In this document: positions 1-64,000 of the stretch, piece after piece
Position numbering within the stretch: the stretch's first letter is position 1
How the letters are laid out: each line of letters starts with the position of its first letter
Assembly (NCBI GenBank): GCA_977020255.1
Contig: CDROCS010005092.1
Coordinates: 1 to 64,000 of the forward strand
Length of the DNA: 64,000 bases
Source: Obrimoposthia wandeli
Taxonomy: Eukaryota
Reading direction: 5' to 3'
Notes under the pieces: model-generated
Databases searched by the model: none
What the model saw: only the letters and a program-made list of their open reading frames with translations
Told to the model about the DNA's origin: nothing
Made by a program: the position numbers and the translations under genes

Positions 1-2902
1 GAGATAAAGGCCAAAGAGGTCATTAAAATAGGACGTAAACGCAGTCGTACAGCCGCAACAGCCGCGTCAGCTAAATTTAAGCCTTCATCCATTTTATGGA
101 TAGCAAACTCAACAATTAACACCGCATTTTTCGACGCTAAACCTATGGTGGTCAACAAGCCTAATGCAGGCAAATACTGCTTCGAGCAAACCACTTATAC
201 TCAAACGCGGCCATAATTGCGCCAAATATACCTAAAGGCACAATCAGCATGATAGCGAACGGAACTGACCAGCTCTCATATAATGCCGCTAAACATAAGA
301 ATACAAACAGTAATGAAAGGCCATAAAGCAGAGGAGCTTGCCCGCTACTTGAACGTTCTTGAAACGAAATTCCTGTCCACTCAGATGAAATACCATTTGG
401 CAGTAGCTTAACTAAACGTTCCATTTCGTCCATTGCTTGACCCGTACTATAACCCGGCGCCGCACTACCTTGAACTTCCATGGCTGAAAAACCATTATAA
501 CGCTCTAAGCGCGGTGAACCGTAGGTCCAGTATGCACTAGCAAATGCTGAGAAAGGCACCATGTCGCCATTCTTGTTACGTACATACCACTTGTTTAAAT
601 CTTCTGGCACCATGCGAGATTGCGCGTCACCTTGCATGTATACTTTCTTCACGCGACCACGGTCAATAAAGTCATTCACATAACTACTGCCCCATGCTGT
701 TGAAAGCGTGTTGTTAATATCACTTTGCGAAACGCCCAGTGCTTCAGCTTTTGCTAAGTCAGTATCAAGTTGTAGTTCGGGCATGTCTTCTTGGCCGTTC
801 GGGCGAACCCCTGCTAATATCGGGCTTTGACTTGCCAAGCCTAATAACTGATTTCGAGCAGCTAGCAGTGCATCATGACCAAGGCCAACACGGTCTTGCA
901 AAAATAAATTAAAGCCATTAGCCGTACCTAGTTCCATAATGGCTGGTGGCGGGAAAGCAAAAACAAAGGCTTCTTTTATAGTAGAAAAATATCCCATCGC
1001 TTTACCTGCAACAGCTTGCACTGATAAATCGTCACGCTGGCGTTCATCCCAGTGCTTAAGATTAACAAAGGCAATGGCTGAGTTTTGCCCTGAACCGGCG
1101 AAACTAAACCCTGTGACGGTGAAAATACCATTAACGGCTTCAGATTGGTCGTTCAAGAAGTGATTTTCGACTTTCTTAACAACGTCTAAAGTTTGTTGTG
1201 TTGTAGAGCCCGCTGGTAATGAAATTTGGTTGAACAAAATACCTTGGTCTTCATCAGGTAAAAATGCAGTCGGTAAGTTTGAAAACACGTAAACCATACC
1301 GCCAACAATCACAGCATAAATAAGCAAATAACGCTTAGAATGTTTGATCATTCGGCTAACAAAGCCTTGCGCACCGGCGTTAGTTTTATCAAAACCACGG
1401 TTAAAGCCAGAGAAGAACTTGCCAATTAATGAGCTGTTGTCATGGACATGGCTTGGTTTTAGTAATGAAGCACAAAGTGCCGGCGTTAGAATAAGGGCAA
1501 CTAATACCGAAAGCCCCATCGCAGAGACCAAGGTAATAGAAAACTGGCGGTAGATAATACCGGTAGAACCGCTGAAAAATGCCATCGGAATAAATACCGC
1601 TGAAAGCACCATAGCGATACCCACTAAGGCACCCTTTATTTCATCCATTGATTTGCGTGTTGCTTCAACCGCCGATAATTTTTCTTCGGTCATCAGTCGT
1701 TCTACGTTCTCTACCACAACGATGGCATCATCCACTAATAAGCCGATAGCTAATACCATCGCAAACATGGTCAGTGTGTTGATTGAATAGCCAAACGTAT
1801 ACAAAATGCCGAACGTACCCAGTAATACCACAGGCACAGCAATGGTTGGGATAAGTGTTGCTCGAAAATTCTGTAAAAACAAATACATAACAACAAACAC
1901 TAAAACAACGGCTTCAATTAAGGTGTGAATAACTTTTTCTATTGATAAAGAAACAAACGGTGTTGTGTCATAAGGAACAACCGCTTCTAATCCTTCAGGA
2001 AAAAACTGTTGAAGTTCATGTATCGCCGCCTTAACACCAGCAGCCGTATCAAGTGCATTTGCACCACTGGCGAGTTTAATACCGATACCTGATGCTGGCT
2101 GACCGTCATAACGAGCAACTACACGGTAGCTTTCACCACCGAGTTCGACACTTGCTACGTCTTTAAGGCGCACAACAGAGCCATTGCTATTGGTTTTAAC
2201 TAAAATCTCTTCGAATTGTTCAGGTGTTTGTAATCGACTTTGTGCCGTTACTGTTGCATTAAGTTGCTGACCTTCAATTGAGGGCATACCGCCAAGTTGG
2301 CCTGCTGATACTTGGGCATTTTGTTCTGATATAGAAGCACTAATATCGGCAGGTGTCAGTTTATAGCTTTGCAGTTTTGCGGGGTCTAATATATTGCGAT
2401 ACGCGAGACAACCTACTGTATTAGATGAAACGTAATCACCAATATCAATATTACTCATACTGCCATCTTTAGATACGAATCCGTATACCATTAAAAAGTT
2501 TCGAGCCGATTTAGCAACAACAACACCTTGTCTTTGTACTGCTTCTGGCAGTAAAGGGGTGGCGGTTGCCAATTTGTTTTGCACCTGAACCTGAGCGATA
2601 TCTGGATCGGTGTCAGCACTAAATGAAAGTGTTAATGTCGCAGAGCCACTAGACTCAGACGTTGATGACATATAAAGCAAGCCATCAAGCCCTTTCATTT
2701 TCTGTTCAATGACCTGTGTTACTGTATCTTCAAGTGTACGTGCCGAAGCGCCCGGATAAGTTGCTGTAATGCTAACAGCAGGCGGTGCGATCGATGGATA
2801 CTGTGCGATAGGCAAATTTTGAATAGCTAAAATACCCGCAAGCATCACTACGATAGCAAGTACCCAGGCAAAAATAGGTCTATCGATAAAAAATCGTGAC
2901 AT
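1..2902 (-). pseudogene. acrB: AcrB/MexB-family RND efflux permease, apparently disrupted (about 16-aa internal deletion plus a frameshift near 161-205); 3' end runs off the window
   Basis: The 913-aa ORF starts [14 protein letters not shown] and follows AcrB to [16 protein letters not shown], then stops at 161-163. The remaining AcrB sequence ([20 protein letters not shown]...[15 protein letters not shown]) continues in another frame from 161 to 1. Confidence 0.85.
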
Positions 2903-2914
2903 TACAATTCTCCG

Positions 2915-4093
2915 TTATTGCGCTTTACTTGCAGAAGATGCAGTAGCAGGTGAACCAACTTCAGATGCAACAACTGGGGCACCAGGACGAATTTTTTGTA
3001 AACCCTCGACAATTAATTTATCACCATTAGCTAATCCACTAGTGACTAACCAATTTGAACCTACAGTTCTATCAACAGTTAAAATTCGGCTTTCAACTTT
3101 GTTGTCTTTACTGACCACCATAGCTGTTGGGTCACCTTTGCTATTTCGGCTTACACCACGTTGCGGTACCAATATTGCGTCGGCTTTAACACCTTCAATA
3201 ATCGAAGCGCGGGCATACATACCTGGCAATAGTAACTTTTCAGGATTTGGAAATTTAGCACGAAGTGTCACCGAGCCAGTGCTTGGATCTACGGTTACTT
3301 CAGAAAACTGTAATGTGCCTTTATGAGGATAAATTGAACCATCTTCCATGATAAGTTCAACATCTGTTTGGCTTGTTGAGTCAACGGTCAATGTACCAGA
3401 GGCGATCGCTTTTTTAAGTCTCGTTAGTTCGTTACTTGATTGTGTTAAATCGACATAGATAGGATCAAGTTGGGTTACCGTTGCAAGCGCCGTACTTTGA
3501 TTCGCACTCACTAAAGCACCGACGGTGACGCTTGATTTACTGATTTGTCCGCTAATAGGTGACGAGACATGGCTATAATCAAGGTTAATTTGTGCGGACT
3601 GTAATTGGGCTTTAGCGGTCAGTAATTCTGCATTTGCTTGTTTGTAGGTGGCATCTGCTTCATCAAAATCTTGCTGACTTACCGCTTTAATTTTAAGTAG
3701 CTCACTAAAGCGAGCCGCTTTAGCTTTAGTGCTTGCAATACTCGCTTGTGCTTTTGCAACAGCAGCTTCGCTTGCTGCCAATTCTGCTTTAAATGTGGCA
3801 GGGTTGATTTGATAAAGCGCTTGGCCTTGTTCAACCTGTTTGCCTTCAGTAAATAAACGCGCTTGTACAATACCGCTTACTTGAGGGCGAATTTCAGCAA
3901 TCTGGAATGCGTTAATACGTCCAGGTAATTCTTTTTTAAGGGTAAGCGCTTGGCTTTTTAATGTCACCACACCTACTGGCATAGCTTGAGGCGCTGAAGT
4001 TTGCGACTGCTCAGCGGCCAGATCGCAACCCGTTAAAGCAATAGCGGCGACAAGGGTTGATAATACTAATAAAGCGATGCGGGAACGCAGCAT
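2915..4093 (-). CDS. acrA: AcrA/MexA-family RND periplasmic adaptor lipoprotein
   Basis: Lipobox IALTGC, ELPGRINAFQIAEIRPQVSGI and VTVDPSTGSVTLRA motifs; directly upstream of the acrB-like gene. Confidence 0.93.
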   Translation of the reverse strand: MLRSRIALLVLSTLVAAIALTGCDLAAEQSQTSAPQAMPVGVVTLKSQALTLKKELPGRINAFQIAEIRPQVSGIVQARLFTEGKQVEQGQALYQINPATFKAELAASEAAVAKAQASIASTKAKAARFSELLKIKAVSQQDFDEADATYKQANAELLTAKAQLQSAQINLDYSHVSSPISGQISKSSVTVGALVSANQSTALATVTQLDPIYVDLTQSSNELTRLKKAIASGTLTVDSTSQTDVELIMEDGSIYPHKGTLQFSEVTVDPSTGSVTLRAKFPNPEKLLLPGMYARASIIEGVKADAILVPQRGVSRNSKGDPTAMVVSKDNKVESRILTVDRTVGSNWLVTSGLANGDKLIVEGLQKIRPGAPVVASEVGSPATASSASKAQ

Positions 4094-4123
4094 GATAAAT
4101 ACCTTTAATGTAAAGTTTAAAGC

Positions 4124-4145
4124 TTAGAGTGAACGATCATTCTAA
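4124..4145. promoter_or_regulatory. Imperfect palindrome, candidate TetR-type operator of the efflux operon
   Basis: TTAGAGTGAAC-GATCATTCTAA inverted repeat about 30 bp upstream of the acrA start. Confidence 0.5.
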
Positions 4146-4360
4146 ATTAAAGATGTTCAATAATAAACCTAATTGACCGAACTTTACAAAGTATTACACT
4201 TGCGAAACAAATAGATGCGATCATGATGGTGGCGCAAGGTGTGCGAAGCGTTTAATGATGCTGAGCAAGTAACGTATTATGCTGATTATTGACTATTTTG
4301 AGCAGACCAAATAATAGCTTTAGGTGATATTTTGTTATTGTTGATCAGTGATCGAAGTTT

Positions 4361-4523
4361 AATACCAAATGTAATAAGTTATTGACCAATTTTAAGCGAG
4401 GATAAATTGTTCAAGAATAAGGCGTTTGATTGAGTAATAGCGGGCTATTGGGATTGAAAACAACGCAGTTATTGACGATTTAAACCGCCTTAAAATGATC
4501 GATTATTTATTTCAATTGGTATA
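4361..4523. repeat. ERIC-like intergenic repeat
   Basis: Ends AATACCAA...TTGGTATA; 4362-4417 is identical over 56 bp to the reverse complement of 61056-61111; internal hairpin AATAGC-GG-GCTATT. Confidence 0.85.
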
Positions 4524-4548
4524 ATACAAGTGATTTGTTTTTTCGTTT

Positions 4549-4576
4549 AAAAAAAAGCCAGCATGATGCTGGCTTT
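4549..4576 (-). terminator. Intrinsic terminator of the RRM gene
   Basis: AAAGCCAGCA-TGA-TGCTGGCTTT stem with an A8 run (U-tract on the minus strand). Confidence 0.8.
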
Positions 4577-4616
4577 AATTTTCAATAATTGGCAAGTGTT
4601 TTGCGCATTGCTAATA

Positions 4617-4853
4617 TTATTGCGCTAATTTTACGCGAATTTTATTGTTTGAAACTTTGGTTTCATGCAGATTTTTTAAAGCGTCTTTAGCTTCTTTTTC
4701 ATTTGGCATTTCAACAAAGCCAAAGCCTTTTGATTTAGCGGTTGCTTGGTCTAAAACTAAAGTGCATTCAGTGACTTTGCCGTGAGCAGAAAATAAAATG
4801 CGGAGCTCTTGTTCAGTTGTTGAACGAGAAAGGTTGCGAACTAAAAGTTTCAT
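4617..4853 (-). CDS. Small RRM (RNP-1) RNA-binding protein
   Basis: RNP2-like LLVRNL and RNP1-like KGFGFVEM; 78 aa. Confidence 0.9.
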   Translation of the reverse strand: MKLLVRNLSRSTTEQELRILFSAHGKVTECTLVLDQATAKSKGFGFVEMPNEKEAKDALKNLHETKVSNNKIRVKLAQ

Positions 4854-5007
4854 AATGGACCATTGGTATGTGATTGCAGTGTCAATTATCTCATAGTTTT
4901 GCTTAAGACCAAGTTATTTTCTACATTTGAGTGAAATAAATGCTCTATGAGGACCATTTTATCTTTTGCTCAGGCTTTTGGGTGAAAATATAATCTTAGC
5001 ATTAGTT

Positions 5008-6090
5008 TTATATGAGCAATGCTTTATCTAAATGTAACTTCTCGGTTAGCGTAATGATTGCAGGAAAGTTTTTATACAATGCGCTTTTATCACTGTAGGC
5101 TTGGCTTAATATAGGAATGCTAATTCTGTTCTTATTTAAATAAACATCAAGTTGCTTATTTCTATAGTTTTTCTTGATAGGATAATTTTCAAAGTTACCG
5201 TTAGGCTCTAGCGTTGTGTTAACAATGTTTATCCAGTGTTGGTACCAATCTGCATGTATATCCTTTTTGCTTAAATTAGCGGCTAAGGACATATTCTCTA
5301 TTAATCCTTGAAAGGGTAAGAAATGGCTATTCGCCTTTAGAAATGATGGCTCCATAGTTTTTTTGGCAAACTCTGTTCGAACCAAAGATAATAATGTGCT
5401 GCTATCATTGCTCAGTTCAATATTTAACTTTTTTAATACTTCAGCGCTGTGATAGAGCGCTATATTTGAAAAATAATCGCGTGCTTTACTGACGATAATA
5501 ATTTGTTCTGCTATCGCGGCTTGTAATAACTCAACGTCAAGACTGTCATCACTAGGAATGAGCAATTCATGTGCTTTTTGCAATTCTTTAAGCGCTTTGC
5601 TTAACTGCGTTACTGAGGCATTAGCTTTAATCAAGTCCCACTCATCAACAGGTAATACACTGTATTGTTCGAAGAGCTTTGTCAGTTGCTTTGGTCGATA
5701 TTTAAAGGAATGATCAATACTGATTTTTGCTTGTAATAAAGGGTATAGTTTATCGCCGGTACTGACGAGTATGTTTTTTGCTGCTTGGTTTGGGATGCTG
5801 CGATATGACTGGTGACTTGCTAAATAAGCAGCATAATTATTATTTTGAGCTTGGTAATTTTGTGCTTGTTCAAGCAAGGTTTTTGCTTTTTGTGTTTTAA
5901 CAAATTCAACCTGATATTCGTCGGGGGCTAACGTTGCTAAGGTGCTTAACGCGGCTGTTAGTTGTTGAATGTTTTGGCTTGATTTAGCTGATTCGTATGC
6001 GCGAAGTGCTTCTTTGTATTCCGCGGAGGAGCAGGATGCTAGTAATAAAAGTAGGACTGTTATTATAATATTTTTGCAGGCAGCCAACAT
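5008..6090 (-). CDS. Hypothetical lipoprotein
   Basis: 360-aa ORF with signal peptide and lipobox LLASC, helical-looking; family not recognised. Confidence 0.7.
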   Translation of the reverse strand: MLAACKNIIITVLLLLLASCSSAEYKEALRAYESAKSSQNIQQLTAALSTLATLAPDEYQVEFVKTQKAKTLLEQAQNYQAQNNNYAAYLASHQSYRSIPNQAAKNILVSTGDKLYPLLQAKISIDHSFKYRPKQLTKLFEQYSVLPVDEWDLIKANASVTQLSKALKELQKAHELLIPSDDSLDVELLQAAIAEQIIIVSKARDYFSNIALYHSAEVLKKLNIELSNDSSTLLSLVRTEFAKKTMEPSFLKANSHFLPFQGLIENMSLAANLSKKDIHADWYQHWINIVNTTLEPNGNFENYPIKKNYRNKQLDVYLNKNRISIPILSQAYSDKSALYKNFPAIITLTEKLHLDKALLI

Positions 6091-6236
6091 ACGAATACAT
6101 CCTAAATGTTAATTATTGTTATTCCATTTTTAATGTTATTAATCTAATGGCTTAGTTGTTGAATGTAAAGCCGTTGTTTACTTTAGCGATTTTATCTATT
6201 GAAAGTATTTAAATGGTTTTCACGCTGTAATTAAAG

Positions 6237-6935
6237 CTATAAAATTAGTTGTTGCAAGGAGATGTTTTCTCCTTGCTCACTGACTTGTGCTAAAAGTAGC
6301 TCCGCTGTTGCGATAGCATCATTTAATGCATTGTGGGCGTAGTGTTCAGGAAAGGCATACTTTGTCCGCAGGGCTGAAAGCCTTAGTTCTGAAGGGTCAT
6401 AGGCAACATCTCTTTTATCTAGGCGTTTTTTAGCAACCACTAAAGTATCTATTATCGGAAATGGTGGTGCCATACCATAGAGCTCGAGGCAGGCTTGTCG
6501 TAAAAACTGTCGTTCAATACGGGAAAAATGCACTAGCATCACTTTGCCAGCGAGCCTTTTAAGTAACTGTTCTATAACTTCAGCTAATGACTTACCTTGA
6601 TCTTTTTGATCATCGGTAATTTGGTGAATTGTCACGTTGTCGGCTTTTAAACTGCCTTTGGTTTGAATAATTTCATGATAGCTACTGCCAAGCATTATTT
6701 GATTATGATTTAATTCCACGCAGCCAACACTGAGAAGCTTATCTTCTATGGCGTCTAAACCGGTTGTTTCAAAATCTACCGCTAAAATGGGGATTTGATC
6801 AAATGGTGTATAAAGCGCAGGAAAAGGCACGCTAAGAAAGTCGCGTAATGGCCCAGCGGGCGCTTTTTCTAGCATACGCTTACGTTGTGCTTCATAGCCT
6901 ATTAGCCAGCGAAGTAAGGGGTGATTATTTAACAT
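6237..6935 (-). CDS. DnaQ-like (DEDDh) 3'-5' exonuclease
   Basis: ExoI AVDFETTGLD and ExoIII HNALNDA; usual neighbour of DUF294 genes. Confidence 0.88.
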   Translation of the reverse strand: MLNNHPLLRWLIGYEAQRKRMLEKAPAGPLRDFLSVPFPALYTPFDQIPILAVDFETTGLDAIEDKLLSVGCVELNHNQIMLGSSYHEIIQTKGSLKADNVTIHQITDDQKDQGKSLAEVIEQLLKRLAGKVMLVHFSRIERQFLRQACLELYGMAPPFPIIDTLVVAKKRLDKRDVAYDPSELRLSALRTKYAFPEHYAHNALNDAIATAELLLAQVSEQGENISLQQLIL

Positions 6936-6954
6936 GATAAATGGCTATCGCGAC

Positions 6955-8808
6955 TTAAGTTGATTGACGGCTGTCTTGCATGGTTTTAATCACTTTAAAG
7001 GCATCTTTTAAGTGTTCACGCTCGAGTTTAGAAATTTCTTTCGGTGATAAATAATTATTGGGTTGCTGGCCTTGCTGTAATTTATTGGCTTGGTGCATCA
7101 TGCGCAGCATGCTCAAAAATTCATAGGCGTCAATAAGGTTGGCTGCCGACGATTTGGTTAATGAAGGAGTGCCTGCTGCTTGTTTAAGTCGCTCTATGGT
7201 ATTGACCGATGAAATGCCTTCAGATAGTGCATAAATGCGCGCAAGATCGACTATTGGCGCAATACCATTATGTTTTAAATCGAGGGTTGCTTTGTTTTCA
7301 CCATCTTGAATAAGGACAAAGTCACGGAAAAAGCCAAGTGGGGGCCTTAAATTTAAAGCGTTACGCGATAAGTGGGCGATAAACAGTGTGCTACGTTGCG
7401 TGGCTTTCAACATATTTACTCGAACTTGTTCAAGTAAACGACTGTCGCCATAAACTGTCGTTAAATCGAAGAAAATACTGCAATGCATTAGCGCTAAAGG
7501 CTCTGGCGTGTTAATCCATTTAGTAAAATAATGTGACCATGTTTTTTGTGTTTGACACCATTTAGGATTTGTCGCCATGACATTTCCAGGACAATAAATA
7601 AAGCCACAAGCTGCTAAGCCATCGGAAACAAAAGTGGCAAGATCTTTAAACCAATAACTGTGTTGCGGCTGCATGTCGTTGGAGATGATCAGGGCATTGT
7701 CTTGGTCTGAATGAGCAAATTGTTCTTGTCGTGCTTGTGAACCTGCCGCTAGCCAAGCATAAGGTACTGGTGGTGGGCCTAATAATTTTTCCGCCATTTC
7801 AATTAAGCGAATGGTGAAAGCCATGGTGATGGCACTAATGCTTTTGCCAACATGATCAGCGGTAGTGCCTAGCTTGGCCATGCGAATTTGCAGTTTTGGG
7901 ATCATATTACTGATTTCGGCTAATTCGCTGACCGAGGTGGCTTTATGGATAACACTGGTGATGTTAACGGCATTTTGTCCTTCGTTATTCATTAAATCAG
8001 TGACGGTGACCATGCCTTTGAGTTGACTGCTTGCCGTGACCGGTAGGTGATGAATATGCTTTTGTGTCATCATCATTAAAGCATCGTAGGCGGTGCTTTT
8101 AATGTCGATGGTGGCCATGTCGTCAGTCATAATACTGCTAACAGGTTGATCTATTGCTAGTCCTTGAGCGACACAACGGCGACGAATATCTTTGTCAGTC
8201 ACTATGCCTAATGGTTTGTCATTTTCTACAATAACTAAACAAGAAAAGCTTTGTTCGGTCATCAAAACTGCCGCTTGCTGAATAGTGGTATCAGGACTTA
8301 CCGTAATGACCGGACTATGGTAAAAATTAGCGATAGGGCTATTTAATAATGAAGAATTTAAAATTGCATCTTCATTAACTTGTAGCATTTTCTTATTAAG
8401 TCGTTGCTCAGAACTTTGTTGAAAAAAGGCCATAACATCGGGATATTCACTCGCCAGATGATGAAAACTGTCGTAACTGATGCTATATAAAAGGGTATCT
8501 TCATCAGTGGTTACCTTCGCTTTTTGCTTATTGTTGTTATCATTGTCGAGAGAACAAAAAGCAGTACAAATGTCACCTTCACCATATTTTCCTAATAGTT
8601 CATCATCGTCACTGAAATAACTTAACGCACCTTTGCGCAGTATGTAGAGATTTTCTTGAGTAACACCTTGTGGTGGTAGTGACTGACCCCTGCGCACATA
8701 ACAAATACTGATTTCTTTAACGACTTGTTCAATGATATTGCCCGGCAATAAGTCCATTGGCGGGATCGCTTGTATAAATTCGCTGATTTCGGTTAGTGCA
8801 GAGTCCAT
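6955..8808 (-). CDS. cNMP-binding/CBS-pair/DUF294 putative nucleotidyltransferase
   Basis: N-terminal cNMP-like domain (LYILRKGA), tandem CBS (GIVTDKDIRRR; HIHHLPV), NTase motif GSQARQEQFAHSDQDNA and DUF294_C-like LKHNGIAPIVDLAR. Confidence 0.9.
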   Translation of the reverse strand: MDSALTEISEFIQAIPPMDLLPGNIIEQVVKEISICYVRRGQSLPPQGVTQENLYILRKGALSYFSDDDELLGKYGEGDICTAFCSLDNDNNNKQKAKVTTDEDTLLYSISYDSFHHLASEYPDVMAFFQQSSEQRLNKKMLQVNEDAILNSSLLNSPIANFYHSPVITVSPDTTIQQAAVLMTEQSFSCLVIVENDKPLGIVTDKDIRRRCVAQGLAIDQPVSSIMTDDMATIDIKSTAYDALMMMTQKHIHHLPVTASSQLKGMVTVTDLMNNEGQNAVNITSVIHKATSVSELAEISNMIPKLQIRMAKLGTTADHVGKSISAITMAFTIRLIEMAEKLLGPPPVPYAWLAAGSQARQEQFAHSDQDNALIISNDMQPQHSYWFKDLATFVSDGLAACGFIYCPGNVMATNPKWCQTQKTWSHYFTKWINTPEPLALMHCSIFFDLTTVYGDSRLLEQVRVNMLKATQRSTLFIAHLSRNALNLRPPLGFFRDFVLIQDGENKATLDLKHNGIAPIVDLARIYALSEGISSVNTIERLKQAAGTPSLTKSSAANLIDAYEFLSMLRMMHQANKLQQGQQPNNYLSPKEISKLEREHLKDAFKVIKTMQDSRQST

Positions 8809-8884
8809 GGCAATATCTCAAGTGTTTATACTCTCTGTATTTAGGGGAATTACGCCACTTAAGTCAACTGTTTAACGTAAGTTC

Positions 8885-8898
8885 TAGACTAAAGTTCA
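8885..8898. promoter_or_regulatory. Candidate CrbR box
   Basis: TAGAC-TAAA-GTTCA in the divergent DUF294/DUF4212 intergenic region; similar motifs at 13965 and 18317. Confidence 0.55.
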
Positions 8899-9104
8899 AT
8901 AGGAGTGCCGAAAAAAGATTGCTAGTGTGTAGCCTAGAGTAGGTTAAGTATTCGTTTATCCAAGTTTGGCGCGGTCAGCAGATTGAAGTCAGTAGGTCGA
9001 GTTAATAGTTAACCTCTCTATACAACAGGTGAAAGCGTATAAAAATCATAAAACGCTATGCCTATTAAGCTAAAAGCTTTAATAGGAATAATTGCTAGGA
9101 GAGA

Positions 9105-9359
9105 ATGATGGAAGGTAATACAACATATTGGTCAGAGAATCTGCGCCTAATATTTATAAGTCTTGCTATCTGGTTCGTGGTTTCATTTGGTTTTGGTTTA
9201 CTGCTTGTAGAACCATTAAATGCGATACGTCTAGGTGGTTACAAGCTAGGTTTCTGGTTTGCACAACAAGGTTCAATTTACACCTTTGTCGGTTTAGTTT
9301 TTTGGTATACCAAAAAAATGAACGACCTTGATAAAAAATATAATGTGGAGGAATCATAA
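9105..9359 (+). CDS. DUF4212-family small membrane protein (symporter partner)
   Basis: YWSENL and GYKLGFWFAQQGS motifs; stop overlaps the symporter start. Confidence 0.88.
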   Translation: MMEGNTTYWSENLRLIFISLAIWFVVSFGFGLLLVEPLNAIRLGGYKLGFWFAQQGSIYTFVGLVFWYTKKMNDLDKKYNVEES

Positions 9360-11098
9360 TGGATGAGTTAAAACTCTATACATACATTGCTGTATTCGGT
9401 TCTTTCGCCGTTTATTTCGGTATTGCCTGGTGGGCTCGTGCGGGTTCAACTAGTGACTTCTATGTTGCTGGTGGTGGTGTTACACCACTGCAAAATGGTA
9501 TGGCAATTGGCGCTGATTGGATGAGCGCAGCGTCATTTATTTCAATGGCCGGTATGATTTCCTTTTTAGGATACGGGGGCTCTGTATTCCTAATGGGTTG
9601 GACTGGTGGTTATGTATTATTAGCCATGCTGCTAGCACCATACATGCGTAAACACGGTAAATTTACGGTACCTGAGTTTATTTTTGACCGTTATTATTCA
9701 AAAACTGCACGTGTTGTTGCCGTTGTGTGTTTAATTATCGCTTCATTAACGTACATCATCGGTCAAATGAAAGGTGTTGGTGTTGCTTTTTCTCGTTTCC
9801 TAGAAGTTGATTATGATTTAGGTCTTTACATCGGTATGTTCGTGGTTTGGGTTTATGCGGTACTAGGTGGTATGAAAGGTATTACTTACACGCAAATTGC
9901 GCAGTATTGTGTACTAATTTTTGCTTACACCATTCCAGCAGTATTTATTTCTCTACAGTTAACGGGTAACCCAATTCCACAATTAGGTTTAGGTTCTACT
10001 CTAGCGGATGGCAGCGGTGTTTACTTACTTGATAAGTTAGACATGGTAGTCACAGATCTTGGTTTTAAAGAGTACACCACTGATAACATGGGCGGCACAG
10101 TTAATATGTTCGCTTATACCTTGTCATTGATGATTGGTACAGCCGGTTTACCTCACGTTATTATGCGCTTCTTCACGGTTCCTTCAGTAAAAGCAGCACG
10201 TCAGTCAGCAGGTTATGCGTTAGTATTTATCGCATTATTGTACACAGTTGCTCCAGCCGTTGGCGCAATGGCTCGTTTAAACTTAATGAATACTATTGAA
10301 CCTGCAGCGGGCCAAAATATGGAATATGCTGAGCGTCCTCAATGGTTTAAAGATTGGGAAAAAACAGGTTTATTACAATTTGAAGACAAAAATGGCGATG
10401 GTAAAGTACAGTATAATGCTGATAAAGCGACTAATGAAATGGTTAAAGTTGACCGTGACATTATGGTATTGGCTAACCCTGCCATTGCAAACTTACCAAA
10501 CTGGGTTATTGCGCTAGTAGCGGCTGGTGGCTTAGCTGCCGCACTGTCTACTGCAGCCGGTTTGTTATTAGCCATTTCATCCTCTATTTCTCATGATTTA
10601 ATGAAAGGTATACTAACTCCTGATTTAACTGAGAAAAATGAGTTACTAGCAGGTCGTATTGTGATGACAATATCGGTACTCGTGGCAGGTTGGCTGGGTT
10701 TAAATCCGCCTGGTTTTGCCGCAGGAACGGTTGCGCTAGCCTTTGGTTTAGCCGCATCGTCAATATTCCCGGCATTAATGATGGGTATATTCGCTAAGAA
10801 AATGAGTGGCACTGCAGCCGTATGGGGTATGTGTGCAGGTATCGGTGTTACTATGCTTTATGTGTTCCAACATAAAGGCATTATGTTTTATGCTCCTAGC
10901 TCATTTTTAGGAGACATGGGTCCTAACTGGTTCTTTGGTATTTCACCAAATGCCTTTGGCTCTGTAGGCGCAGCCGTTAACTTTGTCGTAGCATTTACGG
11001 TATTGAGATTTACGGGGCCAGCTCCTGCTCATATCCAACAGTTGGTTGAAAACTTCCGTACACCGCATGGTGGCGTTTCTGCAGCACATGATCATTAA
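9359..11098 (+). CDS. Sodium:solute symporter, ActP-like (probable acetate/monocarboxylate permease)
   Basis: NGMAIGADWMSAASF, GKFTVPEF and GTAGLPHVIMRFFTV motifs; many TM helices; CrbS/R context. Confidence 0.9.
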   Translation: MDELKLYTYIAVFGSFAVYFGIAWWARAGSTSDFYVAGGGVTPLQNGMAIGADWMSAASFISMAGMISFLGYGGSVFLMGWTGGYVLLAMLLAPYMRKHGKFTVPEFIFDRYYSKTARVVAVVCLIIASLTYIIGQMKGVGVAFSRFLEVDYDLGLYIGMFVVWVYAVLGGMKGITYTQIAQYCVLIFAYTIPAVFISLQLTGNPIPQLGLGSTLADGSGVYLLDKLDMVVTDLGFKEYTTDNMGGTVNMFAYTLSLMIGTAGLPHVIMRFFTVPSVKAARQSAGYALVFIALLYTVAPAVGAMARLNLMNTIEPAAGQNMEYAERPQWFKDWEKTGLLQFEDKNGDGKVQYNADKATNEMVKVDRDIMVLANPAIANLPNWVIALVAAGGLAAALSTAAGLLLAISSSISHDLMKGILTPDLTEKNELLAGRIVMTISVLVAGWLGLNPPGFAAGTVALAFGLAASSIFPALMMGIFAKKMSGTAAVWGMCAGIGVTMLYVFQHKGIMFYAPSSFLGDMGPNWFFGISPNAFGSVGAAVNFVVAFTVLRFTGPAPAHIQQLVENFRTPHGGVSAAHDH

Positions 11099-11120
11099 TA
11101 TGTGTTGAAACTAACTTGAT

Positions 11121-11143
11121 AAAGGCTCCACTTTGGAGCCTTT
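11121..11143 (+). terminator. Intrinsic terminator
   Basis: AAAGGCTCC-ACTTT-GGAGCCTTT followed by a T-rich run. Confidence 0.8.
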
Positions 11144-11251
11144 AATTTTTATGATTGAGGACAGTTAACAATAGATTAATAGTAATAACAGTAGTTGCCG
11201 GATGCAGCGCTGTCGGATGAATTTTAAATTTGAACACTAAAGAAAAAGAGG

Positions 11252-11698
11252 ATGATCATGAACCGTCATACGAAAGTAGCTTTAATGGTGGCACCGTTTC
11301 TTATTTTGGGTGGCTACATAGCATCAGATTTTTATCTTGAAAACCAAGCAGATAAATCAAGAGTGTTTAACATGGTACCGTTTGGCCATTGTGATGTGAT
11401 CAATGAAAAATGTATTTTGAAATCAGGCAAGTTTGAAGTCAATATTTACGACAAAGCTGGCACTACCACCTTAAACGCCACTTTTCCGCTCGATAGTGCC
11501 ACATTTTTTTTAGTTGATAAGAACAACCAAGCAAGCGCTTATCCCCTAGGTATGATTGATAACCCATACTACTGGCAAAGCCCAACGCCATTGCGAAAAA
11601 ACATTGAAGGCCAAGGTGATAAACAAAAATTACGCATTATTGCCAACATCAAAGGCGGCCAATATATTGCTGAATTTTATAGTGAAACGCTTAATTAA
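11252..11698 (+). CDS. Hypothetical protein with an N-terminal membrane anchor
   Basis: 148-aa ORF, hydrophobic N-terminus, two Cys in the soluble part. Confidence 0.7.
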   Translation: MIMNRHTKVALMVAPFLILGGYIASDFYLENQADKSRVFNMVPFGHCDVINEKCILKSGKFEVNIYDKAGTTTLNATFPLDSATFFLVDKNNQASAYPLGMIDNPYYWQSPTPLRKNIEGQGDKQKLRIIANIKGGQYIAEFYSETLN

Positions 11699-11918
11699 TT
11701 TGAAGCTTCAAGCTATAAAAATTTAACAATGACAGCTTGTTTTATAGCCACATTATTTTTTGATTTTGTATACGTTCGCTTGTAATCAAGATTTTTTAAG
11801 CGACGTATGCGATATCATGCCCCTTCATTTATCATGTTATGTACATTATCTTCCTATCGCGCAATATTTTATCTAGAATAACAACATCTATATCAAATGT
11901 TTAACGTGACCAACATTA

Positions 11919-13841
11919 ATGACTAACATTTCTATTAAGCAAAAAGTAACACTCGCCCTGATTCTCTTTGTATTGTTAACCGCTAGTTTAGTGGGGGCGC
12001 TAAGTCAGTGGAGTGCTCGAAGTATTATTGAAGATAGAATGCTCAATAAAGAACTGCCCAATACAATTAAACAAATTAACGGTGAAATTGATAAAGAAAT
12101 TTCAACCATGCGCATTATTGCTCAGCAAATTGCCACTGACCCGTTTATACAGGACTGGTTTGCTCAAGGACGTTCAGCTGAGGGCGAGGCGCATTTGTTG
12201 GCGAAATTAAGGGCTATTTCCACCAGCCATAATTTAAGTAAAACCTCATTTGCCGATCGCCAGTCAGGTCATTATTGGAATCAAGAAGGTTATCTTCGAC
12301 AATTAAAGAATGACAATGTTGACGGTTGGTTTTTCGCTTATCGGGAAAGTGGCAAAGCAAGCTCTGTCAGTATTTATGCTTATCCAGGTTCAGATAAAAT
12401 TGATTTATTTGTGAATTACCAAGAGGTGAACGGTAAAGGGTTAGCCGGGATCGCAAAATCTTTTGAAGATATCGTCAACTTATTAAATCGCTTTACACTT
12501 GAAAAAACCGGCTTTGTTTATTTAGTTAATGATGAAGGTATTATTCAACTCCATAAAGATAAGTCATTGGTTGGCAAGTCAATTGATAGTATTTATTCAA
12601 AAAACATTACCAATACTATGCTGAATAAATCGGCATTTAGTCTTGAAGAAGCACAAGACGACAAAGCTGATGTTTTTGTTGCCGCAAGTTTTATTCCTAG
12701 CGCACAATGGTATGTGGTGGTGCAAGTGCCACAAGCTGAGGTTTTTGCATCATTAAATGATACTAATGTGCAGATGATCACATGGTCTTTACTGGTCATC
12801 ATTATCGCTATTTTTGTTGCATTGTTAATTGCCAAGTCTATCACTCGTCCCATTGATTTATTGGCTGAATTATTCCTTAAACTTGGTCAAGGTAAAGCCG
12901 ATATTTCTTATCGTATTCCGGAAAGTGGTCAACAAGAATTAGTCAATGTTGCGCATGGCTATAATCAATTTATTACTAAGCTTGAAGCTGTATTTTTACA
13001 GGTATCGCATGAGACATTAACCCTCAAGCAAACGGCTGAAACATTGCAGAATAAAGCCAACGAAACTATTGCTAGTTCAGTCAGTAATGATGAAAACTCT
13101 CATCATATTTCTACTGCGCTAAGTCAAATCAGTGAAACAGTGTCAGATGTAGCACAAAATGCTATTCAAGCCTCTGATATCGCAAGTAATATTAAAGAGA
13201 ATAATGACTCGATAAATAATGTTATTCATAGCGCTAAGTTGGAAGTTGAAGAGTTAGGGGGGAAAATACATGACGTTTCTAATGTTATTAATACCTTGGC
13301 AACTAACAGCGAAACAATCGCGGGCGCGTTAGCGGTTATTCAAACGATTTCTGACCAAACTAATTTATTGGCTTTAAATGCAGCGATTGAAGCGGCGCGT
13401 GCTGGCGAACATGGCCGAGGATTCTCAGTTGTTGCGGATGAAGTTAGAACACTCGCGAGTAAAACAGTCGAATCTACGGCTGAAATTCAAGCGATAATGA
13501 AGATATTGAAAGAAACTTCTTCGACGGCCTCAAAAGAGATCACACAAATTATTGAGCAATCTGCGAGTACTACGCAGTCAATTGCCAAAGCAGAAGATAT
13601 TTTGCAAGTGAGTCTGACCTTGACCGAGCAAATACTCGATTCAAATCATTTGGTTGCCACTGCGACTGAAGAACAAGCGTTTACCATTACTGACATTAAT
13701 AATAATATGAGTAATATCACTGATGTTGCTAAAGCTAATATGAATAATGTGCAGGATATAGTCGATAATGCTAATGTTCTTAATCAATTAGCTGAAAATT
13801 TGGATAATCTCATTGTCCAATTTAAAGGCGAAAAAAGCTAA
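11919..13841 (+). CDS. Methyl-accepting chemotaxis protein with a probable dCache sensor and HAMP domain
   Basis: Two TM helices flanking a periplasmic domain; signalling hairpin [23 protein letters not shown]. Confidence 0.93.
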
Positions 13842-13964
13842 ACACCTACCGGTAAAAAATGAGATGTTAGTGACTTTACGCTCAATATTGACGAAGCAAG
13901 CATTATTGAGCGCATTGTCTAGGGCTAAGTGATGAATAGTGCCGCTATATGAATTTGACGTATT

Positions 13965-13978
13965 GCGACTAAAGTATA
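13965..13978. promoter_or_regulatory. Candidate CrbR box upstream of crbS
   Basis: GCGAC-TAAA-GTATA, sharing GACTAAAGT with the 8885 site. Confidence 0.45.
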
Positions 13979-14082
13979 GGCTTAGAAGTTTTCATTCATC
14001 TGGCTAGCTTGCTATCTTAGAGGTGAAATCATCCTTACTCATTACCCATTAACATCGATAAGAATAAAAATAGAGAAGTTTT

Positions 14083-17000
14083 ATGTTTCCAAATTGGCAA
14101 TTAGCAGGCTTAAGTTTTGCTTATATAGGTTTACTATTTGTTATTGCCTATATTGGAGATAAATATCGCCATAAATTATTACGACAAAGCCAAGCGATAA
14201 TCTATGCGTTAACACTCGGAGTGTATTGTACGTCGTGGAGTTTTTTAGGCACAACGGGACAAGCATCAAATAACTTTATTTCTCATCTGCCAATCTATAT
14301 TGGACCAATATTACTGTTCGCCTTTGCTTGGCCTTTTATTCAACGCATTATTCGGGTTAGTTTAAAGCTAAATTTAACCTCGATTGCCGACTTATTAGCT
14401 GCACGCTTTGGTAAATCACATAGTCTCGCCATTTTAGTCACGATCGTGGCGCTAATTGGCACTATGCCTTATATCGCTTTGCAGCTGAAAGCCATTGTTT
14501 ATACTTTTCAACAATTACAGGCTGAGCAAAGTTTGTCGAATTGGCACTTTGGCTTAATTGTTAGCTTAGTGCTGGCTGGCTTTACCATCATTTTTGGTGT
14601 TCGTAATATCGATGTTACTGAGCGCCACCCCGGAGTGATGCTAGCCATAGCCTTTGAATCATTAGTGAAGTTATTTGCCTTCTTGGCCGTGGGTGTATTT
14701 GTTACTTATGTATTATTTGATTCGCCAGCTGAAATTTGGCAGCGCTCGTCTACGACTTTACATCTTGAGCAACAACTGAATTTTCCTAATGTGATGTCAA
14801 TGTTTGCTATGTTGATTATCACTATGGCGGCTTTTTTGTCTCTGCCAAGACAATTTCAAGTGATGGTGGTTGAACTTAAAGATGAAAAAGATACTTGGCT
14901 TAGTCGTCGTATTTTTCCACTTTACTTGTTAATTTTCGCTATCTTCGCTGTACCGTTAGGTTTAGCGGGGCATTTATTGCTTGGTGAAAATGTTCCATCC
15001 GATGCTTACGTATTATTTCTTCCTTGGTATCAACAGCAGCCTTGGTTAACTTTATTAACCTTTTTAGGGGCAATATCGGCTGCTAGCTCAATGGTGATTA
15101 TCTCATCTATTGCCTTAAGTACCATGCTCAGTAATGAGATTGTTTTTCCTTGGCTATATAAAGCCAACAAGCATCATCACACTGATTACGATAATTTTCG
15201 CTTACGACTGCTGACCATTCGTAAAATATTAGTCTTATTCGTTATTTTATTGGGTTATGGCGTATTTTTATTAGCTTCACCTGACGCGTTAAGTTCACTC
15301 GGTGAAATTGCCTTTGGTGCCTTTGCGCAATTAACACCAGCATTAGTTGCCGCCTTTTATTGGCGAAGAGCGACGTTAACTGCTGTGTATGGTGGTATTG
15401 TTATCGGTTTTGGTACTTGGCTATTACTTAACTTTATTCCACAGTTTGGCTTGTACCCTAATCCTTTTGAAGGCAGTTTTTTACCGGCTAATTCGATGGC
15501 AAGTTTAGTGTCGTTGTCGGCCAATATTGTTGCTATGTGGCTACTTTCTCATGTTAGTCGTCAAAGTGTGCAAGAGCGTATGCAAGCTTCTTTGTTTATG
15601 GAATATCAAGCACCCAAAGCATTACAACAGCAGCGCAATAAACAAATAAACTATCAAGAGTTAGAGTTACTGGTGTCGCGCTTTGTTGGTGAGCAAAAAG
15701 CGAGCGTTAGTTTTGCGCAATTTCAGCGTTCGACGATTAAATCACAAATGAGTAATGTCGCCTATAACCAGAAACTATTACAGCAAACTGAAAATACTTT
15801 GGCCAGTGTGATGGGGGCGTCGTCTGCTCGGTTAGTGTTATCTTCAGCGTTAGAAGGCCGAGATATTGCACTTGATGAAATTGCTGTGCTGGTTGAAGAA
15901 GCGTCAAGCCAACGTCAGCAATACAGTCAAGACTTACTACAAAGTGCGATAGAAAATGCTGGTGAAGGTATTTCGATTGTCGATAGTGAGCTGAATCTTG
16001 TCGCCTGGAATAAGAAATATGTCGACTTATTCGACTACCCTAGTGAGCTTATCTATCAAGGTAGCCCGATCAGTGATTTGATTCGTTATAACGTATTACG
16101 CGGCTTATGTGGTATTGGCAAAGTTAACCAACAAGTGAACAAACGCTTAGCGCATTTACGTAATGGCAGTCCGCATAGCTCAGAACGCGAGCACAGTGAT
16201 GGCCGCGTAATCCGCATTGAAGGTAATCCGTTACCGGGTGGCGGCTTCGTCATGCTGTTTTCAGATATCACGGCCTATCGTCAAGCGGAGAGAGGGTTAA
16301 TAGAAGCAAACGTTGATTTGGAAACGAGAGTACTTGAACGAACACAAAAATTAGAGCAAACCAACGATGCTTTAGCCTTAGCGCGCGAAAAAGCGGAGCA
16401 AGCACATGTTAAGAAAAGCTTATATTTAAAAGCTTGTAGCCATGATTTAATGCAACCATTAGAAGCAGCACGGTTGTTTACTTCAGCCTTAGCTAGCCAA
16501 GGAAATTTGACCGTAACTCAACAACGTCAAGTCGACAATATTGATCACTCACTAAAAGTGGCGAATGATCTTGTTGCGGATTTAGCGGAAATTGCTCGTA
16601 TCGAAAGTGGCAATATTAAGCCTAATATCAGTAATTTCTCCGTTAAATCATTATTTAATGACCTTGCCAAAGAGTTTTCAGCCAGCGCTGCTGAACTTAA
16701 TGTTGAGTTTCATGTGCAGCGAAATTCATTATGGTTGCGCTCTGATCGTAATTTATTACGTCGAATATTACAAAATTTAATCGGTAATGCCTTTCGCTAT
16801 GCCAGCCCTGGCAAGGTTGTGCTAGGTGCTCGTATGAAAGACTCTACGGTCGATATTCAAGTACTAGATAATGGCCCGGGTATTCCAGCAGAGAAACAAG
16901 AAATGGTGTTTGAGCAATTCACTCAATTAGACAACCAGCAAAGCGCGTCAGCAGGTGGTTTGGGTTTAGGCTTAAATATAACGCAAAGCTTAGCGCAATT

Positions 17001-17520
17001 ACTGGATCACAGCTTATCCTTGTATTCAGAAGTGGGTAAAGGTTGTAAGTTTGTTGTTGGCGTAGAAAGAGCAGAGGCACAAGTAGAAATTATACAGAAA
17101 AAACCTGTCATTAAGTTGGGTTTAAGCGATGTTACGGTGATGTGTATTGATAATGACCCTGCCGTGCTCAGTGGTATGGTCGAGCTGTTATCAGCTTGGG
17201 ACTGTAATGTATTAGCCGCAGGCTCGTATCATCAGGCACTTTCGCTTTATAGCGATCACAAAGACGAGATCGAAATACTATTGGTTGATTATCAGTTAGA
17301 TGCTGATTTTAATGGTATTGCGTTAATTGCAGAATTAAGAGAGTTAAGTCGCCATTACGTACCTGCGATTTTAATTACCGCAACAACAGATAGTGACTTA
17401 GAAGAAAAGACTTTGGCGGCGGATATTAACTTTATGCGTAAACTGGTTAAGCCAGCAGCGCTTAGAGCCATGATGAGCGCGATGTTAACGAAAAAACTAC
17501 AAGCTAAATATTTACAATAG
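14083..17520 (+). CDS. crbS: CrbS/MxtR-type hybrid sensor kinase (SLC5-STAC-PAS-HisKA-HATPase-REC)
   Basis: N-terminal symporter-like TM domain (GVYCTSWSFLG), H-box CSHDLMQP, N box NLIGNAFRY, G boxes DNGPGI/GLGLGL and C-terminal receiver. Confidence 0.9.
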   Translation: MFPNWQLAGLSFAYIGLLFVIAYIGDKYRHKLLRQSQAIIYALTLGVYCTSWSFLGTTGQASNNFISHLPIYIGPILLFAFAWPFIQRIIRVSLKLNLTSIADLLAARFGKSHSLAILVTIVALIGTMPYIALQLKAIVYTFQQLQAEQSLSNWHFGLIVSLVLAGFTIIFGVRNIDVTERHPGVMLAIAFESLVKLFAFLAVGVFVTYVLFDSPAEIWQRSSTTLHLEQQLNFPNVMSMFAMLIITMAAFLSLPRQFQVMVVELKDEKDTWLSRRIFPLYLLIFAIFAVPLGLAGHLLLGENVPSDAYVLFLPWYQQQPWLTLLTFLGAISAASSMVIISSIALSTMLSNEIVFPWLYKANKHHHTDYDNFRLRLLTIRKILVLFVILLGYGVFLLASPDALSSLGEIAFGAFAQLTPALVAAFYWRRATLTAVYGGIVIGFGTWLLLNFIPQFGLYPNPFEGSFLPANSMASLVSLSANIVAMWLLSHVSRQSVQERMQASLFMEYQAPKALQQQRNKQINYQELELLVSRFVGEQKASVSFAQFQRSTIKSQMSNVAYNQKLLQQTENTLASVMGASSARLVLSSALEGRDIALDEIAVLVEEASSQRQQYSQDLLQSAIENAGEGISIVDSELNLVAWNKKYVDLFDYPSELIYQGSPISDLIRYNVLRGLCGIGKVNQQVNKRLAHLRNGSPHSSEREHSDGRVIRIEGNPLPGGGFVMLFSDITAYRQAERGLIEANVDLETRVLERTQKLEQTNDALALAREKAEQAHVKKSLYLKACSHDLMQPLEAARLFTSALASQGNLTVTQQRQVDNIDHSLKVANDLVADLAEIARIESGNIKPNISNFSVKSLFNDLAKEFSASAAELNVEFHVQRNSLWLRSDRNLLRRILQNLIGNAFRYASPGKVVLGARMKDSTVDIQVLDNGPGIPAEKQEMVFEQFTQLDNQQSASAGGLGLGLNITQSLAQLLDHSLSLYSEVGKGCKFVVGVERAEAQVEIIQKKPVIKLGLSDVTVMCIDNDPAVLSGMVELLSAWDCNVLAAGSYHQALSLYSDHKDEIEILLVDYQLDADFNGIALIAELRELSRHYVPAILITATTDSDLEEKTLAADINFMRKLVKPAALRAMMSAMLTKKLQAKYLQ

Positions 17521-17534
17521 CAAGGAGTAAAAAA

Positions 17535-17567
17535 CTCACTTAGCTTAAGTAATTTGAGTTAAGTGAG
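17535..17567. terminator. Probable bidirectional terminator between crbS and crbR
   Basis: CTCACTTAGCT...AGTTAAGTGAG inverted repeat between convergent genes. Confidence 0.55.
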
Positions 17568-17595
17568 CTAAGTAAATTAAGTTATTTAGTTGGTG

Positions 17596-18255
17596 TTAAC
17601 TGTCTTGTAATTGTACTTCAGCAATATCGAGTTGAGCGATAACAATAACGGCTTGCGTACGGTTACGTACATCAAGTTTACGAAAAATTGCTGTGGCGTG
17701 GGCTTTAATGGTGGCCTCTGACACATTCAAATCATAAGCAATTTGTTTGTTTAGCATGCCTTGAGCAAACATCATCAAAATTCGATACTGCTGCTGGGTC
17801 AAGCTAGCCACACGTTCTGCGATATCGTTGTTGTCCTGCATAGGTGCAGACTCACTGTACGCTTGAGGTGTCCAAATATTACCTAATAGTACCTGTTGAA
17901 TCGCATTATAAATATCTTCGACTGGTGTTGATTTTGGAATAAACCCTGAAGCGCCGTAACCCATAGATTTATGTATGGTTTCATGATCTTCATGAGCTGA
18001 TACCACGACAACCGGTATTTGTGGGAAGTGATTACGAACATGAATTAAGGTGTTAAAACCATGTGCGCCAGGAATATGTAAATCAAGTAAGAGTAAATCG
18101 CTGTCGTTATTGTCGCGAAGTTGTTGTTCTAATTCTGCAATGGTTTGTGCTTCTAACCATTGTGTTTGCGTTAGTTTTAACCTTAAAGTGCCCAATAATG
18201 CTTGTCTGAATAGTGGGTGATCGTCAGCTATTATAATTTTTTCTGGCTGAATCAT
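17596..18255 (-). CDS. crbR: NarL/LuxR-family response regulator (CrbR/ErdR type)
   Basis: REC (IIADDHPLFR, LLLDLHIP) plus LuxR HTH (LNKQIAYDLNVSEATIKAH); adjacent to crbS. Confidence 0.88.
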   Translation of the reverse strand: MIQPEKIIIADDHPLFRQALLGTLRLKLTQTQWLEAQTIAELEQQLRDNNDSDLLLLDLHIPGAHGFNTLIHVRNHFPQIPVVVVSAHEDHETIHKSMGYGASGFIPKSTPVEDIYNAIQQVLLGNIWTPQAYSESAPMQDNNDIAERVASLTQQQYRILMMFAQGMLNKQIAYDLNVSEATIKAHATAIFRKLDVRNRTQAVIVIAQLDIAEVQLQDS

Positions 18256-18316
18256 GTCATTGTTTCCTATATAAAACCCCAGTGATAGTTTAGGCGATTT
18301 AAGGTTAGTTGTTTAT

Positions 18317-18330
18317 TAGACTTTAGGCTA
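18317..18330. promoter_or_regulatory. Candidate CrbR box upstream of crbR
   Basis: TAGAC-TTTA-GGCTA, one mismatch from a perfect TAGAC-N4-GTCTA palindrome. Confidence 0.55.
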
Positions 18331-18413
18331 ATGTTGATCTAAACGTAGTTTATTGTCATAGAAAGAACAAGTGATGTGTCGCGTAATATGAAAATATCAC
18401 GCGACAAGATGAT

Positions 18414-19886
18414 TTATGCCTGCTCTGGAATGTTAGCTAATACAGCCAACAATAGTTGCCAATATTGCTCGACGGTCGCTATTTGAACTTTTTCATCAGG
18501 TGAATGTGGAAATTTGATGGTTGGGCCAAACGACACCATATCCCAATGAGGATAAGCGGTTTTAAATAAACCACATTCAAGGCCAGCATGAATCACCATA
18601 ACCTCCGGCACTTTACCGAATAACTCTTGATAAGTATCACGTACCGTTTGCATTAATGCTGAACTGGTATCAGGTTTCCAACCAGGATAAGCGCCTGAAA
18701 ATTTAACGTCTGCACCCGCTAAATCAAATACTGATTGCACCATCGTTTGCGCATCTGATCGGCCGTCGTCATGTAAGCTGCGAATTAATGTCATGGCGAC
18801 AAACTTATTGCCTTTACTGCGCATAACGCCCAAGTTTAATGAAGTTTCAACAATACCTTCAATGTCATCACTCATGCGTAAAACGCCGTTAGGGCAAGCG
18901 CTCAATGCACGTAAAATCGTACTTTGTGTGCTCTTTGTCCAGCACTCGTCAAAGGTTTCAGGAGAAATTAACAGCATCTCGATATCTGTTTCAATAGCAC
19001 CTAATGATTGGCGAATAGTGCTGAGGTATTCAGCAAGCTTGGCTTTTAATGCCGGAACTTTTGCGCTGCTAATAACAAAGCTTGCATCGGCTTCTCGTGG
19101 AATAGCATTACGTAGACTACCGCCATTTAACTCTGTTAAACGTAAGTCTAATTCGTTGCTAGCTTCTAGTAAAAAACGTACAAGCAATTTATTGGCATTA
19201 GCGCGACCAGTGTGAATATCAACACCTGAATGACCGCCTTTAAGACCAGAAATTGACAGGTTAAATGACTCAACATCATCAGCAACATCTTCGTTTTTAA
19301 TCGCGAAAGTGGCTTCACCATCGATGCCACCAGCGCAACCCATATACACTTCACCTTCTTGTTCAGAATCGGTATTGATCAGTAAATCACCTTCCAACCA
19401 ACCGGCTTCAAGACCAAACGCACCGGTCATGCCAGCTTCTTCGTCAATAGTGACTAAAACTTCTAATGGGCCATGGACAATATCATTACTGGCTAATACG
19501 GCTAGCGCAGATGATAAGCCGATGCCGTTATCGGCGCCTAATGTTGTGCCTTCAGCAGTTACCCAGTCGCCGTCTGCTTCAGTAATAATATAAGGCTTGA
19601 TAGGGTCGGTAAGAAAATCATGGGCAGTATCTGCATTTTTCTGCGGTACCATATCCATATGAGCCTGCAAAATAACGCCCTTTTTATTCTCCATACCTGC
19701 AGTTGCAGGCTTCTTGATAATTAAGTTACCTACCGCATCTTCCTTAACGCTTAGGCCTAATTCATTTGCCCAAGACTGGATCCAAAGTGATATTTTTTGT
19801 TCATGCTTTGAAGGATGTGGAATGCTACAAATGGTATCAAAAATTTGCCATAATTTGCTTGGTTGTAATTGTGCTACTGTGCTCAC
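18414..19886 (-). CDS. pepD: Aminoacyl-histidine dipeptidase (peptidase D)
   Basis: LQAHMDMV, TTLGADNGIG, DEEAGMTGA and IHAGLECG motifs. Confidence 0.95.
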   Translation of the reverse strand: MSTVAQLQPSKLWQIFDTICSIPHPSKHEQKISLWIQSWANELGLSVKEDAVGNLIIKKPATAGMENKKGVILQAHMDMVPQKNADTAHDFLTDPIKPYIITEADGDWVTAEGTTLGADNGIGLSSALAVLASNDIVHGPLEVLVTIDEEAGMTGAFGLEAGWLEGDLLINTDSEQEGEVYMGCAGGIDGEATFAIKNEDVADDVESFNLSISGLKGGHSGVDIHTGRANANKLLVRFLLEASNELDLRLTELNGGSLRNAIPREADASFVISSAKVPALKAKLAEYLSTIRQSLGAIETDIEMLLISPETFDECWTKSTQSTILRALSACPNGVLRMSDDIEGIVETSLNLGVMRSKGNKFVAMTLIRSLHDDGRSDAQTMVQSVFDLAGADVKFSGAYPGWKPDTSSALMQTVRDTYQELFGKVPEVMVIHAGLECGLFKTAYPHWDMVSFGPTIKFPHSPDEKVQIATVEQYWQLLLAVLANIPEQA

Positions 19887-19966
19887 AGGTATTCCTTAAT
19901 TTTTTGACCCTAAGTTAGTGTAGGGCGTTTTCGATAACATATTTTTAATCGCTATAATTGATAAAA

Positions 19967-20551
19967 TTACTTGTCAGCCATTAAAAATTGCCATTGTTCA
20001 TTGAAATCGTTACTTGGTTTTTTAGTAAAATCAGAGCGGACATATTGATTGATTTTACCTTCAGCGTAAGCCATTAAAATATTAGCTAAGGCTAATTCTG
20101 AAATAGTAAAACCTTTACCTTCTCGTAGCTTTCTTTCCCGTAAAACTTGTTTAAATTGCGATTCTAGCTTTTCAAAAAATTGATTAACGCGAGCACGTAA
20201 ACGCTCGTTTTCACCCATTAAGGCATCACCGGCAAGAATGCGACACATACCAGGATTACGTTCAGCAAAAATTAACAGTACATGCAAAATATGATGACAA
20301 CGAATAAGTGCTTCTTTGTGATCAGTTAAGATAAGGTTTACGCGTGAAAAAATTGATTCTTCAATAAACTCTATTAAACCTTCAAACATGCGTGCTTTTG
20401 AAGGGAAATGGCGATAAAGCGCAGCTTCAGACACACCCACTTCAGCGGCAAGTTTTGCTGTGGTGATCCTCTGTCCTGCACTGGTTTCAAGCATATGAGC
20501 AAGACATTCTAAAATTTGTTGTTTACGATTAGGTTTTTGAGTGGCCGGCAT
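19967..20551 (-). CDS. slmA: Nucleoid occlusion factor SlmA
   Basis: [38 protein letters not shown]; downstream of coaBC. Confidence 0.95.
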
Positions 20552-20683
20552 AAAACTGATTCTCTATTTTTATTATATTTTTAGTGTTCATAGTAAAGTA
20601 ATTAATAAACAATACCGGTTACTACTTCACTAAAAGATTAACGTGATTGTATAGCGTTATTCAGCTGATATTCAATAAGAAAA

Positions 20684-21949
20684 TCAGTGTCCCTTAGATT
20701 CATTTTTTTTCAACAAATGCTGCTGTGTTTGATAAATATGTTGCACGAGTTGTTTGGCTAGCTCACTTTTACTGGTCAACGGGAGAACTTTTTCATCGTT
20801 GGCGGTAAATACCGTTAAGGCGTTGTCGTCGCTATTAAAGCCTTGGCCTGCTGCGGCAACATTATTAGCGGCAATCATATCGAGGTTCTTACGTGCGAGC
20901 TTATCACGCGCATAATGTTCAACATCTTGTGTTTCAGCAGCAAAACCGACCGTAAAAGGTTTGTTCAGTAGTGCGGCAACGTCAGCAACTATGTCAGGGT
21001 TCTTAATAAGATTAAGTTGCATACTGTCTGTCGATTTTTTAATTTTTTCACTCGCCACATTAGCAATACGGTAGTCAGCTACTGCAGCACAAGCGACAAA
21101 TACATCTGAAGTTGGTGCATGTATCAAAGCTTGTTGATGCATATCTAACGCGCTAATAACGGCAATTTTTTCGCAATGTAATGGCGTAGTTAAATTAACT
21201 GGTCCTGAAATTATCGTCACTTCTGCGCCGAGACTTTGTGCAGCACTAGCAATGGCAAAGCCCATTTTCCCTGAACTATGGTTAGAAATGTAGCGCACGG
21301 GATCGATAGCTTCTCGTGTTGGACCTGCGGTAATTAACCACTTTTGTCCAGCTAGTGGCTGTTCTTTAGCCGTATTAACGTCGTAATTGATTTCAGTGAT
21401 GTTAGCGATTTTCTGACAGGTTAATTCAACCAGCTCAGACACTTCTAACATTCGTCCTAGGCCGATATCACCACAAGCCTGTGCACCTGCACCCGGGCCA
21501 AATATAGTGTACTGCCTTGATGTTAAGGTTTTAATATTGTCTTGGGTTGCCGGGTTATGCCACATTTGTTGATTCATCGCGGGGGCAATAGCAATTGGTG
21601 CTGCTGTTGCTAAACACAGCGTGGTTAATAAATCATTGGCCAAGCCTGCTGTAATTTTAGCGATAAGATCGGCCGTAGCAGGAGCAATTAAAATAAAATC
21701 AGCCCATTTTGCCAACTCAATGTGGCCCATAGCTAATTCAGCTTGCGTGTCTAGTAAACTGTCAGACACCGCATTAGCGGACACTGCTTGTAAAGTTAAT
21801 GGCGTAATAAAAGCTTTAGCGCCTTCTGTCATGACAACACGAACATCACCGCCTTGATCTTTCAATCGGCGCACGAGTTCAGGCGTTTTGTAAGCGGCGA
21901 TACCACCACTGATACCCAATAGGATTTTTTTACCCTGAAGAATCTGCAT
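20684..21949 (-). CDS. coaBC: Phosphopantothenoylcysteine decarboxylase/ligase
   Basis: [40 protein letters not shown]. Confidence 0.96.
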
Positions 21950-22034
21950 AAACTGCTAATCTTAAATAACAACAATGGGCGATAAGATAGCATTATTCAC
22001 ACTTTTTTTGAAATCACTTTGCAAGGAAGCACTT

Positions 22035-22712
22035 ATGTTAAAAGACTGGCCTGTCGATGAAAAACCTCGTGAGAAGCTGCTGCAACATGGTGCAAAAAGC
22101 TTAAGTGATGCAGAATTGTTAGCGATATTCTTACGTACTGGCGTTAAAGGGTGTCATGTTGTTGATTTAGCAAGAAATCTATTGAAAAGTTTTGGCAGTA
22201 TTTCGCAAATATATCAGGCTGAATTAAATGATTTTTGTCAGCATCATGGTTTAGGTGTGGCGAAATATGTGCAATTACAGGCCTGTTTAGAAATGTCTAA
22301 GCGTTATTTGGGCGAGCAGATGCAAATGGGACAAGCGCTAACGTCGTCATTAAGTACTCAAAATTTCTTAAAAGCCGAATTGCGGCATGAGACACGGGAA
22401 GTCTTTGCGGTACTTTTTCTTAACACTCAGCATCAAGTGATAAAGTTTGAACGATTATTTCATGGCACTATCAATGCCGCCGCAGTTTATCCTCGTATTG
22501 TGGTTGAAGCAGCGCTGAAAAATCAAGCCGGAGCGGTTATTTTGGCCCATAATCATCCCTCGGGTATCGCTGAGCCCAGTATTGCTGATAATCAAATTAC
22601 GACGCGCTTAGAGCAAGCCCTTGCCTTAATCGATATTAGAGTGCTAGACCATATTATTGTTGCGGGTAGTTATTGTTATTCTTATGCTGAACATGGGCGC
22701 ATTAATTCGTAA
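22035..22712 (+). CDS. radC: RadC/YicR (UPF0758, JAB domain) protein
   Basis: KDWPVDEKPREKL and AHNHPSG...SIAD motifs; start placed at ATG 22035 rather than 21975. Confidence 0.93.
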   Translation: MLKDWPVDEKPREKLLQHGAKSLSDAELLAIFLRTGVKGCHVVDLARNLLKSFGSISQIYQAELNDFCQHHGLGVAKYVQLQACLEMSKRYLGEQMQMGQALTSSLSTQNFLKAELRHETREVFAVLFLNTQHQVIKFERLFHGTINAAAVYPRIVVEAALKNQAGAVILAHNHPSGIAEPSIADNQITTRLEQALALIDIRVLDHIIVAGSYCYSYAEHGRINS

Positions 22713-22733
22713 TATCAACTTGAACCTTAATGC

Positions 22734-22772
22734 ACAACATCAATACACAGCATCAATTCGCAACATCAATAC
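22734..22772. repeat. 13-bp tandem repeat, 3 copies
   Basis: ACAACATCAATAC / ACAGCATCAATTC / GCAACATCAATAC. Confidence 0.75.
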
Positions 22773-22879
22773 GAAATAAATTGATTCTCACCACGACATG
22801 ACTCTGTATTCTCACTAGGCTGTTCAACGATTATTTTTACTGATAAATTCATAATAGGTTCGTTATCAATAGGCCAGAA

Positions 22880-22924
22880 TATCCCCAAGCCACTTGAATA
22901 TGCAGGATTGTGCAAGTCGAGAAA
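22880..22924 (+). repeat. ERIC-like repeat, 5'-end fragment
   Basis: TATCCCCAAGCCACTTGAATATGCAGGATTGTGCAAGTCGAGAAA nearly matches 60829-60873. Confidence 0.85.
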
Positions 22925-23346
22925 TCGTACAATTTTTCGCTGTAATTTTACTCAACTGTTTTACTCGAAAAAAAGACATGGCAAGATGGCAATTTAGTGA
23001 TTAATAAAAAATTGGCTAAGGTTGATGTGGTTTATGTATTCGTTGATAAGCCGTGTAATAAAGATCAAAAAGAAAAATAATGAAATGTGTGGATTCTAAA
23101 ACAGACAAAAAGTGCAGGTTTATTATTCGACTCGGATGATAATAGTGCAAATAAAATTGTTTTTTAGCCGTTAATTGAGGTTAAGTTGATGATTTTATTG
23201 TTATTTAAAAAATAACAACTTTAACGCTGATAAATACTGGCATTAGTTTTTAACTTTCACTATAATATGCCACCTTTTTCAGGATCCCGAGGCGACGGTC
23301 TTGGGGAAATACAGTTAGACCTGAAATCAATTTTGGAGTACTCATT

Positions 23347-23583
23347 ATGTCTAAAGTTTGCCAAGTAACAGGCAAAAAGCCAATGGTTGGAAACAACCGT
23401 TCGCACGCAAGAAACGCGACTCGTCGTCGTTTTTTACCTAACCTTCAAACTCACCGTTTTTGGGTTGAGAGTGAAAATAGTTTCGTTAAGTTACGCTTAA
23501 CTCCGAAAGGAATGCGTATTATCGATAAAAAAGGTATTGATGCAGTTTTAACTGATATCCGTGCCCGTGGCGAAAAAGTTTAA
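23347..23583 (+). CDS. rpmB: 50S ribosomal protein L28
   Basis: [21 protein letters not shown]...RRFLPNL. Confidence 0.98.
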
Positions 23584-23594
23584 GGAATTGCACC

Positions 23595-23750
23595 ATGCGC
23601 GATAAAATTCGTTTAGTTTCTAGTGCTGGCACTGGCCATTTTTACACTACAGACAAGAACAAAAAAACTATGCCTGAGAAAATGGAGATCAAAAAGTTTG
23701 ATCCTCGCATTCGTCAGCATGTTATGTATAAAGAAGCTAAAATCAAGTAA
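23595..23750 (+). CDS. rpmG: 50S ribosomal protein L33 (below the ORF-track size cutoff)
   Basis: Translated by hand: [51 protein letters not shown]. Confidence 0.97.
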
Positions 23751-23767
23751 TTGATAGCCTCTGATTT

Positions 23768-23793
23768 AAAAACCCGGTTTTACCGGGTTTTTT
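23768..23793 (+). terminator. rpmBG intrinsic terminator
   Basis: AAAAACCCGG-TTTTA-CCGGGTTTTTT. Confidence 0.9.
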
Positions 23794-23899
23794 ATTGCCT
23801 AAAGAAAATGTTCTACACAAAGATATCATCCCTTCTTCTTCGTTAATTTCGCTCTACTGTGCTGTTGATTTTTTCTATTCATCGCTTACTGATTATGGC

Positions 23900-24125
23900 T
23901 ATACCTCATTTTATCTGTGATAAGACAGTTGTCATGATAAATTCATCTGATATATGGTGGTATGCAGAGCTGCTAGGAAATTCAAGGCGCAGCACGAAGA
24001 CAATGGTTAAAAATCCTTAGATAAAGGGTCACCTGTCGTTATTGATTTCGACAATGGAACAACCATTCCCTTCAATCAGTGCCTTAATTGCTAACCCTTT
24101 CTCGACTTATTTATCGTGGTTTGGC
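23900..24125 (-). repeat. ERIC-like repeat, inverted, internally deleted copy
   Basis: 24021-24108 matches the reverse complement of 60864-60998 minus the central segment; begins TATACC at 23900; right end approximate. Confidence 0.8.
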
Positions 24126-26119
24126 ACTCGTGTTATAAAAATAAATTGTCAAATCGAATGGTTAAGCACTCGATATTAAGGCAAGCTTCTGTCAAAGTCG
24201 GAGTTACTATCAGCATCACTTCAATACCAAGCATCATTGCTGGCCCGATGGTCAGGCATGTTAGTCAGCATCAATTAACTTTTTGGTTGGTGACTAATAA
24301 GTCATACACCCTTCAGCTTCAGCTATATCAACAAGACGACGATTTGCCCTTAGCGGAAATAACGTTAGACAGTGCACAGCATCAAGAAATTCAGATAGGT
24401 GAGCAGGCTGTTGTCAACTTACTGTCGATAAATTTCTCGTCGCCACTGCCGCTAAATACCTTACTCAGTTATAACTTTACTTTTATCGATGATGGCCTTG
24501 AGCACTCGTTAACTGAGCTAATGCCTGAATTATTGTATGCTGGCCAACAGTATCCCAACTTTGTCATTAAATCTGACATAACACAGATGTTACATGGCTC
24601 TTGTCGTAAACCTCACTTTGATAGTGGCGATGGCTTAGTGCAAGTTGACCGTGTTATTGGCGACTCGATTAATAATGCTGAGTTAAGGCCTGCCATGCTG
24701 ATGATGTCAGGTGATCAAATTTACGCTGATGATGTTGCCGGGCCCATGCTGGTGGCGATTCATCAAGTGATCGATTTATTAGGTCTGTATAGCGAAGAGT
24801 GGCAAGGAACAGTGGTTAGCTCAAGTGATGAGTTGTTTGCTAGTCCGCTTTGTTACTATCAGCGTGATCGTCTGCTGCCACACAATAAAGCCAATAAAGC
24901 GGTTTACGAAAAAATATTCACCGCTAGTAAAAAACCGATCTTCACTTCCGTCAATGCAAAAAATCATTTAGTGACTTTAGCCGAAGTTTTCGCGATGTAT
25001 TTGTTAACTTGGTCACCAGTGATGTGGCGCTTAGTTGATCTAAAGTCACACCGAGTCAAGGCTGACTTTTTAGCCACTTATGAAGCTGAAGCTCAGATAA
25101 TTGAGCGCTTTGCGGAAGGGTTAGCCGTTGTGAGCCGCTCATTAGCACACATACCCACTTATATGATTTTCGATGATCATGATATTACTGATGATTGGAA
25201 TTTAACTCGTGGTTGGGAAGAAGCAGCCTATGGTCATCCGTTTTCAAAAAGGATCATAGGTAATACCTTAATTGGCTATTGGCTTTGCCAAGGTTGGGGT
25301 AATGCGCCGGATAAATTCACTGAATTTAATCAACAGCACCAGAACTCCTTTGGTAATGGTGCATATAGCGAACAAGCACAACTTATTGATGAATTACTCG
25401 CGTGGGACCAGTGGCATTATAGTTTAGCGACGACACCTAAAATTATTGTACTTGATACTCGAACACAGCGATGGCGTTCTGAAAGTAACGCTAATAAACC
25501 ATCTGGCCTAATGGACTGGGAAGCATTGTCTGAATTACAACAGGAGCTTATTAACCAACCTGAGGTGATTTTAGTGTCTCCTGCGCCAATTTATGGTGTG
25601 AAGATGATTGAAACCATTCAACGTATTTTTACTTTTTTAGGGCTGCCCTTAATGGTAGATGCTGAAAACTGGATGGCGCATTCTGGCACGGCTAACGTTA
25701 TGTTGAATATTTTTAGGCACTATAAAACACCACCGCATTTTATTATTCTCTCTGGTGATGTGCATTATTCGTTTTTTTATGAAGTCACTCATCGCTTTAA
25801 GCGTAATAGTTCACGAATTTTTCAAATAACCTCCAGTGGTATCAAGAACCAATTTCCTCGAGGGTTGCTGAATTGTTTAGAACGCTTAAATCGCTATTTA
25901 TATGCGAGCTATTCGCCACTGAATTGGTTTACTAAACGTCGTCGAATGAAAGTGCAAGTGCGTAAACCTGATCCTGATAGCCGTAAAACGTTGGTCAATC
26001 AAAGTGGTATTGGCTTGATCACGTTAACGGCGGATGAGCAAGTCGTAAAAGCTGAGCTATTAACCGCTAATAATGAACGGATACTGTTTCATCCATTACA
26101 TGACGAAGATGATGATTAA
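24116..26119 (+). CDS. PhoD-like (alkaline phosphatase D family) metallophosphoesterase; true start probably downstream of 24116
   Basis: HGSCRKP, MSGDQIYADD, IFDDHDITDDWN, LDTRTQR and LSGDVHYS motifs; no Tat signal seen. Confidence 0.85.
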   Translation: MVWHSCYKNKLSNRMVKHSILRQASVKVGVTISITSIPSIIAGPMVRHVSQHQLTFWLVTNKSYTLQLQLYQQDDDLPLAEITLDSAQHQEIQIGEQAVVNLLSINFSSPLPLNTLLSYNFTFIDDGLEHSLTELMPELLYAGQQYPNFVIKSDITQMLHGSCRKPHFDSGDGLVQVDRVIGDSINNAELRPAMLMMSGDQIYADDVAGPMLVAIHQVIDLLGLYSEEWQGTVVSSSDELFASPLCYYQRDRLLPHNKANKAVYEKIFTASKKPIFTSVNAKNHLVTLAEVFAMYLLTWSPVMWRLVDLKSHRVKADFLATYEAEAQIIERFAEGLAVVSRSLAHIPTYMIFDDHDITDDWNLTRGWEEAAYGHPFSKRIIGNTLIGYWLCQGWGNAPDKFTEFNQQHQNSFGNGAYSEQAQLIDELLAWDQWHYSLATTPKIIVLDTRTQRWRSESNANKPSGLMDWEALSELQQELINQPEVILVSPAPIYGVKMIETIQRIFTFLGLPLMVDAENWMAHSGTANVMLNIFRHYKTPPHFIILSGDVHYSFFYEVTHRFKRNSSRIFQITSSGIKNQFPRGLLNCLERLNRYLYASYSPLNWFTKRRRMKVQVRKPDPDSRKTLVNQSGIGLITLTADEQVVKAELLTANNERILFHPLHDEDDD

Positions 26120-26227
26120 TGTGCCGGCAAAGCTGACGTGTGGAGAGGGAGAATGCAGAGAGTCACCTTCGAGATGGCGTTTTTATCGTTTGTGATTAGT
26201 TCATGTTTGCTTCTATATCAACCAAAG

Positions 26228-26265
26228 AAAAAGGAGTAAGCGCTTAATGCGCTTACTCCTTTTTT
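26228..26265. terminator. Bidirectional intrinsic terminator
   Basis: AAAAAGGAGTAAGCGC-TTAAT-GCGCTTACTCCTTTTTT between convergent genes. Confidence 0.9.
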
Positions 26266-26319
26266 ATTCGCTTAGAGTCTATGACCTATCATCTATAACC
26301 CATGACTGAGCACTAAACA

Positions 26320-28059
26320 TTAGGATTGTTGCTTAATCCAATCCATCGTCAGCTCTTCAAGTAAAGCCATAGGTAAACTACCATTTTTCAGCATTTGATC
26401 ATGAAAAGCTCTTACATCAAAGTTATTACCGAGTGCTTTTTCTGCTTTAGCACGTAATTGACGGATCTTAATTTCACCAATCTTGTATGATAATGCTTGT
26501 GCTGGCCAACTTATATATCGGTCAATTTGGCCAATAACATCAGGCATGCTTAACGCGGTGTTTTCGGCTAAATAATCAATCGCTTGTTGTCGAGTCCAGC
26601 CTTTTGCATGAATACCGGTATCAACCACTAAACGACAAGCACGCCAAGCTTCATAGGTTAAACGGCCAAAGTCGCTGTAAGGATCCTGATAAAAGCCCAT
26701 TTCTTTACCTAAACGTTCTGAATATAGTCCCCAGCCTTCGCCATAAGCGGCGTGGTACAAAGTTTTTCTAAACTCAGGCATATCGACTTCTTGTGCAATA
26801 GCACTCTGAAAATGATGGCCAGGCTCTGCTTCATGAAAAGTCAGCGCTTCTAGGGTATATAACGGTTGGCTGTCTAGGTTTTTAGTTTCTAAAAAGTAAG
26901 TACCCGGTGTGGTACCGCTGCCATCAGAGGCAACATAGTATGCACCGCCATTGGGACTTGATTTAATATCAAAAGTTGAACGTGGTAAAACCGAAAACCA
27001 TTTAGGTAACTGTGCAGCCATTTTACGGGTGATATAGCTGGCTTTTTCCAACATATCCATCGCATTATCAGTGTAAAACTGTGGGTCGGTACGAAGGAAT
27101 TTAATAAAGTCTTTAAATTCACCTTTGAAACCGACTTCGGTAATTATTTTCTGCATTTCTTGGCGAATACGGCTGACTTCATCCAATCCGGTTTGGTGGA
27201 TCTCGTCAGCAGTTAATGTTGTGGTCGTGTAATACTCAATTAAGTATTGATAATATTTTTCTCCTCCTTCAGCACTACTAATCCCAGCAGTTGTTCGGCA
27301 ATTTTTCATGTAATCTTCGGTGAAAAAGTCATAAAAACGTTGGTATTCAGGTAATACCGTGTCTTTGATCAGTGTTTTTACTTGTTGGCGATATTTCTCT
27401 TGCTGAGCAGGAGCAATCGCTTTTGGCATTTTTAGCATAGGTGCGTAAAAAACGCTGTCTTCGATATTGTTAACTAAGTGCTTACTGATTGATTTTTCGT
27501 AACCTTCAAAGCTTTCACAGTAATGCGTATGCCCAGCCGTTATCGCCTGTTTTAGATCGACAATATGTTCTTGGTTATAGCGAGGGTAATCAGCAAGGCT
27601 AATTAAATAGTCACGATAGTTTTTTTCACTTAAGAATGACATATTCGCTGGTGCGCCAGCAAAGTAGCTATGAAACCCTGAATAATAGGTGAGTGGGTAA
27701 AGGTGATCTTGAAATTGGTAGCTTTTTGCTTCAGCAGTACGCTCATATTTGAATAAACGGTAGGTGACTTGGTCAGCTGCGGATAACTGAGAGAGATCAA
27801 TTTTTTCGATGCGGGTGAGTAATTCCTCGTTATATTTTGATCGACGATCACGACCATTCGCTGACATTTCAGGTAATTTACCGTTCATACGAAATGCGTC
27901 AGGGTCTTTTCGAAAGAATATTTGTTCTTGATTTGCTGTTTGCCAATGTTCATCAAGTAGCTGTTGAAATTGTTCACTTGCCTGATTAGCGAAGGTTTGG
28001 GTAGTGCTAAATAGGCCAGTTAGCATTAACATGCTGATACTGAATTTTTTGAGTTGCAT
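26320..28059 (-). CDS. DUF885-family secreted protein (metallopeptidase-like)
   Basis: Signal peptide; HEAEPGHHFQ, EGWGLYSE and RYISWPAQALSYKIG motifs. Confidence 0.88.
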   Translation of the reverse strand: MQLKKFSISMLMLTGLFSTTQTFANQASEQFQQLLDEHWQTANQEQIFFRKDPDAFRMNGKLPEMSANGRDRRSKYNEELLTRIEKIDLSQLSAADQVTYRLFKYERTAEAKSYQFQDHLYPLTYYSGFHSYFAGAPANMSFLSEKNYRDYLISLADYPRYNQEHIVDLKQAITAGHTHYCESFEGYEKSISKHLVNNIEDSVFYAPMLKMPKAIAPAQQEKYRQQVKTLIKDTVLPEYQRFYDFFTEDYMKNCRTTAGISSAEGGEKYYQYLIEYYTTTTLTADEIHQTGLDEVSRIRQEMQKIITEVGFKGEFKDFIKFLRTDPQFYTDNAMDMLEKASYITRKMAAQLPKWFSVLPRSTFDIKSSPNGGAYYVASDGSGTTPGTYFLETKNLDSQPLYTLEALTFHEAEPGHHFQSAIAQEVDMPEFRKTLYHAAYGEGWGLYSERLGKEMGFYQDPYSDFGRLTYEAWRACRLVVDTGIHAKGWTRQQAIDYLAENTALSMPDVIGQIDRYISWPAQALSYKIGEIKIRQLRAKAEKALGNNFDVRAFHDQMLKNGSLPMALLEELTMDWIKQQS

Positions 28060-28170
28060 AGATAAGCCTTAAGTTAGGTGCTTTTTATTATTGGCATCAG
28101 TGTAAAGCGATGTACTAATAAGCTCAATTTTTTCGTATCATAGCTTTTAGTTAATATTTAGGAGTGCATT

Positions 28171-28662
28171 ATGGTGAAGTTATCGAAAACTGGTTGGAAT
28201 AATGTCATTATTTTTTCAGTTATGGGCTTTATTCTTTTGATCAATGCCACCAATAAAAAAATATTTTCACCCGATGAAGGTGCGCTTAATGAGCAGGAAA
28301 TAGCGTTAGTAGGGCCGCAAAATGTTATTTTAACGCTAAATATTAATCATGTTGTTGCTATTGAACGTATAGGACGTACATGGCGAGCAACACCGGCTCA
28401 TATTTCCGGGCAAGCGTTAGCGCAAATGATGATGTCGTGGCAGCAAAGTAGTGGTGAGGCTATGGCACAAGCCCCCGAAGTAGATCGACAGCTTTCACTC
28501 GATGTGACGCTCGATATTGCCGGGCAAACACAACCACTACAGTTAAATTTTTATGCCACAGAGCAGCAATTATTAATTTTTAATCAACTATCGCAACAGT
28601 GGCTTATTATGCCGATAGCGATGTATGGGCAGTTGTTTCCTCAGGAAATATTTGCCAGCTAA
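28171..28662 (+). CDS. Hypothetical membrane-anchored protein
   Basis: 163-aa ORF with one N-terminal TM segment and an upstream GGAG RBS. Confidence 0.75.
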   Translation: MVKLSKTGWNNVIIFSVMGFILLINATNKKIFSPDEGALNEQEIALVGPQNVILTLNINHVVAIERIGRTWRATPAHISGQALAQMMMSWQQSSGEAMAQAPEVDRQLSLDVTLDIAGQTQPLQLNFYATEQQLLIFNQLSQQWLIMPIAMYGQLFPQEIFAS

Positions 28663-28724
28663 ATCAGTAAAAAACAGCAGAATAATATGAGTTTTATTTA
28701 CCCTAAAATAGAGGCAGAAAATTT

Positions 28725-29621
28725 ATGAGAAAATGCGCAATTCTATCAATGGACAGCTTGGCCGACTTTGAAGCTTACGACTGTTTGATTGATGAACCTA
28801 TGCTTGCTTTAGGCTGGCAAACAGACGTTGTTTCTTGGCGCAATCACAATGTAAATTGGTCTGACTATGAAGTGGTTATTATTCGTAGCCCGTGGGATTA
28901 CCAAGATGATATGGCAAGTTTTCTTAAGGTGCTAAAAAATATAGAACAATCAAGCGCTCGATTAGAGAATAGCTTAGCCGTGGTTGAGTGGAATATTAAT
29001 AAGAGTTACTTGAAAAGCTTAAGCCAAGATGGCGTTACCATAGTGCCAACACTTTGGCCTGAGGCTTTTGATGCCAGTAATATGGCAGGTTATTTTAGTC
29101 ATTTCTCGACTGAACAAATAGTATTAAAACCACGCGTTAGTGCCAATGCCGACAATACTTTTTGGCTAACAAAAGATAACTACCAAGATAAAATAGCCGA
29201 GCTTAATAGCGCTTTTAGTAGCCGAGAGTTGATGGTGCAGCCTTTTATGGCTGATATTTGTAGTGAAGGTGAGTTTTCTTTATTTTATTTTAATGGTGAG
29301 TTTAGTCACGCGATATTAAAAACACCGGCTCAAGGTGATTTTCGTGTTCAAGAAGAGCATGGTGGTGGTTTATTAGCCGTAACACCTGAACCTGCTTTAA
29401 CAGCAGCAGCTGACAAAACAATGCAAGCAATCAGTAAGCTCCATGGTGAGTTGCTTTATGCTCGCATTGATTTTGTGCGTTACCAAGATACTTTTGCCTT
29501 GATGGAAGCGGAATTAATTGAACCGTCGCTTTATTTTAATATGGATAAGGCTTCACCACAGCGATTTGCACAGGCGTTTGTTGCCCGCATTAACGCTGAT
29601 TTAGCAGGAGGCGCTGCTTAA
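28725..29621 (+). CDS. ATP-grasp ligase, DcsG/RimK-like
   Basis: IRSPWDY, WNINKSYL, KPRVSA, VQPF, GEFS, FRVQEEHGG, YARIDFV and LMEAELIEPSL motifs. Confidence 0.85.
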   Translation: MRKCAILSMDSLADFEAYDCLIDEPMLALGWQTDVVSWRNHNVNWSDYEVVIIRSPWDYQDDMASFLKVLKNIEQSSARLENSLAVVEWNINKSYLKSLSQDGVTIVPTLWPEAFDASNMAGYFSHFSTEQIVLKPRVSANADNTFWLTKDNYQDKIAELNSAFSSRELMVQPFMADICSEGEFSLFYFNGEFSHAILKTPAQGDFRVQEEHGGGLLAVTPEPALTAAADKTMQAISKLHGELLYARIDFVRYQDTFALMEAELIEPSLYFNMDKASPQRFAQAFVARINADLAGGAA

Positions 29622-29622
29622 T

Positions 29623-30546
29623 ATGCCAGAGTTACCAGAAGTAGAGGTTTGTCGTTTAGGTATTACGCCTCATATTCTAGGCCAAAAAGTTGCTGATGTG
29701 GTGGTACGTAACGCTAAATTACGTTGGCCTATTCCTGATGAAGTGCATAGTGTTGTTGGTAAAACATTAGAAAAAATAGAGCGCCGTTCTAAATATCTTT
29801 TGTTAAAGTTTTCTAGCGGCACCTTGTTGTTACATCTAGGCATGTCCGGTTCAGTACGTATTCTTGAAGAAGACACGCCAGAGGCTAAGCATGATCACTT
29901 TGAAATGTTATTTGATAACGGCAAAATGCTGAGATTGAATGATCCACGCCGATTTGGTGCTGTACTGTGGTTTCCTGAGCACCATGATCAGCAAGGCTTG
30001 TTGGCTAAGTTAGGCCCAGAGCCGTTAAGTGATGACTTTGCATACGGGCATTTATTTAGCAAAGCCGGTAATCGTAAAGTACCGATTAAAACCTTCTTGA
30101 TGGATAATCATGTTGTTGTTGGTGTTGGCAATATCTATGCTAATGAAGCGCTCTTTATCGCGAGTATTCACCCGGCTACGTTAGTGAACTGCATTAGCGA
30201 AAAAAAGTTTAATGAGTTAACCGATATTATTAAAACGGTACTAGCGGCAGCTATTGAACAAGGTGGCACGACACTAAAAGACTTTACTCAAGCGGATGGT
30301 AAGCCAGGTTATTTTGCTCAAAAGTTGTTTGTTTATGGTCGCAAAGGTGAAAAATGCGATGGTTGCCAAACGATATTAGAAGAAATTCGCCAATCAAATC
30401 GTAGTTCGATATTTTGTCCGCAATGCCAAGTACAACAAATGCCAACACCTGCAGCGAAAAATACGGTGAAGAAAAAAGTAAAAGCAGGTACGAAAAAGGC
30501 AGGTACTAAAAAATCAGATAGGGTGAACAGCACGGAGAAAAAATAA
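29623..30546 (+). CDS. mutM: Formamidopyrimidine-DNA glycosylase with a Lys-rich C-terminal extension
   Basis: MPELPEVE, HLGMSG, DPRRFG, GVGNIYANEALF and a CxxC...CPQC zinc finger. Confidence 0.96.
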   Translation: MPELPEVEVCRLGITPHILGQKVADVVVRNAKLRWPIPDEVHSVVGKTLEKIERRSKYLLLKFSSGTLLLHLGMSGSVRILEEDTPEAKHDHFEMLFDNGKMLRLNDPRRFGAVLWFPEHHDQQGLLAKLGPEPLSDDFAYGHLFSKAGNRKVPIKTFLMDNHVVVGVGNIYANEALFIASIHPATLVNCISEKKFNELTDIIKTVLAAAIEQGGTTLKDFTQADGKPGYFAQKLFVYGRKGEKCDGCQTILEEIRQSNRSSIFCPQCQVQQMPTPAAKNTVKKKVKAGTKKAGTKKSDRVNSTEKK

Positions 30547-30605
30547 TATCAGCATGCTCAGTAATGATAATCCTTGAAGGCAATGTTTTATATCTGAGGT
30601 TAAAT

Positions 30606-30629
30606 TATACCAAGTTTATTGATTAAGCG
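30606..30629 (+). repeat. Degenerate ERIC-like terminus
   Basis: TATACCAA-GT-TTATTGA-TTAAGCG resembles a microdeleted form of the 4361/61112 terminus. Confidence 0.45.
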
Positions 30630-30737
30630 TTTGTTATTTAAGTGCTTTTTCAGCTTCGCCTCACTTGCCAAGCCAAGCCAAGCTAAGTTGTTAGTCGTGT
30701 CATATTTCTAGCAACGATAATTTAACAGGGTGGAAGG

Positions 30738-31304
30738 CTATTTCGCTGTTGGTGTACTGGCCTGATTTTCAGCCATTATTCTGTATAAATATATCGGTGA
30801 TTTATAAAAATCGTTTAGTGAAATCACTTTTTCGGCTTGCCATGAAGGTAAAGCAAAATTGTTACTAATGACAAAACTAACATTTGCTTGTTTCACCAAA
30901 AGTTGTTGCTCAATTTTTTGCATTGCCTGTGGGTATAAATAACAAATTAATACCGCCGCATTTGGCAGTTCGGCGCGATAAAAATCTTTGCGATACAAAG
31001 TTAAATTATCAATGGCTAATGCTTTTTTAATTAGTACTGATGCTAACCACGGTAATAAGGATAATTCATAACCTATTATTTGCCTTTGTGGTTGGTGTTT
31101 TGCCATCGGAATAACAAAGTTTCCCCAGCCACTACCCAAATCAATGATCGGCCCGGTGCCTGTTTCCTTAACCAGTTTCAACATAGCTTTAAAAGCCTTG
31201 TTTGAACTTGGCATTGGAGATATTCCTAACGCAATACTGCTATATACCAAAGATATGGCAACAAATATTGCTAGAATGAAGAATAAAATATCGAATATGG
31301 TCAA
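30738..31304 (-). CDS. Class I SAM-dependent methyltransferase with an N-terminal TM helix
   Basis: ISPMPS, IIDLGSGWG, GYELS, CYLYP and ISNNFALPSW motifs. Confidence 0.85.
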   Translation of the reverse strand: MTIFDILFFILAIFVAISLVYSSIALGISPMPSSNKAFKAMLKLVKETGTGPIIDLGSGWGNFVIPMAKHQPQRQIIGYELSLLPWLASVLIKKALAIDNLTLYRKDFYRAELPNAAVLICYLYPQAMQKIEQQLLVKQANVSFVISNNFALPSWQAEKVISLNDFYKSPIYLYRIMAENQASTPTAK

Positions 31305-31631
31305 GTCATAATTCCAAAACGAGTAGGGGGGTTAGTATTTAGTGCTATCGCTTGGCCAAAATACTATTAACTAATGTGTTCAATACGTTAACTGTGATGT
31401 TTTGCTTATGCAATGTTTTTAGTTGCGCTAATGTCGTTAAAATTATATTAATTGTTCACTATCATTTGGGTTTATATTTGCGCTTTATCAAGTATCGTCA
31501 GGCTAAGGCTATTTACTGCCTTTCATTCACTGTATAATGATGTTTTAAGAATGTTGGTTAGACTGATTCTCTGCTACGCAGTAAGTGCATTGTAGCATTA
31601 TCGGATGACCCTATAAGAGCTAAAAAATTTA

Positions 31632-31955
31632 ATGAAACCTTATGAAAATCTTGCCGATTTAATTACGACATTAGAGTCGGAAATAACATCGCTTACCGAA
31701 CAAATTTCTACCTTGAAAGAGCAGCCACAGAGCTTTAACGAGCAAGTTGTTTTTAAATATATTGATACAGGTAGTACAGGTAAAACAAAAGATTTTGTGA
31801 GATCATTAGGTGTTAAATCTGAGCGAGGATCATTATTCTCGTCAGGTGATGTTAGTAAGCTAATAAAAGATGGGGCTGAAGATATATCGCCTGAATTGCT
31901 TGCTATTGCACGCATGGTATCTAACATGAAAAATAAAAACGGTAAGTATCGTTAG
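31632..31955 (+). CDS. Hypothetical protein (coiled coil plus putative HTH)
   Basis: 107-aa ORF with heptad-like N-terminus; family not recognised. Confidence 0.65.
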   Translation: MKPYENLADLITTLESEITSLTEQISTLKEQPQSFNEQVVFKYIDTGSTGKTKDFVRSLGVKSERGSLFSSGDVSKLIKDGAEDISPELLAIARMVSNMKNKNGKYR

Positions 31956-32064
31956 TCAATAGCTCTATCGTTAGGTAAAGTAGCGTAATTAAATTCAAAT
32001 TCTGATTTTGTAATGGTGATAGCGAATCAGAATTATATTTTTCACCGAAGATAAAGAGAATATT

Positions 32065-32271
32065 ATGAGTAAAGGTATAGTTAAGTGGTTTAACGCTGAT
32101 AAAGGTTTCGGATTTATTTCTCCAGAAGACGGAAGTAAAGATTTGTTTGTTCATCACTCAGAGATCCAATCTGGTGGCGAATACGCAACATTGGCTGATG
32201 GCCAAGCCGTTGAATTTGAAGTAGGCCAGGGCCAAAAAGGTCCATGTGCAAACAAAGTTGTTGCTGTTTAA
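32065..32271 (+). CDS. Cold-shock domain protein (CspA family)
   Basis: [12 protein letters not shown] (RNP1) and LFVHHS (RNP2). Confidence 0.95.
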
Positions 32272-32364
32272 GCATTAGCTATTGTAAGTAGCCAAAGCGG
32301 AAAATAAGCTAATTTATCTCATACTGTTTCAGTTTTTATAAATGTTTATTTAGATCTTTGGTTA

Positions 32365-32398
32365 AATAGACGAGTGCGTTAGACGTACTCGTCTATTT
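32365..32398 (+). terminator. Hairpin, probable csp terminator
   Basis: AAATAGACGAGTGCG...CGTACTCGTCTATTT. Confidence 0.6.
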
Positions 32399-32741
32399 AT
32401 AAATTATCAACAGAAAAATCGACACCGCACTAGCTAATCAGAATTCAATAAACCCAGCCAAGCAAAACCAATTCAGCCCAAGCAAAAATAAACACCATTA
32501 CTTTCTTAGTCATCGACTTATTGCACAAAGGCTATGATACCGAACTGGTATATCAAGCTAACTACTTTTTTGATCACGTTAAGATAGTCTACCTAGCCAA
32601 TTCTTGCGCTGTATTTAATACCAGTAGCTCGCTATTGCTCATGTATTGCCCTACTGGTCTGCATTCATGTAAGAATCAATAACACGCCTTGAACTTGACG
32701 AGTTAGCTTTGTTGAACCTTTATTACATGAAGAGCCAGCAT

Positions 32742-33272
<531 letters not shown>

Positions 33273-33317
33273 CTATTGTAATTGCTGACGCTATTAATTT
33301 CAAAGCAATCAAATAAA

Positions 33318-33710
33318 TTAAGCGCTAACTTGTTGTTTTAACTTATCTAGCATAGCGGTCATTTGATCATTTATCATATTTAGCGCTTTGTATGGACGGA
33401 TCATTACTTTGAATTCAGTAATTTTTCCTTCCTCATTCCAAGTGATCATATCAATGCCGTTAATCTCGATATTATGCATATTTAATGAAAACTCTAATAC
33501 GGCAGAATGGTCACCATTAAACTCTCGATCGTAATTGAAGGTACCATTTAAAAAGGTATGAAATGCTGCGGTTAAGTACATGCTGACCATTGGTTTGCCC
33601 TGAATAGGAGTATGAATAACCGGAGAAAATAAGGTTACGTCGTCGGCAAGCAGAGTAGAAAGCTGATCAACAGCTTTATTTTCTATGAGATTGTGCCAAT
33701 TATTAAGCAT
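33318..33710 (-). CDS. SnoaL/NTF2-like family protein
   Basis: LADDVTLFSP and NGIDMITWNEEGKITEFKVMIRP motifs. Confidence 0.85.
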   Translation of the reverse strand: MLNNWHNLIENKAVDQLSTLLADDVTLFSPVIHTPIQGKPMVSMYLTAAFHTFLNGTFNYDREFNGDHSAVLEFSLNMHNIEINGIDMITWNEEGKITEFKVMIRPYKALNMINDQMTAMLDKLKQQVSA

Positions 33711-33766
33711 TACATCGTCCTTTTTGATTGGTTTTTATGCGTTATTGTTTAAGATGCAATTAAATC

Positions 33767-33778
33767 TGACAGCTGTCA
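33767..33778. promoter_or_regulatory. Perfect 12-bp palindrome, candidate TetR operator
   Basis: TGACAGCTGTCA between the divergent NTF2-like and TetR genes. Confidence 0.55.
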
Positions 33779-33880
33779 ATATCAAAGTTACTTAAAGTAT
33801 TTACTCGAAATACTTTAAGTTTGATGATTTTTGATAGTATGATAGAAAATCAATGTCAACGGACACAAGAAGTGGTAGCA

Positions 33881-34537
33881 ATGAAAACTAGGGACAAAAT
33901 AATTCAAGCGAGTATTGTTTTATTTAATGAACAGGGTGAACGAAACGTAACCACTAATCATATAGCTGCTGATCTTGGCATAAGTCCAGGTAACCTTTAT
34001 TACCATTTCCGTAATAAAGAAGACATTATTCTGTCTATATATGAAGAATACGCCCGTAATTTATTAATAGAAAGCATGCCTGAAGTTAGCCCTGATGTTA
34101 AACCGCTTGATGCCATTATTTTGTATATGGATGTGGTTTTTCAGGCAATGATGAAGTTCCGTTTTCTTTATAGCAACTTGCCTGTACTTTTGGCAAAGAA
34201 CCCTTTACTTCGTTATAAATACGTTGAAGTACAAGGGGTTATCGCACATCGAGTCAGCGAACTATTATTATCATTACGTGATGCTAATATGATGGAGTTT
34301 TTAGACGAAGATTTACCAGATATTGTCAGTATTTTACGCTTGGTAAACACTTTTTGGTTAAGCTTTTATCAAACACAAAATAATGATAACGACATTAATG
34401 ACGCTGTTTTTTACCAAGGCGTATTGAAAATTTTAGTGATCATTCAGCCGTATATTAGTGACAGTGCTAAAAATGAATTCTTAACAGCGCGCTCTATGTA
34501 CCGCCAACGCTGTCAAGATAGTTTAGATTCGGTATAA
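33881..34537 (+). CDS. TetR/AcrR-family transcriptional regulator
   Basis: MKTRDKII...VTTNHIAADLGISPGNLYYHF; start placed at ATG 33881. Confidence 0.92.
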   Translation: MKTRDKIIQASIVLFNEQGERNVTTNHIAADLGISPGNLYYHFRNKEDIILSIYEEYARNLLIESMPEVSPDVKPLDAIILYMDVVFQAMMKFRFLYSNLPVLLAKNPLLRYKYVEVQGVIAHRVSELLLSLRDANMMEFLDEDLPDIVSILRLVNTFWLSFYQTQNNDNDINDAVFYQGVLKILVIIQPYISDSAKNEFLTARSMYRQRCQDSLDSV

Positions 34538-34583
34538 AGACCTAGCAGTAGTTTCTTTTAGTCAATACTAAGTGAAGTCATTA

Positions 34584-35339
34584 TTAAGACTGGTAACCGT
34601 TTAAAAGCGTTTGCCAGTTTTTTTCTTGCCACTGAAAATTTGGCACTCTGACGCTTTCTTTATGAAACGACCTTAATAGCCTAGCTAAGTTATCTTCTGG
34701 CCATTTCAGCTTATTTTCACGCTGTTCACCCTGGTCAAAATCGATAAGCCAAACTTTATTATTATCATCAATTAAAATGTTATGGGCATTTAAGTCATGG
34801 TGATAAATTCTCTGCTGATGGAATGTTTTAATCACTTTGCCAATTTCTTGCCAAAGTACATCATTGATCGTGTTTTTACTGAGAATACCGACTAAGTCAT
34901 CAGCATTTTCAATACGCGATGATAATAAATCAGCACGATAAAATAGACCCTTTCTTATCACCCGAAAAGCAACAGGCTTGGGGGCAGCTAGCCCTGCTGC
35001 ACGCATTGATTTAAGTAAACTAAACTCGCGTGCCGCGCGGGTGTTTTTTATGCCGGTAAATAAATATTGATCGTTAATGACTTTACCGATTAAACCGCCA
35101 CGATAATAGTGCCTTAAAACCCAATTTTGCAATATGCCCAATGAGTTTTCTGCCGCGATAAACCATGTTGTACCGCGCCCTTGCGCACTACCGACAATGG
35201 CATTTTTTTGCTGCCAATAGTCACTATCGAGCATGTCAGGTGCTAAAGCGTTAATTTCATTACTGTCATACTGACAATAAACTTGACCTTGTTGGTAAGT
35301 TTTTTCATGACAGGGTTTTACAATTGCGGGCTGGTTCAA
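34584..35339 (-). CDS. kdkA: 3-deoxy-D-manno-octulosonic acid (Kdo) kinase
   Basis: GRGTTWF, VLRHYYRGG, HHDLNAHNIL and WLIDFD motifs. Confidence 0.93.
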   Translation of the reverse strand: MNQPAIVKPCHEKTYQQGQVYCQYDSNEINALAPDMLDSDYWQQKNAIVGSAQGRGTTWFIAAENSLGILQNWVLRHYYRGGLIGKVINDQYLFTGIKNTRAAREFSLLKSMRAAGLAAPKPVAFRVIRKGLFYRADLLSSRIENADDLVGILSKNTINDVLWQEIGKVIKTFHQQRIYHHDLNAHNILIDDNNKVWLIDFDQGEQRENKLKWPEDNLARLLRSFHKESVRVPNFQWQEKNWQTLLNGYQS

Positions 35340-35387
35340 GATAATAGGCCTATATTATATTTCTGCTCCTATTGTGGTGAATCCTTT

Positions 35388-36476
35388 ATGCTGGGTCAAT
35401 TATCTGTTCCGAAAAATTTATGTTTATTACGATTATCAGCCATTGGCGACGTATGCCATGCGGTTGCTATGGTGCAAAATATTCAACGACAGTGGCCAGA
35501 GACTAAAATTACTTGGGTTATTGGTAAAATTGAAGCCAGTTTACTCGCAGGTATGGACGGTGTTGAATTTGTTATTTTCGATAAACGTGCTGGGTTAAAA
35601 GGTTATCAAGACTTACGTCAGCAACTTAAGGGCCGAAAATTTGATGTTTTGCTACATATGCAAGTCGCTTTACGGGCTAGTCTAGCCAGTTTGTGTATTC
35701 CCGCGAAAGTGAAAATTGGTTTTGATAGTCACCGTGCTAAAGAAGGGCAATGGCTATTTTGCAATAAAAAAATCGCTGCTCAAGAACAGCCTCATGTTTT
35801 AGATGGTTTTATGGGCTTTGCGAAAGCATTGGGCTTAGCCGTGAGCGCGCCCTTATGGGAAATGCCATTAACAGATAGTGATGTACTCTGGGCAAGTGAA
35901 AAATTAAGCGCTGAAAATAGCGCGGGTAAACCTATTGCTATTATCTGCCCAGCCGCAAGTAAAGCTGAACGTAATTGGCATGCTGAAGGTTATTCGCAAA
36001 CGGCTGAATACTTATATGAGCGTGGCTTTAAAGTGGTTATTTGCGGTGGCCCCACGACCATGGAAAAGTTACTGGCTGAGGCCATTATTAGTCGCAGTGA
36101 CTTTAGTCAAGATGAGAGCGCGATACAAAACTTAGTTGGGCAAACAAGTTTGAAACAATTGCTGGCGGTATTAAAGCTAGGTCATTTAGTTATTGCCCCT
36201 GATACTGGTCCTGCGCATATGGCGGTCACCGTTGGCACACCTGTAGTTGGCTTATACGCACACAGTAATCCTAAGCGCACGGGACCCTATTTATATCCTC
36301 AATATGTCGTTAGTGCCTATGAACCGGCAATTCAGCTGCAATATAAGAAAAGCTCTGCGCAATTAGCTTGGGGCACTCGAGCTAAAGGGAAAGATTTGAT
36401 GATGCAAATTAGTATTACCCAAGTGAAGAAAACGCTAGATCGCTTAATTAACGAAAATTATGCCGATTTGGCTTAA
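35388..36476 (+). CDS. GT9 glycosyltransferase (LPS heptosyltransferase-like)
   Basis: LRLSAIGDVCH and IAPDTGPAHMA motifs; start placed at ATG 35388 to avoid overlap with kdkA. Confidence 0.9.
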   Translation: MLGQLSVPKNLCLLRLSAIGDVCHAVAMVQNIQRQWPETKITWVIGKIEASLLAGMDGVEFVIFDKRAGLKGYQDLRQQLKGRKFDVLLHMQVALRASLASLCIPAKVKIGFDSHRAKEGQWLFCNKKIAAQEQPHVLDGFMGFAKALGLAVSAPLWEMPLTDSDVLWASEKLSAENSAGKPIAIICPAASKAERNWHAEGYSQTAEYLYERGFKVVICGGPTTMEKLLAEAIISRSDFSQDESAIQNLVGQTSLKQLLAVLKLGHLVIAPDTGPAHMAVTVGTPVVGLYAHSNPKRTGPYLYPQYVVSAYEPAIQLQYKKSSAQLAWGTRAKGKDLMMQISITQVKKTLDRLINENYADLA

Positions 36477-36495
36477 GTTCGCATAAGGACTATGC

Positions 36496-36939
36496 ATGAA
36501 AAAGTACGTTACCGGTTTTTTGTTCTCAAAAGATTCCAGCCATATTGTGCTGATTAATAAAATAAATCCGCAGTGGCAACGAGGCTTATTTAACGGTATT
36601 GGCGGTAAAATTGAAATAAATGAGTCGTCGATAGACGCTATGGTAAGAGAGTTTGTTGAAGAAACAGGTGTGACAACTCAACAAGCTGACTGGACATGCT
36701 ATGCGAAAGTTGTACGACCTAATTGTTATGATGTTGATGTTTATTTCGCCCACTCAGATCTGGCTTTTACAGCAAAAACGATTGAGCAAGAGCAAGTTCA
36801 TATTATTAAGTTAATTGATTTACCTAATAACATTATTCCAAATTTACGCTGGTTGATCCCGCTAGCACTAGATCAACAAGCGGATTTTTCAACACCGGTG
36901 CTATTACAAGAAATAGCTGAAGAACGCATTAAAGCTTAG
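36496..36939 (+). CDS. NUDIX hydrolase
   Basis: Nudix box GGKIEINESSIDAMVREFVEETGV. Confidence 0.9.
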   Translation: MKKYVTGFLFSKDSSHIVLINKINPQWQRGLFNGIGGKIEINESSIDAMVREFVEETGVTTQQADWTCYAKVVRPNCYDVDVYFAHSDLAFTAKTIEQEQVHIIKLIDLPNNIIPNLRWLIPLALDQQADFSTPVLLQEIAEERIKA

Positions 36940-37055
36940 CCACACATGCCCAAGGTTATGCATGCTTAGGTTATGGATGGTTAGGTGCGCGCTGTGTCGT
37001 TATTGCCGTTAGAAAAATAAATAAAAAACAAGAATAAAAGGTAACAGGGAATAGC

Positions 37056-37649
37056 ATGAAAAGTAGAAAACTGCATAAATTAATAGGGCTGATTTTGGTA
37101 TTACCTATGCTAGGTTGGACTTTGACCGGCTTAGTGTTTTTTATTAAGCCAGGTTATCAAGGTGCTTATGAACAATTGCCGATAAAGTCGCACCCTTTAA
37201 ACCAAACGTTGAATTTGACAGCCAAAGAAAATTGGCAGGAGATTAAGCTGCTTAGTACTATTTTAGGCGATCACCTACTGGTGAAAGTGAACAATAAAAG
37301 TGAGCATTTAGATCCATTAACACTCAGTACGAAAGCGCAACCGACAGACGAACAATTTGAAATATTATTGCGTGACGCCTTTAGTCATAATGAAGCACGC
37401 TATGGTGAGATAGTCAGTATTGATGGTTTGTCAGCCAAAACAAGTACCGGAGTGCAGGTAACGCTTAATTGGCCTAGCCTAAGATTGAGCCAAAGTGGGC
37501 AAGATACTGAATTGATTAACCTACTCTATCAAGTTCACTACTTACAGTGGACGCCTTCCAAAGCAGTGAATGAAGTTTTAGGTATAGCAGGGCTAATTTT
37601 ACTGATGTCGTTAACCGTTTTAGGTGTTCGGCTTTACCTTAAAAAATAA
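37056..37649 (+). CDS. PepSY-associated TM protein
   Basis: RKLHKLIGL...WTLTG N-terminus, YQVHYLQW and a C-terminal TM helix. Confidence 0.75.
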   Translation: MKSRKLHKLIGLILVLPMLGWTLTGLVFFIKPGYQGAYEQLPIKSHPLNQTLNLTAKENWQEIKLLSTILGDHLLVKVNNKSEHLDPLTLSTKAQPTDEQFEILLRDAFSHNEARYGEIVSIDGLSAKTSTGVQVTLNWPSLRLSQSGQDTELINLLYQVHYLQWTPSKAVNEVLGIAGLILLMSLTVLGVRLYLKK

Positions 37650-37724
37650 TTACTTAGCATTACGCTGATGTGATTATTGGTGTAGCTAAGGTAAATAAGC
37701 TATTGAAATTCAATCGCTTATCAC

Positions 37725-39017
37725 CTACGAGTCTATAAGTGCGCGCAATGCCGTTAATGAGCATTGTGTTGCGCCTTGATTTTCTTGCACTACTTTATAG
37801 CTATTTCTACCTAAAGTTTGTGCGCCCGCTTTGTCGTTAAATAATTGCAGTACCTGATTTGCTAAGCTTTGCGGCATATCTTGGTTTTCCGGCAATTGAA
37901 TGATGCCTTGTGCCGAAATCAATTGCGCTAAAATCTCGGTGAAATTACTCATATTTGGGCCAACTATTACCGGCTTTTGAAATAATGCTGGTTCTAATGG
38001 GTTATGACCGCCAATTTCGTTAAAACTTCCTCCCATCGTGACTACATCAGCAAGTGCGCAGGCGGCAAGCAATTCGCCCAAGGTATCTATAATCCAGACG
38101 CTAGTCTCAAGTGTTACAGGCTGTTTTAAGCTGCGTTTTAGCACGTTATTGCCTGCATCTTGTGCGAGTTTTGCTACTTGTGCAAAACGTTCAGGATGTC
38201 GCGGTACAATAACGAGCAAGGCTTTCTTGTCTTGCTGTTTTATCCGCTCAAATGCCGTCAGTGCTAATGCTTCGTCGCCAGGGTGTGTACTAGCAATAAG
38301 CCAAACGTTACGCTTTTCTGTTAGCAAACTTTCTAGCTCTTTTTGTTTAGCGGCAAGGTCGCTATTTATTGAAATATCAAATTTTAAATTACCAGATAAA
38401 ACACAATTATCATTGTTCGCCCCCATCGCTAAATAATTGTCTTGGTTCACTTGGCTTTGAGTTAATATTTTGTCAAAACGTTGAATGGTTGGCGTGATCA
38501 ACCAAGCTAACTTTCGATAGCTGCGCATTGATTTATCAGAAAGTCGGCCATTAACTAATAATAATTTTATATCTTTGCTTTCGCATTGCGCGATTAAATT
38601 TGGCCATAGTTCTGTTTCCATAAAAATTATTACTTTGGGCTTTAAGCGCTTTAAAAATAGCTTTGTGGAAATGATGTTGTCTAGCGGCAAATAGCAATGT
38701 TGCACTTTATCACCGAAGAGTTTTTTTACTTGCGCTGAGCCCGTAGGTGTAAATGTGGTGACGGTAATAGGTAATTCGGCATAGCGAGTGATGAGCTGTG
38801 AGATAAAAGGTTTTAAAGCAATAACTTCACCAACACTGGCCGCATGAACAACGATGCCAGCTGGTTTTAGTGTGGGCGAAAGTAGCCCTAAACGCTCAAG
38901 TAATCGTGCTCGATAAGCCGGATGGTTTATCGAACGGAACAAAAGTACGATCAGAAGTAGCGGTGTTAAACATAAAAATAATAATCGGTATAAAAGCAAA
39001 GCGAGGATAAAGCGCAC
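37725..39017 (-). CDS. waaA: Kdo transferase
   Basis: HAASVGEV, ETELWPN, ASTHPGDE, VPRHPERF and GGHNPLEPA motifs. Confidence 0.95.
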   Translation of the reverse strand: MRFILALLLYRLLFLCLTPLLLIVLLFRSINHPAYRARLLERLGLLSPTLKPAGIVVHAASVGEVIALKPFISQLITRYAELPITVTTFTPTGSAQVKKLFGDKVQHCYLPLDNIISTKLFLKRLKPKVIIFMETELWPNLIAQCESKDIKLLLVNGRLSDKSMRSYRKLAWLITPTIQRFDKILTQSQVNQDNYLAMGANNDNCVLSGNLKFDISINSDLAAKQKELESLLTEKRNVWLIASTHPGDEALALTAFERIKQQDKKALLVIVPRHPERFAQVAKLAQDAGNNVLKRSLKQPVTLETSVWIIDTLGELLAACALADVVTMGGSFNEIGGHNPLEPALFQKPVIVGPNMSNFTEILAQLISAQGIIQLPENQDMPQSLANQVLQLFNDKAGAQTLGRNSYKVVQENQGATQCSLTALRALIDS

Positions 39018-39281
39018 GATATGAACTCAAGAGTTTCTAACTAGTGCTAAAGAGTATACCTAAAATGGCACTTAAAAAATCGCGCAACAGCTAAAAGTAC
39101 GATATTTGATGTTTTTATCACCGTTTATCGCTATTGTGCTAACAAGTCGTTGAGTTTACGCTCAAGTGTAAAAGGATATTTAGGTTATTTTATGGCAGTG
39201 TTAATCGTCAATATTTTGCAAAAGCAGCTGAAAACAAAAAGCTTACGAATTAAAGATACCTTGAGCGATGTATTTTGTTCG

Positions 39282-40040
39282 ATGCGACAAGTGGTTATAT
39301 GCTTATCATTACTTATTGTTTGCTCGTCGTCATTTGCTGACAAACGTGGTGAAAAATCGGTAAAAATAACAGCACTTGATGGTTTTGCCTTATCAGCACA
39401 GTTAGTGGTTGGCGCTAAAAATGCTGCGGGTGTGCTGCTATTACACGATTGTCAGCATTCAGCCGAAAATTACTCAGCGTTATACGCCGCGTTGTCACAA
39501 CAAGGGTTGCATGTTTTAGCGTTAGATCTGCGTGGTTATGGTCGTAGTCAAAACGAGGTTTATTCGCAAGAAAAAATTCGTCAGCAAGCTGATGACATTG
39601 TCGGCTATCAAGGCGGGCTAGCCGCACTGATGTTACATTGGCACAAAGATGTTTTTAAAGCCTTCCAATATTTGCAAAGCCAGATGAAGAATAACCAAGC
39701 CATTAGCATAGTGACCAGCGGTTGTAGTAGCAATCAGGCTATTTACTTAGCAGAAAAAACAGCGATAAAAAGTATCGTGATGTTATCACCAGAGTTAAGT
39801 TACGGTGACAAAGAGCAATTTAAAACTCTAGCCGATATGCCTATTTATTTGATCAGCGCCAAGCATCAAACCGAAGCTATGCTGAATGCTCTAGAGTTAT
39901 TTGATTGGAATGGTGACGGGCACTCTGTATTACAAGTATTGAAAGGTGATGCTTCCAGTTATTATTTATTAAAACATCAACCCTATCTTAATGAGCATAT
40001 TGCTACTTGGTTACATCGTACTTTAATAAATAATGAATAA
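39282..40040 (+). CDS. Exported alpha/beta-hydrolase-fold protein
   Basis: Signal peptide from ATG 39282; VLLLH and LALDLRGYGRS; nucleophile elbow degenerate (TSGCSS). Confidence 0.7.
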   Translation: MRQVVICLSLLIVCSSSFADKRGEKSVKITALDGFALSAQLVVGAKNAAGVLLLHDCQHSAENYSALYAALSQQGLHVLALDLRGYGRSQNEVYSQEKIRQQADDIVGYQGGLAALMLHWHKDVFKAFQYLQSQMKNNQAISIVTSGCSSNQAIYLAEKTAIKSIVMLSPELSYGDKEQFKTLADMPIYLISAKHQTEAMLNALELFDWNGDGHSVLQVLKGDASSYYLLKHQPYLNEHIATWLHRTLINNE

Positions 40041-40192
40041 ACCTTTAATTTTTGGGGCTTGTTTATTAAGTGATAAAGTTAAAGGTTACCGAGTCAGAAG
40101 TTATCAAGTTAAAGATCATTTAGCCTGAAGGCATTTAGTTAGCGATTATTTTGGCTATGAAAAATGCAGCCAAAGGACCTAATGTGTAAATA

Positions 40193-40621
40193 TTAGCGCT
40201 TAAAGATAGTATCAAGAATAATCGAAGAGTTTGTTCTAGCCACCCCTTCAAGTGAGCACACCATATTCAGTACTTCACTGAGTTTTTCCAGCGTACTTGC
40301 TTGTATTGTCACTAATAAATCGTATTCGCCACTGATGGAATAAATATGACTAATTTGGTGCACTTTCCTTAAGGCTAAACAAATGGTTTGTCGCAAGTTA
40401 GGGTTAACTTTTAATGACACGTTAGAGGAGATTAAACCGCTGGTATATTCACTACCAAGCACCACACTATAAGCTTCAATAACATTGTTATTTTCGAGCT
40501 TATTCAAACGATTTTGAATCGCTGTTCTTGAAACGCCTGTTGCTCTAGCCATATCAGAAACACTTGCGCGCGCGTTCAGTCGTAATATTGATAATAGCTC
40601 TTCGTCTTTTTCGGTTAACAA
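40193..40621 (-). CDS. Lrp/AsnC-family regulator (probable regulator of kbl-tdh)
   Basis: LRLNARASVSDMARATGVSRTAIQNRL HTH and YSISGEYDLL; probable TTG start at 40621. Confidence 0.9.
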   Translation of the reverse strand: MLTEKDEELLSILRLNARASVSDMARATGVSRTAIQNRLNKLENNNVIEAYSVVLGSEYTSGLISSNVSLKVNPNLRQTICLALRKVHQISHIYSISGEYDLLVTIQASTLEKLSEVLNMVCSLEGVARTNSSIILDTIFKR

Positions 40622-40694
40622 GGGCGATATTCCTAGTGTGGAAGAAAGTAAAAAATAGTTGGGTAAAAGCAAAAAACAATTTTGATATTACACT

Positions 40695-40714
40695 TTGACA
40701 TATAGATATGTCAA
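40695..40714. promoter_or_regulatory. Palindrome with TTGACA on both strands, between the divergent lrp-like gene and kbl
   Basis: TTGACATA-TAGA-TATGTCAA, perfect 8-bp arms. Confidence 0.65.
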
Positions 40715-40821
40715 TTTGACTATAAAAAAAGACAAATCATCAAGTAATGTCACTTTTCTTAACAAGTCGTCTAGGCTGATAATACCCCTATTGAAAGACA
40801 TTAACTTTTTAAGGATTTATC

Positions 40822-42036
40822 GTGACTGATTCGGCTAGCACCAACAATTTTTATGCTCATTTAACGGCGCAAATTGACCAAGTTAAAGAAGACGGTTTAT
40901 ACAAGGCTGAGCGTGTAATTACTACAGCGCAACAACCACAAATTGCGGTAAATACTGGCGAAGATGTGGTAAATTTTTGTGCTAATAACTATTTAGGTTT
41001 AGCAAATCACCCTTCACTAATTGCCGCGGCTAAAAAAGGTTTAGACGAGCATGGTTTTGGCATGGCGTCAGTACGTTTTATTTGTGGCACGCAAGACATT
41101 CACAAAACCTTAGAGCAAAAACTAAGTACTTTTTTAGGTATGGAAGACACTATTTTATATTCTTCATGTTTTGATGCGAATGCCGGTTTATTTGAAACAT
41201 TATTGGGCCCAGAAGACGCGATTATTTCTGACTCTTTAAACCATGCTTCAATTATCGACGGTGTACGTCTATGTAAAGCAAAACGTTTTCGTTATGCGAA
41301 TAACGACGCTGCTGAGCTTGAAGCACGCTTAATTGAAGCGGATGCCGCGGGTGCGCGTTTTAAGTTAATCGCCACTGATGGTGTGTTCTCAATGGATGGT
41401 GTTATTGCCAACCTGAAAGCGGTTTGTGATTTAGCCGACAAGTACAATGCTATGGTGATGGTTGATGATTCACATGCCGTTGGTTTTGTTGGCGAAGAAG
41501 GTCGCGGTAGCCACGAATATTGTGATGTTATGGGGCGCGTTGACATTATTACCGGTACATTAGGTAAAGCGATGGGCGGTGCTTCAGGTGGTTACACTTC
41601 AGGGAAAAAAGAAGTGGTTGAATGGTTACGTCAACGTTCGCGTCCTTACTTATTCTCTAATTCACTAGCACCAGCGATTGTTAATGCGTCAATCACCGTG
41701 ATTGATTTACTCGCTGAAGGCGGTGAGTTACGTAAAACTTTAAAAGATAATGCCGCTTATTTTAGAACACAAATGGAAGCGGCAGGCTTTACTTGTGCCG
41801 GTGCTGATCACGCCATTATTCCTGTTATGCTGGGCGATGCGAAAGTAGCGAGTGCTATGGCTGAGCGTTTATTGGCTGAAGGCATTTATGTTATTGGTTT
41901 TTCTTTCCCTGTTGTACCAAAAGGCCAAGCACGTATTCGTACGCAAATTTCTGCCGCACATACTAAAGCTGAATTAGATAAAGCAATTGAAGCCTTTATT
42001 CGTATCGGTAAAGAAATGAAAGTGATTGAGGGCTAA
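40822..42036 (+). CDS. kbl: 2-amino-3-ketobutyrate CoA ligase
   Basis: [25 protein letters not shown] and GTLGKA motifs. Confidence 0.97.
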
Positions 42037-42038
42037 AC

Positions 42039-43067
42039 ATGAAAGCGTTAGCGAAACTAAAAGCGGAACCGGGCATTTGGATGACAGATGCACCAAAGCC
42101 GGAAGTTGGTCATAATGATCTGCTGATCAAAATTAAAAAAACCGCTATTTGTGGCACTGATATTCATATCTACAACTGGGATGAATGGTCACAAAAAACT
42201 ATTCCTGTGCCTATGGTTGTTGGTCATGAATATGCCGGTGAAGTGGTCGGTATTGGCCAAGAAGTGAAAGGCTTTGCCTTAGGTGACCGTGTTTCAGGTG
42301 AAGGCCATATTACCTGTGGTCATTGTCGTAACTGTCGTGGTGGTCGTACACATTTATGTCGTAACACGGTAGGTGTTGGTGTGAATCGTGAAGGTTCATT
42401 TGCTGAATACTTGGTGATCCCCGCTTTCAATGCGTTTAAATTACCGGATGAAGTTTCTGATGATTTAGCGGCTATTTTTGACCCGTTTGGTAATGCTGTG
42501 CATACCGCTTTATCGTTTGATTTAGTCGGTGAAGATGTTCTAATCACTGGTGCTGGCCCTATTGGTATTATGGCCGCAGCAGTGGCAAAGCATGTGGGTG
42601 CGCGCCATGTGGTTATTACTGACGTGAATGAATATCGCTTAGATCTAGCGCGAAAAATGGGTGCTACGCGTGCTGTTGATGTCAGCAAAGAAAAACTTGC
42701 TGACGTAATGACTGATCTAGGTATGACGGAAGGTTTTGATGTTGGTATGGAAATGTCAGGCGTGCCAATGGCATTTACTGATATGTTAGCCAGTATGAAT
42801 AATGGCGGAAAAATTGCCATGTTAGGTATTCCTGGACAAGATATGGCGATTGATTGGAGCCAAATTATTTTTAAAGGTTTAACCATCAAAGGTATTTATG
42901 GCCGTGAAATGTTTGAAACTTGGTATAAAATGGCGAGTTTGATTCAATCTGGTCTAGATTTATCGCCAATTATCACGCATCACTTTAATGTAGATGATTT
43001 TCAGCAAGGTTTTGATATCATGCGTTCAGGACAATCAGGTAAAGTAATTTTAAACTGGGAAAAATAA
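42039..43067 (+). CDS. tdh: L-threonine 3-dehydrogenase
   Basis: [19 protein letters not shown] and GAGPIG motifs. Confidence 0.97.
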
Positions 43068-43399
43068 TGGCAAATAGCGAAGAAAATTTTAAGCACATGC
43101 AAATCAGCGACCTGCAGCAAGTGTTAACTGATGAGGTGTATGTGGTAGTTGATATTCGCGATGCAGCCTCGTTTCAGGCGGGGCATATTCCTAACGCTAT
43201 ACATTTAAGTAATGAGAGTTTGCCTGAGTTTTTGCGTACCGCTGATTTTGACGCACCCGTTGTGGTGTGTTGTTATCATGGTATATCAAGCCAGCAAGCG
43301 GCGCAGTTTTTGATCAGTCAAGATTTCACCGACGTGTATTCTTTAGACGGCGGCTTCACGGATTGGCAAATGCAATATCCGGATGTTGTAGCACGCTAA
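43067..43399 (+). CDS. glpE: Thiosulfate sulfurtransferase (single-domain rhodanese)
   Basis: Active-site loop [10 protein letters not shown]; DIRD and GHIP motifs. Confidence 0.92.
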
Positions 43400-44265
43400 T
43401 GTTAGAACAAACTCTGCGACCTTTGGTAAAAGTAACACAACATAATATTGCGTTACTTTTTTGCAATTATCTGAAAACATTAAATATTCAGGCGCAAGTT
43501 ATTGCCGAGGACGCCGGTTTTGTTGTTTACTGTCAAGATGATAAACATGAGATTGCTCAACAAGAGTTTGAGCAATTTATCGCAGACCCTTATCAAGCTA
43601 AATATCAACAAGCCGCCTGGCAAAGTGGTGATGTTACCGATGTTAATCCACATGCTCCTGCATTGTTAACTAGTTTTAAAAACCAATTTCTTTCACATGC
43701 AGGTATCGTCACGTTAACTATTTTTGCTTTATGCTGGTTAGTGTTTATTGCCAGTAATTTAGGCTGGGCGAATACGGTATTTCATCATTTACAATTCTAT
43801 TCAACATTAAACCTTGATGCTGTATTACAGGAGCCTCATCGTTTATTAGGCCCAGCTTTTTATCATTTCTCATGGCTACATATTGTGTTTAACACTATGT
43901 GGTGGTGGCAATTAGGTGGTTCGATAGAACGAACAATGGGAAAATTTAGCTTAATAACTTTATTGCTTGTTTCTGCAGTACTATCAAATATTGGCCAGTT
44001 TATGGTTGATGGCCCTAATTTTGGTGGTTTATCGGGTGTTGTATATGCGCTTGTTGGTTATGTGTGGTGGATGGGCTGGTTAATACCTGAAAAAGGTTTA
44101 TCGCTGTCAAAGCCAATCATCGGCTTTATGCTATTTTGGTTGTTGTTAGGCTACACCAGTTTAATGCCAATTAATGTGGCAAACACGGCTCACTTATTGG
44201 GTTTGCTCAGTGGTTGCTTACTAGCTTATCTTCAGTTCTTAAAAGCAAAAAAACACACGTACTAA
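43399..44265 (+). CDS. glpG: Rhomboid intramembrane serine protease
   Basis: HFSWLHIVFN, GGLSGVVYAL and ANTAHLLG motifs; start ATG 43399 overlaps the glpE stop. Confidence 0.93.
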   Translation: MLEQTLRPLVKVTQHNIALLFCNYLKTLNIQAQVIAEDAGFVVYCQDDKHEIAQQEFEQFIADPYQAKYQQAAWQSGDVTDVNPHAPALLTSFKNQFLSHAGIVTLTIFALCWLVFIASNLGWANTVFHHLQFYSTLNLDAVLQEPHRLLGPAFYHFSWLHIVFNTMWWWQLGGSIERTMGKFSLITLLLVSAVLSNIGQFMVDGPNFGGLSGVVYALVGYVWWMGWLIPEKGLSLSKPIIGFMLFWLLLGYTSLMPINVANTAHLLGLLSGCLLAYLQFLKAKKHTY

Positions 44266-44288
44266 AATCAGTAGGTGTGTTTTATCTA

Positions 44289-44408
44289 TATACCCACTTG
44301 AAGATTATCGAAAGGGTTAGCTTGATTGAAGAAACTGAAATCAATAACGCCGGATCTTTATCGCCTTGTTCTGATTTCTAGTGCTCTGAACCTTTGGGTT
44401 TGGGTATA
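44289..44408 (+). repeat. Compact 120-bp ERIC-like repeat
   Basis: TATACCC...GGGTATA termini; internal blocks ACTTGAAGA, AAAGGGTTAGC, TTGATTGAAG, AAATCAATAACG and GCCTTG appear in the same order as in 60829-61000. Confidence 0.85.
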
Positions 44409-44433
44409 GAGCATTAAGCTTATATTTTTAGGC

Positions 44434-44817
44434 TTAATTATCTAACCATTGTGTAAATAACAGCTTTTTAATTAATGGCTTGCCAGTTTCTTTTTCTAGT
44501 AACTGTTTAACTTTTTCTTCGCACAAACGCTGAATTTCATGTCGGCCATTAATCGATCTTATCTTTGCTTCCGGTTGTTGTCCGATAATATCAATAATAG
44601 CATCTCTTAATAACGGTGAATGGTGTTCCACGACATCATAATTTGAAGAGTCTTCGATCATTAACTCTACGGTTAGACGTACATAACCCATCTTTTTTTT
44701 CACTGCCACATAATTGGTGACAATAGAGGGTTCAAAGCCAAAATAAGCATAATCAGCGGCTTTAACTGAGGTAATGCTCAGCAACGCTAACAATAAAATA
44801 AAAGGTATTTTCATCAC
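44434..44817 (-). CDS. fliL: Stand-alone FliL-family protein
   Basis: EPSIVTNY, GYVRLTVELM, PLLRDAII and LLFTQW motifs. Confidence 0.85.
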   Translation of the reverse strand: MMKIPFILLLALLSITSVKAADYAYFGFEPSIVTNYVAVKKKMGYVRLTVELMIEDSSNYDVVEHHSPLLRDAIIDIIGQQPEAKIRSINGRHEIQRLCEEKVKQLLEKETGKPLIKKLLFTQWLDN

Positions 44818-45080
44818 ACTAAAACTCGAATCTGATAGTTAATTGGTTAAGCTAAATGCTTAATAAAATACGTACATACATCGTAATTAACTTCAATAAT
44901 AACGCGAATTTTGTTCAGGTGCTGAATTATTTAGCGTTTATTTATTCGCTTGATTTTTGCTGTCATGAAATAGTTCATTTCAGTGGCTATAGCGCATGGT
45001 TGAGCAATACACGTGGTAGGCTATATTTTTGTCAAGCTAAACGCTATCATACGTCGTTTTTCGTTAAATAGTTTTTATGT

Positions 45081-45644
45081 ATGACAACAGAACATTCATT
45101 ATTTCCGGTGCAAATGCTAGCAAATTGGCAAGCACCTGAAACTTTCATTATTCCCAGTAATTTACACGATTGGTTACTTGAGCCTAGTTCGCTAACTGCG
45201 CGGCTAAAACAACATTGTCAGCACTTTCATGTGCAAGTACTCGGGCAAGAAGTTATCGCTTGTAGTGCGGCAGAAGCCAATGACGATATTGTCGCGGGTG
45301 AGCAAGTTTTGGTGCGCGAAGTGTTGCTGTATTGTGATGATATTCCGCACGTATTTGCTCGTAGCTTACTACCTTTACGTTCTTTAACGGGTGAGCAACA
45401 GCAATTAGCTCATTTAGGCGCGCAATCTTTAGGGCAGGTATTATTTAATCACCCTGACTTATTAAGAAAAAAAATTGAAGTGGCAACATTTGAAGCGCAA
45501 ACCAGCGTAGCCAATTTGGTGAGCCATTTGTCGTTGGATATAAGTTTACAGCCATTATGGGGGCGTCGTTCTGTGTTTGTACTCGATGCTAAACCGTTAA
45601 TGGTTGCTGAAGTATTTTTACCTGGTGCAGTCGCATACTTATAA
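45081..45644 (+). CDS. ubiC: Chorismate pyruvate-lyase
   Basis: WLLEPSSLTARL, VREVLL, FARSLLP, WGRRS and LMVAEVFL motifs. Confidence 0.94.
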   Translation: MTTEHSLFPVQMLANWQAPETFIIPSNLHDWLLEPSSLTARLKQHCQHFHVQVLGQEVIACSAAEANDDIVAGEQVLVREVLLYCDDIPHVFARSLLPLRSLTGEQQQLAHLGAQSLGQVLFNHPDLLRKKIEVATFEAQTSVANLVSHLSLDISLQPLWGRRSVFVLDAKPLMVAEVFLPGAVAYL

Positions 45645-45659
45645 CAAAAGGGCATTACA

Positions 45660-46520
45660 TTGAGTGAGTTAATAGACAAGCTAACCGCCATTAAACACAT
45701 TACTCGCATGGACAAGCCTATTGGCACTTACTTGCTGCTGTGGCCAACTTATTGGGCACTATGGATCGCCTCTGATGGCTGGCCGTCATTACACATGATA
45801 TTGGTGTTTAGCTTAGGTGTGTTTTTCATGCGTAGTGCTGGTTGTATTATTAACGACTATGCTGATCGAAAAATTGATGGTGCGGTAAAGCGCACGCAAA
45901 ATAGACCATTAGTCACCGGTGCCTTGTCGAGTAGTGAAGCGTTGCAATTATTTGCCACTTTTATTCTATTAGCTTTTACCTTAGTACTGACCTTAAGTCA
46001 TTACACCATATTACTTTCTTCTGTCGCGGTTTTATTAGCGGTTAGCTACCCGTTTATGAAGCGCATTACGCACTTTCCACAAGTCGTGCTAGGAGCTGCA
46101 TTTAGCTGGGGAATGATCATGGCTTTTGCGCAAGAGCAAGGCGAGATCCCTGTAGTGGCTTGGTTATTATTTAGTGCCAATATTTTATGGACTGTTGCCT
46201 ACGATACTATGTATGCCATGGTTGATCGCGACGATGATTTAAGAATAGGCGTGAAATCGACAGCGATCATTTTTGGCGAAAGTGATAAGCGTATTATTAT
46301 GTTTTTGCAGCTAATGACCTTAGCTTTATTGTTTACTGTCGGAGATATTCTAGCGTTTGGCTGGCCTTATCAGTTGTCATTAGTGATAGCAGCAGGATTT
46401 TTTTGTTATCAACAAATGCTAATTTCTGGACGTGACCGTGACCGTTGTTTTCAAGCCTTTTTGAATAATCATTATGTCGGTTTAATTGTTTTTATTGGTG
46501 TAACGGTAGAATATTTATAA
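45660..46520 (+). CDS. ubiA: 4-hydroxybenzoate polyprenyltransferase
   Basis: RMDKPIGTYLLLWP, INDYADRKID and YDTMYAMVDRDDD motifs. Confidence 0.96.
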   Translation: MSELIDKLTAIKHITRMDKPIGTYLLLWPTYWALWIASDGWPSLHMILVFSLGVFFMRSAGCIINDYADRKIDGAVKRTQNRPLVTGALSSSEALQLFATFILLAFTLVLTLSHYTILLSSVAVLLAVSYPFMKRITHFPQVVLGAAFSWGMIMAFAQEQGEIPVVAWLLFSANILWTVAYDTMYAMVDRDDDLRIGVKSTAIIFGESDKRIIMFLQLMTLALLFTVGDILAFGWPYQLSLVIAAGFFCYQQMLISGRDRDRCFQAFLNNHYVGLIVFIGVTVEYL

Positions 46521-46524
46521 TACT

Positions 46525-46566
46525 TTTCACGTTATGAAATAAGCATATTTATTTCATAACTTGAAA
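46525..46566. terminator. AT-rich inverted repeat at the ubiA / siderophore-cluster boundary
   Basis: GTTATGAAATAA-GCATAT-TTATTTCATAAC with extended TTTCA/TGAAA arms. Confidence 0.6.
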
Positions 46567-46803
46567 GCGTAAACCAAACATTTATGGATCACCATAAATA
46601 ATGAGCAACGAGTCACAGAATGCGAGCATTGAATATGTTAGCGTGTAATTTCTCCCCTCATCTCCTAATCTTTGAAGTTAAGCGTAAACGGTCTTTTTTA
46701 TACACAAGTGAGAAAGCTAATTATAAATTATTTGTCAAAAAATATACAGTTCATTTGACTTTAGACTGTGGTCGTTTAATTGTTGTGGTTTAAATGTTTG
46801 CTA

Positions 46804-49708
46804 TCATTTAGCTCCAAAATTGACTAAGTTTTTTATCAACAACTCAGATAAAGTAGGGCCTATAGACATTAACGCATCTGGAGATAAAATATTGTCATGA
46901 GAAAATGGCAATCTAAACTGCACTAAATTACCCACAAATGGTGCCCATGACTTTTCTACATTCCAGCCTTCAGGTAGTGTCTTTTCAGCAACAAATAAGT
47001 GAACATTTCCTTGATACTTCTTAGTGGTTGCCCCTGATAATAAACGCACCGTATCATCATAATTCCCGACGATATCAGTAAACATTTTATCCTGTTCAGC
47101 TAACGACACTTCGTCTGATATATCATTCTCTGCTGCGGCTATAAATTGACGTTTTTCTCGTTCAACTTCTTCTTTTGCTTCGGCTTCAGTCGGTCGATTC
47201 CATTCTTGCCCTTCAGGTGGGTAGGTATCAAGTAAACCAACAAAAGAGACTTGCTCAGCTTGGCTTTCTAACTTTGCAGCTAACGCCATCGCAACGGTGC
47301 CACCAAACGAGTAACCAAGAAAATGGTAAGGTCCTTCAGGTTGTACCCGTTTAAGCGTATCGTAATAATGTTCAATAGCTGCGTCCATATCAGCACTTAC
47401 GGCAACAGCTCCATTGGGTCGAGGTGATTGCAAACCAATAATAGGGTAATTACCTTTGAGGTATTTCGGAAAACCTGTGTATTGCCATGAAAATCCTGAA
47501 CCAGGATTAATACATATTAATGGCACGCCTTGACCTTGCCGTATCGGTAAAATATGACCAAATCCTGCTTTTTCGGGATCGTGTCTTAATGTTTCATCAA
47601 CCAGCACTTCAGCGAGTCCTGCAACTGTTGGTGAGACCATTATTTGTCCGACAGAAACTGGCAACCCTAATGTTGTTCTTAGTGTTGCAGCGAGTTTCAT
47701 TGCTATTAAGGAGTGTCCGCCTAAATTAAAAAAGTTATCTTGTGCGGAGACATTTTCCACATGCAATAACTCTTCAAATGCCCGTGCAATAATAGATTCG
47801 GCGCCTGCAGAAGGACTTCTACCCGATAAATCTATGTTTTGCTCAGGATCCGGTAATAACTTTTTAGCTAATTTACCGTTGGCACTTAATGGGAACTCTG
47901 TTACCTCTACTAATGCAACAGGTACCATATGTGCAGGAAGTAATAGGGACAGTTCCGCTAAAATATTTTCATCAATAATATTCGTGTTTACCGTTATTTC
48001 TTTGATGTAATACCCCACGAGTTGACGGTTATCTCCTAGTGCATTGCTTAGTGGAGTATTGGCCAGTACCCTTGCGTGAACCGCTACCTGCTTTATGTGT
48101 TTAAGTTGTAGTAATGCTTGTTCGATTTCACCCATTTCAACTCTTAACCCACGGATTTTAAGCTGGTCATCGGTTCTCCCCAAATATTCAACGTTACCAT
48201 TGGCTAGCCACTTCGCCATATCACCGGTACGATACATTCTTTGTCCATGCTTAAATGGGTTAGCAATAAATCGGTCTGCGGTAAGTTCTTCTCTGTTCAA
48301 GTAGCCATTAGCAAGTTGCTTACCGGTTAAATAAAGTTCTCCAATAGCACCGATACCAACGGCGCGAAGCTGGTGATCTAATATATGCAATTCGGTATTC
48401 CATACCGGAGAGCCTATTGGCACCCCTTGTAATTCTGATCCAATAGCTTGGGCAGCAGCATAATGAGTCACATCAACAGCAGCCTCAGTTGGTCCATATA
48501 AGTTATACAACGGTGCGTGACATAATGATTGAAATTTCTCAGCTAATGCCACCGACAAGGCTTCTCCACTACAAAATACTCGCTGAAGTAAGCCATTCAT
48601 TTGAGGTAAGTGTGGTGAGTCCTCTACACAGTCAATAAACGCTGCCAACATAGAAGGCACAAAGTGCAACGTCGTTATATTTTCTGAGACAATAATCTCT
48701 AGTAGTGTTTCGGGATCTCGGTGGGCCTCGGGGGGAGCCATATATAAGCAGGCGCCTTGAATTAATGGCCAGAAAAATTCCCATACGGAAACATCAAAGC
48801 TTGAAGGTGTTTTTTGTAAAACAACATCAGTACCCGTTAGTTTATATTCATTTTGCATCCACAATAAGCGGTTAACAATAGCTTGGTGCGAGACAACAAC
48901 GCCTTTGGGCCGGCCGGTAGAGCCAGAAGTATAAATGACATAAGCAGCATCACTTGGCGAAATGTTCTGCTCTATTCTCGGTTCATGATTGGGCAATACG
49001 GTTGTATTACTGGCACCAGCATCACTGGTATCGTCAATTAACGACTCTATCAATATAATCTTGATAGACAACTGGCTAAACTCTCCTTCAGTAAATCGTG
49101 AAAAGTGTTCTTGAGTTGTGAGTAAAACATCAACATTCGCGTCAGACAACATCATCGCTAACCTTTCATCGGGGTAGGTACTATCTAGCGGTAAATAGGC
49201 TGCACCAACGTCAATAATTGACTGTAACGCAATACTCAATTCACAGCTTCGAGGAATGGCAACACCTATAATATGACTCGGTTTACTCTCCGGTGACTTT
49301 ATAATGTACGGTAACAAGCCTTGTGATACTTGCTCAACAATGCTGCGCATTTGCTGATACGTGAAAGTTTTGTGACTGTCTTTTAACGCTATTGCTGATG
49401 GGGATTTTCTCGCCTGCACACGCAATAATTCACGTAATGAATCGTTTGGTAATTCAATTGCGGTATCGTTGGCGAGATTAATTACATCAATATCATTTTC
49501 TGTTTGCATCGTTAACTGGGCTAAGGTTAGCGACGAGTCGTTTACCACCTGAGCAATAAGTTGAGTGAAGCGTTCAGCTAAACTTTGCGGCTCAGTAACG
49601 ACATCTCGGTATTCAAATAATACGCGAATATTTTTCCCAGGTAATACCAGAATCGTTAATGGGTAATGGGTATACCCCCTATTTTCGACATGCTCAATAG
49701 TCACACCG
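46804..49708 (-). CDS. NRPS 3' fragment (end of C2, A2 Ser, T2, TE); no credible independent start
   Basis: A2 pocket residues read DVWHFSLVDK; the first codons of the ORF-track model overlap the upstream frame. Confidence 0.7.
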
Positions 49709-52700
49709 CTATTGCACAGGATAATTTTCAACGACAAGTAAGGTATCAAAAAGGTTATAAATATTGACAAGACGTTGTATTTCTCCCAAACCTAAACAGT
49801 CATGCGACATCAAACTAATTTGTTGTTTTTGCAATTTAATTAGCTGTGACAAAAATGTTTCATTGGCGTTGAAATTAACGTTCACAGGCAGTGTATTACT
49901 AAACAGTCCTACCTGTTCATCTACACCGTTAATATCAGAAAAACGACCGGATACGGGACTCCCAAAAACGATAGTATCCCTACCTGTCATCGATCCTAGT
50001 TGTGCTGCCCATATACCTTGAATGAGTGTATTTAAGGTAATGCCATGCTGTCGACAAAATTCATTTATCTTTACCGTTAATTCGGTATTTAACGATCTAT
50101 GAAGCTCAGCAACGTGCGATGATTTTTGCTTGGCATTCGGATACAAAATTGTTGGTGTGACGTTTGTTAATGCAGATCTCCATTGAGCTTCAGCCTCTTG
50201 AGTTGCTCTATTCGCCATTTGATAGACAACGTCTTGATATCTACTGTTTGAGTCAACATTCAGCCTGTCAATATCATGATAACTGTTTAATAAATCACGC
50301 AATAGGATAGGCGTCGACCAGCCATCAATAATAAGATGATGAGCGGTGATCACAAGCTCATACTTAGCATCGCCCATCTTAATTAAAGCAATAAAGAATA
50401 ATCTTGCTTCATCTGCTGTATGCATTGCGCCTTGCTGACCCACATTAAAATGTCGATAGGCTGCTGTCATTTCAAAGGCGTGTAAGGCTTTTTCTTTTGA
50501 CGTTTCATTCATTTGGCTGAAATCGTGTTCAGTGACCGGACAATAACAACGAGCTTGCTCTATGGTCATTGACGGTATTAGCTGTAGCGGTTTTCCCGTT
50601 AGTTCAACATCAAATTTTGCGGCTAGCTGAGGGTATTTAAAGATTATGCGGGCGACGGCTTCTTGAAGTTTCGTGATGTTAACTTCACCATTAATTGTTA
50701 ATTTAGTGGTAAAGCTATATTGGCTATCGTCATCTGATACTTGTGTATGAAACAATAAACCCGCTTGTAATGGCAATGTTGGCAAAATAACCGATTGTTC
50801 GCCGTAATGCTCAACAAGTAATTTCACTTCATTAGGCGTTGGCATTATTGATAGCGCTTGGTGCCTATCGTTAAGTGCGTCAATATTGAGGTTAGCGTCT
50901 GTGCTTCGCACATTCACCTGTTTATCATCATGGCTAGTTTTGGCTAATTCAGACATAGAAACTACCATTTTACTTGGTGTTCTATCGGTGAAAATATCTT
51001 GAGGCTTTAGATCAAAGCCTTTTTTTCGCACGGCAATACTAAGCCTCATCGCGCTAATACTATCGCCTGCCATCTTGAAAAAGTCATCTTCAAGACCAAC
51101 ATTATCGAGACCTAGTATGGTTGCAATTTCCTCACATAGAACAATTTCTTCTCGTGTCGTCGGCAAGGCGAAATCTTGACTCACTATTGCTGGTTTAGGT
51201 AATGCTTGCTTGTTTATTTTACCGCTTACCGTGAGCGGCATTTCGAGCAAAATGGTGATAATAGCGGGTAGCATATAAGTAGGTAACGTTGATGCAAGAT
51301 GCTGGTAAATAGAGGCAATTATTTGCTCATTGGACAAGGGGTCATCGATAATGGTGCAATACGCCAACAGTCGATTACCATTGTCTGTTTCATCAAGAAT
51401 AATCGCGACTTCTTTGGTTACTTCAAGGCTTGATAATGCCGACTCAACATCACCTAATTCAATACGAAATCCTCTCACTTTAACCTGGTTATCGCAGCGG
51501 CCTACAAAAATCAATTCTCCATCAGTTGACCATCGAACAATATCGCCAGTAACATACATCACGTCGCCCATAACAAAAGGATCAGCGACAAATTTTGTTG
51601 CGGTTATTTCAGGTCTATTTAAATATCCTGCCGACATATTCTCGCCTGCTAGATAGAGTTCACCATTTACCCCCACAGGCACAGGCATTAATTTTTCATC
51701 AAGTACATATACTTTTGTATTTGCCAATGGCTGCCCTATAACTACATCTGCTGATTGTGAGGTTATTTCTTTGCTTGTTGCATAAACCGTAAATTCCGTT
51801 GGCCCGTATATATTGTGTACAGATATTGCTGAATGTTGTAGTGCCTGCCATAAAGAGGGAGGAACGGCTTCTCCACAGATAGTCATTAGTGCTGGTTGGT
51901 GCCGGCCTGATTCACATAACCCCGCTTGGACAAGTTGGGTCGCTAACGACGGCGCTACAGCCAACGTGTTTATTTTGTCTCTGTCGATTAGCTCGAGTAA
52001 GGTATATATATCCTGCTTTACCTCGTCAGCATATAAGTGCAATTTATGGCCTAACGACATCAAGATGATTGGATCCCATGAGGTATCAAATGATAATGAT
52101 CCCGTTAAAGCCACAGTAAGTTGATCACTTACTTCATCACTGTTATTGCTACTGATGTCGTTATTAATGCATGAATACACTTTGTCAGCTAACGCCGCGA
52201 CTAAATTGATTAATGCGCCATGAGAAACCATAACGCCTTTAGGGCGACCAGTAGAGCCTGAAGTGTAAAATACATAAGCAATATCATGCTTTTCAAATGT
52301 ATGCGCATGCATTGCTAAGGGGTGTTCATAGCAAGAATTTAGTAAGGCCAAGGTTGATTTATCGTCCAAAGACAAGGTATCAATTGTGCTAGGTAAAAGA
52401 TGCTTTTGCGCTTTCATTGTTAAGGTAATGCTAGGTATTTTATCTTCGCACATCATCGCTAAACGTTCAGCTGGATGATTTAAGTCCAAGGGTAAATACA
52501 CTGCACCAATGCTCATAATAGCAAACATCGAAATAATTGATTCAATAGTTCGGGGTAACGCTACTGCAACTAAATCCCCCGGTTCAACATTATGTGATAA
52601 GAGTAATCGACTTAATTGATTAATACGGCCAGAAAGCTGATTAAAATCTAAATGCTGCTCTTCAAATATAAGCGCCGTATTGTTGCCATGTTTTAGCGAT

Positions 52701-54175
52701 TGTTGCGCTAACAGTGTAACAATTGAACTGCCATATTGATGAGTGCTGAGATCACTCCCAGTTGACCATTGGGCTACTTTACTTGCTTCATTCGCTGTAA
52801 TTATTGACAGCGAGGCAATATTTTTTTCAGTTTTGTTTTCAGCATCAAGAGCATACTGCGTTAAAAGGTGAGTCAAACGCTGACCATGCAATCGTAACTC
52901 ATCTTTGTTATATCGCGATGAATTAGCAGATAACTCAATAGAGAGTTTACCCTGATGAACATAAACCCCAAATTCGATATCTTCTATCGGTCCTGTAGCA
53001 AGTTGATGAGTACTAGCACTAACGCCTGCAATATCTAAGGCATAATCAAATAACTTACAGTTTAGCGTCGCACTATATAAACGTTGTTGCCCGCCAGCTA
53101 ATCCGACATCGCGCTGAATTTGTTCCGCTTCATATTGTTGGTGCCGACGTACTTTTTTAATCTCCCTAGTCAATAAACCGATAACACTATTAAACGTATA
53201 TTCAGGTAATAACGTCACGACCAGTGGTAATAGGTTAACGGCGGTACCTAAAGTGGTTAATGCTTGAAAGCCCATTCTTCTCATCAACGGATAACCAATG
53301 CATATCGTTTCTTGCTGGGTGACTTTCGACAAATAAATCAGTATTGTGGCACTCGCAATATCGGCGATAGAAAAGTCAGCATGTTGTGCTATTTGTTGAC
53401 AGACATCATTAGGTAATGAAAATTTATGCCTGATAACGGCAGTATTTAAACCATCAGAGCCAATTGATGGTCGATATGACATCGATGCTTGAGGAGGTAT
53501 GTTCTCACAGTAATCTAACCAAAACTTTTTATCTTTTTCTTTCTTAATAGACATTTCATAAGTTAGATATTCAGCGATAACTTGGCTGTAAGGTGTAAAA
53601 GGACTGTCACCAATCACTTTGTTTGATATTAATGCTGAATAAATAGCAGCAATACGTTGCGTTAACGCAGTAAAACTAAATCCATCTACCATCAAATGGT
53701 GATAACGTTGGTACCAAAACCAGCGTTTATTTCCATTTTTTGCTGTAAGTTTAATAATTATATGATGATATAATTGTTCAGAGTCACTCGCTCTTGGTGC
53801 TTGCTGAATATCATTTTCCATTAATGATATGGCTTGCTCTTCATCAATATTTCCCATTGAATTATCAACAAGTGAGAGGTCAATAAAAATAGCTTCATTG
53901 GGCAGCTCAGGCATTGGCAATGAAGGGATCATTTGAACTGCCCCATCGGATTTATTTTCATAACTACTATGTACTGTATCTGCTTCAGCCAGTCCTAACT
54001 GAATTGCTTTTTGAAGCGCCACAACATCCATATCACCGCAAAGCTCAACGTATTGAGCAACGGTAAAAGTATTATTCTTTGTCGCTAATTGATCTGCTAA
54101 CCAAATGCCTAGTTGTGGTCCAACAATGGGAAAGTTTTCTACTGTAGAAGGTGAGGTAAAAATAGTATCGGGCAC
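49709..54175 (-). CDS. NRPS 5' fragment (C1-A1-T1-partial C2), 1488 aa
   Basis: GTG start with AAGGA RBS; stop TAG falls inside C2. Confidence 0.7.
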   Translation of the reverse strand: MPDTIFTSPSTVENFPIVGPQLGIWLADQLATKNNTFTVAQYVELCGDMDVVALQKAIQLGLAEADTVHSSYENKSDGAVQMIPSLPMPELPNEAIFIDLSLVDNSMGNIDEEQAISLMENDIQQAPRASDSEQLYHHIIIKLTAKNGNKRWFWYQRYHHLMVDGFSFTALTQRIAAIYSALISNKVIGDSPFTPYSQVIAEYLTYEMSIKKEKDKKFWLDYCENIPPQASMSYRPSIGSDGLNTAVIRHKFSLPNDVCQQIAQHADFSIADIASATILIYLSKVTQQETICIGYPLMRRMGFQALTTLGTAVNLLPLVVTLLPEYTFNSVIGLLTREIKKVRRHQQYEAEQIQRDVGLAGGQQRLYSATLNCKLFDYALDIAGVSASTHQLATGPIEDIEFGVYVHQGKLSIELSANSSRYNKDELRLHGQRLTHLLTQYALDAENKTEKNIASLSIITANEASKVAQWSTGSDLSTHQYGSSIVTLLAQQSLKHGNNTALIFEEQHLDFNQLSGRINQLSRLLLSHNVEPGDLVAVALPRTIESIISMFAIMSIGAVYLPLDLNHPAERLAMMCEDKIPSITLTMKAQKHLLPSTIDTLSLDDKSTLALLNSCYEHPLAMHAHTFEKHDIAYVFYTSGSTGRPKGVMVSHGALINLVAALADKVYSCINNDISSNNSDEVSDQLTVALTGSLSFDTSWDPIILMSLGHKLHLYADEVKQDIYTLLELIDRDKINTLAVAPSLATQLVQAGLCESGRHQPALMTICGEAVPPSLWQALQHSAISVHNIYGPTEFTVYATSKEITSQSADVVIGQPLANTKVYVLDEKLMPVPVGVNGELYLAGENMSAGYLNRPEITATKFVADPFVMGDVMYVTGDIVRWSTDGELIFVGRCDNQVKVRGFRIELGDVESALSSLEVTKEVAIILDETDNGNRLLAYCTIIDDPLSNEQIIASIYQHLASTLPTYMLPAIITILLEMPLTVSGKINKQALPKPAIVSQDFALPTTREEIVLCEEIATILGLDNVGLEDDFFKMAGDSISAMRLSIAVRKKGFDLKPQDIFTDRTPSKMVVSMSELAKTSHDDKQVNVRSTDANLNIDALNDRHQALSIMPTPNEVKLLVEHYGEQSVILPTLPLQAGLLFHTQVSDDDSQYSFTTKLTINGEVNITKLQEAVARIIFKYPQLAAKFDVELTGKPLQLIPSMTIEQARCYCPVTEHDFSQMNETSKEKALHAFEMTAAYRHFNVGQQGAMHTADEARLFFIALIKMGDAKYELVITAHHLIIDGWSTPILLRDLLNSYHDIDRLNVDSNSRYQDVVYQMANRATQEAEAQWRSALTNVTPTILYPNAKQKSSHVAELHRSLNTELTVKINEFCRQHGITLNTLIQGIWAAQLGSMTGRDTIVFGSPVSGRFSDINGVDEQVGLFSNTLPVNVNFNANETFLSQLIKLQKQQISLMSHDCLGLGEIQRLVNIYNLFDTLLVVENYPVQ

Positions 54176-54287
54176 TATAAAATCCTTTAATTAAGTGACG
54201 TTAAATTAATACCAATTCCACTTCCTGAACATCTCTACTGGCGATAAAATTGGTATAAGTTGTTGTGAACCTTAAAGCAGTTACCTA

Positions 54288-54464
54288 TTAAGTATTAGAT
54301 AAAAATGTCAGACATTTTTCACGCGCATCAGGTCCAAATACAACACGCCAGCCAGCAGGAATGCAGGTAAAGTTTGGCCACAAACTTTGCTGATCTTTAT
54401 CATTAACCAGTACGAAAAACTGATGTTGGCTGTTGTCAAATGGGTTTTGGTATTCGCTTTGCAT
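54288..54464 (-). CDS. MbtH-like (YbdZ-type) protein, 58 aa, probably truncated; not in the ORF track
   Basis: Translated by hand: MQSEYQNPFDNSQHQFFVLVNDKDQQSLWPNFTCIPAGWRVVFGPDAREKCLTFLSNT; NPFD, SLWP and PAGW motifs; AAGGA RBS; lies between fes and the NRPS. Confidence 0.9.
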   Translation of the reverse strand: MQSEYQNPFDNSQHQFFVLVNDKDQQSLWPNFTCIPAGWRVVFGPDAREKCLTFLSNT

Positions 54465-54502
54465 TATTTATCCTTAATAACCGCAATTTGCGGTTCCATG
54501 GG

Positions 54503-55897
54503 TTACGAAATTGTTGTTTTTTTTGATAAGATTTTCACTGGTGTTAGCCATTCTTGAAGACCTTTTATTAGTCCTTCTCGCCAACAAACCTGGTCGTGCC
54601 CTCCGCAATATTCCGTCAACATAACTTGATGGTCTGTATTAACAAGAGACTGATAAAAGTTATGGTTCAGAGCCTTTAAACGCGTTTCTTTACTGCCTAT
54701 TTGCATCACTATATTGACATTCTTATTAGCAATGCTATTCGTTAATACTTGAGTTGTTAGCCAACCATTTTTTGGTGCTTTAGTCGCATGTCCATCATTC
54801 ATCCCTTGCTGCATTAGTGATGGTGTTGGCCACCAAAATGAACCCGACTGACATATTACTTGATTAAACATGTCGGGACGGCTTAATCCGGCATACATTG
54901 CTGCCAAGCCGCCTAAGCTTTGTCCCACAACGCAACGTTGATGAGGAGACACTCTACCTTCGAACCAGCGATTAATTTCACTAAAAAGTTCGTCATTGAT
55001 TGCCTGCCAAAATAACGGGTTACAGCCTAAATCTACCGGTCGTTGTTTTTTTGAAACATGACCAATAAATACGTAAATTGCCGGGGATAAACAATGCTCA
55101 TCGGTTAACATTTGTAATGCAGAAAAAATAGGCATTACTTCAGCCCAGCTTTCGCCATCTAGAATCAAAACCATCGGTTTTTCAGTGTGTAATTCAGCGG
55201 TGCTATTTTTAGTTTCAAATAACCAAATTGGACGAGAGCTTTGCAATAAAGAACTTGTCCAGCTGAAAGTTCGTAACGATTGGGCGGCCTTGTGCTTTGG
55301 TAAAAATTGCAATGCTTCAGAAATATCCCATTTTTGCCAAGCCTTATGTTGCTTCGTCCATGGTAAATATAATAGAGAACGGTTTTGTCCCCATAAACAA
55401 TATTTAGGGCTAATGATGTTTAGCGGATCCGCAGCAGCGAAGGCTAGCATTTCACGCCACCATCGACGATGATTTTCTTTATTAGCATTGCTTTCATTAT
55501 CGGTATTTTTTACTGAGTTTATTGCCGGTTTCTTTAATGAATCTAATGGGGCTAAATTATCAACTTTTATCGGAATAAAAAAGTAAGTACCGTGCCAATC
55601 TGATGATATTAAGGTCTGCCAATACCATACATCTGTGCCAGAAATTCTGCTCAGTTTTTGAGGCTTAGTATGGTGTTCTGTGAGGCAATTCACTTCGATA
55701 TATACCGTATGAGTTGAAGAAACATTTTCATTGCCCTCAAGGTCACGCCATAAAAAAGTAACATGGCACTTTTCCCCTAAATGCTGAACCAAGGGGGTGC
55801 TTAACGTTTTTATTTCTGACCACCAATCAGCATGGCCAACATTCTCTTGAAGTAACAAATTATTTCCTGCGAGTAATAAAGTCATTTTCTTGTACAA
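54503..55897 (-). CDS. fes: Enterochelin-esterase-family ferric siderophore esterase
   Basis: VTFLWRD, GTDVWYW, ADPLN, ILDGESW, GQSLGG, SGSFWWP and GGHD motifs. Confidence 0.92.
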   Translation of the reverse strand: MYKKMTLLLAGNNLLLQENVGHADWWSEIKTLSTPLVQHLGEKCHVTFLWRDLEGNENVSSTHTVYIEVNCLTEHHTKPQKLSRISGTDVWYWQTLISSDWHGTYFFIPIKVDNLAPLDSLKKPAINSVKNTDNESNANKENHRRWWREMLAFAAADPLNIISPKYCLWGQNRSLLYLPWTKQHKAWQKWDISEALQFLPKHKAAQSLRTFSWTSSLLQSSRPIWLFETKNSTAELHTEKPMVLILDGESWAEVMPIFSALQMLTDEHCLSPAIYVFIGHVSKKQRPVDLGCNPLFWQAINDELFSEINRWFEGRVSPHQRCVVGQSLGGLAAMYAGLSRPDMFNQVICQSGSFWWPTPSLMQQGMNDGHATKAPKNGWLTTQVLTNSIANKNVNIVMQIGSKETRLKALNHNFYQSLVNTDHQVMLTEYCGGHDQVCWREGLIKGLQEWLTPVKILSKKTTIS

Positions 55898-55947
55898 AAA
55901 AATTGTCTGACCTATTTTTTATTGCAAGTAATATAATCGAATGAATA

Positions 55948-55966
55948 ACCGATGATAATGATTTTT
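55948..55966. promoter_or_regulatory. Candidate Fur box for the fes-mbtH-NRPS operon
   Basis: ATGATAATGATT core; 12/19 match to GATAATGATAATCATTATC counted by eye. Confidence 0.6.
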
Positions 55967-56026
55967 TTTTGTTTGACGGGGCTATAGGGATCTTAGTCAC
56001 ATAGAGATAAGTTAATTAAAAAGGTA

Positions 56027-56177
56027 TATACCCGCTTCGGGCTTGTGAGATATCTTACTTTTAGACAAAGTGATAAAACAATGGATATTGCCTATTTTCA
56101 TTGCGGCATAAGTAAAAGGGACGGTGTAAAATTCTCTCTATTTGCTGGAACTTGCATCCTCAAGTGGAGCGGTTATA
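56027..56177. repeat. ERIC-like repeat
   Basis: TATACCCGCTT...CTTGCATCCTCAAGTGGAGCGGTTATA; the right end resembles the reverse complement of the 60829 left end. Confidence 0.75.
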
Positions 56178-56260
56178 AAGACTATGTTCCCGTTAACTGC
56201 TGTTAATTAAAAAATAAGCCAACAACAACTCAAGGGAGCATAATCAATATCGATTGAGCG

Positions 56261-57868
56261 CTATAATTTTTGTTTTGCCGTTACCTCAATACTGTCTAAT
56301 GGTAGTGCCCAAATACTATTTTGTTCGCCGTGGTAGGCGCGTTTTTTGGTTTTTTGCGCGCTGTAATAAAATATTGCTGAGAATATCAAGGCAGTGATAT
56401 CAACCATCAAATTTGCAAAATATATTGAGTTCCATTGCGTTAAATTAGGTATCAATGCTGTAGCTAAACTGGTCAGCGGTATAGCGATACAAACTAATGC
56501 TAACAATTGCTGAAGGTGGATAGCAGATCGTGCAGCCCCGCGGGTAAAGCTATAAATTAATGCAATAAAAAACATCATATAGTAACAAGTCATAAAGCCA
56601 TTATTAACAGGTATACTCGCTAAGTATAACCATTTATTCGCAAGCATTGCGCTAACTAAACCTAAAATTGAGCCTAAGCTGATACCAATAGTAAGTGCTG
56701 CCATAAAGCGGTTTGATCGACTTTGTTTGGCTTGTTTTTGTCGACGTTTTTCAAGCCAAAGTAAATTGCCACTGTAGAATAAAAATGCGCCCAATAATCC
56801 CATAACAAAATATAACCAACGTCCTAAATCACCGCCATAACTGCCAAAATGTAGAGAGAAAAAACTCACTACAATCGGTGTATACGTTTCATTTTCACTT
56901 GTTGCTGCACTATTGTACTGCACTGCAAAAGTATAGGGATTCATGTAAATAATGTCGCCGGTATTGCTACGCATCATTTGTTGAGGATTAATAATACTAA
57001 TGGCAACTACGGGTCTAACTGATGACAAGCCTGAAAACTTAAGTGTGTCTATCTGATAACCATCAGTAAGTTCCTTTACTTGTTTTATGTAGCTTGAAAT
57101 GGGAGGTAATTGCTTAACATTGTATTCAACCGCTGCGCTTTTACTACGTTCAAAGAGCGGTTTCTCACCATAAATAACACTTAATCCACCATAAAAAACG
57201 TCGTGAAAAGCAAAAACAACGACGCTCCAAGCAATGATTAAATGGAAGGGTAAACTAATGATACCAACAAGGTTATGACTGTCTAACCAAAAACGATTGC
57301 TACCTTTATTTTTTCTTAAAGCGAAAAAGCTTTTTACCAAAGTTGGCAGAAGAAAAATAACGCCTGACACTAACGCTACAAAATATAAAACAGCGGCAAT
57401 ACCTAAAATCAATACACCGAGATCCTCATGACCAACTTTACCGACAATACCAGCGGTGCGATGCAGCATATCAATGAGCTCTCCTAACTCATTGCTTGGG
57501 CTTAATTGCGTAATGAGCTCGCCATTGTCAGACAACGTTGCATGGTTCAGTACACTGTTAAGTTGAAGGTCACGACCACCACCTTGTTGATACCATGTCA
57601 TGGGGGACAACTGTGGATTAAAATTAAGCGTAAAGCCCTGCTGGGCTTTATCAAATTTAGCTATTACTTGTGAGACGAGCTTATCAGAGTCTTCCATTGC
57701 TATCGGTGATAAATGGCTACTCGACGGCGTAGCCCAATGGCCAATTTCAGCTTTGAACATGGTTAATGAACCGGCATAAAAGCCAATAAACAACACTAAA
57801 CCAGTAAGGATGCCTGTCCAAGTATGAAGGGTTTGATAGGTGCGTATAATATCGCTTCGAATTCTCAT
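56261..57868 (-). CDS. PepSY-associated TM protein (iron-regulated membrane protein, putative ferric-siderophore reductase)
   Basis: YQTLHTWTG, DMLH, DSHNLVG and FSLHFGSYGG conserved His motifs. Confidence 0.85.
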   Translation of the reverse strand: MRIRSDIIRTYQTLHTWTGILTGLVLFIGFYAGSLTMFKAEIGHWATPSSSHLSPIAMEDSDKLVSQVIAKFDKAQQGFTLNFNPQLSPMTWYQQGGGRDLQLNSVLNHATLSDNGELITQLSPSNELGELIDMLHRTAGIVGKVGHEDLGVLILGIAAVLYFVALVSGVIFLLPTLVKSFFALRKNKGSNRFWLDSHNLVGIISLPFHLIIAWSVVVFAFHDVFYGGLSVIYGEKPLFERSKSAAVEYNVKQLPPISSYIKQVKELTDGYQIDTLKFSGLSSVRPVVAISIINPQQMMRSNTGDIIYMNPYTFAVQYNSAATSENETYTPIVVSFFSLHFGSYGGDLGRWLYFVMGLLGAFLFYSGNLLWLEKRRQKQAKQSRSNRFMAALTIGISLGSILGLVSAMLANKWLYLASIPVNNGFMTCYYMMFFIALIYSFTRGAARSAIHLQQLLALVCIAIPLTSLATALIPNLTQWNSIYFANLMVDITALIFSAIFYYSAQKTKKRAYHGEQNSIWALPLDSIEVTAKQKL

Positions 57869-58164
57869 CTATACCACTGTAATAAAAAATAGAGGCTGTA
57901 GAGCATAATGTTTGCTGAGCCTAAATAAATAAAAGCCTTGATGCCTGTTTTGAATAAATAACTGAAAGTTAAAATAATGAGCCAAATAGGGCTGATCATC
58001 CACATATTAAACTGTACTTTTACGGGGGCATCAATGCCTCCGGGACCATACCAAGCAAACATACCGATCAGAGCAAAACTGAGTGTTAAACCCAGAGTTA
58101 GCCCCACGAATGTTTTTAGCCACCAATGTGGCTGAATTTTTTCAAGCGCACTTAATCGTGTCAT
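57865..58164 (-). CDS. Small membrane protein of the PepSY operon
   Basis: 99 aa with 3 TM segments; 4-bp overlaps with both neighbours. Confidence 0.75.
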   Translation of the reverse strand: MTRLSALEKIQPHWWLKTFVGLTLGLTLSFALIGMFAWYGPGGIDAPVKVQFNMWMISPIWLIILTFSYLFKTGIKAFIYLGSANIMLYSLYFLLQWYR

Positions 58165-58448
58165 TTAACTCTTCCTTGGGGTTTTATTAACGCAATGAGC
58201 GGAATAACAATAAGTGCTGATATAGCAGTAAAGAACCAAATAAATACAGCGGCACTGACGGCGAATAACTGTAGCCAAATAACGAGTGCGACTAAACAGC
58301 AGAGATAGGAAATTATACGCCAAAGCTTAGCTAATGGTTTGCGAATAAAGTGTTGATGCTTATTAGTAATATATAGAATAAATGCGCCTAATAGCGTTAT
58401 TCCTAGCGCGAATAGTTGTAACAGCAAAGCACCCTTCTTCATTAACAT
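58161..58448 (-). CDS. Small membrane protein (DUF3325-like) of the PepSY operon
   Basis: LYITNKHQ followed by TM helices; start uncertain (58448 or 58514). Confidence 0.65.
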   Translation of the reverse strand: MLMKKGALLLQLFALGITLLGAFILYITNKHQHFIRKPLAKLWRIISYLCCLVALVIWLQLFAVSAAVFIWFFTAISALIVIPLIALIKPQGRVK

Positions 58449-58677
58449 TAAAAATTTTGCAAATGTTACTGCAAACACACAAAAGATACAAATAGAAATG
58501 ATAATAATTACCATTTGCAGTTAAGGTGTTGTTCAAGTAAAGTGACGTCGATTTACTACCGTTGCGTCAATACATTTTTTGATGGTTATTTAACATTCGA
58601 ATAGCAATATTGGCTAATGTAATGATTCAAATGGTATCAATTTTTAATTACTTTATAGATAAAAAACAAGGAAAATC

Positions 58678-60747
58678 ATGGGAAGCCCATTATTTAAAGT
58701 TAACGCTATTACTGCCACTTTGTTTAGTACATTAATGGTATCGCAAGTCTTTGCTGCTGATAAAATCGACGTAGCAAAGCAAATTGAATCAATTGAAGTG
58801 ATCACGATACATGGTGAAAAAAGGGATCTTTCTTTGAAAGACACCACCTCATCGGTTTCTGTTATTACGGAAGAGGCACTAAAGTCACTGCAAAGTTTAA
58901 CCGTATCTGATGCAATATCTGACATTGCCAACGTGGTTGTTCTTTCGGGGGCCGCTCCTGATATTCGTGGCGTTTCAGGCAATGGTGCTGCGGGTGGTTT
59001 TAATTCAATAAGTGGCGGTGCCAAGGCGCGTGTATCTACATTAATTGACGGCGTTATAGAGCCCTTTGTCGCTGATTTAACCGGTGATTCCGGCATTTGG
59101 GACATAGAACAAATTGAAGTTTTTCGAGGACCTCAGTCAACCACTAATGGGCGAAATAGTATTGGCGGCGCATTATATATTAAAACTAAAGATCCGACTT
59201 TCGATTGGGAAGGTGCTGCACGTATTGGTTACCGTAATAAAAATAATTTTGTCGACACTTCAATCATGGCTTCTGGCCCTATCATCGATGATGAATTAGC
59301 CTTTAGAATAACCGCCCAAAAGTTAGATGGAAATACGATAAATAGCGGTTTAGTTTATGAAAATAACCCAATAACTTTTGATCAAAGCGAAGTAAAAACC
59401 AACCGTTTAAAAACAAAACTATTGTGGAAGCCAGCAAAGCTTGAAGACTTTTCAGCAATGCTGACTTATTCAAGTAGTAATGAAAAAGGTGATACGGGAA
59501 GAAATTATTATACCGGAGACGATCCATGGAAGTTTATTCCGCTTTTTCAACGCTATATGGATACGGAGTCTAAAAGTACGAGTTTAAAAGTTGATTATCA
59601 ACTCAATGCTTCAATGTCGATTGATGTATTAATGTCTCATCTGGATTATAAATATGGCTTTGATACTTACGAAATCGCAGCAGCACGACATTCAAAAGTA
59701 CGGGTAAATGAAACAGATAAAATGCTTGATGCCAAACTGAATTTTGGCTTAAATAGTGACCTGTTCACAGGTTTTGTCGGCTTGGCCTATTTTGACCGCA
59801 AGCAAGATTTAAATAGTCGCGGCGCCTCAACCTATGATGGTAAAGACAGTAGCGACTCTAAAGCTATTTACGGTGAGTTATCTTATACTATTGCCGATGA
59901 CTGGACCGTTATTGTGGGTGGTCGTATTGAAGACGAAAGTCAACAACGTGACTTTAGTATACTGTCCAGAGGTGCATTAATAGCTGATCAACTTAATAAT
60001 AGTAAAAAAGTAAAGTTACCAAAGTTAGTGATACAACATGCTCTGTCTGATAACACAACGCTATCAGCAAGTGCTCGCCGTGGTTATAACTCGGGTGGCG
60101 GCGCCCTCACCTTCGTCACTAATGAGTATTATTACTACGATGCCGAAACAGTCAATACTTATGAGTTGAGTGCAAGAAGTAGCTTTGATAACGGTAACAT
60201 TAATATCAGTACTAACATTTTTTACAATGACTATAACAATTATCAAGCCTTAAGCTCAACTCGAAAAATTACCAATATGGATGACGCAGAAACTTATGGT
60301 TTGGAACTTGAAGGTTCAGGTATGGTAACTGATAATTTACAAATAAATGCCAGCTTAGGGTTACTTAAAACTGACATTACCGACGGGGGCGAAAACTATC
60401 CTAATGTAACGGGTAATGAACTTAGTTCGGCGCCAGGTTTTACCGCGAAAATTGGCGGTAGATATTGGCTAACAGAACAGTTTAATATGGGGATCTCCAG
60501 CAATTATATTGATGAATATTACGGTGATTTTGCCAACACTGAAGAACGTGTTGCCGGCGGTTATTTACTGACACGTATTAATGTAAATTACGAAAATGAT
60601 AACTGGCTCGTTACTGCTTTTGTTAATAATGCTCAAAACAAAAAAGAAGTGACGCTTAGAGCACCGGCAGATCGTAGAAATCCTACAGGCTTTGCCGCTA
60701 TTGTCGATCCGAGAAATTTTGGTATATCGGCAACCTACAGTTTTTAA
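58678..60747 (+). CDS. TonB-dependent siderophore receptor (FyuA-like)
   Basis: Signal peptide, TonB-box-like ESIEVITI, plug motif IEQIEVFRGPQSTTNG and terminal Phe (ATYSF). Confidence 0.92.
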   Translation: MGSPLFKVNAITATLFSTLMVSQVFAADKIDVAKQIESIEVITIHGEKRDLSLKDTTSSVSVITEEALKSLQSLTVSDAISDIANVVVLSGAAPDIRGVSGNGAAGGFNSISGGAKARVSTLIDGVIEPFVADLTGDSGIWDIEQIEVFRGPQSTTNGRNSIGGALYIKTKDPTFDWEGAARIGYRNKNNFVDTSIMASGPIIDDELAFRITAQKLDGNTINSGLVYENNPITFDQSEVKTNRLKTKLLWKPAKLEDFSAMLTYSSSNEKGDTGRNYYTGDDPWKFIPLFQRYMDTESKSTSLKVDYQLNASMSIDVLMSHLDYKYGFDTYEIAAARHSKVRVNETDKMLDAKLNFGLNSDLFTGFVGLAYFDRKQDLNSRGASTYDGKDSSDSKAIYGELSYTIADDWTVIVGGRIEDESQQRDFSILSRGALIADQLNNSKKVKLPKLVIQHALSDNTTLSASARRGYNSGGGALTFVTNEYYYYDAETVNTYELSARSSFDNGNINISTNIFYNDYNNYQALSSTRKITNMDDAETYGLELEGSGMVTDNLQINASLGLLKTDITDGGENYPNVTGNELSSAPGFTAKIGGRYWLTEQFNMGISSNYIDEYYGDFANTEERVAGGYLLTRINVNYENDNWLVTAFVNNAQNKKEVTLRAPADRRNPTGFAAIVDPRNFGISATYSF

Positions 60748-60762
60748 TGAGTTAATCTTTCA

Positions 60763-60790
60763 GCTAGCAGTGAATTTTAGTACTGCTAGC
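60763..60790 (+). terminator. Hairpin after the receptor gene
   Basis: GCTAGCAGT-N10-ACTGCTAGC. Confidence 0.6.
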
Positions 60791-60828
60791 CGTTACTTTT
60801 AGAGGCTGTTAAAAAATATGATGGGGTT

Positions 60829-61112
60829 TATACCCAAGTCACTTGAAGATGCAGGATTGTGCAAGTCGAGAAAGGGTTAGCACCAAGGCATTGATTGAAG
60901 ACGAAACCATGGATGGTGAAGGTAGGGCGAAGCAGGATGCCAGAGCCGAGAATGGTTGTTCCATTGTCAAAATCAATAACGTCGGAGATGACCCTTTAGC
61001 GCCTTGCCTGCAGGGATGCAGGTACTTATGTTTAGTCTGGAACAATAAACATGTGTTCTTGAACAATTTATCCTCGCTTAAAATTGGTCAATAACTTATT
61101 ACATTTGGTATA
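60829..61112 (+). repeat. Longest, composite ERIC-like repeat (284 bp)
   Basis: TATACCC...TTGGTATA ends; segments shared with 4361, 22880, 24021 and 44289; nested inverted repeats. Confidence 0.9.
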
Positions 61113-61190
61113 AAAAGGCTAAAGCAATTGAGAGGACAACCTTGAATGTGCAAGCTGTTCACTCGCTTTGTTTATAATTCCGGCGTCTTA

Positions 61191-62285
61191 TTAAACTAAA
61201 AACTGTTCTAAATGGCGCATTTTTCGACGTGATTCTACGCCTTCTGCCAACATCTCTATTAATCGTTCTGTATCACTCCACCCAATACAAGCATCAGTAA
61301 TAGATTGCCCATAATTCAATGGCGTAGCGCGTAATGAGTTGTTTGTATTGAGCGCTTGATTACCACCTTTTAAAAAGCTTTCTACCATCACAGCTGCAAT
61401 CGCGCTAGAGCCGTGGGCGAGTTGTCGACAAAGATCTTCAACAACACGCAATTGATTCAAATGTAATTTACGGCTGTTACCATGACTGCAATCAATCATA
61501 AGTTTTGGACATAAATCACGAGATTTTAGCAACGCTTCTACGGCCGTTATGTCTTGATGATAATAATTGGGTTGCTTGCCACCACGCATAATAGCGTGAC
61601 AAGTTGCATTACCTTTACTTTTAACCGCACACATCCCACCATTGAAGTCAGGCATTGGGTATAGGTGTGGGTGTGCAGCCGATGTCATCGCATCAGCTGC
61701 TATGGTGATGTTGCCGTCAGTGCCATTTTTAAAACCAATGGGACAGTTTAGACCTGAAGCCATTTGTCTATGCACCTGTGATTCTGTTGTTCTAGCGCCT
61801 ATTGCGCCCCAACTCATTAAATCAGATAGATAAAAAAAACTGGTCACATCAAGGAATTCAGTTGCTGTTGTCAGCCCTAAATCATTAATATCTACTAACA
61901 GTTTTCTGGCGGTCAATAATCCAGTAATCAGGTCATCACTCCCATCTAAATACGGGTCAAAAATCAATCCCTTCCAACCAACGGTCGTACGAGGTTTTTC
62001 AAAATAAGTACGCATAACAACATGCAGTTGTTGTTGATAATTAGTCCCAAGCGCTACTAATTTGTGTGCATATTCTAATGACGCTTCGGTATCATGAATA
62101 GAGCAGGGGCCTATGACCACCATCAGTCGATCATCTTGGCCATTAAAAATTTTACTTATCGTATGACGACTTTGTGCAATATGTTGTACCGTATTTTGAG
62201 AGCTCGGGTATTGTCGAATAACCTCTGATAACGAGGGGATAGCTATTTTTGCAGATGCGTTAACAACTGATGCAAGTTTTTCCAT
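61191..62285 (-). CDS. Class I-alpha DAHP synthase (AroF/G/H-like), siderophore-cluster copy
   Basis: IGPCSIHD, YFEKPRTTVGWKG, GAIGARTTESQVHR, GFKNGTDG and DCSHGNS motifs. Confidence 0.95.
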   Translation of the reverse strand: MEKLASVVNASAKIAIPSLSEVIRQYPSSQNTVQHIAQSRHTISKIFNGQDDRLMVVIGPCSIHDTEASLEYAHKLVALGTNYQQQLHVVMRTYFEKPRTTVGWKGLIFDPYLDGSDDLITGLLTARKLLVDINDLGLTTATEFLDVTSFFYLSDLMSWGAIGARTTESQVHRQMASGLNCPIGFKNGTDGNITIAADAMTSAAHPHLYPMPDFNGGMCAVKSKGNATCHAIMRGGKQPNYYHQDITAVEALLKSRDLCPKLMIDCSHGNSRKLHLNQLRVVEDLCRQLAHGSSAIAAVMVESFLKGGNQALNTNNSLRATPLNYGQSITDACIGWSDTERLIEMLAEGVESRRKMRHLEQFLV

Positions 62286-62320
62286 GTTATTGAACCTTGA
62301 TCCTTAAATAGTGTGTTGAC

Positions 62321-63584
62321 TTATTTTGAAGATGTCGCTGAATCTAGTGAAGCCTTGGATGCGGAAATGTTAGGTATAGATTCTTTATGATTTACCCATC
62401 GCCACAACATTATTGGTGCAATAAGAGTAAGTAAAATGGTTAACATTGCTACCCAATCCATACCGACTATTTTGTGATCTGCAGTAGTTGTTAATACCGC
62501 AGCAGATAATAAACCAGCAGCGCCGGATGCAACATTACTCACAGTATTATTAATTGACATAAAGGCGGCTCGTTGCGGGGGAGCAGGCAAATGGCTAACA
62601 ATACTTGCCGTAACACTCGTACGAACGGTACTTACGGTCATCATTAAGGCGAAAAGTACAAATAAGTGACTTGTTTGCGGTGTAGATATAAAAATAATGT
62701 AAATAATTAAGGCAACTAGCAAGGCACTAACAATATGCAGCTGATGACGAATACCTTTATCAAATAACCTGCCTGAAAATTGCAACATAATAAAACTGGC
62801 TAATCCCCCACCAAAATACAGGGCAGACATATGCTCTCGTGGAAACGATAAATTAAACTGAAAATAGGCTGAAAAATTACTAATAATAAGAAAGTGCGCA
62901 AAGATTTGTATCGCAACCACTAACAGCGCTATTTTTACTTTAAATTGTGACACTAGTTGACGTACAGCAGACGATTTCTGAGCTGTTTGAGGCTGAATAT
63001 GTTGCGTCATAACAGGAAACATTATCATGCAAGCTACGGCGAGCATGATGCCAAGTGAGCCAAAAAGCCAAAAAATTTATTTGCCATGAAAAGTACAGTG
63101 ATACCAATAATGATGATGGCACCATAATGATGGCGGCAATTGAAAAAGCACTACCAATGAAAGCCATAACTCTACCGCGGTGAGATGGTGGGGTAACATC
63201 AATAACGGCAGCCATCAACACTGATGACGCAGGCCCAGTAAAACAGCCCGATAGGGTAAACAAAAGCATTAAGGCAATGGGGGATGTCGCAAAACCACAT
63301 AAAATTAAACAAATACCACGTAATAATAAAAATATAACCAGTACCGATTTACGGTCATATTTATCAAGCTGCTCCGCCAGTAACCATGTCATTGCCGCAG
63401 AGCCAAACATTGTCCCGCCAATTAAATAGCCTATATGTGCAGGATTAAAATTAATACTCTCAACTAAGTCTGGACCCAATGGAACCACCATCATGAATCC
63501 ACCAAGAGATATTATATTAATTAAAAAAGCTAACCTGATCACAAGGTTATTAGGTATCGACTGCTCGGTGATCGGAAAATTCAT
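62321..63584 (-). pseudogene. MFS transporter (probable siderophore exporter) with a +1 frameshift in an A6 run at 63070-63075
   Basis: Motif A-like LDKYDRKS in the 5' ORF; removing one A gives WQINFWLFGSLGIMLAVACM and a single 420-aa ORF. Confidence 0.85.
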
Positions 63585-63687
63585 ATTCTCGTCCTGAGAT
63601 CTAAATAAAATAAATAAACAAGAGATCATAAGTAACCTCTTGAAATAACAATGGAGCGATTGTACACATCAATTCGCACTAATTACA

Positions 63688-63706
63688 AATGATAATGGTT
63701 TTTATT
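63688..63706. promoter_or_regulatory. Fur box in the divergent MFS-DAHP / isochorismate synthase promoter
   Basis: AATGATAATGGTTTTTATT; 15/19 match to AATGATAATCATTATCATT. Confidence 0.75.
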
Positions 63707-63901
63707 TAGATTGACGGGGTGGGATTAGCATGCGAACATCTAGTCACTTACTGCTATTTGTCGGAATTAATTGTTCCATTGTTCATCGTGTTTAGTTATG
63801 CAGATGCTTAGTACTTAGCAGCTAACTAGCTACATGTTTCGGTTGTTCCACAGTGAGGAATAATCAATAAATGGAATTTCAGTTTAAAAAGGAACTTCAC
63901 A

Positions 63902-64000
63902 ATGAAACGTTTTACAGACGCTAATAATGATCAGCATGTTTCAAATATAAATAAAAAATCAGCGGCTCAATTTATTTTTACATCAAAGGGTCGTTCACTA
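63902..64000 (+). CDS. 5' end of a probable isochorismate synthase (EntC/DhbC-like); truncated by the window edge
   Basis: AAGGA RBS; MKRFTDANNDQHVSNINKKSAAQFIFTSKGRSL, where FIFTSxxRSL resembles the EntC/DhbC N-terminal FFFxSxxRS segment; cluster context. Confidence 0.55.
   Translation, partial: MKRFTDANNDQHVSNINKKSAAQFIFTSKGRSL

What the first reader, a model, noticed from the sequence alone, without database searches (positions are those of the whole stretch)
46804..64000. Catecholate siderophore cluster predicting a (DHB-X-Ser)n product with an unknown spacer residue
Seen: fes-mbtH-NRPS in the same order as E. coli fes-ybdZ-entF, but the NRPS is dimodular (C-A-T-C-A-T-TE), with a cluster DAHP synthase, an MFS exporter, a TonB receptor, a PepSY-TM operon, Fur boxes and a probable entC start. 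Established: this architecture makes DHB-spacer-Ser/Thr siderophores (bacillibactin, vanchrobactin, chrysobactin, turnerbactin), and the vanchrobactin locus also carries its own DAHP synthase and MFS. Inference: this is a triscatechol-type pathway, probably accessory here since it abuts ubiA; I do not know of a characterised example in this lineage.
Basis: partly seen in the sequence, partly recalled or inferred. Interest (0 to 1): 0.8.

Follow-up and report, generated by a model that had tools for sequence, protein, structure and literature searches.

The report
Broken catechol siderophore gene island
A Colwellia-type marine bacterium carries an acquired gene island for an enterobactin-like iron scavenger with an unidentified spacer amino acid, but here the synthetase and exporter genes are both broken while the uptake genes are intact.

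Summary
Relatives continue with entC-E-B-A-D.

- The NRPS is two ORFs. A 23-nt deletion in the second condensation domain (about 49711) shifts the frame.
- The MFS gene carries an extra T at 63070.

Three cluster-bearing relatives (about 95% nt and 81% aa identity) have both genes intact. The uptake and hydrolysis genes and 19 backbone genes are also intact here. As encoded, this copy should not make or export the product.

Module 2 reads as Ser (DVWHFSLVDK). Module 1 reads DTDATCIVYK. That signature is conserved in a 22-member clade from Colwellia, Shewanella, Psychromonas and Microbulbifer. It lacks D278, G301 and D331, which are shared by the Orn and Lys references and by every other member of the sister clade examined. 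The spacer stays unknown; Gly is one lead.

The island sits after ubiA, where two sister genomes run on to plsB (directly in one, after three small genes in the other).

It is a new member of a known kind, of moderate interest. Earlier notes of this scan on the same DNA (s1-198781, s1-198747) had already flagged the breaks and the odd code.

The parts
46565..46803 (.). Left junction of the island. Backbone homology to sister genomes ends at 46576. A 10-nt direct repeat AAGCGTAAAC lies at 46565-46574 and 46680-46689.
   Evidence: blastn to L013/L014 stops at 46576/46529; homology to the cluster scaffold L012 starts at 46760; repeat found only at these two places
46804..49770 (-). NRPS 3' fragment: tail of C2, A2 (Ser code DVWHFSLVDK), T2 (GGHSL), TE (GYSFG). 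Homologous coding runs from 46807 to about 49710.
   Evidence: Pfam AMP-binding, PP-binding, Thioesterase; NCBIfam EntF model positions 407-1291, 948 bits; code; motifs
49700..49720 (-). Site of the 23-nt deletion in C2. The reading frame ends ...ENYPVQ-stop and the gene continues in another frame.
   Evidence: Alignments to L002 and L012 both show the same 23-nt gap; translation; tblastn frame switch from -1 to -2
49709..54175 (-). NRPS 5' fragment: starter C1, A1 (code DTDATCIVYK), T1, and C2 truncated at Pfam position 362 of 456. There is no E domain.
   Evidence: Pfam; code; C2 aligns to the post-E C domain of CbsF and to TnbF C2
54288..54464 (-). mbtH-like gene, 58 aa, intact
   Evidence: Translation matches the 58-aa PF03621 product of L008
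54503..55885 (-). fes, enterochelin esterase, intact
   Evidence: NCBIfam NF007758, 397 bits against a cutoff of 222; Pfam Enterochelin_N and Esterase; 91% aa identity to L012
55948..55972 (.). Fur-box-like sequence upstream of fes (13/19)
   Evidence: Consensus scan
56261..57868 (-). PepSY_TM inner-membrane protein (putative periplasmic ferric-siderophore reductase), intact
   Evidence: Pfam PF03929, E 7e-55; 97.8% aa identity to L012; dN/dS 0.15
57865..58514 (-). Two small membrane ORFs (99 and 117 aa) co-oriented with PepSY_TM
   Evidence: Conserved in L008, L009 and L012; no Pfam or NCBIfam family
58494..58518 (.). Best Fur-box-like sequence (15/19), at the 5' end of the 117-aa small ORF (58161-58514) on the edge of the divergent PepSY operon / TBDR promoter region
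   Evidence: Consensus scan
58678..60747 (+). TonB-dependent receptor, intact. The best solved relatives are 5NEC and 5FP1, entries titled 'TonB-dependent siderophore receptor'.
   Evidence: Pfam Plug and barrel; PDB hits 5NEC and 5FP1, E about 2e-13; 98.5% aa identity to L012, dN/dS 0.07
61191..62285 (-). Cluster-borne DAHP synthase (AroH/AroG type), intact
   Evidence: NCBIfam NF009396, 476 bits against a cutoff of 463
62321..63584 (-). MFS exporter (EntS/MxcK-like) broken by +1 T at 63070 (T6 against T5 in relatives)
   Evidence: Two overlapping ORFs, each with MFS_1; indel mapped against L002 and L012; relatives have intact 415/420-aa genes
63685..63709 (.). Fur-box-like sequence in the MFS/entC divergent promoter (13/19), conserved in L009
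63902..64000 (+). First 33 codons of entC (isochorismate synthase); runs off the window
   Evidence: N-terminus aligns with the L009 EntC (PF00425 product, 412 aa)

Best explanation
The region is a horizontally acquired catecholate-siderophore island in a Cognaticolwellia/Colwellia genome, inserted downstream of ubiA. Its design is the turnerbactin type. EntCEBA make and load 2,3-DHB. A dimodular NRPS (starter C, A1 for X, T, C, A2 for Ser, T, EntF-like TE), helped by an MbtH protein, would build DHB-X-Ser and oligomerise it through serine esters. An EntS-like MFS would export the product. A TonB-dependent receptor, a PepSY_TM reductase and a Fes esterase would recover the iron. A cluster DAHP synthase would feed the shikimate pathway. 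In this copy the NRPS is cut inside C2 by a 23-nt deletion and the exporter by a +1 frameshift, so as encoded the strain cannot make or export the compound. It keeps intact uptake and hydrolysis genes. The low dN/dS and the absence of further stops indicate that the lesions are recent. X is not assignable: the A1 signature DTDATCIVYK belongs to an uncharacterised clade derived from the cationic-spacer A domains. Shown: gene content, lesions, codes, synteny. Inferred: chemistry, loss of production, use of foreign siderophore.
For: Domain and family assignments. Relatives carry entC-E-B-A-D plus the same MFS, DAHP, TBDR, PepSY, fes, mbtH and NRPS genes. The NRPS is intact in relatives at 2464, 2466, 2476 and 2432 aa. 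The same 23-nt gap appears against both L002 and L012, and the +1 T at 63070 likewise. All 19 backbone genes have the same lengths as in L013/L014, and kbl, tdh, glpE, glpG, ubiC and ubiA look intact. dN/dS is 0.07-0.30 with no additional stops. The code extraction is validated: it returns DSDDGGLVDK and DVWHFSLVDK for T. turnerae TnbF, as published in PMC3795760. The A1 clade has support 1.0 and is sister to the cationic A1 domains. In L013/L014 ubiA is followed by plsB without the cluster, directly in L014 and after three small genes in L013. Kbl is 99% identical to a Cognaticolwellia MAG.
Against: Only one assembly of this DNA is available, and the source looks like a mixed or metagenomic assembly, so the lesions cannot be checked at read level. 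The +1 T lies in a homopolymer, a classic error site. Neither the deletion allele nor the intact flank was found in JGI metagenome contigs, so there is no independent confirmation. entE, entB and entA of this genome lie beyond the window. No inner-membrane importer is in the cluster, so the uptake route is inferred.
Confidence: 0.72

Rival explanations
1. The cluster is functional and the two frame breaks are assembly or sequencing artefacts. The strain makes the siderophore like its relatives.
For: The MFS lesion is one extra T in a T5/T6 run. All catalytic motifs are intact (HHxxxDG twice, both carrier serines, GYSFG). dN/dS is low and there are no other stops.
Against: A clean 23-nt deletion is not a typical base-calling error. 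There are zero frame problems in 19 backbone genes of the same contig, against two in the 17-kb cluster.
Confidence: 0.22
2. The spacer is glycine, so intact orthologues make (DHB-Gly-Ser)3. That compound is methylocystabactin (SERglyCAM), already described in 2025.
For: By the same alignment columns, the Gly-activating A2 of LgrA reads DIANLCIIYK. It shares C301, I322, I/V330 and Y331 with DTDATCIVYK. The three acidic or small residues shared by every cationic-type spacer code examined (D278, G301, D331) are all lost. Position 299 varies T/D/N within the clade, as expected if it no longer contacts a side chain. The methylocystabactin A1 was also unpredictable from its code (PMC12435222). No precursor-supply gene is present in any relative.
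Against: The code differs from the canonical Gly code DILQLGLIWK at 8 of 10 positions. D239 is retained, and basal members also have D299, which would suit a cationic or polar side chain. No Methylocystaceae protein appeared among the close A1 relatives. No assay exists.
Confidence: 0.3
3. The spacer is still a cationic amino acid recognised by a remodelled pocket (Lys, Orn, Arg or a shorter diamino acid), so the product is a known or near-known member of the DHB-CAA-Ser suite.
For: The A1 clade is sister, with support 1.0, to the Orn/Lys/Arg-type A1 domains of homologous NRPSs. It keeps T236 and an acid at 239, as in DTEDLGLVDK. Basal members carry two acids, D239 and D299.
Against: D278 and D331 are invariant in TnbF, CbsF and the Yersinia, Vibrio and Marinomonas homologues but are replaced here by A and Y, and G301 by C. 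The Colwellia-type code keeps only one acid.
Confidence: 0.2
4. The broken production genes with intact uptake genes are a selected 'cheater' genotype that pirates the siderophore made by intact-cluster relatives.
For: Both lesions hit production or export. The TBDR and PepSY_TM genes are the most conserved against L012 (98.5% and 97.8% aa; dN/dS 0.07 and 0.15). An intact near-identical cluster exists in nature (L012). Precedent: a non-producer uses methylocystabactin through a conserved receptor (PMC12435222).
Against: Two lesions in one genome cannot separate selection from recent neutral decay. The NRPS fragments show equally low dN/dS. fes, mbtH and the DAHP synthase, which are not needed for piracy alone, are also intact.
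Confidence: 0.3

Closest known systems
Turnerbactin locus (tnb; TnbF) of Teredinibacter turnerae
   Same: Esterase-mbtH-NRPS order. Dimodular C-A-T-C-A-T-TE without an E domain. A2 code DVWHFSLVDK. C2 homologous to the post-E type C domain (35% identity to TnbF C2, 37% to CbsF C2). EntS-like MFS and adjacent entCEBA-type genes (PMC3795760).
   Different: A1 code DTDATCIVYK against DSDDGGLVDK (L-Orn). This locus has a PepSY_TM operon and its own DAHP synthase. The NRPS and MFS genes are frameshifted here.
Chrysobactin / frederiksenibactin / vanchrobactin / ruckerbactin / mediterraneabactin NRPSs (DHB-D/L-CAA-L-Ser suite)
   Same: Same biosynthetic logic and the same Ser module. The A1 domains form the sister clade (PMC11912440, PMC8480324).
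   Different: Their homologues examined here carry D278, G301 and D331 in A1 (DSEDMGYIDK, DSEDMGFIDK, DAEDMGFVDK, DSLDLGLVDK). The window's clade has A, C and Y at these positions. There is no E domain here.
Methylocystabactin, (DHB-Gly-L-Ser)3, of Methylosinus/Methylocystis
   Same: Dimodular DHB-X-Ser NRPS whose first A domain could not be predicted from its code. A non-producer uses the product through a conserved receptor (PMC12435222).
   Different: Alphaproteobacterial. Its NRPS did not appear among the relatives retrieved here, and its A1 code was not available for comparison.
E. coli enterobactin fes-ybdZ-entF
   Same: Gene order. An EntF-like A(Ser)-T-TE half (NCBIfam EntF model, 948 bits over positions 407-1291).
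   Different: EntF has one module. Here an extra C-A-T module inserts a spacer residue.
Receptor plus PepSY_TM catechol uptake pairs (Piu-type, as I recall them)
   Same: A TBDR next to a PepSY_TM membrane protein. The best solved relatives of the TBDR are 5NEC and 5FP1, which I recall to be PiuD and PiuA.
   Different: Similarity is weak (E about 2e-13, partial coverage). The PDB titles say only 'TonB-dependent siderophore receptor'. No solved relative exists for the PepSY_TM protein, and no PiuC-like gene is present.

Membership tests
Triscatechol DHB-spacer-Ser siderophore BGC (tnb/cbs/vab type) | 2,3-DHB genes entC, entE, entB, entA adjacent | tested here: inconclusive
   Only the first 33 codons of entC lie in the window. 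Close relatives L008-L011 carry entC-E-B-A-D at that position, and L012 shows at least entC there.
Triscatechol DHB-spacer-Ser siderophore BGC (tnb/cbs/vab type) | One dimodular NRPS, C-A-T-C-A-T-TE, in a single reading frame | tested here: not met
   All seven domains are present, but they are split into two ORFs by a 23-nt deletion in C2. Relatives are intact.
Triscatechol DHB-spacer-Ser siderophore BGC (tnb/cbs/vab type) | Second A domain with Ser code DVWHFSLVDK, and an EntF-like TE | tested here: met
   the extraction is validated on TnbF.
Triscatechol DHB-spacer-Ser siderophore BGC (tnb/cbs/vab type) | MbtH-like protein and Fes-type esterase next to the NRPS | tested here: met
Triscatechol DHB-spacer-Ser siderophore BGC (tnb/cbs/vab type) | A catechol product made under iron limitation | not testable with these tools
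   Needs culture, CAS/Arnow assays and LC-MS/MS.
Cationic-spacer subgroup (Orn/Lys/Arg) | A1 signature D-x-x-D-x-G-x-[VI]-D-K | tested here: not met
   The window's A1 reads DTDATCIVYK. TnbF, CbsF and the Yersinia, Vibrio and Marinomonas homologues all fit the pattern.
D-spacer subgroup (cbs/vab) | Epimerisation domain between T1 and C2 | tested here: not met
   A linker of about 55 aa only. CbsF has about 440 extra residues there.
Gly-spacer subgroup (bacillibactin / methylocystabactin) | Gly-specific A1 (canonical DILQLGLIWK) | tested here: not met
   The code differs at 8 of 10 positions. There is only a partial resemblance to the LgrA Gly domain. Non-canonical Gly codes exist, so function is not excluded.
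Enterobactin (single-module EntF) cluster | Single C-A-T-TE NRPS | tested here: not met
   Two modules.
Fur-regulated iron locus | Fur boxes at promoters | tested here: inconclusive
   Matches of 13-15/19 at three promoter regions, but 40 such sites occur in the AT-rich window.

The most novel reading that the evidence does not exclude
The DTDA(T/D/N)CIVYK clade of dimodular NRPSs is found in Colwellia sp. UCD-KL20, Psychromonas arctica and other Psychromonas, several Microbulbifer, Shewanella salipaludis and many metagenome contigs. It may make a triscatechol siderophore whose spacer is none of those known so far (not Gly, Orn, Lys or Arg), for example a small polar or short diamino residue. 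That would add a new chemotype to the DHB-X-Ser family in cold marine gammaproteobacteria. The window would then be a recent non-producer that still takes the compound up.
Probability: 0.35. Interest if true: 0.55.

Novelty: new member of a known kind. Interest (0 to 1): 0.4.

Why it matters
Triscatechol siderophores are among the strongest iron chelators. Their spacer residue sets the chirality of the iron complex and decides who can pirate it (PMC11912440). An uncharacterised spacer signature shared by culturable Colwellia, Psychromonas, Shewanella and Microbulbifer strains is a concrete, cheap target for natural-product work. The window itself pairs broken production genes with intact uptake genes, and a 95%-identical intact cluster exists in a public metagenome. 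That makes it a usable natural case for studying loss of siderophore production in marine populations. It does not change how such pathways are understood.

Tried and rejected
- Exact look-up of the window's DAHP synthase, to extend the contig beyond 64000: not on record.
- Two JGI metagenome scans, one for the deletion junction and one for the conserved flank. Both returned zero, so they are uninformative.
- Paper searches for the A1 code strings and for the tail motif CIVYK/CIIYK: nothing relevant.
- Attempt to retrieve the Methylosinus methylocystabactin NRPS for a code comparison. It was absent from both protein searches, and the paper has no held supplement.
- The high PDB score to LgrA first looked like a special Gly affinity. 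It is the sum of two A-domain matches.
- The glpE/glpG ORF overlap looked like a third frameshift. It is only an upstream alternative start.
- The Microbulbifer metallophore paper (PMC13573596) concerns other clusters.
- Cluster-member names for DVFSACIVYK-type proteins gave no substrate clue.
- A cluster DAHP synthase in the vanchrobactin locus could not be confirmed from the papers read.


Full report
**What is there**

ORF listing and family scans confirm the gene set.
- Minus strand:
  - an NRPS in two pieces, 49709-54175 (1488 aa: Condensation, AMP-binding, PP-binding, Condensation) and 46804-49770 (988 aa: AMP-binding, PP-binding, Thioesterase)
  - a 58-aa MbtH gene at 54288-54464
  - fes at 54503-55885 (NCBIfam enterochelin esterase, 397 bits against a cutoff of 222)
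  - PepSY_TM at 56261-57868, preceded by two small membrane ORFs
  - an AroH/AroG-type DAHP synthase at 61191-62285
  - an MFS transporter in two overlapping pieces at 62321-63629
- Plus strand: a TonB-dependent receptor at 58678-60747. At 63902-64000 there is an ORF start whose 33 residues align with the N-terminus of the EntC of a Colwellia MAG.

The order fes-mbtH-NRPS matches E. coli fes-ybdZ-entF. The 3' NRPS piece matches the EntF model over positions 407-1291 (948 bits).

**The two lesions**

The NRPS pieces overlap in different frames. tblastn with intact relatives switches frame at about 49712-49776.

Nucleotide alignments were made to L002 (Colwellia MAG DT_22, 81% aa identity) and to L012. 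L012 is a metagenome scaffold about 95% identical in DNA, carrying the intact 2464-aa NRPS P0001. Both alignments show the same clean 23-nt gap in the window, right after ...ENYPVQ in the second condensation domain. The upstream product ends at Pfam Condensation position 362 of 456.

The MFS gene has one extra T at 63070 (T6 against T5) relative to both relatives, whose genes encode 415 and 420 aa.

Everything else in the cluster is full length and close to L012: TBDR 98.5%, PepSY_TM 97.8%, DAHP synthase 95.6% and Fes 90.9% aa identity. The catalytic motifs of the NRPS are intact.

Nei-Gojobori dN/dS against L012 is 0.12-0.18 for the NRPS pieces, 0.09-0.13 for the MFS pieces, 0.07 for the TBDR and 0.15 for PepSY_TM. 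There are no further stops. The lesions are therefore recent, or else artefacts.

Against a general quality problem: 19 backbone genes between 29.5 and 46.5 kb have the same lengths as in the sister contigs L013/L014, and kbl, tdh, glpE, glpG, ubiC and ubiA score as complete. I could not find the deletion allele elsewhere. The JGI metagenome collection lacks even the intact flank, and the window's own genome is not in the exact-protein index.

**Context in relatives**

Four Colwellia-type contigs (L008-L011) carry entD-entA-entB-entE-entC. Divergent from these lie MFS, DAHP synthase, TBDR, small ORFs, PepSY_TM, fes, mbtH and NRPS. L012 has the same layout, with entC at its edge.

Shewanella (L003) and Psychromonas (L004) keep entCEB(A), fes and the NRPS but vary the transport genes. 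No relative carries a gene for an unusual precursor.

**Organism and insertion**

Kbl is 99% identical to a Cognaticolwellia sp. MAG protein and 96-97% identical to Colwellia sp. M166, Colwellia sp. MB02u-10 and C. aestuarii.

In two sister contigs, kbl-tdh-glpE-glpG-fliL-ubiC-ubiA runs on to plsB without any siderophore genes. It does so directly in L014 and after three small genes in L013. DNA homology to the window stops at 46576.

Cluster-bearing relatives have other DNA after the NRPS. Named Colwellia hits are many for Kbl but only two for the NRPS. G+C content is unremarkable.

The cluster is therefore an accessory insertion after ubiA. A 10-nt direct repeat brackets the first 115 nt of the junction.

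**Adenylation specificities**

I aligned 238 A domains from the 120 best homologues and read the ten Stachelhaus columns. A2 reads DVWHFSLVDK (Ser) and A1 reads DTDATCIVYK.

The extraction returns the textbook codes for Gly, Thr, Asp and Asn domains in the same alignment. For T. turnerae TnbF it returns exactly the published DSDDGGLVDK and DVWHFSLVDK (PMC3795760).

The pattern DTDA(T/D/N)CIVYK is confined to a 22-sequence clade with support 1.0. One Microbulbifer member has S at position 278. The clade comprises Colwellia sp. UCD-KL20, an uncultured Shewanella, S. salipaludis, Psychromonas arctica and other Psychromonas, four Microbulbifer, and metagenome proteins.

That clade is sister, again with support 1.0, to the A1 domains of homologous DHB-X-Ser synthetases. 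These read as follows:
- DSEDMGYIDK (Dickeya CbsF, Lys)
- DSEDMGFIDK (Yersinia)
- DAEDMGFVDK (Vibrio)
- DSLDLGLVDK (Marinomonas, Pseudoduganella, Azospirillum)
- DSDDGGLVDK (TnbF, Orn)

All of these keep D278, G301 and D331. The window's clade has A, C and Y at those positions.

No paper in the library contains these codes. No characterised catechol siderophore from these genera with such a synthetase was found.

**What X might be (inference only)**

- The loss of the two conserved acids, a narrower-looking C301/I322/Y331 set and the T/D/N variability at 299 argue against Orn, Lys or Arg.
- The Gly-activating second A domain of LgrA reads DIANLCIIYK in the same columns. It shares C301, I322, I/V330 and Y331.
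- (DHB-Gly-L-Ser)3, methylocystabactin, was found in 2025 from an NRPS whose first A domain was likewise unpredictable (PMC12435222).
- Against Gly: D239 is retained, D299 is present in basal members, and the code is distant from the canonical Gly code.

My odds are Gly about 0.3, another small or polar residue about 0.3, cationic about 0.2, and other about 0.2.

There is no E domain. C2 aligns with the post-E C domain of CbsF (37% identity) and with TnbF C2 (35%). TnbF shows the same situation and incorporates L-Orn (PMC3795760). If chiral, an L-configured spacer is therefore expected.

**Uptake side**

The best solved relatives of the TBDR are 5NEC and 5FP1 (E about 2e-13). The PDB titles give only 'TonB-dependent siderophore receptor'; I recall these entries as the catechol receptors PiuD and PiuA.

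The PepSY_TM protein has no solved relative. From what is known of PepSY_TM proteins (my own knowledge, not tested here), I infer periplasmic reduction. Fes would hydrolyse the ester backbone. No inner-membrane importer is in the cluster.

Fur-box-like sequences sit at three promoter regions: 15/19 at 58500-58518, and 13/19 at 55954-55972 and 63691-63709, the last conserved in L009. However, 40 sites in this AT-rich window reach 13/19 or better.

**Verdict**

It does not hold for a product from this genome.

The locus is a new member of a known kind. Its value lies in the uncharacterised A1 clade, which is testable in cultured strains, and in the pairing of a non-producer with an intact relative. 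Earlier notes of this scan on the same DNA had already flagged the broken genes (s1-198781) and the code (s1-198747). I checked both independently.

Noticed in passing
window 60830-61103: The TBDR/DAHP-synthase intergenic region differs completely from the 95%-identical scaffold L012. It holds short repeat pieces that recur at 4358-4417, 22880-22924 and 24022-24108, like a small intergenic mobile or REP-type element.
   Followed up: partly
window 46565-46574 and 46680-46689: The 10-nt direct repeat AAGCGTAAAC occurs only at these two places. The first copy lies exactly where homology to cluster-free sister genomes ends, so it may be a scar of the island's insertion.
   Followed up: partly
window 39065-40183: A 1.1-kb stretch with a 296-aa ORF (39150-40040, no NCBIfam family) lies between waaA and the AsnC-type regulator. 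It is absent from sister contigs L013/L014, so it is a second small insertion in the backbone.
   Followed up: no
window 37056-37649: A short (197-aa) PepSY_TM-type protein is encoded in the conserved backbone, also in L013/L014, separate from the cluster's 535-aa PepSY_TM gene.
   Followed up: no
window 54503-54530 (fes 3' end): The C-terminal tail of Fes differs in length and sequence between the window, L012 and L009 through small indels after the conserved domain. It looks like natural variation, not a lesion.
   Followed up: yes
L003:7493-8260: The Shewanella relative has a 255-aa remnant with only part of a TonB-receptor barrel next to fes. This suggests decay of the receptor there while a second TBDR lies downstream of the NRPS.
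   Followed up: no
P0317 / P0320 (Marinomonas posidonica, M. aquiplantarum): These 2452-aa homologues have code DSLDLGLVDK and a length that suggests no E domain, although the Marinomonas mediterranea product is reported to contain D-Orn. The genus may hold both stereo-variants.
   Followed up: no
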